A stretch of DNA of 64,000 nt from Macrostomum lignano (lineage: Eukaryota). Below are positions 1-64,000 of the stretch, piece by piece. The notes under the pieces were generated by a model that did no database searches, had not been told where the DNA came from, and saw nothing but the letters and a program-made list of their open reading frames with translations. Every line of letters starts with the position of its first letter. The stretch's first letter is position 1. The stretch covers positions 124,001-188,000 of the forward strand of contig NIVC01001486.1 in the NCBI GenBank assembly GCA_002269645.1. The letters run 5' to 3'. A program made the position numbers and the translations under genes.

Positions 1-158
<158 letters not shown>

Positions 159-265
159 CTAAATCCTAATTAGATAGTTTAGTAATTACAGTAATAAGAA
201 ATCCTAAATTCCAATTAAGGAAATCCCAAATCCCATAAAAACCCGAGATCCCTTCAAGATTCCAA

Positions 266-1415
266 CCCGTTGGAAAAGTTATGCACCTGCAGAGGCATAA
301 AAGGTGAACGAGGTGCACAAAAGAGGCACTTTAGTGGCCTATTTCGTGCATGTTTTGGAAATGCACCTGAGTGCACCTTTTATGCCTAAATGTCACCAAT
401 ATTTTTGAAAAGAGGCATGAAAGGTGTAAAATCGGTGAAGTGGTCAGGCAGTAGGTGAATTCTCAATTTTGATTGGTTGGGGCAGTAGGGGCAGTAAAGG
501 TGCATAAGGGGCACTGGAGGTGCGCAAAAGGTGAACAGCAGGCTCACAAGTGAGGCACAGCAGTTGCAGGAAAGGTGCTGAAGGGGCGCAGAAAGTGCAC
601 GAAAGGTGAATCAGTGGTGCATAAGGTGTACATGTGCGGCGTAAATATGTATACAGGTGCATTTCCAAAACACGCTCGAAATAGACCCCTAAAGTGCCTC
701 TTCTGTGCACCTCGCTCACCTTTCATGCCTATGCACGAATTACTGCATTAATAATTCGTAACAAAACATTAACTGAGAGTTACATACTCGTATATTGCAT
801 GCACAGATTGAACATAGAAAAGCTTTATTTACACCTTTACTACACCTTTACTTACACCTTTACACCTACACCTTTAATCGCTGCTATCCCCTTCCTGATC
901 CTAACAAACCACGAAAGTAAACATTTCCTGTACTGATAATTTTTAATAAATTTTAACTCAGGAAAATTTCCGAAAAGTGATGAAAAGGTTGGCATTAATG
1001 AGGAAAAATTTCGAATAGTGAGAAAAGGTAGCAAAGAACTTCGCCAGTTGAAACTTTAACGCCCCCTTGCATTGCTTCTACGCCTAAAGTGCCCACTGTG
1101 CACCTTTTATTCACCTTTCGTGCCTCCAGTGCACACTGTACACTTTTTATGCACCTCCACCGCAGCCCACCTTTTTTTCACCTTTCACTCCACCAATGCC
1201 CCCAATGCCTACTTTGTTCACCTTTTGTGCCTCAACGCACACTGTGCACCTTTAATGCACCTAATTCCCCTACGACAACTGTGCCCCTACCGCCTAGTTC
1301 GTGCACAAAAGGTGCACAAGTGGCACAGAATAGGCATAAAAGAGGCGAAAGTGAGGCAGAAGGTGCAAAACTCTTCACCTTTCATGCCTACTTTAAAAAC
1401 TCTAAATCCAACGGG
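266..1415. mobile_element. Non-autonomous TIR/foldback element in CHD intron 1
   Basis: Termini CCCGTTGGA (266-274) / TCCAACGGG (1407-1415). Internal ~76 bp inverted pair 294-369 / 654-729. Interior built of GTGCAC/AAAGGTG motifs. Confidence 0.6.
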
Positions 1416-1443
1416 CGAATCAAGAATCTTAAATCCCACTTCT

Positions 1444-1614
1444 CAAGAATCCCAGATCCCAATTCAAGAATCCCAGATCCCAATTCAAGAATCCCAGATC
1501 CCAATTCAAGAATCCCAGATCCCAATTCAAGAATCCCAGATCCCAATTCAAGAATCCCAGATCCCAATTCAAGAATCCCAGATCCCAATTCAAGAATCCC
1601 AGATCCCAATTCAA
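1444..1614. repeat. 21-bp minisatellite, ~8 perfect copies
   Basis: Unit CAAGAATCCCAGATCCCAATT repeated without spacers; explains the periodic ORFs at 1072-1676. Confidence 0.97.
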
Positions 1615-1755
1615 TAATCTCATATCCCAATTTAAGAATACCTTATCCCAGTTACAGATTTCTAAATCCCAAATAAAAAATGCCAGATTTCAATTCGATA
1701 AAACTCATATCCCAGTTGAAAAAACTTCAAATTCTCCCCAGCAACAAGTCAGCAC

Positions 1756-2810
1756 CTGTCTGTAGTGCGCAGGTGACTCCCGCCGGCTGAGCCGCCACCA
1801 GCAGCGGCCGCCCGCTTAGCAGCCGCGTTGCTTTTCCGCGATTTGCGAATCTCCTTCTCCTCCTCTTGGACTCGTTCGGCCTCTTCAAGCTGACGCTCGA
1901 ACTCCTCGTCAGACGTGTTGTTGCCGCCGCCACCACCACCGCCGCCTCCGCCCCCGCGTTTCTTTTTCTTCTTTGAGGAAGGCGGCCCGGCTGAAGAAGG
2001 CGACGCGGCGACGGCGCCAGCAGCGGGAGCCTCTGCTGGTGGCCTTTTCTTTTTGTTCTTCTGGCCGCGGCTAATTTTGATTTTCAAACCGCTAGCCTGG
2101 CCGGACTCGCTGGCATCGGCATCGGGAGATTCAACGCTTGCCGAAGCTGCCGCGGCGGCTGCTGCTGCCGCTGCTGCTGCACTGGGCCGACCGCCGCCTC
2201 GACCCTTTCGCTTCTTCCCTCGGCGGCTGGGCGTGGCAGCAGCCTCCGCCACCGCCGGCTCTTCATCTTCAGCTGGAGCAGCCGCCGACTCATCCGCCGC
2301 CAGCTCCGAGTCATCTTCGGCAGCGGCAGTCGATTCATCAGGGCTGTCATCGGCCAGATCCTCCTTGGGAATGTAGGGATTCAACGAAGCGAACTCCTTC
2401 CACTTGGCGTCCAAGACGGTTTTGAGATCGTCCTCGCTGGCGTCGGGATTTCGCTCTTCTAGCAGAGGCTGGAAATATCGATTGAACAGCTTCTGGATTG
2501 TCCAGTTCTCGAAGTTCTCCGACGTGTAGGACAGGTCAACGTCTTGGATGCCGAGCTCTTCACAGATTTCTTCTACGGATTTTTTCTGCTTGCTTCGCTG
2601 CTGCCGGCCTGCCGATCGTCTGGATGAGGCGGCCCGCGACCCAGAGCTGGCGGTGGCCGCTCCGTAGTCTTCAAAATCGATTTCTACTGTTCTGTTTCTC
2701 TTGGCCTTGCCCGACCGGCTCTCGCGGGCGTCGCTGCCGCGATTGCGGCGCTTCCGACGGCCATCGTCGCGGACTGACGTGTCTGCGTCGGTCAACTCGT
2801 CTGGGTCCAT
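1756..2810 (-). CDS. Mi-2: Mi-2/CHD3-4-5 chromatin remodeller, exon 1 (CHDNT domain, Lys/Ala/Gly-rich linker)
   Basis: ORF 1749..2810 contains a CHDNT-like block (DVDLSYTSENFENW...FQPLLEERNP...LDAKWKEFASLNPY). GT donor at 1755 (AG|GTGCTG) splices in frame to the PHD exon. Confidence 0.9.
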
Positions 2811-2949
2811 GACAGCTCGGCTGAGTCAGCAGCGAAGTGATTGTTTGAGCTCGCACATGTATGCATTCATTACATTTTATGCTATGTATGTTATGTTATG
2901 CCCAACTAGGGCCAGATGTGCAACCGACAGCTCAGCTGCAGCTATTGCA

Positions 2950-3178
2950 CAGCGCATCTGAGAGCTGATTACGGCTGTTCAGTCCAAGGACTGGTGGGTC
3001 ACCACACACACTCAATTACCCCAGCTAATGCTGGCACCCATTTTACAGCTGGGTGAACTGAAGCAATGCAGAGTTATTAGTGTCTTGCTCAAGGACAAAA
3101 ATTGTCCCAGTGGGATTGGGAATCGAACCTCTGACCTATAAGTTGTAAGTCTGATACTCTAAAAATTAGGCTATAACT
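2950..3178 (-). mobile_element. tRNA-derived SINE with CORE-like body (family 1)
   Basis: Minus strand has A-box-like TAGCCTAA and B-box GGTTCGATTCCC, then GTCCTTGAGCAAGACAC...CTGTAAAATGGGTGCCAG...GGACTGAACAGCCGTA, shared with the copy at 26.4 kb. Confidence 0.75.
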
Positions 3179-5411
3179 CTCTTACAACTGAAAGGTTTAA
3201 ATATTTAATTCTTGACCACAAAAAGCAATGTTTTCTTGAGCAAGATACTTAACTTTGCCTTGATTCAGTTCAATAATTATAAATTTGAGTAAGATGCCAA
3301 ATTATTATTTTCTTTTTTTATAATTAATAAAATATGATAACACATCTGCAAACATTTCACTTGAACTAAGGTGTTATTTATTTTTAAGCTAACTTGTTCT
3401 AATTTATTCTTGTAACAGTTTTATTCAATAAATTTTATTTGGAAGGTACCAGTTAGCAATTGAAGCAAAAATAAATATACTCAAAATAATTTTGTTTAAT
3501 ACTAATTATATTCAATTAAATCTAATATTACTAATTTAATTATCAACATTTATTTGTATGCTTATTGCTAAGGTACCAAAAAGCAAACTAGGGTACCAAG
3601 TTGCTAGGCACCAAAAAGTATACCTATACTTTTAGCAAGCATGTGGCATAATAAAGGGCCTTATCAAAAACTACTCAAGATTGACTTAACTGTTAAAAAT
3701 TTGTTAGGTCCCACTCCCACACTTTCAAATATATTGCACGGCACACTAGAAAAAATTACCCTAATAAAAACCATAAGTTCAAGTTTATGGATGTTTTTTG
3801 CATTGCAACAATATTAAGATCTTTTCTTATATTACAACATCTTGTATGTCTTGTATGCCAATAGCTATGCTATAGCTTTGTCAGTTTCTGATGCAATTTG
3901 TTCTATATTCTAGATATTTTATATTAACCATTTTTTCATATCTATTGTATGCTAGAAGTTTTTGGCATATATGTACGATTTAAGCATAGAGGTTGGGCCT
4001 CATGACTTGATTTAAGGTCTTAAGCATCTCTTAAGCTTAGCTTAAAAAGATCTAGGCCTTCTAGCATTAGTGCCAGGGTATAGCCTAACTTTTAGGGGGC
4101 TATAGAAAATCCTAGAGACATGTCCATGCCACACTCCAGATCATGTAATATATGCCCAAAAATTCAGGCGTGAATTGGCCTTGTACGCCAAAATTAAGTG
4201 CGCACAATTGGCATGTCACTCCTAAGAAAAAAGTATATGTGCACACCTGGCATATAATTTATGGAATCAGGCATAAAAGTTTTTGGGAAGTAGAAAAAAA
4301 CTGAAAAAAAGTTAAATTTCAAGTGTAAATTTCAAGCTTTCCAGTTTTTTCAAGCTTGTAAGAAGCATTTAAACAAATCTTTGCATGTATTAATTTTCTG
4401 CTATAAATAGTATTGCCAAAAAAGAATAAAAATCAACTAAATTACATGCTGGTAAGGGTCTTATTACGCAATTTAAAGAAGGCCATTCATTGTCAAAAGC
4501 TAAAAAAGGTCATTTATTATTGCAACACGAGCATATTTTTGGGAATGGGTGTGCACTAAATTTTTTTTTGGTATGCATCAAATATTCCCCATTTATACCA
4601 GTGCTAAGGCAAAAAATGCTAGCATTCCTTCAGTTTACGATCCCCCCAAACAGTGACAATCACCTTAAACAGTGACAATCACCACAAAAAACAGTTGTAA
4701 GACATAAAATCCATAGTTTCCAATGAAACAAAATCAAATGTTGGCGAACTGACTTTGTTTATTTCAAAAGATGGTAAGATTGTTGTAGCACCTTATATTT
4801 CACTTTCAGTTTATGATCACCTAAATGTATGCTACCCATTGAAATGATTGTAAAATGTAAACTGAAGCTGGCAATAGGAAAACCTGTCAAACTAATTTCA
4901 ACTATCAAGTTGCAAGTTTGAGCTACAGTAGCCTATATTTTTCACAAATTTTTTTCAAAAGTGAGGGGAGTGCAGCGCTGAAGATTAATTATAGTAAGCT
5001 AGGGTTGATATCTTATATACTAAAAATGGTCTGTCTGTGTCTATCTATCTATCTATCTATGTGATCAATGGGTTGACTGATGCTAGGGTTGACATGGTTT
5101 CCTAGAGCTAGCTTTGGATGATTGTAAACCAAAGGTGATATATATAAGCTACTAGTGAACCAATGTACAATCTTTTCAATTTCAACTAAACAAAGTTAGT
5201 TGATCAGCCAACTTTAGCTTTCTTTTCATTTGAAACTACCATTGGTTTTTATGTCTTAGTTTTAAACATGCCATTTTTGCACTGTGGTAAGCAAAATATA
5301 AGGTGATTGTAAACCAAAGCTGGAAAAATAGGTGATCATAAACTGAAACTGGCAAAATAGACAATGATTGTAAACCGAAAGACTGCCAAAAATGCTTTTG
5401 TGCCATACTTA

Positions 5412-6189
5412 TCCCTATTGGAATAAGTTGACAAAACGCGGATGACCATCCGTTGCATTTTCAGATTCTCCTAGTGTCGCGTTGCGCGACAGTGGTGTCA
5501 AGTGGTGTGTCATGTCACGCGACACTGTGGAAACCTAGTGTCATCATGCATCGCGTCGCGCGATGCAACAATGTGGCAACTTGGCGGCTGGCATTGTCAT
5601 GTGTTGCGTTGCAGCCTAGATCTGTAGCCAAAACCTTGCAAACTGTGTTTCATTATAATATGTTCATGGCTGTTTCTCAGTATTTAAATGTTTCAAACAT
5701 GTTTGATAATAACTAGTTCTTAAATTGTTCTTTTTTATTTTGATAGTAAAGTAACTAATACTTTAAATATAATTTTTAGAAATGTTACTTGTTAGTTACA
5801 ATGTGTGCACTGTTTTTTTAGGTGTTGTACCTTTCTTGTTTTACTGTTTATTTCTTTTCATTTTCTTATCAGAGAAACTTTCTTATCTTTTCTTTTCTTA
5901 TCAGAAAAGAAACTTCATTTCTTTTTCTGCAAAATTGAAAGGAATACTCTTGTCCCTCACCCCATGGTGGCCTCAGTGTCAGGGGTGAATGGCAGAATGG
6001 GAATTTTCAATTGCATTGTGGCTGCTATAGTGTCTTCCCCCTAGTCATTTGGTCAATAGACATTGGTGTTGCAATAGGCGTCGCCACCCCCTAGTCAATA
6101 AAATTTGGTGTCACGTTGCACTTTTGAGGGCACAATTTTGGTACCCATGTTGCGCGTCCATGGGTTTTTGAAACTTATTCCAATAGGGA
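5412..6189. mobile_element. MITE-like element with 18-bp TIRs
   Basis: TCCCTATTGGAATAAGTT (5412-5429) is the exact inverted repeat of AACTTATTCCAATAGGGA (6172-6189). Confidence 0.6.
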
Positions 6190-6839
6190 CACTTATTGAC
6201 CTTGGCAAAATTTGTAATTATTGACTGACAAAAAATAATATATATATACATGACATATCTAGCAAACTTGTGAAACTCTTAATGGTTAATATGTGCTTAG
6301 CTTTTATTTGTTTAAAAACTTGCATGATTAAATTTAAAATATTGAATATAGACCCATTACACTTATAATAAAAGTAAAACAAAGTTATTGTATTTATTTT
6401 AAAAGCATAACAACTGACTTATCATTAGGCCTACATTAGGCAAAAATTAAATAGACATTAATTTAAACTTAGTTTAAACTTTAAACCTAAAAACACTATA
6501 TCCCAAAAAATTTGCTTACAAAATTTATATGCTTTAAGCTATGGGACCTACCTAGGCAGGATAAAAAAATTGTGCAAAAAAGTGCACAATGTTTTATACC
6601 AAAATAGGCCTAACCATGCAAAGATTCTATTAGTGGCTTAATAGTAGAACTAACATATATATACATGGATAGTATTCAAATATTATTTTAAATTGGATAG
6701 GCCTAGCTCAAGAATGAGAAGTCTAAAGACTATAGGAGTACAATGTTGTACATTTAGGCTAGCGGCCTAAGACTATTTACTATTCCTAGGCCTACCAAAC
6801 TAATGTTTTAACTGGGGCTGGTTTATTAGGCCTAGCTAG

Positions 6840-7230
6840 TAGAGGTTGGACAGGATCCTGATCCCAATCCTGAAATCTCGGGATCCCAAAGAAAATTGAA
6901 TTCCCGCGGGACCAGAATCCTGACCCTAAAAAACTCAGATTTGGGAATAGGTCTTTTGATTAAAAATTTATAGAAGTACTCTAGTGATTACTTGAAGGTA
7001 TTTTGCTTTAACTTATACTCGTTACATTATTTACTTTGTTGGTTACAAAACTTCATATCAATTTTGTTGTGTTTTACTTCTTGATCTTGACAATCTTTTC
7101 TCAATTTTGTTTAACTTTACATGGACAATACACTGAAAGACCTGATCCCGATTCTGAAATCCCGATCCTAAGAAAAAAAGTATTTCCGATCCCAATCCTG
7201 CCCAAAGATTTCAATCCTGTCCAACCTCTA
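6840..7230. mobile_element. MITE with TIRs and ATCCC-rich subterminal repeats
   Basis: TAGAGGTTGGACAGGAT ... ATCCTGTCCAACCTCTA, flanked by CTAG on both sides. Confidence 0.75.
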
Positions 7231-8795
7231 CTAGGCCCTAGTACTAGCTAGAGCTTTAGCAATATATTTATCAACTATTTTAGTATTTAATTTTCAATCT
7301 AACATGACATATACCTACTAGCCTAAACTAGAGTTTACACTACTTCACACATGACAGACCTGTATAACTTCTGAAATTAGTGTCTGAAAGTGCGTCAGCA
7401 AAAGTTAACTGTTACGACACAATAAGTAGACCATCTAAAGTTCCAAAAAGCAAGCTTCCTCCTAAAGCACTAGGGGGTCATCTAAAAGGAAATAGTCTCT
7501 CTCTAATTCAATATACAACAATTTGTCCGTAGTTTGACATTTCAGGGAAGTAAAGAGCTCGATATTTTTTTTATTTATAGATATTGTAGGCCCTGACTGC
7601 CAGGGAGCCAGCGATTGGCGCTGCAGCCTGCAGCTAGCCTGCCCTAAGTAAGTAGTACTGACGAGACGATCGTCCTAGTTTTGGTTTTAGTGGATCGAGC
7701 CAATGCTTGATTGGCATGATTGATGCATTCCAGCCAGCGACTAGGCCTAGGGCCTAATATGGAAGCGGATTACAAATACGAAATATTATACTGAGTAACT
7801 GAGGGAGGGAGGGTCCAAGCCTTCAGAATTAAAATCGCCGAACTTAAACTCATTTTTATTTCTTGGAAGTTATTCTTTTAAAACAAAGTAGGGGCTAGAC
7901 TCAGATTGATTGGATGCCGACATAAAAGATTTTATCAGCTTCAAGATTAAATTCATCAATTTTAGAGGTTATACGCGTTTTAGGCCTACACAGTCTGGTT
8001 TTCCGTGTTGGAACACTAATGTTTGCAAAGACAAGAGGATGTATTTCACAATTCCACAAATAATTTCGGGCAATGAATTAATTTCATGGGCCTTATATCT
8101 ACTTGATCCGTAGACTGTTGTTTTATGAATTGTTAGTTTTGTGTGTGAACGATCATCAGAAGAAATACTGCTGTGCAGGTACAGGCACAGCAAGCTAAAC
8201 TTGAAATGGCCGAACAGTGTTAGGGGGATATAAACAATAAAAAATGATAAAAACAAAAACATACATAAATATACAAAAACATAGACGCCTATTCTATTTT
8301 GCATGATGTGCTTTTATCGAAAAACACTTTTAGGAAATCGAATTATGAAGTTTTTAAATAAGTGCAAAAATCCAGAAATATGACCGTGTTCAGTTGTAAT
8401 AATAAAACGAATTCCGAAAATACAAAGCCTAGTTCTAATAAGTTAGTGCAGTTTTTGAAAGTTCTCTCCGTTTAATTTACGCCTAAATTCTGCTGATATG
8501 TTTTAGTCCCAATTGTGTAAGAAGCTAGTTTATTCAGTTTATAACGGTGTTTTCCGGCATTGTCAGTTATCGTAAACAGCCATAGTTAAAGAGCCTTACG
8601 ATACGACGGTGCTCTCATTGCTTACCAAAGTAATTAGTCCCATACTCAAAGCTCGCTTAAAAGAATACGTAATTTCTAGGATTAGGTATTGGTACATTAC
8701 ACATTCAGTTTAATTTGCATAAATAGGGCTTCTTACTTGCTTATTTGGTTTGAAAACCTAATTTTAGTAAATACCAAAGACCGAACTTATAAGAT

Positions 8796-8964
8796 ATGAC
8801 TGAACACGATGATGGCCAGGGAGAGTTGGACATGAGCCACGGTGGAGTTGGTGGCTTTCGATCTCAGCGTGATCAACAAAGACAGCAAGAAATAGAATAC
8901 TACGAAGAAGAGCTCTCCAGACTTGATGACAGCTATCCTTGTGCTCGCAATGCTTTGGAACTTG
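8796..8964 (+). CDS. KHDRBS: STAR-family KH RNA-binding protein (KHDRBS/Sam68-like), exon 1 (Qua1 region)
   Basis: MTEHDD...EIEYYEEELSRLDDSYPCARNALEL; strong donor G|GTAAGC at 8965; phase 1 joins exon 2 to give LEIHRVRG. Confidence 0.8.
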
Positions 8965-9529
8965 GTAAGCATATAAAAACAGTTTTGCCTAGACCTAGCC
9001 ACCTCTTGTCTATCCCCAATGCCCTATGTTTTAGCTTAGTAGGCTAATAATAATATTATGCCTAGTATAGTAATAGCTTACAAAATCCTGGGCATAATCC
9101 TGGGCATCCTAGGCATAAGTCATATTATAATATTCCTTTAAGTTGCATAGGCCCAACCTAATTCAAAAGCATAGGCTATTATAGGCATAGGCATAGGTTA
9201 GGCATAAGCTATAAAGCATAGGCTAGTATAACTATACATAATCAAGCTTAATGATGTAGTGTAAATTATACTAAACAATCATTTGCCTAAGTAAAGTAAA
9301 TTTTAAAACTATAACAATAAATTATTTTTTAGATAGTATACCAAAAGTTCCTATTCTATAGTAACTAATAAAAAGTAATAATATACTTTAATCAATAGTA
9401 CACATAACTATTTTGTTTTATAAATTAAACAGTTTTATGTTTTGTAGCAATTTTTGTTACATACATTTGCATGTGTCTATTGCTTGTTGCATTGGTTAAA
9501 GCACTTTTTAATCACACAATTTTTAGTAA

Positions 9530-10650
9530 TCTCTAACTATAAAAATCAAAACTCTGTCTGTGTGTCTGTGGACAATTTTGATCGCTTTGGACTCCCAAAC
9601 CGCTCAACCAAATGACACCAAATTTTACACCCACCCTAAACTCACTACGGAGAATGTCTTAGGCTACCTTTAAATTTCCTAAATTTGAGTCTTCCTACCT
9701 AAAAGTACAAAAAACTGCTCAAATGCGCGATTTTTTAACTAAATCCTCCATAGCGCCGTTCCACTTTGACCGATTCTCTTCAAATTTGACACAGATAATC
9801 TTCAACTATTTTGGAACAATCATGTAAAATTTCAAGTTTCAAAGTTAATCCTGAACAGCGCTGTGCACTTTTAAAGTTAGGCTGCTTTTTTCAGCGTAGC
9901 AACCACCCCAACCTCCGCCTGCCTGCCTCTCTTTCTCGATCCCGATCTGGGCCCAGATGTGTAAAAGGGTTTCAAAATTGACTAACTTTCAGCTGCCATA
10001 AGTTTGCTCCAAATAAAGCGATTGACTTCAAACTTGACACAATTCTTCATTGACTCATTCTCTATCTAAATGTAAAGTTTCAACTCTGTAACTCAACCGA
10101 AAAAGAAACTGTAAGCATATGAAGTTTGTCTGCTTTTTCTGTTGTTTGTGCTGCTCACTCACTCATTCCCCCAGCCCAGACGAAGGGTCAGGCGATAGGG
10201 CTCAATGTACATAGCAAATGTACAGTGTTTTGGAATAACTTTTTAATAGCCTTCTCTGCACCCCGCGAGTGGAGAGGCGTAGAGAAGAGAGACAGTTAAG
10301 CGAGAGATTCAAACCACTGTCCTCTGTATAGACACAAGTCTGCAGCAGTTTAACAGTGGATGGCAATTGGCAATTGGCAAATCGAGGGAATCCACTATCC
10401 AGCATGGTTTGTAAAAGCGAAAGATTTATGAAAAGGCGATGCGATGCAATGCAATACAACCCTACTAAATTGGGCACACCATGGAAATTTTAGGTTTCTT
10501 TTAAAGGTACTATGTAAATATTAAATGGCCTCCTAAGAAATGTGTATTTCTTTGGTTGTTAGACTGATGCAGACTGCAGTGGAGCTGAAGATACAAAAAT
10601 TCCTTTCAGGGCTGCAAATTGGCAAGAAAGATGACATGATCAAAGCATGA
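9530..10650 (+). mobile_element. Degenerate non-autonomous Helitron (5' end, UTR modules, decayed RepHel start)
   Basis: A|TCTCTAACTATAAAAA...CTGTCTGTGTGTC resembles Helitron 5' ends. 10527 and 10590-10645 are decayed copies of RepHel ORF segments at 14141 and 14390-14445. Confidence 0.6.
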
Positions 10651-10698
10651 GAACAACCATGAGAGTATTACGCACGTCCCACAAACTGGCTTTCCAAG

Positions 10699-11459
10699 CA
10701 GGGATGGGCAGACTTTTACCTCAAAGGCCAGATAAAGAATCCAGCTCATAGCTGAGGGGCAGATGAAAGTGGAAAGAAGAAGGAATAGACGATTCGAAGA
10801 GAGGAGAGGCGACAGAGGGGATAAAAGAAAAGATAAAAGATAATAGGAGAGATGAGGGGGTGAGGACGATGAGAGAGAGGGGGAGAAGAGGGGAGAGAGG
10901 AAAAGTGAGAGGAGAGAGTAGAGATGAGAGAGCAGAGAGCTGCAGATGAGAGGAGAGAGCAGAGAGGAGAGCAGAGAGGAAACAGGTGAAAGAAGAGATG
11001 AGAGAGTAAAGGGAAGAGAGAAGAGATAAAGATACATCTCTACATCTCTAAGGTTGTAGAGATGAGAGAGGTTGAAGGAGAGATAAGAAATGAGAGATGA
11101 GAGATAATGGAGAGAGGAGAGTGGAGTGAGAGAAGAGAGGGAGACAGAGTATAGAAAAGGGAAAAAGAGAAAAGAAGAAAGGAGAAAGGAAAGTGAGGAG
11201 TCAAAAGAGGGGAAAGAAAAGAGTACAGAGGAGAAAGGTGAGAGAACATATAAGACAGAGAGGGGGGGCCAGATTAAAGAGGGGGATGAGAGAGCAGAGA
11301 CGAGAGTGAACAGATAAAAGATGGGAGAGTAGAGAGAACAGAGGAGAGGTTACAGAGACGAGAGGAGAGAGGAGAGACAAATGTAGAGAAGTGAGTGAGG
11401 AGAGAGGAGAGGAAAGAGGAGAATGGAGAGGGGAGAGAGTAGAGAGAGGAGGAGAGATA

Positions 11460-11499
<40 letters not shown>

Positions 11500-11800
11500 C
11501 AGAGAGAAATGAGAAGAGATAAGAGAGAAAAGATAAAAAGAAGAGAAAGGAAAGACGAGAGAGAAAAGAGGTGCGGGAAGAGACGAGAGAAGAGGGGAGA
11601 GATGAGAGAGTTAAGAGAAGAGAGAAAAGAAATAGAAAGGAGAAGGAAGATAAGAGAGAAGAAGGGTGAGAGGAGAGAGGAGAGGGGAGAGAGAAGAGAG
11701 AAAACGAAAAAGTAGATGGGAGAGAGAAAAGAAGAGACAAGAGATGAGATAAGAGAGATGAAAGAGAAGAGAGATGAGGGAAGAGAGAAGAGAGAAATAT
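10699..11800. repeat. hAT-type left terminus followed by ~1 kb GA-rich low-complexity tract
   Basis: CAGGGATGGGCAGACTTTT...AAAGGCCAGAT resembles the left end at 51581, then purine-only sequence; no right terminus found. Confidence 0.55.
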
Positions 11801-12789
11801 TCACTTTTGTCATATGATCATTTAAATGATAAAATTATATATAGGTGATTATAAGAAAAAACTGAACTTACCTTTGTCTTACAATCACCCTGCAATACAA
11901 AACATATCCATTTAATGGGAAAGGAGTGCCCAAAATTGGTTCTTGGTTTCTGATGGCTTTGGGGCATTTAGTTTATAGAAATTGTGAAAGCTAAAATTGT
12001 TTGTTTTGTTTAATTGAAACATTGATTATACCAACAATTTCCTATCATTTCAAAAATATGATCCCTTTAATACAATTCTACTATTGGTGTAATCATAATT
12101 CAAAACCTATAAGCTTTTTCAATTTCGTCTTGCAATAACCTACATATAATTTCACCTTTTAACTGATTGTAAATGATCATATTATATAACAGAGGTGAAT
12201 ATAAGATTTATGTTTCTATAAGACAAGATTTAATACTACTATAAAAGTATGCTTAGAAGTGGTCTTATTTTTTTCTTCTATGGGGGATTGTATAATACAA
12301 GTCCTAACTCCTATAGGGACCATAGTCTGGATCATGTTGAGTGTACTCTGGAATGTTCTAAACCAAGGCATTGCCAATGCCAAGTAGATGCACACCAGTG
12401 CCAAGCATATGCATGCCAAACTAATATGTTACAAAAGCAACACACAACTTTTTATATTAAAAAATGTCCTTCAAAAAATAGCTTCAACATTTTTTTACTT
12501 TTTTAGCATGCAAATATATATTTGTTTTTGGCATATTAAAATTTACTTGTCATTTTGCAATAAAAATAAGTATGAATTCTTGTTTTCACAAGACCATGTC
12601 TTTTCACAAACTTTTGTCTCAACAAAACATGCCCACTATCATGCCAGGCCACATTCTATGTCAGCTATCAAGAGTCAAGCAAGACAATGTGGGATGGTTT
12701 TTAAAAATAGTGAAAAATTAATGAATCCTACTAAATTAGTTAGTTACAGCATGAAGCTTTTAACATTAAGATTCGTAAAACTTTAAAAT

Positions 12790-15700
12790 TTAAATGGCTC
12801 CTAAGAAATGCGTATTTCCTTGGTTGTTAGACTGCTGCAGAGTGCATGCTCTAATTATAAAGTCTCAACTCTGTAACTCTATCAGAAAAGAAACTGTAAG
12901 CGTGAGAAGTTTGGCTGTTTTTTTCTGGTGTTAGGCCGCTCTTAACTCTTACTTACTCATTCCCCCAGAACAAAGGGGTAGGCCAGCAGTGTATAGTGAT
13001 TTGGAAATTAGCTTCGACTTTATTGCGCCCCCTCCCCCGGCCCAGTCAGCACAGTGGAAAAGGCTTTGGTTAGAACTTCTCACCAAACTGTTCTAAGCTT
13101 GCCCAACCTGCCAACCAGCAGTTTAACAGTTTGACAGAATCAATAGACAGTCATCATAGTTTGTAAAAGCAAAAAATCTCTGAAAAGCGATATAGATATA
13201 GTTCTACTGAATAAGTAACAAAAAATGCAAATTTTAACATTTCTTAAGTTTTACTTAAGCCACTTAAAATAAAAAAATTTAAATGCCAGATTCAGTGCAG
13301 TACAGTACAGCAGAAAGAGAGCAAGCCTCTCACTCATTTCCCCATACCAGGGTCAGTGTGCACGCAACAATGTAGTTTTTAGAACAACTTGAATTCTCTC
13401 TGCCCCAGTGAAGAGGCTATAAGATGGCAGTTTAGCGAGAAATTCTAACCACTGCCCTAATTCTGATATTTTCTATGACATTTTCTACATCTCCTCCCTC
13501 CTTCATCTGTGTAGGCCTAACTCTGCAAGTTTAACAGTGGATGAGAAAAGTGGCTCACGCACTCATTCCCCCAGAACAGGGGGTAGGGCTTAGTATACAC
13601 TGTACACCGTTTTGGAATGACATTATTTTTGGCCTTCCCTGCATGCCCAAGGGACACTGGCTAGGCTGGGATAAGCTGGGCTGCCGCAGATAGTTCCTTG
13701 GTAGGGAAGATATGGTCCATTTACCCCCAGTAGGGAGTCGCCTCCGCCTGCTCCAAGGGGACGAAAGCACGGACCATGTTGGAGGCACAGATCGATAGCG
13801 AAGGACAGTTTGGTGAGAAATTCTAACCCCCAGGCGCGGATAGAGAAATTTTCGATGGGGGAATGCACACATCTTTTATCTGGGATACACAAAACTGACG
13901 GGGGTTGCGCTCTTCGCCCTCCTCCCTAAATCCGTCCCTGCTAATCCCTGTCCTACAATTCGTACAGGTCTAAGTCTAACCCTACAGTTTAGCAGTGGAT
14001 GAGGAAGATGGCAATCGATAAGACTAGCATAGTTGTACTGTGGTACAAAAAGCGATACGATGCAATCCTGATTCCTGAATTAGTCACACAAAATAGAATT
14101 TGTAACACTAAGTCCTATTTAAAGGCACTTTAAAATTCAAATGCCCCCAAAGAAAAGCGCATTGGGTCGTTTCACTGCTGCAGCTAGACGATTGAGATCT
14201 GCAAGGCAAAGCAATGCGGCTGAAGCAGGAACATCGCATGGCACAGAGGAAGCAGACAACACAGGTAGCTCTGCCCAGGCCAGATCGAGTGCAAGTGCGG
14301 TAGAAGAACAAGCCCAGAAAAGAAGCCTTCGACCACCGACAAGATCATCGACATCAGCAGCCGGCGCCAGCACTTCCGATGGAACTGGAGGTACACAGGT
14401 TCCTCTCAGGGCTGCAAATTGGGAAGAAAGACGACGTGAACAAAAAAGACAGCAAACAGCCGAGGCACGACGCAATGAAATGACTGTCCAGACTCAGCAA
14501 CGACAGGAACGGGACAGAGATCAGACCGCAGAGGCACGACGCAATGAAACGACTGTCCAGACTCAGCAGCGGCAGGAACGTAACAGAGATCAGACCGCAG
14601 AGGCACGACGCAATGAAACGACGGGTGAAGCTGGAGTGCGCCGTGAAGACGATCGAAGACGCCACAGAGAACGCGCTGCGGCCTATCGATTTATTGAGCA
14701 AGACGTTGCCCATGACGAATCTGAGCAAGCAATTGGACCACCTCCTTGGGCCCTAAGCTTTGCTCTAAATTATGATCCTACTTTTGTTTATAGCAGCCAC
14801 CCAAAGCTTGCTATCGAAAGAATGTTGAAGAAATGTCAGCATTGCAATGCGTTGAGGTGGGCAAATGAGACACCTGGCATGTGTTGTAGCAATGGAAAAG
14901 TCAGACTCACTCCTCTGAATGAGAATCTACCAGACTATCTTCGCCATTTGTTGCTGGGTAACTCTGAGGAATCGGATCATTTTCTGTCCAACATTCGACG
15001 ATACAATAGCTGTTTTCAGTTCACTTCTTTTGGAGCTGAAAGAATAGTTGAAGAGCCAGGCTTCATGCCTACTTTTAAAGTCCAAGGGCAGGTGTACCAT
15101 CTGGTGGGATCGTTGCTGCCGCTGCAAGGAGAGGAGCCAAAGTTCCTGCAGATCTACTTCATGGGAGACAGCCACGAGGAAGTTGAGCGCCGATGTAGGA
15201 TTGCTCCAGGTGTGAGACCTAACATTGTTTTTGAGCTACAGGAAATTATGCATGCGCATAACAAGTACGTGCGCGATTTCAAAACTGCTATGGAGCGGCT
15301 ACCTCCAAATGTAGAGGAACTTCGAGTTGTCATTCACGCAACAAAGGCGCCTGCTGGCCAACACGAAAGAAGATTCAATGCACCTGTTGTTGACGACGTT
15401 GCCATTCAAATTGTTGGTCAACAATTTGAAAAGCGAGACATTGTTTTGGAACTGCGAAGCAACCAGTTAACCAGGATATCTGAGATGCACAGGGGGTATG
15501 ATGCTCTGCAGTACCCTCTTATTTTCTGGGAAGGCGAAGACGGATATCATTTCGATATCCCACAGACTGACATTCGCACCGGAAATCCATCAGCCACAAA
15601 GAAAGTGTCGGCAATGGACTTCTACGCTTATCGGCTCATGGTTCGTGAAGGAAGTTTCAACTACATTCTTCGTTGTCGAAAGCTACTGCTGCAGTTTGCT

Positions 15701-18700
15701 GTGGACATGTACGCTAAAATTGAGTGCGAGCGACTGAATTTCATCCGCTTTAACCAAAAGAAGCTTAGAGTAGAAGAGTACATTCATCTTCGAGACGCTA
15801 TTGCCGGAGAGAGAAATCCAAATGAAATTGGCCAAATGGTTATTTTGCCCTCTTCATTTACTGGTGGCCCACGCTACATGCATGAGCGGACACAAGACGC
15901 CATGACTTACGTAAGAAAGTACGGTCGCCCCGACCTCTTTATTACTTTCACCTGCAACAGTGCATGGAATGAGCTTAAATCAGAGCTCATGCCGGGACAG
16001 CAAAGTCAGGATAGACACGACTTAGTGGCCCGAGTTTTTCAACTGAAATTGAAACAACTGATGGAATTCATTACCAAAGGAGCTATCTTTGGGCCTACTA
16101 GATGCGACATGTACACGATCGAATGGCAGAAACGGGGACTGCCACACGCGCATATTCTGATTTGGCTACGGAACCGGATTAGGCCGAATCAAATTGATAG
16201 CGTTATCCGAGCTGAGATTCCTGATCCAAACGAGGACCCTCAGCTCTACCAAATCGTCACTAGGCAGATGATTCATGGACCATGCGGCCGTCTAAAGCCA
16301 GATTCGCCTTGCATGGTAGATGGCCGTTGCTCCAAGAAATTTCCCAAGGCTCTGCTGCGCGAGACAGTGACCGGCGAAGATGGATACCCGTTGTATCAAA
16401 GAAGGTCACCTGAGGACGGTGGCTTCACCTTTCCAATAATCCTACGTGCAAATGGACAGACTGAGGAGGTCAGTTTGGACAACAGTTGGGTCGTTCCCTA
16501 CTGCCCACTCCTTTCAAAAGTGTTCAACGCACACATCAATGTTGAATACTGCAACTCAGTCAAGTCAATCAAGTACATTTGCAAGTATGTCAACAAGGGC
16601 AGCGACCAGGCAGTGTTTGGCCTTGAAAGGCAAGGAGCTGAGCGCGATGAGGTTGCCCGCTACGAGAGTGGACGGTACATCAGCTCAAATGAAGCTATGT
16701 GGCGAATTTTTGGTTTCTCAATTCATAAACGTCACCCAACTGTCATGCACCTCAGCGTGCATCTGGAGAATGGTCAAAGAGTATACTTTACCGAGGAAAA
16801 CATGATGCAGCGAGGTCAGCGACCACCGGGCACTACACTCACTGCCTTTTTTAAGTTGTGTGCTGAAGATGCCTTTGCCAGAACCTTGCTATACCATCAG
16901 GTACCTACATATTACACGTGGAATGCCTCTTCGAAAAGTTGGAAACGACGAGTTCAAGGCGCTGCAGTTCCAGGCCATCCAGGAATGCGGCAAACAGATG
17001 CACTGTCCAGAGTCTACACGGTGCACCCAAATCATCGCGAGTGTTTTTACCTGCGCATGCTACTGCACAATGTAGTTGGCCCGATGTCATTCCAGCACAT
17101 CAAGACGGTAGAAGGTCAGATCTGCTTAACTTATCAAGAAGCGTGTCATCGAATGGGACTTCTAGAAGACGATGCGCAGTGGAGAAGCACAATGCAAGAA
17201 GCATCTGTGGTGCGCTCAGCAGGCCAAATGCGAGACCTCTTTGCTATTCTGATTGCCACCTGTGGTCTTTCTAATCCTCTTCAGCTTTGGGAAGACTTCA
17301 AGGAAGATATGGCTGAGGATATTCTCCATCGGGCGCGACAGTTGCTACAGGAGCAGGAATTGCCCTTCACAGAGGCAGTATTCAATGAGGCCTTGCTGCG
17401 CATTGAGAATAAGGTTTTAGAACTGACAGATCGTCCCTTGCACATTTTTGGACTTCCAACACCTCCAAAGCATCAACAAGACAATTTGAGTAGGGAGATG
17501 CAGCGAGAAACTAGCTTTGACCGCGAGCAGCTTCATCAGTTCATTGAGGAAAATGAGCCCCGCCTACTACCTGAGCAGGCAGAGGCGTACCAAGAGGTAC
17601 TGCAAAGAGTGAATGACAATTTAGGAGGAATACTTTTCCTGGATGCTCCAGGTGGGACAGGAAAAACTTTTCTGATTAACCTCCTTCTGTCAAGGGTTAG
17701 ACACGGAGGCGATATTGCAATTGCTGTCGCTTCCTCTGGAATCGCAGCCACGCTACTTCCAGGTGGTCGCACTGCTCACTCAGCACTAAAATTGCCACTT
17801 GATCTGTCAAGAGTTGAAAATCCCCTGTGCAACATCAAGAAGAACAGCGGCACTGCCAGAGTGCTCTCTGGAGACTTTAGACAGACGTTGCCTGTAATTC
17901 CGCGCGGCACCCCAGCCGATGAGATCAATGCATGCCTCAAATCTTTGCATCTGTGGCCATCAGTTGAGAAGCTGCACTTGCGAACCAATATAAGGGCTGC
18001 AGTTTATGGCGATGAAACGGCTCATCAGTTTTCTATCAATCTTTTGCGAATTGGTGATGGCCAACTGGAGGTCAGTCCTGAAGATGGGCTGTCACCAATT
18101 GCTGCATTCGGTACAATCGTATCTTCTGTGCAGGAGCTCAAGGCTAAAGTTTACCTAAACCTGTCGCACAGATTTTCTGACATTAACTGGCTGTCAGAGA
18201 GAGCCATTTTGTGTCCCAGGAATGACGCAGCTAATGGTATCAACTCCCAACTGCTCAATGAGCTGCCTGGCAATGCCACCAGCTACAAGTCAATTGACAC
18301 AACAATGACTGATGAAAATGCTGTGGAGTTTCCAATTGAGTTCTTGAACTCTCTAGAGCCTCCTGGAACGCCATCGCACAACCTCCAGTTAAAAGTGGGT
18401 GCACCAATTATTCTACTGCGCAATTTAAATGCCCCGAAGCTGTGCAATGGCACCAGGCTAATCGTCAAGCAACTCTTTCCGAATGTGATTGAGGCAACAA
18501 TTGTGACAGGATCCGGCAAAGGACAGTCTGTGTTTATTCCAAGAATTCCAATTATTCCATCGGACCTGCCATTTCAGTTCAAGCGAGTACAGTTCCCAGT
18601 GAAGGTCTGCTTTGCCATGACCATCAACAAAGCCCAAGGACAGTCGCTAAAGGTGGCCGGAATCAACTTGGAGTCACCCTGCTTCTCACATGGCCAACTT

Positions 18701-18900
18701 TATGTTGCATGCTCACGCGTTGGAAGTCCAGCTGGCCTCTTCATCCTTGCTCCCAGGGGGAGAACAAGGAATCTGGTGTATCCTCAGGCACTGCGATAAA
18801 CATCTGTGAAAGTTATTACAACTGAACTATATTCACTTTTCACTGACAAAAGCATAACTTATCTTAAAGCTGAACTTTTATCTATTTGTTAATTTTATTA
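12790..18900 (+). mobile_element. Helitron (RepHel-coding) in KHDRBS intron 1; exact termini not resolved
   Basis: RepHel ORF preceded by repeated UTR modules (CTCACTCATTCCCCCA...AGTTTAACAGTGGATG). No clear 3' hairpin-CTRR found. Confidence 0.8.
14141..18799 (+). CDS. Helitron RepHel protein (HUH endonuclease + PIF1-like helicase), 1552 aa, helicase motif II missing
   Basis: Rep motifs LFITFTCN, EWQKRGLPHAHILIW, YICKYVNK; helicase DAPGGTGKTF, GRTAHS, GDFRQTLPV, TINKAQGQSL, GQLYVACSRV. N-terminus has ~2.5 copies of a 23-aa (69-nt) repeat at ~14453-14622. Confidence 0.97.
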   Translation: MPPKKSALGRFTAAARRLRSARQSNAAEAGTSHGTEEADNTGSSAQARSSASAVEEQAQKRSLRPPTRSSTSAAGASTSDGTGGTQVPLRAANWEERRREQKRQQTAEARRNEMTVQTQQRQERDRDQTAEARRNETTVQTQQRQERNRDQTAEARRNETTGEAGVRREDDRRRHRERAAAYRFIEQDVAHDESEQAIGPPPWALSFALNYDPTFVYSSHPKLAIERMLKKCQHCNALRWANETPGMCCSNGKVRLTPLNENLPDYLRHLLLGNSEESDHFLSNIRRYNSCFQFTSFGAERIVEEPGFMPTFKVQGQVYHLVGSLLPLQGEEPKFLQIYFMGDSHEEVERRCRIAPGVRPNIVFELQEIMHAHNKYVRDFKTAMERLPPNVEELRVVIHATKAPAGQHERRFNAPVVDDVAIQIVGQQFEKRDIVLELRSNQLTRISEMHRGYDALQYPLIFWEGEDGYHFDIPQTDIRTGNPSATKKVSAMDFYAYRLMVREGSFNYILRCRKLLLQFAVDMYAKIECERLNFIRFNQKKLRVEEYIHLRDAIAGERNPNEIGQMVILPSSFTGGPRYMHERTQDAMTYVRKYGRPDLFITFTCNSAWNELKSELMPGQQSQDRHDLVARVFQLKLKQLMEFITKGAIFGPTRCDMYTIEWQKRGLPHAHILIWLRNRIRPNQIDSVIRAEIPDPNEDPQLYQIVTRQMIHGPCGRLKPDSPCMVDGRCSKKFPKALLRETVTGEDGYPLYQRRSPEDGGFTFPIILRANGQTEEVSLDNSWVVPYCPLLSKVFNAHINVEYCNSVKSIKYICKYVNKGSDQAVFGLERQGAERDEVARYESGRYISSNEAMWRIFGFSIHKRHPTVMHLSVHLENGQRVYFTEENMMQRGQRPPGTTLTAFFKLCAEDAFARTLLYHQVPTYYTWNASSKSWKRRVQGAAVPGHPGMRQTDALSRVYTVHPNHRECFYLRMLLHNVVGPMSFQHIKTVEGQICLTYQEACHRMGLLEDDAQWRSTMQEASVVRSAGQMRDLFAILIATCGLSNPLQLWEDFKEDMAEDILHRARQLLQEQELPFTEAVFNEALLRIENKVLELTDRPLHIFGLPTPPKHQQDNLSREMQRETSFDREQLHQFIEENEPRLLPEQAEAYQEVLQRVNDNLGGILFLDAPGGTGKTFLINLLLSRVRHGGDIAIAVASSGIAATLLPGGRTAHSALKLPLDLSRVENPLCNIKKNSGTARVLSGDFRQTLPVIPRGTPADEINACLKSLHLWPSVEKLHLRTNIRAAVYGDETAHQFSINLLRIGDGQLEVSPEDGLSPIAAFGTIVSSVQELKAKVYLNLSHRFSDINWLSERAILCPRNDAANGINSQLLNELPGNATSYKSIDTTMTDENAVEFPIEFLNSLEPPGTPSHNLQLKVGAPIILLRNLNAPKLCNGTRLIVKQLFPNVIEATIVTGSGKGQSVFIPRIPIIPSDLPFQFKRVQFPVKVCFAMTINKAQGQSLKVAGINLESPCFSHGQLYVACSRVGSPAGLFILAPRGRTRNLVYPQALR

Positions 18901-21610
18901 AGAACTACCTTAATCAGCAGCAGACGTACCAAGTTCCCCTATTTAAATATTTTTTCTAGCTAATTTTTTCAAACTTTCTTGCTAGAGTGGACGAACCCCT
19001 AAACACGAACTCAAGGACTTTGCTAACCTACTAAAGCAAGAGTCAAATAACTTTTGTTCCAGACTGGACTAGAACTAGAAGATTGATTTGCAAAGAAAGT
19101 TGGCAGAATAAAGCTTGGTACTTCTACTGTTAATTTGCAGTTTCAATACTAAAATGTTTTTTATCACTCCCCAAATATGTTATTGTTCCTTATTGGTTTT
19201 GCTGTTGTCCTGCATACTCACTCTGCTTAGTTTCTCTAGAATAGCCTACTTAAACAGTACAATTACTTTTCTTTTTTTACTTAGTCTTAGACAGCAACTG
19301 CTGTACAGCTTTTTTTTTGTTATGCTTGAAAGCTACGTATTAATCCCATCTCCTTTACTTAAAAATATTCAGACAGATTCTATACTGTCCTGATGCTGTA
19401 AGCGTTTGTGTAGTCTTAGTTTCTATTCTGTTCTGCTTTATTCTATTCTAGAAATATACTTTTTAATACACATTTATACCAAGTTTCGTTTACACCTCTA
19501 TCCAACTATTGTCTATTAACAACTTTTGAGTATGACTTTGGATTTTAGAATACATGCAAAAATGGTTCCGGGGATTTGAATTCCCCGGGTTCAAAATCCG
19601 CGGGTTTCAACAGCTTGTGATTGTATAATAAAAAGATACCAAAGTTTGCTTGCATTGTGTGGCAAAACTATTCCTATAAAAAAGTGCTTATGTCATGTAC
19701 TGCAACTTTTTAAAAAAAATGCAATAATCTGTAATTTTCTATTTAAAAATTCTAATAAACCTTGTATTTGATTCTATTTCATAGAAAATGCAATGTTAAT
19801 ATAAATTAATTAAAAAGCCATCAATATACCAGCAAACAAAAAGTGCTAATAAAAATAAATACAATAAAGAAATTAGAGTAAAAGATGACAATATACACCA
19901 CGAGATAGGAAGAAAAAAATAATTATAGGTTAAGATATATACAATATTTATATAAACAAAATAAATGTTTAAAAAGCAGTGGCAACCCCTTTACCACAAT
20001 AATATATGCCATAGTTTGAATCTTTTATTAGTATATGCTAGGTCTAAATGGGGAAAAAAGTATAGGACAAATTTTGTATGCCAGGACTAAAAAATGTTTG
20101 CAACTATATACATTAAAGTTGTATACTCTTTTCTTTCTTGAATTCATTGTTTAATTAGAGTGTAACAAACAAAATTATGCACATTTTCAATATGTACTAA
20201 GAAAATCCAATTATAAAACATGCTTGGGCACAACCTAGGGATTCACCCAGCCATTTCTATTGGCAACACACATATGTAAGTTGCTTTTAGATAAAATAGT
20301 AGTCACGTGACTACTCTCAGCCAGGAATACTTGTAAATCTATTTTGTCTTGTTTCTTTTTACTAAAAAACCATATTTTTAAACTAAAAAAGTATTTGTAA
20401 TATAACCTAATGCTTATGCCTTTGGTTATAAACTTTTTAATAATAAGGCTGGTGATGCATCTCAGAATGTAACCACAAAGTTTTGTTTGCACACCTACTG
20501 CATGCCATGTTTACTAACTACATGTTGTGCATGCCATTGAAATAATTAACAATAGGCCTACAAACAAAAGCAAAAAAAAATATTAAAAATATTTCAAAAA
20601 TGCACAAGAAAAAACTATTATTTCTTTGTGGTATACATTCTGGTATGCATCTAGCATGATTGGGAGTATAGAATAGAATATCTAACAGGATAAGTAGTTG
20701 GATAAATCTACCTATTCATTATATAATTATGAAATTAAAGCATATATTACTTAATTGGCTTATAGAAAGAATCAAATGGTTTGTTCTGTGGTTTTTTTGT
20801 TTTTGAATCATGTTTGATGATATTCTTGCAATCCTTTTCTTAAAACCAATTGCAGAAATTTTAGAAAATGAGATTCATAGCAAACATCTTTGTCCATGAC
20901 AATTTTACATAAGGTGATTTTTAATGTAAAAAAAGAATTGGTTCTTAAGAAATGTGCTTTTTAATTGTTTTCCATGAACTATTTTTGCTCATTTCTTATT
21001 GGGCACCCCAAAGGGGGGGGGCACATTAGATTGCTAATAGCTTTTTAAAATTTGCTCCAATAGGGTTCCTGCCTATCCATGCATTCAGCATTTATCATCA
21101 AATAATTTAATGAAGTATAAACTAGTAAGTAGCAGATCGTATTTGACGATATATAATGAATTTTACTATTCTTAATAGTATCAATTTTTTCTAAATATAA
21201 AATGGCATGCATAGGCAGCAAAGATAATCATATTTCAGTATATTGCTATGAATACAAGAGCTGACAATATAGAAAATTTATCCAGATTAAAAAACAATCT
21301 CCACTATATACATTGACTGCATGAATCTTGTAATTCCAGCTGTTAGCTGTGTCAGCTGACTGTTTATAGGAGACAGTGTTACTATAAGAAAATTAAACAG
21401 AAATTTCAGTATGTAAAAAACCTACTGTTAAGTAGTGTTGCATGTCTTGTCTAAATATGACTATGAATTATATTGAAAAGGAATTTACTACAGAACCCTT
21501 TAATATAATTCAACTGCAGGCAATTAGTCAAAAAAGTTTTGTTGCTCCATTCCGGTAAATCAGTTTGAAAACAATATTTAATCCTTATTCACCTTTACCA
21601 ACACGCGCAG

Positions 21611-22345
21611 AGATCCACCGAGTGCGTGGCGGCGTCATGGACATGATCGACGTGGTCAACAACCGCAAGTGCAAAGTTCGCTGCCGTATTGCCATACCGC
21701 AGGACAATTTCCCCGGCTTCAACTTTGTTGGCAAACTGCTGGGCTCAGGCGGCAGCACGCTGAAGAAGCTGCAGGAGGACTGCAACGTCAAGATGGCCAT
21801 CCTTGGCCGCGGCTCGATGCGCGATCCGCAGAAAGAGCAGGAAGCCTTCGAAAGCGGCGACCCGAAGTATCAGCACCTGAAGCAGGCCTTGCACCTGCAG
21901 ATTGACTGCGTAGACGCGCCCGAGGAGGCCTACTATCGTATCAGCCGGGCGGTCTACGAAGCCAAGAACATCATGATCCCGGATCCCAGCGAGCTGGCCG
22001 CTGCCGCAGCTGCTTCTGGCTACGGCGCCCCGGGACCTTTCCCTCCTGGCCGCGGCGGCTTTCCAGGCGGCGGCGGTGGACCTCGTGGAGGTCGCGGTGG
22101 ACGCGGTCGCGGCGGCCGGGGCGGCGGAGCTCCTCACGTTCCGGCCGACTTTGACGGCTACGGCGGCGGCGGCGGTGGCTTTGATGGAGAGGCCGGCGGC
22201 TACCGAGGCGGTCGCGGTGGCGGCGGCGGTCGCGGGCATCGCGGCGACTTCAGAGGCGGCTCTCGCGGCGGCGGCTCTCGAGGCGGTCGTGGCGGCTTCG
22301 GCGGCGGCGGTGGCGACAATGGGCACAGCTTTGGTCAGGATTATG
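21611..22345 (+). CDS. KHDRBS: KHDRBS/Sam68-like exon 2 (maxi-KH, Qua2, RGG-rich region)
   Basis: FNFVGKLLGSGGSTLKKLQEDCNVKMAILGRGSMRD...GDPKYQHL...LHLQI is a STAR KH signature. CAG acceptor 21608-10; donor G|GTGAGA at 22346. Confidence 0.93.
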
Positions 22346-22820
22346 GTGAGACTCTTTTACTTGCTACAGTTTAACTAAATATTCATTCTGCGCCTCTAGT
22401 GCCAGAAATTGTTTAAATTTTAAAAATAACGTGGAGCCACAGATAACTTCAATAAATACAATCATTTACATTCTATCTTCAATTTATTATAAAATATTTC
22501 AGCAAAGAAAACAATAAAATCTAAACATAAAATTGTAAAATTTGCTATAAAAATGTGCCAATACTATGAAACAGAAGCGTGTGAACTATCATTAATTCAG
22601 TTTTAAAATATCAAAGAAAATTTGAAACAATAACACAACTTGATATCAAACTGTAGATATAGAACATAAAAGTACAAAACAAACTCAAGAGTTTCCAGGC
22701 CTAATTCGGAGCTTCCATCTTCGGCTGGGCTGCCGGCAAACAAACCAAGCATTTATAATCGCGGTTCTACGTGAATTGAACAAAAAAGCAAAACAAATAA
22801 TCGCCGAAAAAATTTTCCAG

Positions 22821-22915
22821 GTCAGTCGTTTGGCGGCGGCAAGGCGCCACCGTCGCGGGGTCGCGGCGGCCCCGCCCCGCGCCGCGGCAGCCACCCATAT
22901 GGCCGCGGCATGTGA
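22821..22915 (+). CDS. KHDRBS: KHDRBS/Sam68-like exon 3 (PY-NLS, stop)
   Basis: TTTTCCAG acceptor; reads GQSFGGGKAPPSRGRGGPAPRRGSHPYGRGM*. HPYGR matches the Sam68-type C-terminal NLS. Exons total 169+735+95 = 999 nt (332 aa). Confidence 0.88.
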
Positions 22916-24367
22916 ACCCGGTCTCAGGCAGTCTAATAATACACCAAGCATATAATACTTTAATAATTAATTCATATAGTCATCCTAAAGACTGAAAGCA
23001 TGAGCTGAAACACAGCAAAGCTTGAACTTTTAATATTTTTATACATATGAACTCATCAATTTTAAATTTATAGTTCCAGCTGATACAATTTATCCAGTGA
23101 AAAAGAAATCTAAGTAACTACTAAATTAAAAAAAACATTCTGCATTACAATTTGTTGTTAAAATGAAAGCTTGGGCTCATCAACCCTTAAAATGTTGTGC
23201 ATATTTATTTGCCCATGCTCGCTTGTTGAAAATTTATAAAATTCACGCAGTTAGTTTTCTAAATTACGTTGTTTTAAGGACAATAATAATATTCGCTAAT
23301 ATTGACAAAACTAAACAATTTCTAAAAACTTTCTAATTAATTATTCTGTTCTTTTCCTCTCGTTTTAAGTCTACAAAGTTATTTGATTGTATTTGACTGA
23401 AAATGCAGTTTTATGGCAGGTTTTTTAACCTTAAGTTAGTAAATTGTTTGCTTCTGTTTAGCTTTCTTAATTAACTGTTATTTAGAAACAGTTAGTGTAA
23501 TTTTAACAGACGCCAGGACGAAGAAAGCGTTAGTAAAGATGCATTGATAGTTGACAACCGGCACCAACAGGAATTTAGGTTTTACTTTAAAAAAATATTT
23601 TTCAAACGAATTTATGGCTGCTTCTGTTTGTAGTAGCATGTTCTATAATATCATGGGCTGTTAAACATGCAATCGATAATTTTTCTCCATTCAACAGCAA
23701 GCACTGAATATGTAGTACGCGTAATTCTTTATTTTAGTCAAAAAAGCAAACTAAATTTTAAATAAAATAACTATTTTCCAACTTTTGCATTATTAAAAAC
23801 ACGACAACATGCGTTCAACTTAACCTATACGCGGTGAAAAACCAAATAAATAAAACATGATAAAAGCGATTCTTTGTTTTATTTAACAAAATGCTTACTA
23901 TTACGTTTCGTTGTAATAAAAAAGTTCTGATAAGATTTCTTTCCTCGTTTAGTAATATTTAATCTTGAATCATACAGGTAAGTAGACTGTAGAGCTAAAA
24001 TCCAATATATTGCTACTAAATACAAGTATTAGTATTTCATAGCCTTTCTGTAGAATAAATATTCATAGTCAACACGACAGAACTTATGACGATGAACTCA
24101 ATAAAAACACGTTGATGGATCAGAAAAAATGACAATCTACTCCACGAAAAGCAAGCAATGAAATTTGTCAGCTAATCTTATTAGTAGTCTTTTGGAACTG
24201 AATCCTAATTAAAGCGTTGGTCTGCTTTGCATTGATTGAACTGATCTAGTTCATGTACTGAAACGTCTGAAATCGTCCAGTCTGGGTGAAATCAGCTCTA
24301 AAAAGCTTAGTATTAGGAAACCACACGTGCACCAATTACATGCCGAGGCGTTTACGTATCTTAGTAC

Positions 24368-25278
24368 TGTTGTACTGCTAGTTTTCTCGAGATGGCCTGG
24401 TAGGTCTTGGTATCCCATTGCTGCCACCAGTGAAGTACAGAGCCTTGACTTTCCACATGTATTTTGAGTTCTGTCTTAAGTCTCGCGTCTCTTGGAAGTC
24501 TTCTTGTAGCTCTCAAAAGCGTAGGTAGTGCTGCTACCAGCCTTCGGTGAGGTGAGCTTCCCGTCGGAATCAACAAGTCAACGAACTCAGCACAGTGTGC
24601 ATATTTGAAGATTAATTGAAGATTAACAAACAAGGCGTCCGGTCAGCAGATCCGGGCAGTGGGTGGTTGGGAAGGCCGTGTTAGCCTCCTTTAGGCTTGG
24701 GCGTCTAAGTTAAGTCAGGCCAATAAAGGAAAGAGTTGATTGGACACTAAAACTGTCAAAAAATCTTCGGAAACTGAGAAACTAAGAACTAGAGAAACTC
24801 CTTGACTGAACCAAAGATGAGGAGGTCCGTATTTATAGCCTGGGAATCTTCAGTGCACCAATGTGCGTGAAACCTCGCTACTTGTTCTATTTTTAGAACT
24901 GACGTCACTTCCCGCCAGAGAGAAAGCAGGGGTCCCTGGTAAAAAGTGCACAGGGCCATGTGACTCAGTGTCTATTTTTAGAACATGGGTCACCTCTTAC
25001 TTTAGAGAAGGCAAGGGCCCCGGGGTACTTGATTCCTCAGTAAATACGGACCAGCAAGTGTTAGGACTTCGAGAAAACAAGACTTGTCATGTGACTTTCA
25101 ATGTCATGAAACAGGCCACTAGCATGACCTCAGGACAGGAACGAAACGCAGAGCAGGCCACAGCAAAGAAGCTCGTGGCTGCAGCAAGAGCGCAGAGAAG
25201 GGGGGCGACTTAGAATAAGCGGCAGCCAGCCCCCCATCGGCGAGGGCAATGGCGACACCAAACTGGCGGCTCACTACA
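24368..25278. mobile_element. Solo LTR (911 bp) with 4-bp TSD
   Basis: Begins TGTTGT, ends ACTACA, flanked by GTAC on both sides (24364-67, 25279-82). TATAAATA on minus strand near 24835. Confidence 0.75.
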
Positions 25279-25469
25279 GTACAGGCATAGTTACTACCGC
25301 CGTTTACTCAAAAAGCATCCCGATTTTTTAGGATAACACGATTCCTAAGCAATCATCTGTTCGAATTTTCTTTCAAATTATTGTTGCTTTCACTCTGCTT
25401 TATTCCGACATAGTCTAGAAGAAGAATATGTAATTTTTCATATAAGCTTTGAATGAGTTCACTTCCAGC

Positions 25470-25661
25470 TCTGAAATATTATGGGCATTATGGCACATCT
25501 GTGCTGCACACAACCCAAATTAAGAGGGTCTGAAGGTTGCTGTTAGTGCAGCGTGGACCAAGATGGATATGTATTACATCATCAAGGTATGCTCCAGCTC
25601 CAGGCCAGGGGCTCTGAAGGCATCAATTAAATACTCGTATTAACAGTTTTGCACCACCCAG
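25470..25661 (+). mobile_element. Tc1/mariner-type transposase C-terminal relic and right TIR
   Basis: Decayed frame ...AAWTKMDMYYIIKVCSS... resembles the post-catalytic helix of DD37D-type transposases; ends TTTTGCACCACCCAG|TA. Confidence 0.45.
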
Positions 25662-26433
25662 TATAGTTTCTTCATCTTGTCTGATATTTTACAGTTTATA
25701 CTATTTGTACTACTATTGGAATCGAAAACCCAGCTTAATGAATAAGAGCAGTCCTCAATCTCATTAAACTCCGTAATTAGTGATTTAATAAATTTTCTGT
25801 GACTCCGTCTCTAACAACAAGATAACATACCAGTAGTTCCACACTATAGTTACTTCAGTCGAAAATCAAATTTTAGCATTCAAAAAAATCTGTGGGTTGA
25901 TTCACTAACAAATCTTGGATTGACTATTTAAAGTAGTTAGCTCTAAGTAGAAGGAATTTTACATCACCTAAAAGTTCAATCGTCAACTTTAAAAGCAGTT
26001 GGTTTCCAATTTTAAATTAATATATATGGAAATGGAAATACGCTACGGCATTCGTCACAACGAGTTGCAAATCGAAAAGCCAATCAAATCTACTGAAGTT
26101 TATAAAACTCTGTTCCTCTGTCTCGATACGAAATGAACCGAATCAACGAGAAGAAATTCTGATTGATATATATACACATTACTATTGCATCTATGGTAAG
26201 TGAGTTAATAAATTTTCTCTACTTCATTATAGAATTTAAAACTAAATACATCTGAATAGTAAAATATTGAATAATGTATACATCACAATTTCGTTTTCTT
26301 AATTTGCTTTGTTAAGGTTTACAAAACAGGTAAGGCAAAACTAATAAGTTTTAAAGAGAATCAAAAACTTCTAAAATTCAGTTGGAACTAGTTTAATAAA
26401 ATATATAAGTTCATTTTTAATCCAAATAAAAAT

Positions 26434-26665
26434 CTGGTTCAGACTAGTGGTTAGAGTGTCGGACTCACTACTGAAAGATCGAGGGGTTCGATTCTCGACC
26501 CACTCGGAGCAATTTGCGTCCTTGAGCAATCCGCTTAACTGTAAAATGGGTGCCAGAATTAAATGGGGTTATCGAGGGTGTGTGGCGACTTCCAATCCAT
26601 GGACTGAACAGCCGTACGCAGCCTTGAGATGCACCGCGCAATAGCTGCGGCTGAGCTGTCGGTTG
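26434..26665 (+). mobile_element. tRNA-derived SINE (family 1, second copy)
   Basis: CTAGTGGTTAGAG A-box, GGTTCGATTCTC B-box, body blocks CTGTAAAATGGGTGCCAG and GGACTGAACAGCCGTA as in 2950-3178. Confidence 0.75.
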
Positions 26666-27250
26666 CAAATCTGGTTCATTGGGGCGGGTTTAATCAGTTG
26701 TTATTGTAAAATATAATGCAGAAACTAAAAATACTTGGTAATAAACGTAAAATGTTCCATAAAAATGGCAGAAAATTTGCATTTCACAGAATAATCTGAA
26801 CGTGCTTTGCTTTCATCTGTGTTGTCATCTAAACTGTGAAATCCCCAATTTTCCTTTTTTAGTTTCCGGCTTTCATCCGGGCAATCGGCGCTACTGATTT
26901 TTAACTGTTAATGACAGCTGAGCTCAAGTTACAGTGAAAATTTCAAATTCTTGGTGCAATATTCCTGCAGTTGAACTTATTGCATTATGGACTTTTTTGA
27001 TAATTTATTTTTTTGAAATTTTTGACTAGCTAATCTGGCATTTTTTATTAAGCCTTGATCGTTTACTGTGCTACTGATTGACTTGTTACTAAAGCTTTTT
27101 ATCTGTTAAACTTCTGAATGCATTTTTCGAATGGTTAATAAACAGAAGCAACTATTTCTTTTAAAATGTGAAACAATTGAAAAAATATTTACAAGAATAT
27201 GCTGTCGCAAAATAAAAGCAATCAATTGATGCCTTTATCGAACTCGTTCT

Positions 27251-27650
27251 TTGACTCAGCTGCAGAGGGCTCCCGACATCCGGATGCAGCGAGGAGGCTT
27301 TGCCGCCCATTCCGCTAACCCCTGGCGACCACGGCAGCTAGTCCAGGAGGTGGATGGTCGCTCGCCCGGTAGCCCTTAGGTAGCGGACGAGCTGGCAGAG
27401 ATTCTCGGGCCTGAAAACGTCGGGAAAAGTCCGGGTTTGGGCTGAGGTAGGTGAGCCTGACCTGAGTAAAGGCGGGGTATTCACAGATGAAGTGCTCCGC
27501 ATTCTTGACACTGGAGAGGCAGAATGGGCATTCCTCACTGCGGATTTTTCCCTGGAGAAAGTGACGATGTCTGGCAAAATAGCCATGAAACGAGAGGTCC
27601 ATGCATGTTTACCGCTCTGATGCCCCTGTGGTTGAGTCGAAGCGGGGCCT
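27251..27650 (-). mobile_element. 5'-truncated LOA/I-group LINE 3' end
   Basis: [40 protein letters not shown] cysteine-knuckle region; closely similar to 59270-59590. Confidence 0.85.
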
Positions 27651-28136
27651 AACTCGGTTATTTGGCTGTTGCTTTCAATACTTGGTTCAGTTGGGTAGAG
27701 TTTAGAATGATGGGAAAAATTATGGCTTTTTAGGTACGGACCTAAATAACAAGAGTTGGTATTTTGCCAGTGTCGTGGAAATTCCATGGATTGTATAGGG
27801 AGCAAATCATTTGCACACATCCCATCGGCATTTTCAGCTCATGTCCTAGGCAGCTACTATAGCAAGAATGCTGCAGGTCAATGCTCAGTGGAATTCTAGG
27901 CAGAGAGATACAGTTTACAGACCCTTGCCATTGGGCTGGCCCCCTACTACATGTATAAGGCAACTCCTATTCCTTAATCCAAATGTCTAAGTGGGTGAAG
28001 ACTAGAGCGCTTTGTCGGCTCTGTCGATTGAGTGGCGGAAGTTCCTCCTTTCTAAAGACAACATCCCAACTTGCGAAAGTTCGAATACGTTTGAACTCTG
28101 ATTGATGACGTCCCTCCGGTTTAGAAAAGCTTAAGC

Positions 28137-28373
28137 CAGGGGCGTCGCCACATACGGGGAATAGGGGGGGGGAGGCAGTAGAAAACTATCACCTGCACCC
28201 CCATAATTGGTGCCTGCAAAATTGGTAACGGCAAAATTGGTGCCTGCAGCGGCGCCAAAATGAGTGCCTGCGATGCCAAAATGAGTGCTAACAACGCCGA
28301 TTCTCGAAAATAATGTACATGTACGAATTCTAGCCTATGCCCCGCCCCCAAAATGTCTATGGCGACACCCCTA
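28137..28373. mobile_element. hAT-like MITE
   Basis: CAGGGGCGTCGCCA ... TGGCGACACCCCTA termini; internal AAAAT(T/G)GTGCCTGC repeats. No clean TSD. Confidence 0.6.
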
Positions 28374-29050
28374 GGAAGCACAGGAAACCATCGTTCCCAA
28401 AGAAGGAATTGACCTGGATAGCCATGAGGCGGGACGCTAGCTGCTTTGCTGCTTGAAGAGCATTAATAAATACGAGTAAGATGAAGGCTTTGGTCAGTGA
28501 GCAGAAGATTCTGGGGAAGGAAGACGATAAGCTGCAATCAAGAAGCGAAGGATCAGTGAGAATTAAGTTGACGAACCAAGCCATTGCAAGGTTGCCAGGC
28601 AGCAGCTAGGTGATTTATTGGTTAAAAAACACATGGATGGAATTGAACACGCACGTTCCCACTTTTTTCTTGTCCGTCTTGTTGTGTCGCGGGTTCTGCT
28701 ATTTTTTTAAATTTATACAGGGTACTTTGTAGGGCGCATGTTTTTCTTGCTTCTTGTGCATGAATATAGTGTCAACACTAGGTTTGGGTTTTTTCTGTCA
28801 ATGTGTTCGCTTTTTATATTTTGGCCTACATGGTAGCTGTAGCAGCACTGTGTCAATCATGAGCCGTCACCCGTGGTAAAGCGAAGAATTATTAATTAAT
28901 AGGTTTCGAAGCTGAGTGTAAAATATAGGTTTATTTGTTTTGTTTAAGTGCACGGTACGTGATTAAAACAAGAGTGATTGGGAAGCGAGAAGCAAGTCTA
29001 CGAGCTACGTTTAGCTAGAAACGAAGGGTGTATGGAGTTCATGTTTCTAA

Positions 29051-29511
29051 GGGTGGGTTTCACAAACGCGAAATTTCATAACCGCTAAAAGCACTTGCTT
29101 TCATAAACGCGAAACTTCACAAACGCGAAACTTCACAACCGCGAAACTTCACAACCGCTAAATCACCTACTTTCATAAGCGCTAAATTTCATAAACGCGA
29201 AACTTCACAACCGCAAAATTTTTTGCTGTCACTCACAAACGCGAAACTTCACAACCGCGAAACTTCACAAACGCGAAACTTCACAACCGCTAAATGTCAT
29301 CTACTTTCACAACCGCGAAACTTCACAACCGCTAAAAAGACTGCAGTATATGAAAGTTTGTGCAAAATTTTTAGCGGTTGTGAAGTTTCGCGTTTATGAA
29401 AGTGACTGCAAAAAAGTTAGCGGTTGTGAAGTTTCGCGTTTGTGAAGTTTCGCGTTTGTGAAAGCAAGTGCTTTTAGCGGTTATGAAATTTCGCGTTTGT
29501 GAAACCCACCC
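29051..29511. mobile_element. Foldback element with long inverted arms of CGCGAAACTTCACAA repeats
   Basis: GGGTGGGTTTCACAAACGCG... / ...CGCGTTTGTGAAACCCACCC; arms mirror each other for >100 bp. Confidence 0.85.
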
Positions 29512-30780
29512 CGCGAAGGTCACGGATGTTGTCCGGGTGGTCAGAGGGTGGCCGAGGTATTTATGCCGCGCATTATTGAAGTAAGGGCGGAAGGTGACGT
29601 GATGCTCCACGGTCTCCTCTCCTATGCCACAGAAAGTACAGGTGGAAAGGCAACCGGTTTGCAAGGAGAATGTCTCTGGAAGAATCCATGGCCGGTTAGG
29701 ACCATGCACGTCTCACTGAGGTCGGTTCTGTTAAGTGATATCAGATATTCAGACTTCTGTTCAGGTTAAGCATTGCAGAGCGGGTCTGCCTGTAGTCGTT
29801 GCAGCTGTTCCAGTGGAGCTGATGGACCTGTTGATATGGCGGTTGACTTGCGACCTAGGCATGGGTTAGCCTCGGGGGGCCGTAGCCCAGCGGTAGCGCA
29901 GCTGCTCTGGTGTGCCAGCGACCCAGGCTCGATTCCAAGTGAAGTCACATTAATTTGGGGCTGAATTGGAATCTCGGCTTGGCTCTGCTCGTGCAATTAA
30001 CGGCCTTGAGAGCCAACCCCCAAGGCGCAGTTAAGTGTACATGCCTAACGATAATATAAAGTTAGGGCCGCTGTACACTCCTGTGTGAGTGTGTGCCTGC
30101 GTACGTATCCGCGCGCTTGTATGCCATGCTCAGGGGAGTCGGCGGAATGGGCAGTAATGCCTATCGCCGGTTGTGTGCCTATGTCTCTTAAAGTGCGCCA
30201 GTGTGCACACAACCCCCCTGCCTCTAATAAAAACAAAAACTGGGTAGCCTCATCAGACGGTGGTTGCCGTCTGGGTTGCTGCCCTCCTTGGTGAGAGAAT
30301 CCGCGAGCTCCGCGTTGCCCAGGATATTGTTGTGGACCGGGTGTTCAGATAGCTCGTATGTAATTCTAATCCTGTTAAGGACTGAAAGGGCCGGATTGCA
30401 CACTGCGGCGGCATTGTGAGATGCTGTTGTAGCGGAGATTTTCTTGGTGCAATAAGGACCTCGATAGATCGTAGCGGCTTGGCTATCAGTGTAAAAATGA
30501 ATATTAAATTATTAATATTCGCCTGGAGCAAGTGCTGAGCGCACTGCTCAATGGCGCAAATTTCGGCTTGCAAAACTGAGGTGCAGACTTTCCTGAAAGA
30601 GCATTTTACCCTCGTGGAAGATGGCAATACCCGCTCCAACGCGGCCGTTGAACAACGAGCCGTCGGTGAAGCAGTGAATGCCCTGGCTATGACGGTTCAC
30701 GCCGACATCCAGCGGAAAGCTGTCTCGACCAGTGATGGCCGTATAAAAGTCCCTCCTGATGTTAAGAGCAGGGAGGCGAG
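29512..30780 (-). mobile_element. Degenerate LOA/I-group LINE (RNase H to Cys-knuckle), interrupted by a SINE
   Basis: [66 protein letters not shown] across frameshifts. Confidence 0.8.
29875..30060 (+). mobile_element. tRNA-derived SINE (family 2) inserted in LINE relic
   Basis: GGGGCCGTAGCCCAGCGGTAG A-box and GGCTCGATTCC B-box followed by a non-tRNA body. Confidence 0.6.
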
Positions 30781-31185
30781 TAACTAATAATTGTATATGT
30801 AGTAACGTAGCTTGCGCTGCGCTTATTTCTGTATAGCTACATGTACCATAGCTACAGCACAATACACTCGAATATTCCTCAAAATGTAGCTTGCGTAGAT
30901 CCTTTGCAGGCACCATTAAATTTAATCCATTAAACTTTTATTGATTCCTTGTCAATCAGAAGCAGTCGCCTAAAGGTTCTATCGAATATATTTTGCTTCA
31001 CGTATAGCTAAATTGCTTTGCAGACATTACAATATTGTGACTAATATATCCTCATTTTCAGTATGAAAATTTACTTGCGTTGAGTTTGCTCAGAGCTGCA
31101 ATTCTGTTAGGCGTTTCCGTGTGTGACAAAGTCAATTCGGGATTCCCGAATGTAGTAGATCTACTATAATATGCGATGCAGAAAT

Positions 31186-31421
31186 TCAGCCTCGAACAAA
31201 GTACACTCCATCGGTGCTGCTCAGGTTGGCAGGCGGGTAGGCGAACCTCAGCAGGTGGCACAGGCGCTGCTGGCCAGAGAAAATCACAGCCTGGCAGTCG
31301 GGGTTGGCCTCGCACAGAGTCACGCAGCCAACATCGGCTGCTGCTGCTCGACTCCAGTAGGTCAGCCAGGTCGCTTCCACCGTCAGGGCCGGCATGGCAG
31401 CCCTTCTGAAGCAGGTTTTGT
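31186..31421 (-). CDS. WSC-PAN gene A, exon 2 (PAN/apple-like domain)
   Basis: TTTCGCAG acceptor, phase 1; CVTLCEANPDCQAVIFSGQQRLCHLL; TGA at 31186-88. Confidence 0.82.
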
Positions 31422-32405
31422 CTGCGAAATTCGGTTGAAGCATTGTTGAATTACATGTGCGAGATGCTGCATGACCGTTAGACAGGCTAATTGAAGTCCT
31501 GCAGTGACTACTAACTGCAGTTATACTTAATTGTAGGATGCTGGTTGCCAGATTTTCTATTTTGTAGGTCACTTCCAAATTGTAAATTTGAAGAAGGTAA
31601 TGGTACTTACATACAGAAAGAAGATAAATGAAATCAGATTAGCAATAATTCATTGGATAGAAACTACGTAATTAAGATCAAAGGGTGATTACTTTTGTTG
31701 GTTAAACGTTAATCCCTTTCAAAACTTGCAAAAGGAAACAAAATCACCAAGCTAACAAGGAACGAGAAGTATGTATAATAATCTACTAAAACGAGGAGAA
31801 TGTCTATGCTCGCTTCGCTCGCATTTTTTCCTTTGGTACTTTCTGTTGCCTCGGAGATTCTGCATAGACATTCTCCTCGTTTCAGTTGGTTATTGAAGTG
31901 TAATTCCACGAATGCAAGGAACGGAGAATATATTGACTAGATTCGCGGAGATAATGAGTATTCTCCGCCCCCTGTATTCGCAGGACACGTTTTGTCTATG
32001 GTAGAAGAAAGTGTTCAATCAACCTCACTCTGGCTCACGGCCTTAACTTTATTGTCTATGGCAGCGGAGGTTACTTAGTGAGAATCTCCGCTAGCAAAGC
32101 ACTAACGACATAGACAAGGCGTACAGGCAAAGTGGGATACATACGTACCATGAATACACTAGACTCGATACCATACCACTGAGCAGCTCACATCTGATAC
32201 TTGCACCAAAGTGTTCAATTCTGTGTGATTCTCTCCCACCTATCCCCAAGGCACAGAGTACGTGTATACATAGAGCTGAAGATTAATTAGAAAGAGCATG
32301 AGGCCTGCTGTGCACTCTGTACATGTCTTCTGCATGCGAGTGCTCAGGAGTGAATAGAATAGCCATTCGAGCTAGCCTCATCGCCAGCTGCAAGTCGGCA
32401 CTCAC

Positions 32406-32802
32406 TCGGGTAGGTCAGCGCAAACACGGAGTTCTTGTACGCGTCTCCGCATGTCTGAGAGCCGTTTCCCCGGCAAGCGGTGCTGCACTCGCTCTCCGCA
32501 GCAGTTCCGTGCGATCCGTAGGACTTGCCACAGAAGCACTGACGGCCCACCTGGACACCGAAGTACGGAAAACCGCCCAGAGAGCAGACGCTGCTGCACA
32601 GCTCGTGACTCTGCTGGCTGGTCTTCACTCCGGTCGTGACGCTGAACTCACCGATTCTACTCACGCCATCCAGTCCGTTCAAGTCCCTGACCGAGTTGTC
32701 CTTGTAGCAGCCGACATAGGAGAACTGGACCTCTCTGGTAGACACGCTGGCTGCCAGAACAGCCAGGATGCAGGATGCTTGGATGGACACTAGCCCAAGC
32801 AT
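32406..32802 (-). CDS. WSC-PAN gene A, exon 1 (signal peptide + WSC domain); 210 aa total
   Basis: Hydrophobic leader; YVGCYKD..RDL...C...C...YFGVQ.GRQCFCG...C...C.G...CG...NSVF with 8 Cys; A|GTGAGT donor; 397+236 = 633 nt. Confidence 0.88.
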
Positions 32803-34343
32803 TGCAAGCTTGGAATTGACGGAAACTCTTTAGGCAGCTCCCTTTTAAACAAATAATTTTTGTCTGCTCGCGGTAGTTTTATGCAAGACACTGCTGCTGA
32901 ATTGTGCAAACTAAAAGTAAATGCCATCTATACTACTGAGAAAAAAGTAGATTCCTCCGTTATCGGTTTGCTTTACTCTGTAAATTAGTCACAATTATTC
33001 ATCTGTTTGTTTCTCTACTTTGAGATGTGGATGAGGCCAAGTTTGACCCAGAAAAGATATGCTGTGAGAAGCCCCAAACTACTGGAGCAGCCCCCTAGGA
33101 GATTTGTTCAAGCAGGTTCTGAAGGTCTTTGTATTGAGTCAGTCACATTAAGAGCTGGCTTGAATGCCTGCTTGTAACAACCTATCTGAAAGTACATGTG
33201 GGGGAGTTTAATAAATAAGAGTTACCATCTGAGATTGCTTTAAAATATCGTATTATTTCCGGTTATCTCAGAAAATTATTGCAAATTTTATGAATTTTAG
33301 CTAGAGAATTCAACAAAGCATAGCCATCCCCAGTTGCGACGACAGCCTCCCAAGGAGTTCTGTAAAATCTGCCATTTTTGAATGAAAAATGTCCTATAAA
33401 TATCCCCTTCAAAGCCAAATAGATTGAAACAATAGTTAGACTGTGCAATGTAATTCATTCAAAAAGCGGCAAAGTTTTTTTCTATCATATGCTGAATTTT
33501 TTAAAGATAAACTAAACATGCAATGGTGCAGTGTTAAACAAATAATGCACACTGAAGATAGGTCAAAGCAAACACTGAGGGAGTTTTGACTCAAGTCACC
33601 CCGTAGTCATAGTAACAGAGGCCTTCACTTTGGTTGTCTTTCGCGCTAAAATATTAGATAATGAAATATCTACATGGACCGAGCGCGTGCCGACATACAT
33701 GTAGTAGATGTCAACCAAAAGCTAGAAAGGTGCAGGCCGTTACTATAAAGTGATGCCTCTTTGGTAAAACAAGCATTTTTAGTGTTGCTCCTGGTGCTCT
33801 GTGATCGGTGGTTGGAATCGATGTGTCTTCTAGGAGTATAGTTTATAACAAAAAATGGGTTGGCGCTTTGTATCTTATTGTTGAATACGCGACCGGTGAG
33901 ACACCGGATGACTTACTTTGAGTAGTAAGAACTACAGTTAGTTTAACTTTCTCTCTTCTAATCTACACTACTTTACCTGACTCATTTGGGGAGGATTTCG
34001 CCTTGTGAAAAACATTTTAAAGCTTATCCTTGAAGCATTGGTTTTTTGTAGAAAAATCTGGGAGCATGTGTCTCGCAGCACTTTTTCCCAGACATTTTTT
34101 GCGTTGCTGCTGGTGAATTCACCAGTGACGGCTTGAGATTTTTCTGAGTTTTTGCAGACGCATAGAGTTAGCTCGTAATAGGCTTTAGAATTTTTCAAGT
34201 TTTTCTGCTCAGTGAAGAATCTGCCACTCTACTGTCTACTCTGCAATGTGGATAGCGCCAAGGATACTCAAAAGAGGTGGTGTAGTGGGAATCACAATGG
34301 TACTCATGCTGACAAGCGCTCGCTTCCATCGATCGGCACCCAA

Positions 34344-34345
<2 letters not shown>

Positions 34346-34434
<89 letters not shown>
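34346..34434. repeat. (CT)n microsatellite in duplicated flanking module
   Basis: Direct reading; paralogous tracts at ~55146-55295 and ~56311-56376 share flanks. Confidence 0.97.
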
Positions 34435-34437
<3 letters not shown>

Positions 34438-35106
34438 CTGTGGCTCCTTACCTCAGTTCATTGATGTTGAGAAGTCTACAGATGTCTTGAACAGCTACCC
34501 TGTTGGACAGTCGACATGCAGAATATGCGGTTCTGAGAAAAACAAAAACTCTAGCTAATCACCAAATAAGCTTTCTTGCCAACTTGATGGATAGCTAAAC
34601 GTTAAACCAAAGTGCAGGTATGCATGCCTAAGAGCTTGTAGAAGGTGGCAACAGGTGCGCATTTCCATGAAAAATCTCTTAAGAAAAAATTACAAGGTAA
34701 GGATTGTAGAATACTTTTTAAGTCATGACAAAATTTATTTAATTTTATCAAGAATTTTTGTTTTAAAGATTAGGTCTGCAGGAATATATCTGTATTAGCC
34801 ATTCATTAAAGCTGTTTCATCATTTAACATCAATTAAACAAGTGGCGTACGAGACCGATAACCAAATCACTTCTGACAAGTTGCTGTACTGGTTTAACCA
34901 CGTGTTTGCCTATGCGTCCCAAACTGGTGGTCAGCTAGGCAAACATTTGTTATTCAAGATAGCTATATGAATATTTAAACATGAAGCAGAACCAATATGA
35001 ATCACTTCTGCTTTAAAATTACGTCAGGATTATCAAGCAGAATTCTATTCAGTGTTTTTTATTAGATCAAACAGATGATCGCGGCTTCATCCAGACCCAC
35101 TCAGCC

Positions 35107-35351
35107 TTACAGCTTCATCCAGACCCACTCAGTCTCGCTGGCCACCTCAGCGGGCACAGCGGCGAATCTCAGCAGGCGGCACATGCGGCTCGAAGGCACG
35201 AAGGCGCAGGCCTGACAGTCTGGGCTTCGCTGGCAGGCGGCAGCGCACTGGATGGGGCTCTTGGCAGAGACGCTGCTGTGAGTGACGGAGCTCGCGGAGG
35301 CTGTGATGTTCGGCAGAGACGTCACGGGCAGTTTCGGCATCACCGGATCGA
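35107..35351 (-). CDS. WSC-PAN gene B, exon 2 (PAN/apple-like domain)
   Basis: CCTTCTGCAG|TC acceptor, phase 1; QCAAACQRSPDCQACAFVPSSRMCRLL; TAA at 35107-09. Confidence 0.85.
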
Positions 35352-35548
35352 CTGCAGAAGGGTTGGTTGGAAATATATATTTTCTGAAATACTGTTGTCA
35401 GCCAGCTATATTGTAATATTACTGGTAAAATCGCCCTTGCAGTTCAAACTACCTTCAAAGATGACTTGAGAACACAACGTTTTTAAGTGGTCCTCATCTA
35501 AATTAACCTGTGTTTACGCTTATATGAGCTGTTAATCAGAACGCTTAC

Positions 35549-35978
35549 TTGGTGAGTAAGTCAATTCGTACATAGAATTTCTAAATCCTCCACCGCAAAT
35601 CTGAGCCGAGTTTCCGCTGCAAGCTGAGCTGCAATTGCCAGCCGGTGCGATGCCGTGCGATCCGTAGGCCGAGCCGCAGCAGCAGAAGCTGTGGTGCTGA
35701 ACTCCAAAGTAGCGAAATCGACCGTAAGAGCACATCTGGCTGCACAGTTGCAGTGTCATCTTGGTGCCATCATAAAAAAATGCTGGGACACTGGGGTGAG
35801 TCTCAAACTGTCCGAACTTTTTGACTCCCTCCAGTCCTACAAGATCTCGGTTGCCATCAGCGCCATCCACGTAGCAGCCGAGGTGGCGAAACTCCAACGG
35901 TTGAGGTGGCACCGAAGCAGCGGCGAAGCGTCCGGAACCGGCTGCCCAGCAGAGCAGCAGAGCGCAGAGTTTCAGCAT
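35549..35978 (-). CDS. WSC-PAN gene B, exon 1 (signal peptide + WSC); 224 aa total
   Basis: MLKLCALLLCWAAG leader; LGCYVD..RDL...MTLQLCSQMC...YFGVQ...CCCG...CGG..RNSMY; A|GTAAGC donor; 430+245 = 675 nt. Confidence 0.88.
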
Positions 35979-36072
35979 TGGGAAAAAAACTAGAGAGTGA
36001 CCGAACTGCAGCTTCTGAGACGCTTCTTCTGATTCAGGTAAGAAATTCAAACATTATATTTTCTGGTAGAAG

Positions 36073-36107
36073 CCAATGGAGATCCACCAACGCTGTGCAA
36101 GGATTGG
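36073..36107 (-). promoter_or_regulatory. Paired opposed CCAAT boxes upstream of type-2 WSC-PAN genes
   Basis: AGCCAATG and GATTGGCT conserved 95-130 bp upstream of the ATG in B, C (37283, 37318) and G (58890, 58925); ATTGG also upstream of D (46864, 46878). Function inferred. Confidence 0.45.
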
Positions 36108-36207
36108 CTGAGGTTTCACCCTAATAGGAAAAAGGGATCGATCACTGATGAGTAGCAAGACAGGAATGGATCTGACATCTCTGATACTGTGTTCAAAAAG
36201 TTCAAAA

Positions 36208-36219
36208 GATGGATAGATG

Positions 36220-36276
<57 letters not shown>
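36208..36276. repeat. (GATA)n microsatellite at the B/C tandem junction
   Basis: Direct reading; lies between the upstream region of B and the 3' end of C. Confidence 0.95.
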
Positions 36277-36334
36277 CCTCACAGCTTCATCCTGACCCAC
36301 TCAGCCTCACAGCTTCATCCAGACCTACCCAGCC

Positions 36335-37188
36335 TCACAGCTTCATCAAGACCCACTCAACCTCGCTGGCCACCTCAGCGGGCACAGCGGCGAATCTCAG
36401 CAGGTGGCACATGCGGCTCGAAGGCACGAAGGCGCAGCCCTGACAGTCCGGGCTTTGCTGGCAGGCGGCAGCGCACTGGATGGCGCTCTTGGCAGAGACG
36501 CTGCGGTGAGTGACGGAGCTCGTGGAGGCTGTGATGTTCGGCAGAGACGTCACGGGCAGCTTCGGCATCACCGGATCGACTACAGAAGGGTTGGTTAAAA
36601 GTATTGTAATCATTAATATTTTAATCGGTCAGATATTTTATTATATCGCTTGCACAATGGCCCAGTCTGAACCACATTCAAGGACGACTTTAGAACATAT
36701 GCAGCGTTTTAGGTCGTCTGGCTAAGTGAGACTCTCTTTACACTTCTACGAGCTGCGTTAATTCGCAACGCTTACTTGGTGAATAAGTCAACTCGTAGAT
36801 CGAATTTCTCAACTCTTCACCGCAAATCTGAGACGAGGTTCCACTGCAAGCTCTGCTGCAGTCGCCAGCCGGTGTGATGCCGTGCGATCCGTAGGCCGAG
36901 CCGCAGCACCAGTAGCTGTGGTGCCGAATTTCAAAGTAGCGAAATCGGCTAAAATTTTTGCACTAACTTTTAATATACAACAGTCTTTTTAGCGGTTGTG
37001 AAGTTTCGCAGTTATGAAGTTTCTCGGTTGTGAAAGTAGATGACATTTAGCGGTTGTGAATATTCGCGTTTGTGAAAGCAACCCCAGCCGAGGTGGCGAA
37101 ACTCCAACGGTTGACGCGGCACTGCAGCAGCGACGCAGCATCCGGAACCGGCTGCCCAGCAGAGCAGCAAAGCGCAGAGTTTCAGCAT
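36335..37188 (-). pseudogene. WSC-PAN copy C: intact PAN exon (36335-36579), WSC exon (36776-37188) disrupted
   Basis: About 152 bp of exon 1 (relative to G) is replaced by 135 bp (36950-37084) matching one arm of the 29051 foldback element. Confidence 0.88.
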
Positions 37189-37344
37189 TGGGAAAAAGTT
37201 CAGAGAGTGATGGACCTGCAGTTTCTGAGACGCTTCTTCTGATTCAGGTAAAAAAGTTAAGCACTATATTTGCTAGAAGAAGCCAATGGTAAAATGGACC
37301 ACCAATGCTGTGCATGGATTGGCTGAGGTTTCACCTTGATGTGC

Positions 37345-37924
37345 ATGAGCGGTCCCACAGAGTTTAGAGTCGAGCAGAGGAAGCAAGACTCGGCCGGGAG
37401 CAAAGTATCCATAATGTGCTCGCAGCAGCAGCTCATTTAATTAGACTTGCCGGGACCCTCTAACGTTACAATGGTGACGATGTTGCGAGATCTGTTGGCC
37501 CCAAAAAAGCCGAAGGAGACCTCTTGACATCATCAAGACTCTCCGGGAGCACTTTAACCCCAAACTCTGGAAGGTGGTGAAGAAGGTTCAATTTCTACCG
37601 ACGCAGTCAGCACGAGAGCGAGAGCATCAGCAGTTATCTGGAACAACTGAGAAAATATATTCCTGGATGAAGCACTGAGGGACAAGCTGTTGACTGGACT
37701 CCGTAATTTGCAGATTCAGAGACGCCTGCTCCAGACGACTCTCCGAGCAGCATCCACAAGATTGCGGTCATCTTTGAGACAGCGGAGAGAGGAACAGACG
37801 TCATCAGCAAGGCAGGATTACCAAGTCACGACGTCAAGCATGTGAAGGCAGCCGACACACGGAATCCTCGTGATCGGGCCTGCTTCCTTTGCGGCTCCCA
37901 GTCTCACTGGGCGGCAAAGTGTCC
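37345..37924 (+). mobile_element. Decayed Gypsy gag fragment
   Basis: Frameshifted LRDLLAPKKP, FYRRSQHESESISSYLEQLRK, ALRDKLLTGLRN and zinc knuckle CFLCGSQSHWAAKC. Confidence 0.75.
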
Positions 37925-38762
37925 CATGACATAAGCATACATGTAAGCGCGCAGGCCATTCTTACGGCTGAGACATAAGCGCGGGGGCCATTCTTACGGC
38001 TGAGACATAAGCGCGCAGGCCCTTTTTAAGACTATCCGGCACAAAGTTAGGAAGCTTTATTTTCTCTATAATTATTTTTCACAAAGTTAAATTTTTAGAC
38101 TTAGAATGTTAAAATGTTTAGATTCAAAATGTTAAAATGTTGCGATTAAAAATAGCAAAATGTTCAGTAGCTAAGAATAGAACCATATGTTATGCAAGTC
38201 TGGGGCCGGGTTTTGATGGTTGTCGCTGGCTGCAGCTGGTAGCACAATTCCGGCTGCAGCTGATGTTTTGGCTCACTCACCCAGCGAGAACGCACTGACT
38301 TGATGGGAGAGCTGAATACACCTGTGTCTTATTATTCTAACTTCAAGCTGCAGCATTCAGATTGATGCGTCTAGAATGCGCGCTTGTGCCAGACTCATGC
38401 ATTTAAGATACGCGCTTGTGCCAGACTTATGCATTTAAGATGCGCGCTTGTGCCAGACTCATGCATTTAAGATGCGCGCTTGTGCCAGACTCATGCATTT
38501 AAGATGCGCGCTTGTGCCAGACTCATGCATTTAAGATGCGCGCTTGTGCCAGACTCATGCATTTAAGATACGCGCTTGTGCCAGACTTATGCATTTAAGA
38601 TGCGCGCTTGTGCCAGACTCATGCATTTAAGATGCGCGCTTGTGCCAGACTCATGCATTTAAGATGCGCGCTTGTGCCAGACTCATGCATTTAAGATGCG
38701 CGCTTGTGCCGGTGCGCGCTTGTGTCACTGAGAGCAGTTAAAAAGTGCGCGCTTATGTCATG
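37925..38762. mobile_element. TIR element with internal 32-bp repeat arrays
   Basis: CATGACATAAGC / GCTTATGTCATG termini; ~10 copies of GCGCGCTTGTGCCAGACTCATGCATTTAAGAT at 38378-38710; 2-3 copies of a different 32-mer with the inverted core near the left end. Confidence 0.7.
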
Positions 38763-41700
38763 CGCACTTAATCATGCGTCCCACTTTTTACTTGAGTTTC
38801 CTCCGTAGTCATAGTAACAGAGGCCTTCACTCTGTTTGGTTGTCCATCACACTAAAATATTGAGAAATGACATCTACCGAGAGTGATGCTATGGTAATAT
38901 GAAATTGTCACTAAATACAGTTTGACGACCCTAGATGACAATCTGTTCACACCCGCGTAGCAGATCTGTTTTTAACTTTCATTTCTTAACAGATCTTAGC
39001 ATCTGCTATGTCTTGTAATATCTTACCAGATGCGGCTAGTATCTGCTCACGATAAGTGCATAAATTTCTTATCCAAATGAGTGTGGAGTATCAGGAATGT
39101 ATAGAAAGAAATAATATGACAGTAACAAACATAAAAACACGCTTCAGTTAAGCTTAAAGTGTCATTAATTGCGTCAGTCATATCTGCTTTTTCATGCAAG
39201 ATATGGAACAAAATATCCTGCTTCGCGTCAGATCTTACTTTACAAGGTTTGAAATTAAACATACATATGTTTAAATATATGTTGCCGAAACAAGTTACTC
39301 ACTTTTTATACATTAGATTTTCCTTTCAATAAATAAAAGGGAATAACGGTTAAAGACTTCATCGCAATGAAAAATTTTTTGTTATACCTTAGCTAGTAAA
39401 ATAGATATGAACAAAGTAATGAAAAACGTGCCTCTCCTTATCTGCAATTATTGACTTGTTGTCCATCTAAAAATAGTATCAGTTGATTGAATCTTTCGCA
39501 TATATACCAAAATGTGCTTTAGATTTAATCTTTAAATCGGTAAGGATCATTAGGAATTAGGTAGAATACCTTTAAAGTTTAGAGGTTAGGTCTATATTCC
39601 ATCATTCTTAGGCTAATGCAATAATATAATAATGGCAATGTCAAAATGATGAAAAAGCCATGACAACTGACAAATTATATCAGACAACATGTCCATAGGT
39701 ATAATGTTATTGTTTGAATGAAAAAATAAGGTCTTTCAACTTATAAATTATATATAATATCCAGTTATTTAGCTATTTACCTATTAAGTATTATTCATTA
39801 ACTTCTCTATTAACCAAGGGACAGGTAGGCCATAGGGTACCCATACATAACCTATTCCCCCTTCCTATGACTTATGGGTCATGGCCATGGGTAGGCCTAC
39901 CCTATTCTATAATCAGACAATGGTACTATACATCCTATAACTGATATTGTCTGTTAGGCTTATTGAGCTATGAATAAATAGGCCCTTCCCTTACTTAGAC
40001 TCTAGTTTATTCTATTTTATAAAAGGCCATACCAAGTGCAGATCTAGAAAACTTTTAAGAAAGGGGCCAAGCTATACCAAACACTACAACCCAATATTGG
40101 AAAATAGGCCTACTTAATAGACCTGGCATAATTATAGTTGTAGACCAAAAAAGGGCTCATGACCAAGACTGCCATACACCAAGACTGCCACAGCTCTAAC
40201 TGGCTAATGGAATTGACACTGAGGGGGAGCTATTATCTTCCTGCATTGCTATTGCCATATTGGTTGTGATGGGTTATAAAGTTAGATAAGAGGAAATATC
40301 CTAAGATTGGTTACTAATAAGGCAAATAAGTGGCCCAAAATGGTTGCAAGTCAACCAAGGCAATTTTAACAATATGCCTAGGCCTATCTTATAGTTCCTT
40401 TACAATTCAAATTGAATGAAAAAAATGAGGAGCCTGGCTTATTTACCCACTTGGCCCATTTATTAGTTTCTTTCTTGTAGCCTTGTCTTATTGGCTCTCT
40501 CCATCTCACCCTTTCTCAGCATCATCCAATAACATGGCAAGCCAAATTCCTCCCCCTAGCTCCCCCAAGTATGGCAATCTTTGTGTGGCAGTCTTGGTCC
40601 TATACCTCAAAAAGTATGAAAAAAAATTTTTGGTTGCGGCTCTATATTTGCCACTGGGCCATACTCTGAAAAGTGGGTGTTTCTAACTTTAAACTACATG
40701 GTTCATTGATAATTATATTATGTTTGATTTTGTTTGCTGTTATTATTAGTAATACACTATTTAGACAATGCTATATATAGACTATGTATATAGTATAGAT
40801 AGTATACTGGTCTAATCCATAAGCTAGCTAAGTAAGATCATGGATTATAAAGATTATCCAGAGATCATGAGGTCATGATTTAAATAGAAAATGCATGTTT
40901 ATAAGCATATTACCCTTAGTCCTTAAGCTTATAAAATTTGCATAATAGTAGTCATGATTATGAGTATCTTTATAAAATATTCTTCAAACTCAGTAATATT
41001 TTTTTTGATCACAATTATATTTTAATCTGAAGTCTAAACTTAAATTTCCAGGTGCAAATTTTTTATCTAATTTAGAAAGAATATGGAAATTGGTGATCAT
41101 TCAAGCCAAAGTCCAAGGGCTAAAAGGCAACGTAGACCAGCAAGCCAGGATTACTTTGGCTTGGAAAGGCAAAGGCAGCAAAATGTGTTTGTTTTGTTAT
41201 GGTACAACAAAACCAATTCCTATAGTGAGGCCTTGTCTCAATAATGTTATGTTTTCCAAGGTAAGTTATGCAAATATTTTTAATATGTTGTTAAAATGGT
41301 TATATATATGCATTTGTCTTTAGTCTGGTCCTTAAGTTTTTAAATATAATGGTAGCTTATAATGTAGGGCTAGGTTGTTTACTTAAATTACTTTAGACTT
41401 TGTATTCATTATTTATGTATATTTTTATGATAGTGTACCTTGGAAAATATTTTTATAGTGTTTTTGGTAATGACTTTGTGGTCAACAACATATTAATAAA
41501 CACCTTGTTATTTTGCTAACAAAGGCTTGCTATGCTAGCCTTTGTCCCTTTTCTACTATTATCTTTCCATATTTGCAGTAATGGACAAGTTAGCCAGAAA
41601 AGAGCTATTTTTTGAAAATTTGGAGTTTTTTTGTTATCAAGAAAGTTAGTTTCTTGAGTTTAAGTTTAAATGTTTAATGTTTTTTATTTTAAAAAAAATT

Positions 41701-42047
41701 ATCTTTTCAAGATAACTTTTATTAACTAGTCATTGCCTATCACTGCTCAGGCTGCTGTATTGAATTATAAATCATATCTCCAATGCTTAATTCTTTAACA
41801 ATCATCAAGTTAAGGATTATACTAAAACTGGTAGAATATAAGTATATCCCAAAAGTAATAGCTTACTAAGTCTAACTAGCAATCCAATATAATTCCATTT
41901 TAGTTCTCTGTGTCTAAGAAAGCTGCCTGGCAAAAGGTAAGCATTAGTTTTGTCTGTTAGTCACTCATTGGAATCAATAATAAAAGTGTGGTGAAGAGCC
42001 ATTTTTGTATATCATTTTTAGTATTTTGAAGAAACAATGAAAATCGG

Positions 42048-42500
42048 TTGAGCCTTTTGGGAGATAACCAATTCTGTTTGCAAGCTATTTTGCGCCCTTT
42101 CATGCATCAGCACAGGCTTCACCAGCCGCTAAATATTTTAAGCAAAAATCGTGATGGTAAAAAAAGTTGTAAGAATTCTTTCTCCAATGGAATGCAGGTG
42201 TTCCATACCTATGATAATGCTCGGAAAGGAACGTGCATCAGCTTCATCGTGAATTATTCTAGCAAATCTGTAGGAGTCATCAAGAGCATTGATCACGGGA
42301 CCCAGTCTGTCAGAATTTCTCCGATTTTATCAGTAAAAAAGAATAATATGTTTTGTTGTTCATGGCAGCAGTACGAAGACAGTTTTGGATGCGACGACTT
42401 TCCTGTTCCAATTGGTTTGGATTTCCTAAAGTGCTTGCTGGTGGCCGATGATAACCAGGTCTACCTTGTGCCGATTCTGAGCTGCTGCGAACACAATTAG
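42048..42500 (+). other. Possible transposase C-terminal relic (EnSpm/CMC-like?)
   Basis: 150-codon open frame ending ...KCLLVADDNQVYLVPILSCCEHN*, reminiscent of animal CMC transposase C-termini; no catalytic motif visible. Confidence 0.3.
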
Positions 42501-43069
42501 GTAGCCCATTTATTTGCGCGTGTTTTTTACTTCTGTGTAAAACCAAAGTATATTTTTTCGTAATTAGTACATTAACACTATCTTGAATTTGATCCATTCG
42601 GTCTGTAATAACTTTAGATGTCAGTAAGAATCTACAGAACTTACAACCAATATTAAACCCAATATCTACAGAACTTCATACCCAACTTTGCGTCCCCCTT
42701 GGCAGGTGCACACAGTATGCATGAGCACTGCGGCGACACGGCAGCCCCAGCAGTATGAGCAACCCTAGCAGGTAAGCAGGCAGCGCGCCTACACATTCGT
42801 GTCGTTTTTTCGTTCTCTGATTATGAGTACATTTTTATTTTGCTTACTAGATTAAATTTTGTCTATCTTCAGCCGCTCTGGGTATTACTAGTACAAGCTA
42901 CAAGTGCAAAATAATATGTAGTTTAAAAACCTAATATATTGCTTACTTAGCTCTAAAATCCGAATTTCGAAGTAGAAAGTGAATAATATTAGTCTTGTCA
43001 GTGTCACAAATATCTTCATTTCCCTGCCAGATGCCCTGCGTTGCCTACTGTGCATTGGTGCTCAGCCTT

Positions 43070-43253
43070 GGGTGCCCAGCTGCCTTCGGTGCCCAGCTGC
43101 CTTCGGTGCCCAGCTGCCTTCGGTGCCCAGCTGCCTTTGGTGCCCAGCTGCCTTCGGTGCCCAGCTGCCTTCGGTGCCCAGCTGCCTTCGGTGCCCAGCT
43201 GCCTTTGGTGCCCAGCTGCCTTCGGTGCCCAGCTGCCTTCGGTGCCCAGCTGC
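43070..43253. repeat. 17-bp minisatellite, ~11 copies
   Basis: Unit GGTGCCCAGCTGCCTTC; units 4 and 8 carry a C>T variant. Confidence 0.95.
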
Positions 43254-46058
43254 ACTCTAACTGTCATTATGCCTAGCCGCCTTTGGTGAACAGATTTGCG
43301 AAACTTAATACTTTAAAAAACTTTTCTAGTTTACTTTTCAAAATACAGTTTTGTAAACAGTTTTTAATGCAGCTACATCAGAATGGGGGTTTTTTAACTA
43401 ACTGGCATCAAATTAACAGAAAGAAACGGTTGGTAATGCAATATGGCAAAACGGAAATTTCGATGAGCAAAAGTTACTATAGTTACTCTGATTTTAGAGA
43501 AATTTGTTCAACACTTATTCTTGCAGAAGCAATTTGCTCTTAAGATGTGCCGTTCCCTCCCCTCCAAGACACCCGGATTGGGATGAAATTAGAAATATTG
43601 CCATGAAATTTATATAATTGCCGTAATTGTAATTTTATTTCCACAAAAATTAATTAAATTGCAATTTGCTGTGCAATTCACTTGCAATTATTGCAATTTT
43701 ACTCAAATGTTATACTTTCTACTTACAGTAGAATACTTTAAATATTAAATTGGACGAATTGCAATTTGATTGTGAATTTTTACTTTCTAAATTTTGTGTT
43801 AGCTATAAAGGAAATGAGCCAATGACTATATATGTATGATAGCCTAATTTTGTAAAGATTTGTTTTAGCAACATTTTTAAGGAAAATGTTTATAATTTAG
43901 TTTATATCGCATGCTTGTCGAGATTGCAATTTAATTATAATTTGCTATAATTTTTGCAATGGAATTTTATTGTATTTTGCTGTGTTTGCTACTTCATTAC
44001 GCCTTTATGTTTTTGTGTTCATGCTTTTGTAAATACTGTATGCTCTCTGTATGTAAATTATAAATAAAAATTAAATAGTAAAAATGTTTAAATAGGGAAT
44101 TGCCCAATAGTGCCACAATAATTCACCCAATAATAAAATGCAGAGAAAAATTTTCTTTTGTTTATATTACTTTTTTCTTCAGGTAACTTCCCGAGTTCCC
44201 GAGTCTTAAAATTTTGATTATGTATGCACCATAGAGGTACTGCACGCGCATTGCGTGCTATAGACATTCATCTTCTATGCCTTATCAGATCTTGACTAAT
44301 CTTGTATCTTCTTGGAAGATATGGCCTCAAGAACTTGCATGATCCTGTGTCATCTTAGCAGATCTGGCCCGAAGATCTTGCATGATCTGTTCAGAAGATC
44401 TGGTAAGAATTGACTATGTATTTCAATGGCGAAGATCTGCTGAGCTCTTGCAAGAACTTAGGGCGCAGTTCAAGTCAGATCTTGTAAGAAACCCCAAGCC
44501 AATGTCATCTAGGGGAGTTTCCATAACGCCCTTTTTTCAGACAAAGCAGGGACTGTAAAAGTAATTCGTCTCTCACAGCTCTGTTTGGTTTCGCAGCCTG
44601 TTTCTACATTCCTGCTGGCAAAGTTTGCCTGTGACGGCTTGAGTTTCTTCTCAATTTTCTGCATCAGCTCAGACAAAGCTTCAGTGAATTTTGCCCGTTT
44701 TTCTGCTTACCCAAATCTTTGCTTCAAAAAAGTGCAAGCTTGCTCGCTTTGCTAGCGGATAGTACTATAGATATAATGCTATTATTCAGTCATAATTCAT
44801 GCATTGCCAAAAATTCTATTTATCCAGCCTCCAGCTCTCTGACATTCAACAGTTGTAACCTCTTCAGTCCTGCTATATCTACGGGTAGGCAAATCCAAAT
44901 ACAAAATTGGAAGCCTGCTGCATGTCACGCTACACTGTATACGAGTGCAAGTAAGAGTACACTGTAATAACAGCCTATTTAGGACTTTACTTGTAATTTG
45001 CTCACGCTCCTCAAGTCTGACAGAACACTGGATACGACGGTGCCAAATATTTCGGTGTCAAGTCACTTCGGTGCAGGTTATACTACCAGTAGTTTTCTAC
45101 TGAATAATGGCATTGAAATCAAATTTGTTAAAAAGAAAAATATCTGGATTCTGCATTCTATAGTCTTCTGTCAGGTTTTGGTGAATTTTGTTAGAATGGT
45201 GTTTTCCAATACAGCCGGTAACGATACACATTATTAACACGGTTTGTCATTTCTTAGCTTGCACACGAGTTAGTGCAAGTGAGTGTTTTTTAGCATTTCT
45301 TAGCTTTTATAATGTAGCCAGCTTGTATTTTATGCCTAAAGGAAAAACTGTTCTAGGCAACTCACTCTTCTTTTCAAAGATGCCACTTGCCACAAAGATG
45401 CCAGATGCAATATTGCAAGCCTGTTGGATGAAAAGAATATATGGTGCCCAGAAACGTGTATTTCTTCGTGTGTATTTTGAGAAGAACATCTCAAAGATAC
45501 GGATCGTATCAGAAAATATTTCTAAGACCAATTGAACATGGAAAACAACAAGTTCAGGACTTATAGGAAACAAAAATTAACAATTTTTAGCTGTCGGTTT
45601 AACACACTCAGAAACAGCTAATCGCCCGCCCCCAAAACTGACGCTGTCACGTGGCAGTATCTTTAATTCCAGTTTCTGTAGCGTATCCAGGAACCATGCA
45701 CGAGCACGCAAAAGTGCCGTCACTCGTCGTGGTATCAGCTGATTCACCAGCCCGTTTATGAACGCTTGGGGCAACTGCTGCCGGGCATTCAGAACCGGCA
45801 GACGCAAATCTGTTCAGCATTCTGCTGGGCACCCTACTGACGTCTTCGGATTACTAAGTCCCAGACATGCTTGATGGCTTTACCATTGGTTTACCCCGAT
45901 GGCATGCAAAACTCTTAAGCCGTATGCCAGCGTGAGTTAATAGGGGGATTAGCTGTAGCTAAGTATGTTTTGTTGAGAAATTACCGAAGCATGCACATTT
46001 GTAGGATTTTAATTTGCCTTATCTTCTACTAAACAAATCGATCTTCTCATTTCAAGTC

Positions 46059-46294
46059 TCAGCCACGAACAAAGTACACCCCATCGATGCTGCTCAGGTT
46101 GGCAGGCGGATAGGCGAACCTCAGCAGGTGGCACAGGCGCTGCTGGCCAGAGAAAATCACAGCCTGGCAGTCGGCTGAGGCCTCACACAGCATCACGCAG
46201 GTGACATCGATTCCGGCAGGGCGGGTCCAGTGGATCCGTCGCGAGGCAGTCACTGTCAGGGTTGGCCTATCAGTCTGTTGAAAACATTTGCTAG
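46059..46294 (-). CDS. WSC-PAN gene D, exon 2 (PAN/apple-like domain)
   Basis: CACTTTCAG|CT acceptor, phase 1; TSKCFQQ...CVMLCEASADCQAVIFSGQQRLCHLL; TGA at 46059-61. Confidence 0.82.
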
Positions 46295-46388
46295 CTGAAA
46301 GTGCGAAATCAAATCAGAGAATTTAGGGAAAATCCCCGCTTTGATTCATTGGTCGCTAACAGTTTGCACTTTTAGTATTAACACTCAC

Positions 46389-46791
46389 TCGGGTAGGTCA
46401 AAGCGAAAACAGAGTTTTTGTAACTGCCTCCACACTTTTGACTGGAGTTTCCAGAGCACGCAGTGTTGCAGAGGCTGTCAGCGACTGATCCGACTGAGCC
46501 ATAGGATGAGCCGCAGTAGCAGTACCGTTGGTGCTGCACCCCGAAAAACAGGAATCCGCCCAACGAGCAAATGCTACCGCACATTTCGTGGGTCATCCCG
46601 CTGTTACGGATGGCCGAATATACTATGTTCCCGTACCCACCAACGTTTGTGACATCCGCAAATCCGTTCAAGTCTCTGTTGCTTCCTTCGTCTTGAAAAC
46701 AGCCAACGTAAGAGAACTGGATCACCCTGCCAGCGGCGAGGACCCAGAAGGTGCACATAGCGACCAGAACGATTGACTGTCTGTAGAACAT
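46389..46791 (-). CDS. WSC-PAN gene D, exon 1 (signal peptide + WSC); 212 aa total
   Basis: MFYRQSIVLVAMCTFWVLAAG leader; YVGCFQD..RDL...MTHEMCGSIC...FFGVQ...CYCG...CGGSYKNSVF; A|GTGAGT donor; 403+236 = 639 nt. Confidence 0.88.
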
Positions 46792-49535
46792 GTTTAAAGT
46801 TGTATATCCGGGCCGCTTTCTTCTGCTCCCTCGAGGAGTTTGCAAAGCTTCATATAGTTTTGCATTGGGCTACTCTGATTGGTTATTTGCAGATCTACAT
46901 GTATCACTGCACTTTGAGCTAAGATCCGTGTAGATAACTGATATGCTACTTTAAGTACAAACTGTGCGTTTGAACTCTAAGTAACCAAAAAGCTCGATAC
47001 ACGAGCTTTCAAACAGGCAGCAAAGAACGGAATCACCTGTCAACGACGCTGGGCAAAAGAGCCAGGCCGAGATCAAAGAGATCGTATGTTAAAAAAGCAT
47101 TTTTTTATTTTGCTCTAAGCCCTGAATCCCGTTCATGTCTCGCTGCAGCCTAGCACTAGCCCAAAGCCTCCGCTCCTCGTCTCCCAGGTTCTTCCATGTA
47201 CAGTTGAGAGGAGAGAAGCTTCAATAGACGAAATGGGAACAGAGCCATGTGTGAACTCTGGGAGCAGTGTGGAGCGAGGCGGAGAGTCACAGAGAAGGCA
47301 GAACCTCCACACCCATTCTATGCTAGAAGGTTAATATTATCGATTGAATTTTGCCTCGCTGAGCGGTCGATGCAGCTCCTTGCTCAGGCGCCTGTCTATC
47401 AGTGAGCGCCTGACATTACTACTGTTTAGGATGGCAGTGTGTCGATGCCAAAGATACACCTAAATCAGGATTTTAGTTTATTGGTGCCCGCTGGCATAAA
47501 AAGCGCAGAGCAAGCCACTAAAGTATCAAAACTTTTATACACATGCAAGCTTGTAAGGCATTGTACTTTTCACGTACTTGATCGATGTGGAGTCAAATGC
47601 TCCGAGCAGCCGAATTTCGTAGCCTCTTTTTAGACTACAGATTACCATGCAGTCTCACGCAAAATTTTGGACACACACGAATTTATCACCATTGAATTGA
47701 AAATGGAAGACAGTCCTCTGGACCAGTCTCTTGCATTTAGAGTGGAACAACTTGAACAAGCTGACCATTATCTTCTCATGAGGTGGAACAGATTCTATTG
47801 GATGAGCTTGGAGGAGACTGATTCAAGATGATGACGGATAAAGCGATCGATTGAGGGATGTTGACGAGCGCACCAGCGATCAAGAGAAAAAAAGTCGACT
47901 GGGGCATGAGCGTCTTCTTTACTGCCTGACACGAAGTCAAGAAAACAGCTTTGGACTCTTGGAGATGCGTCTAGTCTGATGGTAATCAAGGACAATGACA
48001 AAATGGCGAGGTTATGAAAGCAAACTATTTCATGGCCTATTCTCTGACAATTAAATTTTATATTTCTTGGCACTTTCTTGGTCAGAGCCACTAGGTGTAT
48101 AAGCGATGTATGAGCAACAACAAAAGGCTACCGATATTTTGCAGACAGAAAGGGGTGGAAAAGGAAAATAATGGAAATCCAGATCGTTAGAACTTGCAAG
48201 TAATACAGTCAACATCGTTTCCTGCTGTGCAGGTTTTGAAGGTCCTCTGTATTGAGCCAATCGAAATAAGACACTGGCAACACTGGATAAGCTGGTTTGA
48301 GCAGTAAAAACCAACGCAAGACTAACCTGTCTTTTCTGAACCACACTACTTTATCTGACTCATTCGAGGTGAATATTGCATTCTGAAATACATTTCGAAA
48401 CTTTTCTAAATCTAAGAGTGTTGGATCTTGTGTGCGGGGAATTCCGTGTAGTATTTATTGCTCACGATTTTCACTCTGTGCGCGTGCTCATCGTGTATTG
48501 CTTGCGCTCCTTGCACCTCTCTGCTCTATCGTAACTTTAACGTACCCTGTTGGCGCTTTTGCCCTTGGGTTTGCAGTGGCTGCAATTGGACTTTGCCTAT
48601 AATAAATCGTCGACACGTTGTTTGTCAGTGCACTTGGCACTTTTCATCTCGCCTCGCATGCTCTTTGCTCTTGGCTTGCTTCTTTGACAGCGAGTTTTTA
48701 GAGAAAGCTGGGAGCATGTGTCTCACAGCTTGGTTTTTTTCCACCCTGTTTCTACCTTCCTGCATCCTGGTGGAAACGCCCGGAGACGGCTTGAATTTCT
48801 TCTCAGTTTTTTGCATGCACTCCCAAGAGACTTCAGTGAATTGCTACAGTTTTTCTGCTCAGCAACGTATCTGCTACAAATGAGAGTAGCTCGTAGGTTG
48901 CCTTCGGTTTCCGCTCCATAAATTCACTGGCACCAGTCAGATGTCTAGCCTCCCAGTTTCCTGAACTTCAATGGTAGCAAATTCAGATATCAGTGAATTC
49001 ATTCAGATATCAGTGAATTCATTCTATTGACTGAATGATTTTTTACCAGCGTTGTTTTAAGATAACGTTAACGTTGACTGATTCTACTGCTGTCAGAAAT
49101 TTCAGTCACAGCTCTGGGTCTCTTACGGTATCTGTTATCTATAATATTCCCAGCTGTCTTTCTGTCTACTCTGCGATGTGGATAACGTTAAGGTTGACTC
49201 AGGAGAGGTAATTTATTGAGAACCACAAAATTTGTACTTGAGCCTCTCATGCTGACAAAAGTCCGCTTCCCTCCATCGGCACCTAAACAAATCTATTTTC
49301 TTTCTCTCTCTTTCACCAGACAGCTTTTAAACAAACTCCTGAGATACAATCACCATCGGGCTGTCATCAGTTGACACATCGGGCCCGTGGCTCTCTTCAA
49401 CTACGCTCGTAGCTGCACGATCACTGGATCTGGCCTGACGTTTCGTCCTGCATTGGCGTCCGATGAACACCGGTGAAATCAACTCTGTCCTGGTCCAGGT
49501 GTCTCAGAACGGCTCTCAATTTGTCGACTCTTGGG

Positions 49536-49624
49536 GGCAGAGACGCTGCTGTGGGTGATGGAGCTCATTGAAGCTGAGATGCTCGGCATGGCAGAAGCTG
49601 GTAGCTTGGTCATTGCTTGGCCAG
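49536..49624 (-). pseudogene. Orphan truncated type-2 PAN exon (copy E)
   Basis: TTTTGTAG acceptor then GQAMTKLPASAMPSISASMSSITHSSVSA, homologous to VMPKLPVTSLPNITASASSVTHSSVSA; breaks before the cysteines; no WSC exon seen upstream. Confidence 0.7.
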
Positions 49625-50817
49625 CTACAAAAGTTGAATTAAAACTGAATTTAGGAAAAAATTACCCAAAAAGTAGAAATAATATATTTAGGAGCGTATT
49701 TATATAGGCAAATCTCTGTGAATTATGCAATCTGTATTTTCACAGTGTGCATTTGCAGCAGAGTTTTAAAAAAAACATTTTAGAATTAGTTAAGTTGTCA
49801 CTGGTATTTCCATCGATGCAAGTTTGGATAGTTTTTCAAAAACATTGAAACCCGGAATACAGTCGCAACAAAGAATTGCCATATGTAAAGATCGCCAATG
49901 AATATCAGTGAAGAAAATAATTATTAGCACTCATTTTTAAAGACATCAAAAATATAGTAGGAAAGCGTCTACTTAAAGTGTTTTCTATCTGAAATTTTTA
50001 TTCTATCTGAGGTGTACAGCTAACCATAATTAATTTACAGGTATTTAAATCTACACAACCATTCGTCCGCTAGTGTTGCAATATATGCTGGCTATTAGGG
50101 TTGAAAATCACGCGTGAGAGTCGCAGAGAAGGCAGAACCTTCAAACCCGGTCTGAAGTTCTTGCTTGTTCTGGAAGTTCAACAGTTCGTATGGATTCCGC
50201 CTCGCTGAGCAGTCGATGCAGCTCCTCGCTCAGACTCAGACACGCCACTCTCAACTCGGGGTGTTACAGAGTGTTGGTGCCTGTTAGACACGCCACTCTC
50301 AACTTGGGGTGTTACGGAGTGTTGGTGCCCGCTGGAAGAGCAATCACAGATCAAGCAACTTAAGTACCATAAAATTGATATTTATGCAAGCTTGTAAAGC
50401 ATGGTAATTTACACGTACTTTATCGGTGTCAAATTCTTCTAGCAGTTAAATTTTACGGACGCAGGCACCATTTTCTTTAGAGTACAACCAGCATTTTCAA
50501 CAAAATTGACAGCAACCCCCACAAGGCTGCTAACAGATTACCAGTGTCTTGATTCTGAAGATCGAGCTTCATGTATCTTTTGGACTTGCTACTAAAGCGC
50601 AAGGCCACACAAGGCTAAAGATTTAATTTTAAGTCTGACGAAAATATATTCTTATTTTTACTTCACGCCAAAATTTATTTACCGCTACTTGAAAGTAGGC
50701 GAAAAAGCTAATGATTTCATTTTCTAAACGGGACGGCTTAAACGCCTTCGAATCAGTTTCTCCGTCTTGTGTAGATCAGAGGTTTGGATTGCGCTTGATT
50801 TACAAGTTCAACAGCAG

Positions 50818-51341
50818 GGACAGATGGGCGGGCACCCAAAACTGCCGACAATCTGATCGTGCCACGGTTCCGTGCCCCTCTCGCAGGCTCAGTAATGTCC
50901 TTCTGAACCAAAATCGGAAGGAAATCCGAGCCCTCGTCATGACCTTCACCGGCCATGGCTACCTCGCCAGGCACTGCTTCCTCCGAGGTGACCTCGAAAG
51001 TGAACTTTGCCCTTTTTGCGAGTACGATAATGAAGATGCTCAGCACTTTGTTTGTCACTGCCCTTTCTTTACCAGAGACCGGCTACGCTACCTCGGGCCG
51101 AACCCGTCCATTGACGAGGTCTGCCAGCCTGACAGCATCCCACGGCTCATCCAGTTCCTTCGGGCGACGAGACGAGCCACTTTCTTCCCCACGGAAGATC
51201 ACGCTGCAGGACGGACCGGCGGACCACCCTGACCGGCCCCACGCCTCTGCCTGTCTGCAGGCCTTCAGGGGCTAGCGGAATGGGCGACCCTCGCCTCCCC
51301 GCTGTATCTACGGACCACCCTGCAGCTAAGTCAAGTAAGTC
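50818..51341 (+). mobile_element. 5'-truncated LOA/I-group LINE 3' end
   Basis: TFTGHGYLARHCFLRGDLESELCPFCEYDNEDAQHFVCHCPFF; tail GCTAAGTCAAGTAAGTC. Confidence 0.88.
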
Positions 51342-51580
51342 GGTCATATTTTTGTGAAACTAAACTTTGCGATGCCAATTCTCGGGGTGGAACGTGTTTG
51401 ATTTACAAGTTCAACAGCAGCTCTGTGGCTGTGCGCTCGTCAAGCAGCATGAGTAGGATGTCGGGCCAAAAGGTGACATTCGCCCTAGCAACTAGAAAAT
51501 CAAGGGAGTGGAGACAATACGTTTGAGCAGTGACAAACTTTTCTTCGATGCTTTTTATGCGAACACTCGCCAGTCAGTTA

Positions 51581-51997
51581 CAGGGGTCGGCAGACTTTTT
51601 CATCAAGGGCCAAATGAGAGTGGAGAGGAGAGAGAATAGAAAATGAGACATGAGAAAAGAGAGGAGAGGCGAGAGATGGGATGACAGTAGAGATAAGAAA
51701 GAGAAGGAAGTGAAGAGGAGAAAGGGAAGAAGAGGGAAAATACGGAAGATGAGGGAAGAGAGGGGAAGTGTTTAGGAGAGGGGAAATAGGGAGAGGAGGG
51801 GAAAGAGAGGAAAATTGGAGGGGAAAGAGGGGAAATAAGAGAGGGGAGAGAAGAGGGGATAAAGAGTTGAGAAGCGACATACTCGTAAGTATTTAGCGGG
51901 TTGGATTGCCGTTGTGAAGTTTCAAAAGACCGGAGGTCCGAATAGAGAGGCTGCGCGGGCCGCATGTTACCCGCGGGCCGGGGTTTGCCGATCCGCG
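51581..51997. mobile_element. hAT (Charlie-like) MITE with GA-rich core
   Basis: CAGGGGTCGGCAGAC left end; right end GCGGGCCGCATGTTACCCGCGGGCCG...GTTTGCCGATCCGCG. Confidence 0.7.
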
Positions 51998-53207
51998 ATT
52001 TAAAATAAAATCATGAGATGCAGGCTTATGGCATCATTAGGCCGTACGAATAAAAACGCCATTTGCTCTGAATAAATGTTTCTGGGGCTTGAATAACTAA
52101 AACAGATAGATTTTTTGTATAAATACAACAATAATACCCATACTCAAGGGTGCTACACCATTTACCCTCAATTTTAAACAAAATCAAGTTCAATTCAATC
52201 TAAAAGAGCTTCAATTGAGTTCCAATTCAATCCAGTGGAATTGGATTCCTTCGGGAATTCGATTCAAATAAGCTACCCCCATTCTATAGGCTACGGTGTC
52301 TGAATTGGAAAATTTATTGCCACAGTCTATGGCCAAAACCGCTTTTTAAGTGGCGACAGCGCGCTGAATTGAAGTTCAAAAGAAGCAGAATTGACGGAAT
52401 TTTGTGCGACTCCAACCGCCTGTTTAACTCATCGAATTGGATAGAAATCCAAATGCAATCGTCATGAGTGCGAATAAAGATAAGGCGGACTGGATTTGTC
52501 TTGACACTGAGATTGTCGGAGAAAATGAAAACGAGGAAGAGGCTGGTGAAGAGTGTTAATGCACCAGTAGTTAACCATTGATTTTCAACACCTGGCATCT
52601 GAAGTCAAATGTTGAAAATAATCATTAAGCACATCATGGACAACTAAACCAGCAGGAAAAAATTTGCGCAAAGTTTCATTGGGGCTTGTGTTTCGCTGCA
52701 AAATGCAACAGCGACATCGGTAGTTTTGTGATTTCTGCACTGATTTCCATTTACCTCTCATTGCTAAACAAGAGATGATGCATTTCATTCCAGGTGCACA
52801 GTTTGAGGGTACAGCCACTTACAAAGCGAGAAGGCGTGATTTAAGCTTGCGAAAGGCGAAGATCTGATCCAAGTCTTCACTCTTTGTCACCTTTTCAAAG
52901 ACCTCGAGTTCGATATTCCAAAAATATTTTCCCGACTCTGTCTTCATACAAAATAATTCTTTAAATTACTTCTTGCTTCGCTTCAGTGTACCATCAATTA
53001 TTACGTAATGCGGAGTACACCTATGCTCAAGTAAACAAGATATCAAATACCTGTCTGCAGTTTAAGTCGGATCGATCAATCTAAATATTAACATAAATGA
53101 AAAATTTCGAAAAAGACACTTAAAACTTTGTATTTGCGGTTTTTATTCGACATAGCTATGTAAATAATAATACAAACCATAGCCAAAATCCGATTCTCGT
53201 GTATTTT

Positions 53208-53712
53208 TTAAAGTACTAGCTTCATCCAGAACCACTCATCCTCGCTGGCCACCTCAGCGGGCACAGCGGCGAACCTCAGCAGGCGGCACATGCGGCTCGA
53301 AGGCACGAAGGCGCAGCCCTGACAGTCCGGGCTTCGCTGGAAGGCAGAGACGCTGCGGTGAGTGACGGAGCTCGCGGAGGCTGTGATGTTCGGCAGAGAC
53401 GTCACGGGCAGTTTCGGCATCACCGGATCGACTGCAGAAGGGTTGGTTACAAAAATTGTTTTGAAATAGAATATTTATAATTTTAATCGCTCAGATAACT
53501 ACTTTAAAGCACGAATGAAGCACGCAGCGTTTTAAGGTCGTACTTGGCTAAATTAACCTGTGTTTTAACGATCTGCGTTAATCCGGAACGCTTACTTTGT
53601 GAGTAAGTCAGTTCGTAGATGGAGTTTCTCGAGACTCCACCGCAAATCTGAGACGAGTTTCCGCTGCAAGCCAAGCTGCAGTGGCCAGCCGGTGCGGTGC
53701 CGTGCGATCCGT
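53208..53712 (-). pseudogene. WSC-PAN copy F: PAN exon with 27-nt deletion (53208-53431); only the 3' end of the WSC exon left (53596-53712)
   Basis: SVSAFQRSPDC versus SVSAKSPIQCAAACQRSPDC in B; WSC remnant GSHGTAPAGHCSLACSGNSSQICGGVSRNSIY abuts a satellite array. Confidence 0.88.
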
Positions 53713-54344
53713 GGCTTATCAAGTGCAATAATCCTTGGCTTATCAAGTTCAATAATCCTTGGCTTATCAAGTGCAACAATCCTTGGCTTATCAAGTGCAA
53801 TAATCCTTGGCTTATCAAGTGCAATAATCCTTGGCTTATCAAGTGCAATAATCCTTGGCTTATCAAATGCAATAATCCGTCGCTTATCAAGTGCAATAAT
53901 CCTTGGCTTATCAAGTGCAATAATTCTTGGCTTATCAAGTGCAATAATACTTGGCTTATCAAGTGCAATAATCCTTGGCTTATCTAGTGCAATAATCCTT
54001 GGCTTATCAAGTGCAATAATCCTTGGCTTATCAAATGCAATAATCCTTGGCTTATCAAGTGCAATAATCCTTGGCTTATCAAGTGCAATTATTCTTGGCT
54101 TATCAAGTGCAATAATCCTTGGCTTATCAAGTGCAATAATCCTTGGCTTATCAAGTGCAATAATCCTTGGCTTATCAAGTGCAATAATTCTTGGATTATC
54201 TAGTGCAATAATCATTGGCTTATCAAGTGCAATAATCCTTGGCTTATCAAGTGCAATAATCCTTGGCTTATCAAGTGCAATAATCCTTGGCTTATCAAGT
54301 GCAACAATCCTTGGCTTATCAAGTGCAATAATCCTTGGCTTATC
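53713..54344. repeat. 24-bp minisatellite, ~26 copies
   Basis: Unit GGCTTATCAAGTGCAATAATCCTT with scattered point variants; no spacers. Confidence 0.97.
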
Positions 54345-55166
54345 CTTGGAAAAACATTTCTGATCGAATGGTGCAAGTTCGAAGAAAATCGGTTGAGCAG
54401 TTTTTTCTCTAACCGATCACATACCTTCCTACCTACCTAGATACCGGGTCGACAGACCATTTTTAGTATATGGTGCTGGAGGCATTCACTCTGCCAGCGA
54501 CGCAGACTAGGAAGGGTGCAGACGTCACTAAAGTGATGATGCCTGTTTGGTAAATAATTTTAAGTGTTCTTTCTCGGTGCTCAGTGATCGGTGATTGTTC
54601 AATGAATCGATGTGTCTTGTACGTCGTATAGTTTAAAGCAAAGAGTGTATTGGCGGTTTGTATTTTCTTGTTGAATGCGCAACCGGTGGGACACCGGATG
54701 AGCTACAATACTTTTAGTAGTAGAACCTACAGTACTCGTAGTTTAACTTGTCTTTTCTCATTAACACTAATGTACCTGACTCATCTGGGAAGAATTTCGC
54801 ATTCTGAGAAAAAAATTGAAGCTTTTCTATGATGCATGGGTTTTTTAGAAAAATCTGGGAGCATGTGTCTCGCAGCGCTGTTTTTCCTAGCGACTGTTTC
54901 TGCGTTCCTGCAGGTGAAATCACCCGTGACGGCTTGAGCTTCTTCTCGGTTGTTTTGCATACGCCTAAAAGAGCCTTTACAATTTTTTCAGTTTTTTCTG
55001 CTCAGCAAGGAAACTTTTACTTTACAGTCTACTTTGCAATGTGGATAGCGCCAAGGATACTCAAAAGAGGTGTAGTGAGAATCACAATGGTAGTTGAGCC
55101 TCTGATGCTGACAAGCGCTCGCTTCCATCGATCGGAACCCAAACCTCTCTCTCTCTCTCTTTCTCT

Positions 55167-55209
<43 letters not shown>

Positions 55210-55238
55210 CCCTCTCTCTGTCTTGCTCTCTCTCTCTT

Positions 55239-55290
<52 letters not shown>

Positions 55291-55499
55291 TCTCTTTGGC
55301 TTCTTACCTCTGCCCATTGGTGTCGAGAAGTCTACGGATGTCTTGAAGAGTTACCCTATTAGACTGCCAGAATATGCGGTGCCGAGAAAAGGAAAAAACT
55401 CTTTAGCCAATGTCCAAATAACCTTTCATGTCAACTAAATAGCTAAAAAAAGCTGAGGGATGCAAAAAGGAGAGGTAAAATATGACATAGGTCAAATAT

Positions 55500-56300
55500 T
55501 AACAGGAGAGTTGCTACTTCGGGGTCAGCGCACTTCCTAACCCCAACCACTCGATTGCAAACTCTGTCACCATTGGTATTGAACAAGTTCTAAATAACAA
55601 AAAAATCGAACTAAGGGAAGAAATCTGGATTAAAAAACTGGGGACTGACAAACCGCCGGGTACGAACATCAGGGTCGACAATCATCTTCTCCGACCCATC
55701 CCACTGGTCCTTCCTTTCCACCCATCTACGGTCTGGCTCGCCAACGAGATTGCTAAAAACTTTGATAAACTGCAACACAAACCAGGTCCCGCATTCTGCC
55801 CGCTTTTACACGGCAACGAAATTTACAGAGCCTCCTGGCTCCCAATAAGTTTCAGTCTCAGCCAGGAAACCACTGAATCATGCTAACCAATGCGCTCATT
55901 TTACCTATAGAACTACAATATTTATTCACTTTGTCATTTATTTTATTTAAACGTCTTGATCGTACTTGCAAATATCGATTTTTAGGCTCCCATTATCAAT
56001 GCATGCATTGCATTTAATCGCACTTCGAAAAAAGCAGTTTTTTAATGTACTAAATATACAGTCGATGAAAATGACTGCATGGTTTAAAGCCTCTGGGAAA
56101 AGGTAGATATAGACAGAACTAGACAGAAATGTACTCGTACATCTCTCATATGTACAGCTGCATGCTGATTTATTTTATCAGACTGACAAAAATAATACTT
56201 AAAAGTCAAACTTGAACTGCATTACACATAGATTTTTGGCCTGATGAAGAGCCCAGAGGCTTGAAACCGGTAGCCTATATCGCTCATACTAAATTTTTAA
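55500..56300 (+). mobile_element. Penelope-like element relic (GIY-YIG C-terminal half + 3' region)
   Basis: AHFL..(shift)NHSIANSVTIGIEQV...LREEIWIKKLGTDKPPGTNIRVD resembles the PLE endonuclease end (H, E-x-x-WI, G-x-N); followed by a hammerhead motif. Confidence 0.7.
56238..56275 (+). ncRNA. Minimal type-I hammerhead ribozyme motif
   Basis: GGC-CTGATGA-A-GAGCC-CAGA-GGCTT-GAA-ACCGGT-A-GCC: full catalytic core, 5-bp stem II, palindromic stem III, GUA site, 3-bp stem I. Confidence 0.75.
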
Positions 56301-56336
56301 CACGCCGTGACCTCTCTCTCTCTCTCTCTCTCTCTC

Positions 56337-56379
<43 letters not shown>

Positions 56380-57368
56380 CTTTTTACCTCTGCCCATTGA
56401 TGTTGAGAGCCGTAAAGAGCTACCCTATTAGACTGCCAGAATATGCGGTGCCGAGAAAAGGAAAAACTCTTTAGCCAATCTCCAAATAACCTTTTTTGTC
56501 AATTAAAATAGCTAAAACAAGCCTCGGGGATGCAAAGAGCTAGAAGGTAAACACAGGTTTGCATTTCCGTAAAAAACAATCCAGTGACATTTGGTTCTTG
56601 TGTAAATTCAAGAAAACCCTCTTTCTATTCTATAACCTAAATTGTCTGATCAACACAATGGTGGATTATCAGTGAACTGATTTTGTTTTTTGCTGCAAGC
56701 GCCACCATTTTGGGAAGTTCATTCACAAATTGTCAAAATTCGCTTCGCAAAAAGCCACTTTTCACGCAATTGAAAGCGACTCTGTTTTCTTTAAACTTCG
56801 AATCAGAGCGCAGTCGCCACTAAAAAGCGGTTTTCGCCATGGCCTGCCGGAATACATTTTCCAATTCAGACAATGTAGCCTATAGAAAAAGAGTTTAGTT
56901 CAACTGAATTGCCGCACAAAACGAACCGTGCATTCCAAAGGATTGTCTGAATGGAGCTTCTTCTAGTTCCAACAGAACATTATAACAATAGAACATGGTC
57001 TAGCCATTAATAAAGGTCAACTAGTAACGAGAGACGTAAACCATAACGCAAATCTCGCATACTCTCTCTGTCAGGGAAATCAGCAAAATAGAAAAATTAA
57101 GGGCGACTTCACCGAAATTTATACCGATAGCCAGAGCAAAATGAAAAAAAGTTAATTTTTAAGGTTACACAGAATTTAGATTTTATTCTTACTATTCAAA
57201 ACAAAACTATGGGGTCAACACCAAAATTTATTCAGGACTGGTAGAAGAGAAACAAAATTTTAGATTTAGTAGCAATGCTCTTTAAGGGTTCAATGTATCG
57301 ATTTCGATAACGCTTGTTGTAGTTCGCCTCCGTATACATTAGTTTCAAACTCCTTGACACACTCTGAA

Positions 57369-57616
57369 TCACAGCTTCATCCAGACCCAATCAGCCTCAC
57401 AGCTTCATCCAGACCCACTCAGCCTCACAGCTTCATCCAGACCCACTCAGCCTCACAGCTTCATCCAGAACCACTCAGCCTCACAGCCTCATCCAGACCC
57501 ACTCAGCCTCAAAGCCTCATCCAGACCCACTCAGCCTCACAGCTTCATCCAGACTCACTCAGCCTCACAGCTTCATCCAGACCTACCCAGCCTCACAGCT
57601 TCATCAAGACCCACTC
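57369..57616. repeat. 28-bp VNTR derived from the stop-codon region of gene G, ~9 copies
   Basis: Unit CAGCCTCACAGCTTCATCCAGACCCACT; the rightmost copy is the coding end EWVLMKL*. Confidence 0.92.
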
Positions 57617-57837
57617 AACCTCGCTGGCCACCTCAGCGGGCACAGCGGCGAATCTCAGCAGGCGGCACAGTCGGCTCGAAGGCACGAAGGCGCAGCCCTG
57701 ACAGTCCGGGCTTCGCTGGCAGGCGGCAGCGCACTGGATGGCGCTCTTGGCATAGACGCTGCTGTGGGTGACGGAGCTCGCGGAGGCTGTGATGTTCGGC
57801 AGAGACGTCACGGGCAGTTTCGGCATCATTGGATCGA
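57593..57837 (-). CDS. WSC-PAN gene G, exon 2 (PAN/apple-like domain)
   Basis: CCTTATGCAG|TC acceptor, phase 1; QCAAACQRSPDCQGCAFVPSSRLCRLL; TGA at 57593-95. Confidence 0.85.
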
Positions 57838-57880
57838 CTGCATAAGGGTTAGTTACAAAAAATTGTTTTGAAATAGAATA

Positions 57881-58247
57881 TGTGGTGAGTAGCGTAGCTT
57901 CTCTGAGTTAGCGAACATGTCGGGGAGGGGCCGCCCCGGGCCTGTGTGGGCTCTCCGTTGTGCGTGCTCTGTCTGGCGGGGGGGGTGGGTGCTTGAGTCC
58001 CACCATCACGGCACTTGGGGGTTTTTTAGGCCGCGTGGGGCTGCTCTGGCCCAGCTACCCTGTCTCGCGTTTGCAAGCTAATTTTTTTATTCCATTTTAT
58101 TTTCCCCCTTTAAAGCCACATTTGTCTTTTAATTGCTTTCGAACCGAGCTCACTAAAATATATTCGACCAATCACAAGGGCCTGCCGGGTTCGTCGTCGT
58201 CGCCCGTGTCGTGCCTTTGCCTTCCTTCCTCGGCGTCGAGGAATTAA
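57881..58247. mobile_element. 367-bp GC-rich insertion in gene G intron
   Basis: Absent at the homologous position of the F intron (GAATA|TTTATAATTTT). Starts TGTGGTGAG; ends with hairpin TCCTCG-GCGT-CGAGGA. Confidence 0.65.
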
Positions 58248-58366
58248 TTATAATTTTAATCGCTCAGATAACTACTTTAAAGTACGAATGAAGCACGCGG
58301 CGTTTTTACGTCGAACTAACTAAAAAAATTGTGTTTTAACGATCTGCGTTAATTCGGAACGCTTAC

Positions 58367-58796
58367 TTGGTGAGTAAGTCAATTCGTAGATAGAATTTCT
58401 GTAAGCTCCACCGCAAATCTGAGACGAGTTTCCGCTGCAAGCTGAGCTGCATTTGCCAGCCGATGCGATGCCGTGCGATCCGTAGGCCGAGCCGCAGCAG
58501 CAGAAGCCCGCAGACTGAACTCCAAAGTAGCGAAATCGGCCGTAAGAGCACATCTGGCTGCACAGTTGCGGTGTCATCTTGGCGAAGTCAAAAGCGAATG
58601 CTGGGTTAGTAGGGTGAGTCTCAAACTGTCTGAACTTTATGACCCCCTGCAGTCCTACAAGATCTCGGTTGCCAACAGCGCCATCCACGTAGCAGCCGAG
58701 GTGGCGAAACTCCAACGGTTGAGGCGGCACCGAAGCAGCGGCGAAGCGTCCGGAACCGGCTGCCCAGCAGAGCAGCAAAGCGCAGAGTTTCAGCAT
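58367..58796 (-). CDS. WSC-PAN gene G, exon 1 (signal peptide + WSC); 224 aa total
   Basis: Colinear with B exon 1 (430 nt), open frame, A|GTAAGC donor. Confidence 0.88.
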
Positions 58797-59116
58797 TGGG
58801 AAAAATCTAGAGAGTGACCGAACTGGAGCTTCTGAGGCGCTTCTTCTGGTTCAGGTAAGAAATTCAAGCAATATATTTGCTTGAAGAAGCCAATGAAAGA
58901 ATCGGCAACAAAAGCTGTGCAAGGATTGGCTGTGGTATCACCTTGATGTGCACGAGAGATCGCCTACTGATGAGTAGCAAGAGTAAGCTTTTCTTGGAGT
59001 TAATACTTTGAATAAATAAGTCAGGAAAGAGATTTTTTAGATAAATTCTAACCGACTGTAACAATGAAAGAGAATAAACTACACGACTCGAATAATTGGA
59101 AGATAAACACCAGAAT

Positions 59117-62100
59117 GACTTACTTACTTGACTTAGCTGAAGGGGGCTCCGTGAATCCTAATGCAGTGAGGAGGCGTTGCCGCTGGCGACCACAGGCAGC
59201 TGCATGGTGCTGCGGTGTCGCGCAGGGAGATGCGGTGGGGCCGGTGTCCGCAGCGCGGTCCTCCTTCAGAGAGTCCAGGAGGTGGGAGGTGGATGGTCGC
59301 TCGCCCGGTAGCCCTTAGGTAGCGGAGGAGCTGGCAGAAATTCTCGGGCCTGGAAACGTTGGAGAAGTCCGGGTTTGTGCCGAGGTAGGTGAGCCTGTCC
59401 TGAGTAAAGGCTTGGCATTCACAGATGAATTGCTCCACATTCTCGACACTGGAGAGGCAGAATGGGCATTCCTTGCTACGGATTTTTACATGGAGGTAAC
59501 GATGCCTGGCAAAACAGCCATGACCCGAGAGGGCCATGGTCACTGCCCTAATGTCCCTGCACGCGGTTGAGTCCAAGCAGGGCCCTGCGAAGGCCGGAAG
59601 GACAGGGGACAGCCGCGCGGAATTGCCGGCATTCGGGGGCGTTAGCCCACCTCTCCCTGTGCTTAGAAGCCACCTACTGGTTGATCGGAGTGGTGACAAC
59701 GGCGATGGGGGTGGGGGCCACGATCAGGGGACCAGTAAAAGAACCGGTCGAGCCAGCCTTGGCCAGGCGATCGGTGAACTCGTTGCCGGGGTGGCCTGAG
59801 TTCCTGGGATCCACATTAGGAACACCTTGTTGGAGGCGCCTAAGCGGTTGAGCTGCCTGATGCAGTCAAGGACTGTACGCGAGCAGGTGGTGGTGCGCTC
59901 AAGGGCGTGAATCGCCGCTTGACTGCCGAGTGGAAGGTAATCTCCTTCCCCCAGATGCGCTGATTATACAGCTCTATGGCGCAGAAGCTGATGGCGAGAA
60001 TTTCGTTCTGGAAATCGGTGGAGCAGGCGCCGGTGTGCTGGAAGATCGCCAACACGGTTTTCCTTCCAAACACGATGCAGTAGTCGTAGTCAAAGGCGGA
60101 GTTGATTTGGGACCCGTCAGTGAAGCTCCTTCCAGACACGATGCAGTAGTCGTAGTCAGAGACGGAGTTGATTTGGGACCCGTCAGTGAAGCTCCTTCCA
60201 GACACGATGCAGTAGTCGTAGTCAGAGGCGGAGTTGATTTGGGACCCGTCAGTGAAGCTCCTTCCAGGCACGATGCAGTAGTTGTAGTCAGAGGCGGAGT
60301 TGATTTGGGACCCGTCAGTGAAGCTCCTTCCAGACACGATGCAGTAGTCGTAGTCAGAGGCGGAGTTGATTTGGGACCCGTCAGTGAGCAATGGATTTCT
60401 CGGGGTTTCCAGTTGTTCCTAGTGGAATGCTGGTTTTGAATTTGCGTGGATCGGATTCCGTCCGAGAGGGTCAACAGGCTTCTCGCTGCTTCCAGGTCTC
60501 GCAGTCTGAGGTCGACGTGCGGCCGAAAGTTCCGCTTTTTGAAGACAAACTGCTTCTGGATTTGGACACCCGCGTCAAGCAGACTGCTGGTGGTCTTCAC
60601 TGCCTCCCCGCTGACAAAAAGGTCAAGTGGGGAATGTCCAGGAAGGAGTTCATGAAAGCAAAGGGTATAGAGGCGCTCATGATAGCTAGACAAGTGCGGC
60701 CATGCACCCTGTTAAGAGCATCGAGAACCCCTTTCACCTCTACGGCGCTGTTCCATTTGAAGCCGGCGAAGGAGATGGCATTGTAAATTCACCAGAGGCC
60801 TCAGGTAGCGCCGAAAGCTCTGCGTATCTTTCGGAAGCTCTCGAAAGCTTTGCGGGCTTTAAATTGGACACCTCTTTAAACCAAACCAAACCTGGTCGAG
60901 GGGGACGCCCAGACATCTGGTTTGTTTCTCCATGGCAACGGGGTTGCCATAGAGGGAGAGCGGTTCTATGCTCCAGTTTCGGCGGCTGGTGAACATGCTA
61001 GCCACAGTTTTAGACTCAAAGAACCTGAGGCCGCAGCTGTGTGCCAGCGCTCGGCACTATGGATGACGGCTTGGAGAAGGTCTCTGAGGACCGTGGGTAA
61101 TGGTCCAGCGACAGTGGCAGTAACATCGTCCGCATAGCCGACCTTCTGAACTGAGTCCGGATGCGAGCTACAAAGCAGCTCGTTCATGACCAAGTTACAG
61201 AGAATCGGGTTGAGGACTCCATCTTGCGGTCTGCCTTTCTGGACCTCCACAGAGCGGGAGTGTCCCGGAGGTGCGAGGTGGCAGTACGATGGGAGACCAT
61301 GTACATGATCCAGCGGGTAAGGTGCTCGTGCGTGCCCCGGGATTCCAGGGCCCGCTAAAGGCTTCAAATAGCACATTATTAAAAGCATCAGGAAAAGCAA
61401 CAGCGTGTATCCACTGCCAAGCACGGCGCGTTTCAACTTATCGACAATGGCGTGCAGCGCACCTTCGATGGAGTGTCCAGGACGAAAGGCGTATTGATTG
61501 GGGGACAGCGGAGAGTTCCTCAGCTCCACAAGGAGGAGACGCCAGAGCACCAGCCGTTTGAGGAAGTTTGAGGAAGAAAGACTGATGGGGCGGTAAGCTT
61601 TGGCAGAATGATAGTCTCCCTTCCCTGGTTTGAGTATGAAGACTATGGTTGCCTCTTGCCAGGCTTTTGGCACGTCCCCGAGGGTAATGCTGGCCTTGAA
61701 GAGGTTGCAGAGGAGACCAAGAAACCTGTCATTTTTTACTGCCTCATTGAGGAAGGCAGGATAAATGTTGTCAGGTCCCGGTGACTTGAAAGGAGAGAAT
61801 AGGATTTTGCGGCGCGAGCCATCGTCTCTCTAGTAATGATGGTCGAAGCCAGGATCTGTCCACCCGGAGAGTGGTCCGGGGGGGGGGACCTAGCTGCTGC
61901 ACGGCACGTGGGAAAGAGCCTGTGAGCATGATTTCCAGGGATTCCTCGGGGTTCTCCGCGAGCCGGCCATTGGGTCTTTTAATGAATAAGAGCTTTGAAT
62001 TTTTGTCGAGGTTGAGAGCCTTGATAACGCGTGAAGTAGGGCGGGTGCCTTCAAACTTGGCGCAGTATTGGCACCACTAGTCGATCGGACTTGGATTTCC

Positions 62101-62214
62101 TGGTTTCACGCTTAAAGTCACAAATCGCGTCTTGATAAGCGCCCAGCTCAGCTGGGTCCTTGCTCTTGCCAGCTTTCCGTTGGAGGCACTTTGCCTTGCG
62201 CCGTAGTTGATGAG
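59117..62214 (-). mobile_element. Degenerate LOA/I-group LINE ORF2 (linker, RT, RNase H, Cys-knuckle, AAGT tail)
   Basis: PKAWQEATIVFILKPGK..YRPISL, NQYAFRPG, PQDGVLNPIL.NLVM, GYADDV, TDGS, LSGHGCFARH across frameshifts; tail GCTAAGTCAAGTAAGTAAGTC. Confidence 0.92.
60063..60388. repeat. 66-bp tandem repeat (~5 copies) inside LINE RNase H
   Basis: Period 66 (e.g. TGAAGCTCC at 60121 and 60187); encodes FTDGSQINSASDYDYCIVSGRS per unit on the minus strand. Confidence 0.93.
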
Positions 62215-62402
62215 TGTAGTGTACGCTCTGCGCGGTAATAATGTACTTGGCTTGGTCGATGAACTAACTCGTAGCAATACTCTTATTACGCAATGCTCTC
62301 GGGCCTATAAATATATTGAATTGAGCAGTCGGCTCATTTAAGTGCATCGTTTCTCTCGCCAAACTAAATAGCTAGTCTGAGTCATTACATGGCGTCGCAA
62401 GC
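62215..62402 (+). mobile_element. Gypsy 5' LTR (62215-62389) and primer-binding site (62390-62402)
   Basis: TGTAG...TTACA termini, TATAAATA near 62306, followed directly by TGGCGTCGCAAGC. Confidence 0.8.
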
Positions 62403-62459
62403 AAACTCTCAGTGAGGCCAACCCCCCGCGCACTGATAACGACCGGTGATTCAGCAAAT

Positions 62460-64000
62460 ATGGCACAGGCCCTGCAACTCGCGGCACCAGACGCCTTTGA
62501 CCTCGAAGGCGATCCTCTGACAAGAGCTCAGCGATGGAAAACCTGGACGCGAAGGTTCAGCAGCTACATACGCGCAGCTGGCATCACAGATGCGACACAG
62601 CAGCTGGAGCTCTTAGTTTACACTGCGGGCGAGAAGCTGGAAGACTTCATGGACGATAACGGCATCAAGAAAGGAGAGTCCGCGGAGGAGCTCATCAAAA
62701 AGTTGCAGGGTATCTTCGACCAAAAGAACAGCGTTGTCTTCCTCAGGTACCAGTTTGAAATATGCCGGCAGGAGGAAGGAGAGTCAATTGAGGCCTGGTA
62801 TCATCGGCTACGCAAGGCTGCGGACCAATGTACGTTCGGCGAACTCCGAGACTCGCTCATCAGGGACAAGATCGTGGCTCATTACCGGTCCGAGAGGATC
62901 AGGAGGGAACTCCTGCAGCTCAACGATGTCTCCTTAGACGACGTTTTGAAGCGAATCCGAGCGAGGGAGGCAGCGGAGCAGCAGGCCCAGGCCATGGAGA
63001 TCGGCGCCGCAGCCGACACGGGCCATCCTTCCGCTTCGAATGTGGCGGCGCTGCGTCCACCTCGTAACCGACCATCCCATACAACCAGGCCGGCTGCCGC
63101 GGCAAGAGACAGCGGCATCAACTGCGATCGCTGCGGGCGACCAGGGCATCAGACGTGCGAGGCAGCCCGTAACAAGGCGTGTCGACGCTGCGGCAAGATG
63201 GGTCATTTCGCTCGGGCGTGTCGAGGAGCAGCTAAAGTCCCTCTGAGGACCGTTGACGAACCGCAGGAGGAGGCTCCGCCGGGTCGAGTCGAATATCTGC
63301 AAGACGACCCCATCGAGCACGAGCTATTCACCCTGAGGAACTACGGCTCTACTTGGACGCCTGCGACAATTAACGGGCTCAAGACAAAGGTGCTCATCGA
63401 CAGCGGCGCGGCCTGCAACATCATCGACAGGGCGGCCTACGACAGGATGCCGCAAAAAGCCGCGCTGCAGCCCGCAAGCGACAAGGTCTACCCATACGGA
63501 AGCCAAGAGCCGCTGAGATTGCTGGGCAAGGCAGACCTGCAAGTCAGCGCGTTCGAGATCCACGAGACACTACCGTTCTTGGTGCTCGACGGTGAGGGCG
63601 CTTGCATCATTGGCCGGAGAAGCGCTGAAAGACTTCAGATTCTGCGAGTCGGCCCGGAGAACAAGGTGGCATGCCAGCTGCGTCCGTCTCCCGAGGTCTC
63701 GCTAGACAGCATGCTAACAGGGATCCCAAAGGACGTCCTACATGCGCCGGGGGCACCGGCCCTGCACAAACTCCTAACGGAGAACGCACAGGTCTTCAGC
63801 GGAATCGGCAGGCTCAAAAACTATGCCGCCCGCATCTTCCTGGAGGAGGGAGCCAGGCCGATCTGTCATTCCCCATCAAGGGTGCCAATACATCTCGCAC
63901 AGGCAGTCGACGCCGAGCTGCAGTGCCTCGAGGACCAAGGCATCATCGAGCCGGTGGAAGGCCCCTGTCCGTGGGTAGCCCGCATCGTCGTCGTGCCCAA
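62460..64000 (+). CDS. Gypsy gag-pol (single open frame, runs off window)
   Basis: Manual translation is open from ATG 62460 to the window end: gag (RWKTW, RQEEGESIEAW, IRDKIV), knuckles CDRCGRPGHQTC and CRRCGKMGHFARAC, protease LIDSGA, RT start (GIIEPV...PWVARIVVVP). Missing from the ORF track because no stop lies in the window. Confidence 0.93.
   Translation, partial: MAQALQLAAPDAFDLEGDPLTRAQRWKTWTRRFSSYIRAAGITDATQQLELLVYTAGEKLEDFMDDNGIKKGESAEELIKKLQGIFDQKNSVVFLRYQFEICRQEEGESIEAWYHRLRKAADQCTFGELRDSLIRDKIVAHYRSERIRRELLQLNDVSLDDVLKRIRAREAAEQQAQAMEIGAAADTGHPSASNVAALRPPRNRPSHTTRPAAAARDSGINCDRCGRPGHQTCEAARNKACRRCGKMGHFARACRGAAKVPLRTVDEPQEEAPPGRVEYLQDDPIEHELFTLRNYGSTWTPATINGLKTKVLIDSGAACNIIDRAAYDRMPQKAALQPASDKVYPYGSQEPLRLLGKADLQVSAFEIHETLPFLVLDGEGACIIGRRSAERLQILRVGPENKVACQLRPSPEVSLDSMLTGIPKDVLHAPGAPALHKLLTENAQVFSGIGRLKNYAARIFLEEGARPICHSPSRVPIHLAQAVDAELQCLEDQGIIEPVEGPCPWVARIVVVP

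What the first reader, a model, noticed from the sequence alone, without database searches (positions are those of the whole stretch)
31186..58796. Tandem cluster of small secreted WSC + PAN/apple two-domain genes undergoing birth and death
Seen: seven same-strand homologues over 28 kb (A, B, D, G intact; C, F disrupted; E orphan exon). Intact copies share signal peptide + 8-Cys WSC exon, a phase-1 intron at the same YPS/YSPS position, and a PAN-like exon, with no TM segment (210-224 aa). Two subfamilies: A/D and B/C/F/G/E. Known: WSC domains are associated with glycan (e.g. beta-glucan) binding; PAN/apple domains bind glycans or proteins. Inference: a minimal bivalent soluble recognition or cross-linking protein family (immune, mucus or adhesive). 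I do not recall this architecture being described as a clustered family.
Basis: partly seen in the sequence, partly recalled or inferred. Interest (0 to 1): 0.85.

Follow-up and report, generated by a model that had tools for sequence, protein, structure and literature searches.

The report
Flatworm tandem WSC+PAN secreted-protein gene cluster
This stretch of the flatworm Macrostomum lignano genome holds a real tandem cluster of small secreted two-domain sugar-binding-type genes (four intact, two broken, one scrap), part of a large, uncharacterised family seen so far only in this genus, whose relatives are flagged as testis and germline expressed rather than immune or adhesive.

Summary
Seven same-strand (minus) homologues lie between 31186 and 58796. 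A, B, D and G are intact. C and F are disrupted. E is a weak fragment. Intact copies encode 210-224 aa: an N-terminal signal-like hydrophobic segment, an 8-Cys WSC domain, a phase-1 intron after LTYP/LTYSP, and a 4-Cys PAN core, with no later TM-like stretch.

The window is Macrostomum lignano: copy B matches UniProt A0A1I8GZN4 apart from one stretch that model skips. NCBI models of three paralogues carry the same phase-1 intron. Every single-unit WSC+PAN protein whose source I looked up is from M. lignano. Other M. lignano contigs also carry tandem or mixed clusters.

No paper found characterises this family. Three A/D-type paralogues sit in orthogroup OG0000005 of Brand et al. 2020: 92 genes, 3 Macrostomum species, annotated "Testis" and "germline_FACS". 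None of 74 prostate seminal-fluid primer pairs maps here.

The best reading is a genus-restricted, birth-and-death family of secreted lectin-like proteins with male-germline-biased expression. The function is inferred, not shown, and the immune/mucus/adhesive guess has no support.

One curiosity is unexplained. The last 42 codons of A/D-type genes keep 87-93% nucleotide identity (dS 0.18 for A versus D) while the rest of the gene is saturated.

The parts
31186..32802 (-). Copy A, intact, A/D subfamily. Exon 1 is 32406-32802 (signal-like segment plus WSC). The intron is 31422-32405 (984 nt, phase 1). Exon 2 is 31186-31421 (PAN core plus stop). Product 210 aa.
   Evidence: The acceptor was chosen by homology with D and with the NCBI paralogue models. 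An upstream alternative acceptor at 31515 would give 241 aa.
35107..35978 (-). Copy B, intact, B/G subfamily. Exon 1 is 35549-35978, the intron is 35352-35548 (197 nt, phase 1), and exon 2 is 35107-35351. Product 224 aa.
   Evidence: The protein matches UniProt A0A1I8GZN4 (P0018) residue for residue, apart from one stretch that model skips.
36335..37188 (-). Copy C, pseudogene. The ATG and signal-peptide piece is 37069-37188. The middle of the WSC exon is replaced by about 170 nt with stop codons. The WSC 3' piece is 36771-36956, with substitutions at otherwise invariant positions. The PAN exon, 36335-36579, is still open.
   Evidence: Splicing around the replaced segment is out of frame (my reading of the sequence).
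46059..46791 (-). Copy D, intact, A/D subfamily. Exon 1 is 46389-46791, the intron is 46295-46388 (94 nt, phase 1), and exon 2 is 46059-46294. Product 212 aa.
49518..49643 (-). Element E, a 32-37 codon relic of the start of a B/G-type PAN exon. No WSC exon and no PAN core accompany it.
   Evidence: tblastn gives 53% identity over 32 aa with E = 9e-6. The family HMM gives E = 0.019. Weak.
53208..53716 (-). Copy F, pseudogene. Only the last 40 or so codons of the WSC exon survive (53596-53716). The PAN exon (53208-53431) has a 27-nt deletion that removes 2 of the 4 core Cys.
53707..54344 (.). A 24-bp x 26.6 satellite that replaces the 5' two-thirds of F's WSC exon.
57593..58796 (-). Copy G, intact, B/G subfamily. 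Exon 1 is 58367-58796, the intron is 57838-58366 (529 nt, phase 1), and exon 2 is 57593-57837. Product 224 aa.
58797..58982 (-). Upstream block of about 185 nt, conserved among G, B (35979-36160) and C (37189-37349). It is a putative 5'UTR and promoter of the B/G subfamily.
   Evidence: blastn gives 88-89% identity running past the ATG. Function is inferred only.
57369..57622 (.). A 28-bp minisatellite (9 copies) directly after G's stop codon. Its unit repeats the last 7 codons plus the stop. The same repeat follows C (36275-36364, 3.2 copies), and B has about 2 copies.

Best explanation
The region is a tandem, same-orientation cluster of a Macrostomum-restricted multigene family. Each gene has two exons and encodes a secreted protein of about 210-224 aa.

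Exon 1 gives the signal peptide and an 8-Cys WSC domain, a fold used elsewhere for glycan binding. Exon 2 gives a short variable linker and a trimmed PAN module. That module has 4 core Cys and lacks the outer apple disulfide. It ends in a very conserved tail.

The cluster evolves by duplication, divergence and decay. It holds two old subfamilies, young duplicates such as B and G, two pseudogenes made by sequence replacement or satellite invasion, and one relic.

My inference is that the proteins are made mainly in the male germline. I infer that they act outside the cell as lectin-like recognition or coating proteins on sperm or in the ejaculate. In this reading the variable WSC loop and PAN N-part supply specificity, and the constant C-terminal PAN half docks to a shared partner.

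Shown: the gene anatomy, the domains, the family size and restriction, clustering on other contigs, and the pseudogenisation. Inferred: secretion, glycan binding, testis expression of these particular copies, and the reproductive role.
For: - Anatomy and domains.
- WSC fold: the AF2 model has pLDDT 76-91 in the WSC part. It matches Wsc1 7pz2 (E = 4e-7) and Kremen 5fws. A sequence profile matches Kremen1 at E = 1e-11.
- PAN fold: the model of B's PAN exon alone has core pLDDT 82-91. Its listed matches are almost all PAN-fold proteins: plasminogen, the HGF N domain, Sarcocystis lectin SML-2 (rmsd 0.9 A over 39 residues, 31% identity), Eimeria PAN, FXI and MIC4. Probabilities are about 0.9-1.0 for the top 30.
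- Species: B matches A0A1I8GZN4 of M. lignano.
- Gene models: NCBI models P0003, P0004 and P0005 have the same phase-1 intron after LTYP, 69-93 nt long.
- Restriction and size: both word-based searches returned only M. lignano proteins. An exhaustive HMMER profile search of 1.84 billion representatives found single-unit full-length matches in at least 10 clusters at 50% identity. All five of those whose source I looked up are M. lignano.
- Clustering elsewhere: L001 has two tandem genes. L002 has four units plus a fragment, of both subfamilies and on both strands. The long model P0033 is a run-on of tandem units, each with its own signal-like segment.
- Constraint and turnover: A versus D gives omega 0.28. 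B versus G gives dN 0.068, dS 0.097, omega 0.70.
- Expression lead: Mlig012529.g1, Mlig011376.g1 and Mlig003596.g1 (P0005, P0004, P0007) all fall in OG0000005 of Brand et al. 2020 (PMC7336406). That orthogroup has 92 genes from M. hystrix, M. lignano and M. spirale. It is annotated positional = Testis and germline_FACS, with mean protein divergence 0.92.
Against: - The expression evidence is at orthogroup level. Members carry the labels 'Non-Specific|Other|Testes', so only some are testis-region specific. There is no in situ annotation.
- It concerns A/D-type paralogues on other contigs, not the window copies.
- I could not place any B/G-type gene in an orthogroup, because the stored table is truncated.
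- A 'testis region' fragment also contains other tissues.
- Secretion rests on a hydrophobicity profile, not on SignalP.
- No binding data exist for any member.
- PAN_1 is below Pfam's cut-off in A and D.
Confidence: 0.5

Rival explanations
1. These are somatic soluble lectins for immunity, mucus or adhesion. In that view they are secreted by epidermal, gut or gland cells and bind microbial or mucus glycans with two binding domains.
For: The architecture is signal peptide plus two carbohydrate- or protein-binding folds. Tandem expansion with fast turnover is also typical of immune lectins. Some members of OG0000005 are labelled 'Non-Specific'.
Against: No expression or functional evidence points to immune, mucus or adhesive tissue. 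The only region-specific label in the orthogroup is Testes, and an independent germline_FACS label agrees with it. The orthogroup carries no Tail label, and the adhesive organs are in the tail.
Confidence: 0.2
2. These are prostate-gland seminal fluid proteins, like the many WSC-domain 'Mlig-pro' candidates of M. lignano. They would be transferred at mating and act on the partner.
For: [quoted passage not shown] 2018 have WSC-type BLAST hits, and two hit an oyster 'Plasminogen' entry. Mlig-pro46 affects sperm competitive ability. Several Mlig-pro genes map to multi-copy loci.
Against: None of 18 RNAi primer pairs maps to the window, L001 or L002 at up to 3 mismatches. None of 56 prostate ISH primer pairs does so at up to 4 mismatches, apart from one lone 4-mismatch hit, and none encodes a 6-aa word of any family protein held at that point. 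The orthogroup holding the paralogues is labelled Testis, not Tail, which is the region that contains the prostate.
Confidence: 0.15
3. The copies are decaying or non-functional duplicates, carried along by repeats, with no current role.
For: Three of the seven elements are broken. The region is rich in satellites, a Helitron and retroelement fragments. Omega for B versus G is 0.70.
Against: All 12 Cys and many Gly and aromatic positions are invariant across 18 paralogues of 29-59% identity. A versus D gives omega 0.28 with saturated dS. The reading frames and splice sites of A, B, D and G are intact. Paralogues have annotated gene models with the same splice junction.
Confidence: 0.05

Closest known systems
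Macrostomum lignano prostate-limited WSC-domain seminal fluid candidates (Mlig-pro series; Weber et al. 2018, Patlar et al. 2019)
   Same: They come from the same species. They are small, mostly secreted WSC-domain proteins encoded at multi-copy loci, and they are reproduction-related and fast-evolving.
   Different: None of their probes or RNAi primers maps to this family. The orthogroup holding this family's paralogues is labelled testis and germline, not tail or prostate. The papers do not describe a C-terminal PAN module for those transcripts.
Kremen1/2 WSC domain and yeast Wsc1 sensor domain
   Same: These are the best structural and sequence matches for exon 1, sharing the 8-Cys WSC fold.
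   Different: Kremen is Kringle-WSC-CUB with a TM segment and acts as a Dkk/LRP6 co-receptor. Wsc1 is a membrane-anchored cell-wall sensor. The proteins here have no Kringle, CUB or TM.
PAN-module lectins and ligands: Sarcocystis SML-2, Toxoplasma MIC4 apple domains, the HGF and plasminogen N-terminal PAN domains
   Same: They share the helix plus beta-sheet core with the C-x3-C-x5-C-x11-C pattern. SML-2 superposes at 0.9 A over 39 residues. SML-2 is a galactose-binding lectin, according to the title of PDB entry 2yio listed.
   Different: The module here is trimmed. It lacks the outer disulfide of apple domains, and about 55 residues are well modelled. Sequence similarity is marginal: Pfam bits are 17-26, and the PDB profile E-value is about 0.4.
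Fungal copper radical oxidases with an N-terminal WSC or PAN module
   Same: Both domain types turn up as accessory modules on secreted enzymes. The full-length model hit the Fusarium glyoxal oxidase 9n3u, and the PAN-exon model hit the Colletotrichum copper oxidases 6ryx and 6ryv.
   Different: Here the two modules occur together and without any catalytic domain.

Membership tests
WSC domain (Pfam PF01822) | Profile score above the curated cut-off | tested here: met
   The scores are 44.6-52.8 bits against a cut-off of 27.8 in A, B, D and G.
WSC domain (Pfam PF01822) | Eight conserved cysteines | tested here: met
   C31, C71, C75, C91, C93, C108, C112 and C120 are invariant in 18 family members.
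WSC domain (Pfam PF01822) | WSC fold | tested here: met
   The AF2 model has pLDDT 76-91 in this part. Foldseek matches Wsc1 7pz2 at E = 4e-7 and Kremen 5fws at E = 1e-6.
WSC domain (Pfam PF01822) | Carbohydrate binding | not testable with these tools
   This needs recombinant protein and a glycan array.
PAN module (Pfam PF00024 PAN_1) | Profile score above the curated cut-off | tested here: inconclusive
   B scores 25.8 and G 26.4 bits, above the cut-off of 21.4. A scores 19.5 and D 17.2, below it.
PAN module (Pfam PF00024 PAN_1) | Core cysteine pattern and helix/beta-sheet fold | tested here: met
   C-x3-C-x5-C-x11-C is invariant. The domain-only AF2 model has core pLDDT 82-91, and almost all of its 50 listed Foldseek matches are PAN-fold structures.
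Apple domain in the strict sense (FXI/prekallikrein type) | A third, outer disulfide linking the first and last Cys of the module | tested here: not met
   Only 4 Cys are conserved in exon 2, and there is no terminal Cys pair. It should be called a trimmed PAN module, not an apple domain.
Kremen family | Kringle plus WSC plus CUB ectodomain with a TM anchor | tested here: not met
   There are no Kringle or CUB hits and no TM-like segment.
M. lignano prostate-limited SFP candidates (Mlig-pro1-76) | Identity with a transcript shown by ISH to be prostate-limited | tested here: not met
   None of 18 RNAi plus 56 ISH primer pairs maps to the window, L001 or L002. None of the 56 ISH pairs encodes a 6-aa word of the family proteins held at that point.
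Testis-region / germline orthogroup OG0000005 (Brand et al. 2020) | Family members listed in the orthogroup | tested here: met
   Three of the ten NCBI-named paralogue IDs I queried were found in the stored, truncated table, and all three are in OG0000005. The other seven were not found in the stored text. The window copies themselves could not be looked up.
Birth-and-death multigene family | Tandem paralogues of different ages together with pseudogenes and fragments | tested here: met
   B versus G has dS 0.10 and A versus D has dS above 1. C and F are pseudogenes and E is a relic. A similar mixed cluster exists on L002.

The most novel reading that the evidence does not exclude
The family may be a 'variable head, constant tail' recognition repertoire of the male germline in a hermaphrodite.

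In this reading the diversified WSC loop and PAN N-part read variable glycans on the partner's tract, on eggs or on rival sperm. The last 42 or so codons would be held nearly constant even at synonymous sites, either by recurrent 3'-end gene conversion or by a sequence-level element shared across dispersed paralogues.

The locus would then be a compact model for concerted and diversifying evolution acting within one small gene.
Probability: 0.12. Interest if true: 0.7.

Novelty: new variant of a known kind. Interest (0 to 1): 0.42.

Why it matters
Macrostomum lignano is a laboratory model for sexual selection in hermaphrodites, and RNAi, in situ hybridisation and transgenesis are all available for it. 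This is a large, fast-turning-over family of secreted lectin-like proteins that appears restricted to the genus and has a male-germline signal. That makes it a concrete, testable candidate set for sperm-surface or ejaculate-partner recognition.

Such a set would be distinct from the prostate WSC proteins already under study. The mosaic within a single exon, hypervariable at the start and near-invariant in nucleotides at the end, is also a small, clean case for separating gene conversion from selection.

If expression turns out to be somatic, the family is simply one more lineage-specific lectin expansion.

Tried and rejected
1. **Link to known seminal-fluid transcripts.** I collected 18 RNAi primer pairs (PMC6953679 supplement) and 56 prostate ISH primer pairs (PMC7336406 Table S11). 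I searched all of them against the window, L001 and L002, and the 56 ISH pairs also as translated 6-mers against the family proteins held at that point. No match was found, apart from one lone 4-mismatch hit that I treat as chance.

2. **Gene IDs in paper full texts.** This search found nothing.

3. **Placing B/G-type and other subfamily genes in orthogroups.** The stored supplementary table is truncated and the IDs were not found.

4. **RNA structure in the conserved 3' end.** Five paralogues folded no better than shuffled controls (z from +0.3 to +1.0), and the predicted structures disagreed with each other. I rejected a stable RNA structure as the explanation.

5. **Codon bias as the cause of the low dS.** GC3 in the last 42 codons (0.67-0.81) is not clearly different from the rest of the gene. 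This does not explain it.

6. **Reading C's replaced segment as an extra intron.** The acceptor is good, but the donor is weak and the splice is out of frame (my reading). I rejected it.

7. **A search for a sperm or ejaculate proteome of Macrostomum.** Nothing relevant was found.

8. **Spliced window models as input for structure prediction and the deep search.** I used M. lignano paralogues plus single-exon translations from the window instead.


Full report
**What is there**

The genes are on the minus strand. tblastn with the translated exons and a family HMM run over all six frames of the window find seven elements and nothing else.

| Element | Coordinates | State |
|---|---|---|
| A | 31186-32802 | intact, 210 aa |
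| B | 35107-35978 | intact, 224 aa |
| C | 36335-37188 | disrupted |
| D | 46059-46791 | intact, 212 aa |
| E | 49518-49643 | relic |
| F | 53208-53716 | disrupted |
| G | 57593-58796 | intact, 224 aa |

I read the sequence of each copy and built spliced models. Each intact gene has two exons split by a phase-1 GT-AG intron right after LTYP (A, D) or LTYSP (B, G). Intron lengths are 984, 197, 94 and 529 nt.

For A, the acceptor homologous to D and to annotated paralogues gives 210 aa. An upstream alternative acceptor would give 241 aa.

The only strongly hydrophobic 19-residue window is N-terminal, and nothing TM-like follows it.

**Domains**

- Pfam finds WSC well above its cut-off in all four intact copies. 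PAN_1 is above its cut-off in B and G but below it in A and D.
- An alignment of 18 family members shows 8 invariant Cys in WSC and 4 in a C-x3-C-x5-C-x11-C core in exon 2.
- An AlphaFold2 model of paralogue P0002 has a confident WSC part. That part matches yeast Wsc1 and human Kremen. A sequence profile agrees, with Kremen1 at E = 1e-11.
- A model of B's PAN exon alone has core pLDDT 82-91. Its listed matches are almost all PAN-fold structures: plasminogen, the HGF N domain, Sarcocystis lectin SML-2 at 0.9 A over 39 residues, Eimeria PAN, FXI and MIC4.
- Exon 2 is therefore a trimmed PAN module. It lacks the outer disulfide, so 'apple domain' in the strict sense does not apply.

**Whose genome**

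Two word-based searches of 5.8 billion proteins returned only Macrostomum lignano entries. Copy B matches UniProt A0A1I8GZN4 residue for residue, apart from one stretch that model skips, and the model uses the same splice junction. The window is M. lignano.

Three NCBI models of paralogues (P0003, P0004, P0005) have a phase-1 intron of 69-93 nt at the same LTYP position. The NCBI annotation is transcriptome-guided as far as I recall; I did not check that here. The two-exon, roughly 210-aa gene is therefore not an artefact of my reading, and the exons do not belong to a larger gene.

**Size and spread of the family**

An exhaustive HMMER profile search of 1.84 billion representative proteins found many multi-WSC proteins. 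Single-unit matches that cover nearly the whole profile fall in at least 10 clusters at 50% identity. All five of those whose source I looked up are M. lignano.

The long model P0033 is a run-on of tandem units, each with its own signal-like segment. Two metagenome proteins combine several WSC domains with a PAN-like piece, so the pairing of folds is not unique, but the small two-domain protein is.

Brand et al. 2020 place three of the paralogues in an orthogroup that also holds M. hystrix and M. spirale transcripts but none from M. pusillum.

Other M. lignano contigs show the same genomic habit:
- L001 has two tandem genes.
- L002 has four units of both subfamilies plus a fragment within 20 kb.
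- L003 has a single gene beside a P450 gene.

**Birth and death**

- B and G are young duplicates: dS 0.10, dN 0.068, omega 0.70. A and D are old: dS above 1, omega 0.28.
- C lost about 55 codons of its WSC exon to an unrelated segment that contains stop codons.
- F lost its start and two-thirds of the WSC exon to a 24-bp satellite. It also carries a 27-nt deletion that removes two core Cys.
- E is a 32-37 codon relic.

**What it does**

No paper found characterises this architecture. Many prostate-limited seminal-fluid candidates of M. lignano are WSC proteins, so I tested that link directly. None of 74 primer pairs used for those transcripts maps to the window or to two paralogous loci. None of the 56 ISH pairs encodes a family peptide.

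The paralogues Mlig012529.g1, Mlig011376.g1 and Mlig003596.g1 all sit in OG0000005 of Brand et al. 2020. That orthogroup has 92 genes from 3 species. Its positional annotation is 'Testis', an independent dataset adds 'germline_FACS', there is no ISH annotation, and protein divergence is high.

This is orthogroup-level evidence from A/D-type paralogues only. Even so, it is the only expression evidence found, and it points to the male germline. It does not point to immune, mucus or adhesive tissue, nor to the tail, where the prostate and adhesive organs lie.

My best reading is therefore a secreted, lectin-like, male-germline-biased family involved in sperm or ejaculate recognition. The function part is inference.

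**An unexplained mosaic**

Across both subfamilies the most conserved block is not WSC. It is the C-terminal PAN half, at 0.5-0.9 bits of entropy per column. By comparison, a WSC loop reaches 2.0 bits and the linker and PAN N-part 1.6-1.8 bits.

Within the A/D type, the last 42 codons keep 87-93% nucleotide identity among five close paralogues in the window, L001 and L002. A sixth, more divergent copy on L002 keeps 66%. The 35 codons before them are only 52-62% identical between the window copies and the contig copies.

For A versus D, dS is 0.18 in the last 42 codons and 1.2-2.2 elsewhere. The similarity stops at the stop codon.

A stable RNA structure and codon bias do not explain this. Gene conversion limited to the 3' end, or some sequence-level constraint, remains open.

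The 3' end is also the seed of a 28-bp minisatellite after G, C and B.

**Verdict**

The structural interpretation is right. The functional guess is unsupported, and the available evidence points elsewhere.

The family is uncharacterised and appears restricted to the genus. It combines two well-known folds and behaves like other fast-evolving reproductive gene families. Interest is moderate.

Noticed in passing
window 14141-18799 (+): There is an uninterrupted 1552-aa ORF with Helitron_like_N (E = 1e-59), PIF1 helicase and Pif1 2B domains. It looks like an apparently intact Helitron Rep/helicase gene about 12 kb from the cluster.
   Followed up: partly
window 31186-31336 and 46059-46209; L001 and L002 paralogues: The last 42 codons of A/D-type genes are 87-93% identical in nucleotides among five paralogues whose remaining CDS is saturated. 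dS is 0.18 against more than 1 for A versus D. The similarity ends at the stop codon. No stable RNA fold and no codon-bias explanation was found.
   Followed up: partly
window 57369-57622, 36275-36364, about 35084-35130: A 28-bp minisatellite starts inside the last codons of G, C and B. Its unit repeats 'EWVxMKL' plus the stop codon, so the 3' end of the CDS has been tandemly reduplicated into the 3' flank.
   Followed up: partly
window 53707-54344: A 24-bp satellite of 26.6 copies at 94% match has replaced the 5' part of pseudogene F. It gives long spurious ORFs in several frames.
   Followed up: yes
window 21565-22374 (+) and 1749-2810 (-): Two likely host-gene exons lie upstream of the cluster. 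One is a KH-domain ORF (KHDC4/BBP-like) with a long Gly/Arg-rich tail. The other is an ORF with a CHDNT domain, as found in CHD3/4-type remodellers.
   Followed up: partly
window 27338-27820 (-), 50711-51232 (+), 59133-59699 (-), 30548-30916 (-): Short ORFs share a Cys/His-rich motif ('CPFC...FxCxC') and an ending '[14 protein letters not shown]'. They look like C-terminal remnants of a retroelement. Positions 59285-59400 and 27346-27462 are 92% identical. Pfam gave no hit at E < 0.01, so the class is only my reading.
   Followed up: partly
window 10001-12000: There is strong strand asymmetry (GC skew +0.49, AT skew +0.39). It coincides with long Ser/Leu/Pro-rich spurious ORFs on the minus strand, so this is a purine-rich low-complexity tract.
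   Followed up: no
window 38376-38710, 43065-43253, 60061-60387, 34346-34439, 55145-55295: The intergenic DNA holds further tandem arrays: 32-bp x 10.5, 17-bp x 11, 66-bp x 5 and long (CT)n tracts. The cluster sits in very repeat-rich sequence.
   Followed up: no
L002 (M. lignano NIVC01000622.1:106181-126893): A second mixed cluster holds four WSC+PAN units of both subfamilies on both strands, plus a fragment containing only the signal-peptide region. One unit has its WSC and PAN exons 6 kb apart.
   Followed up: partly
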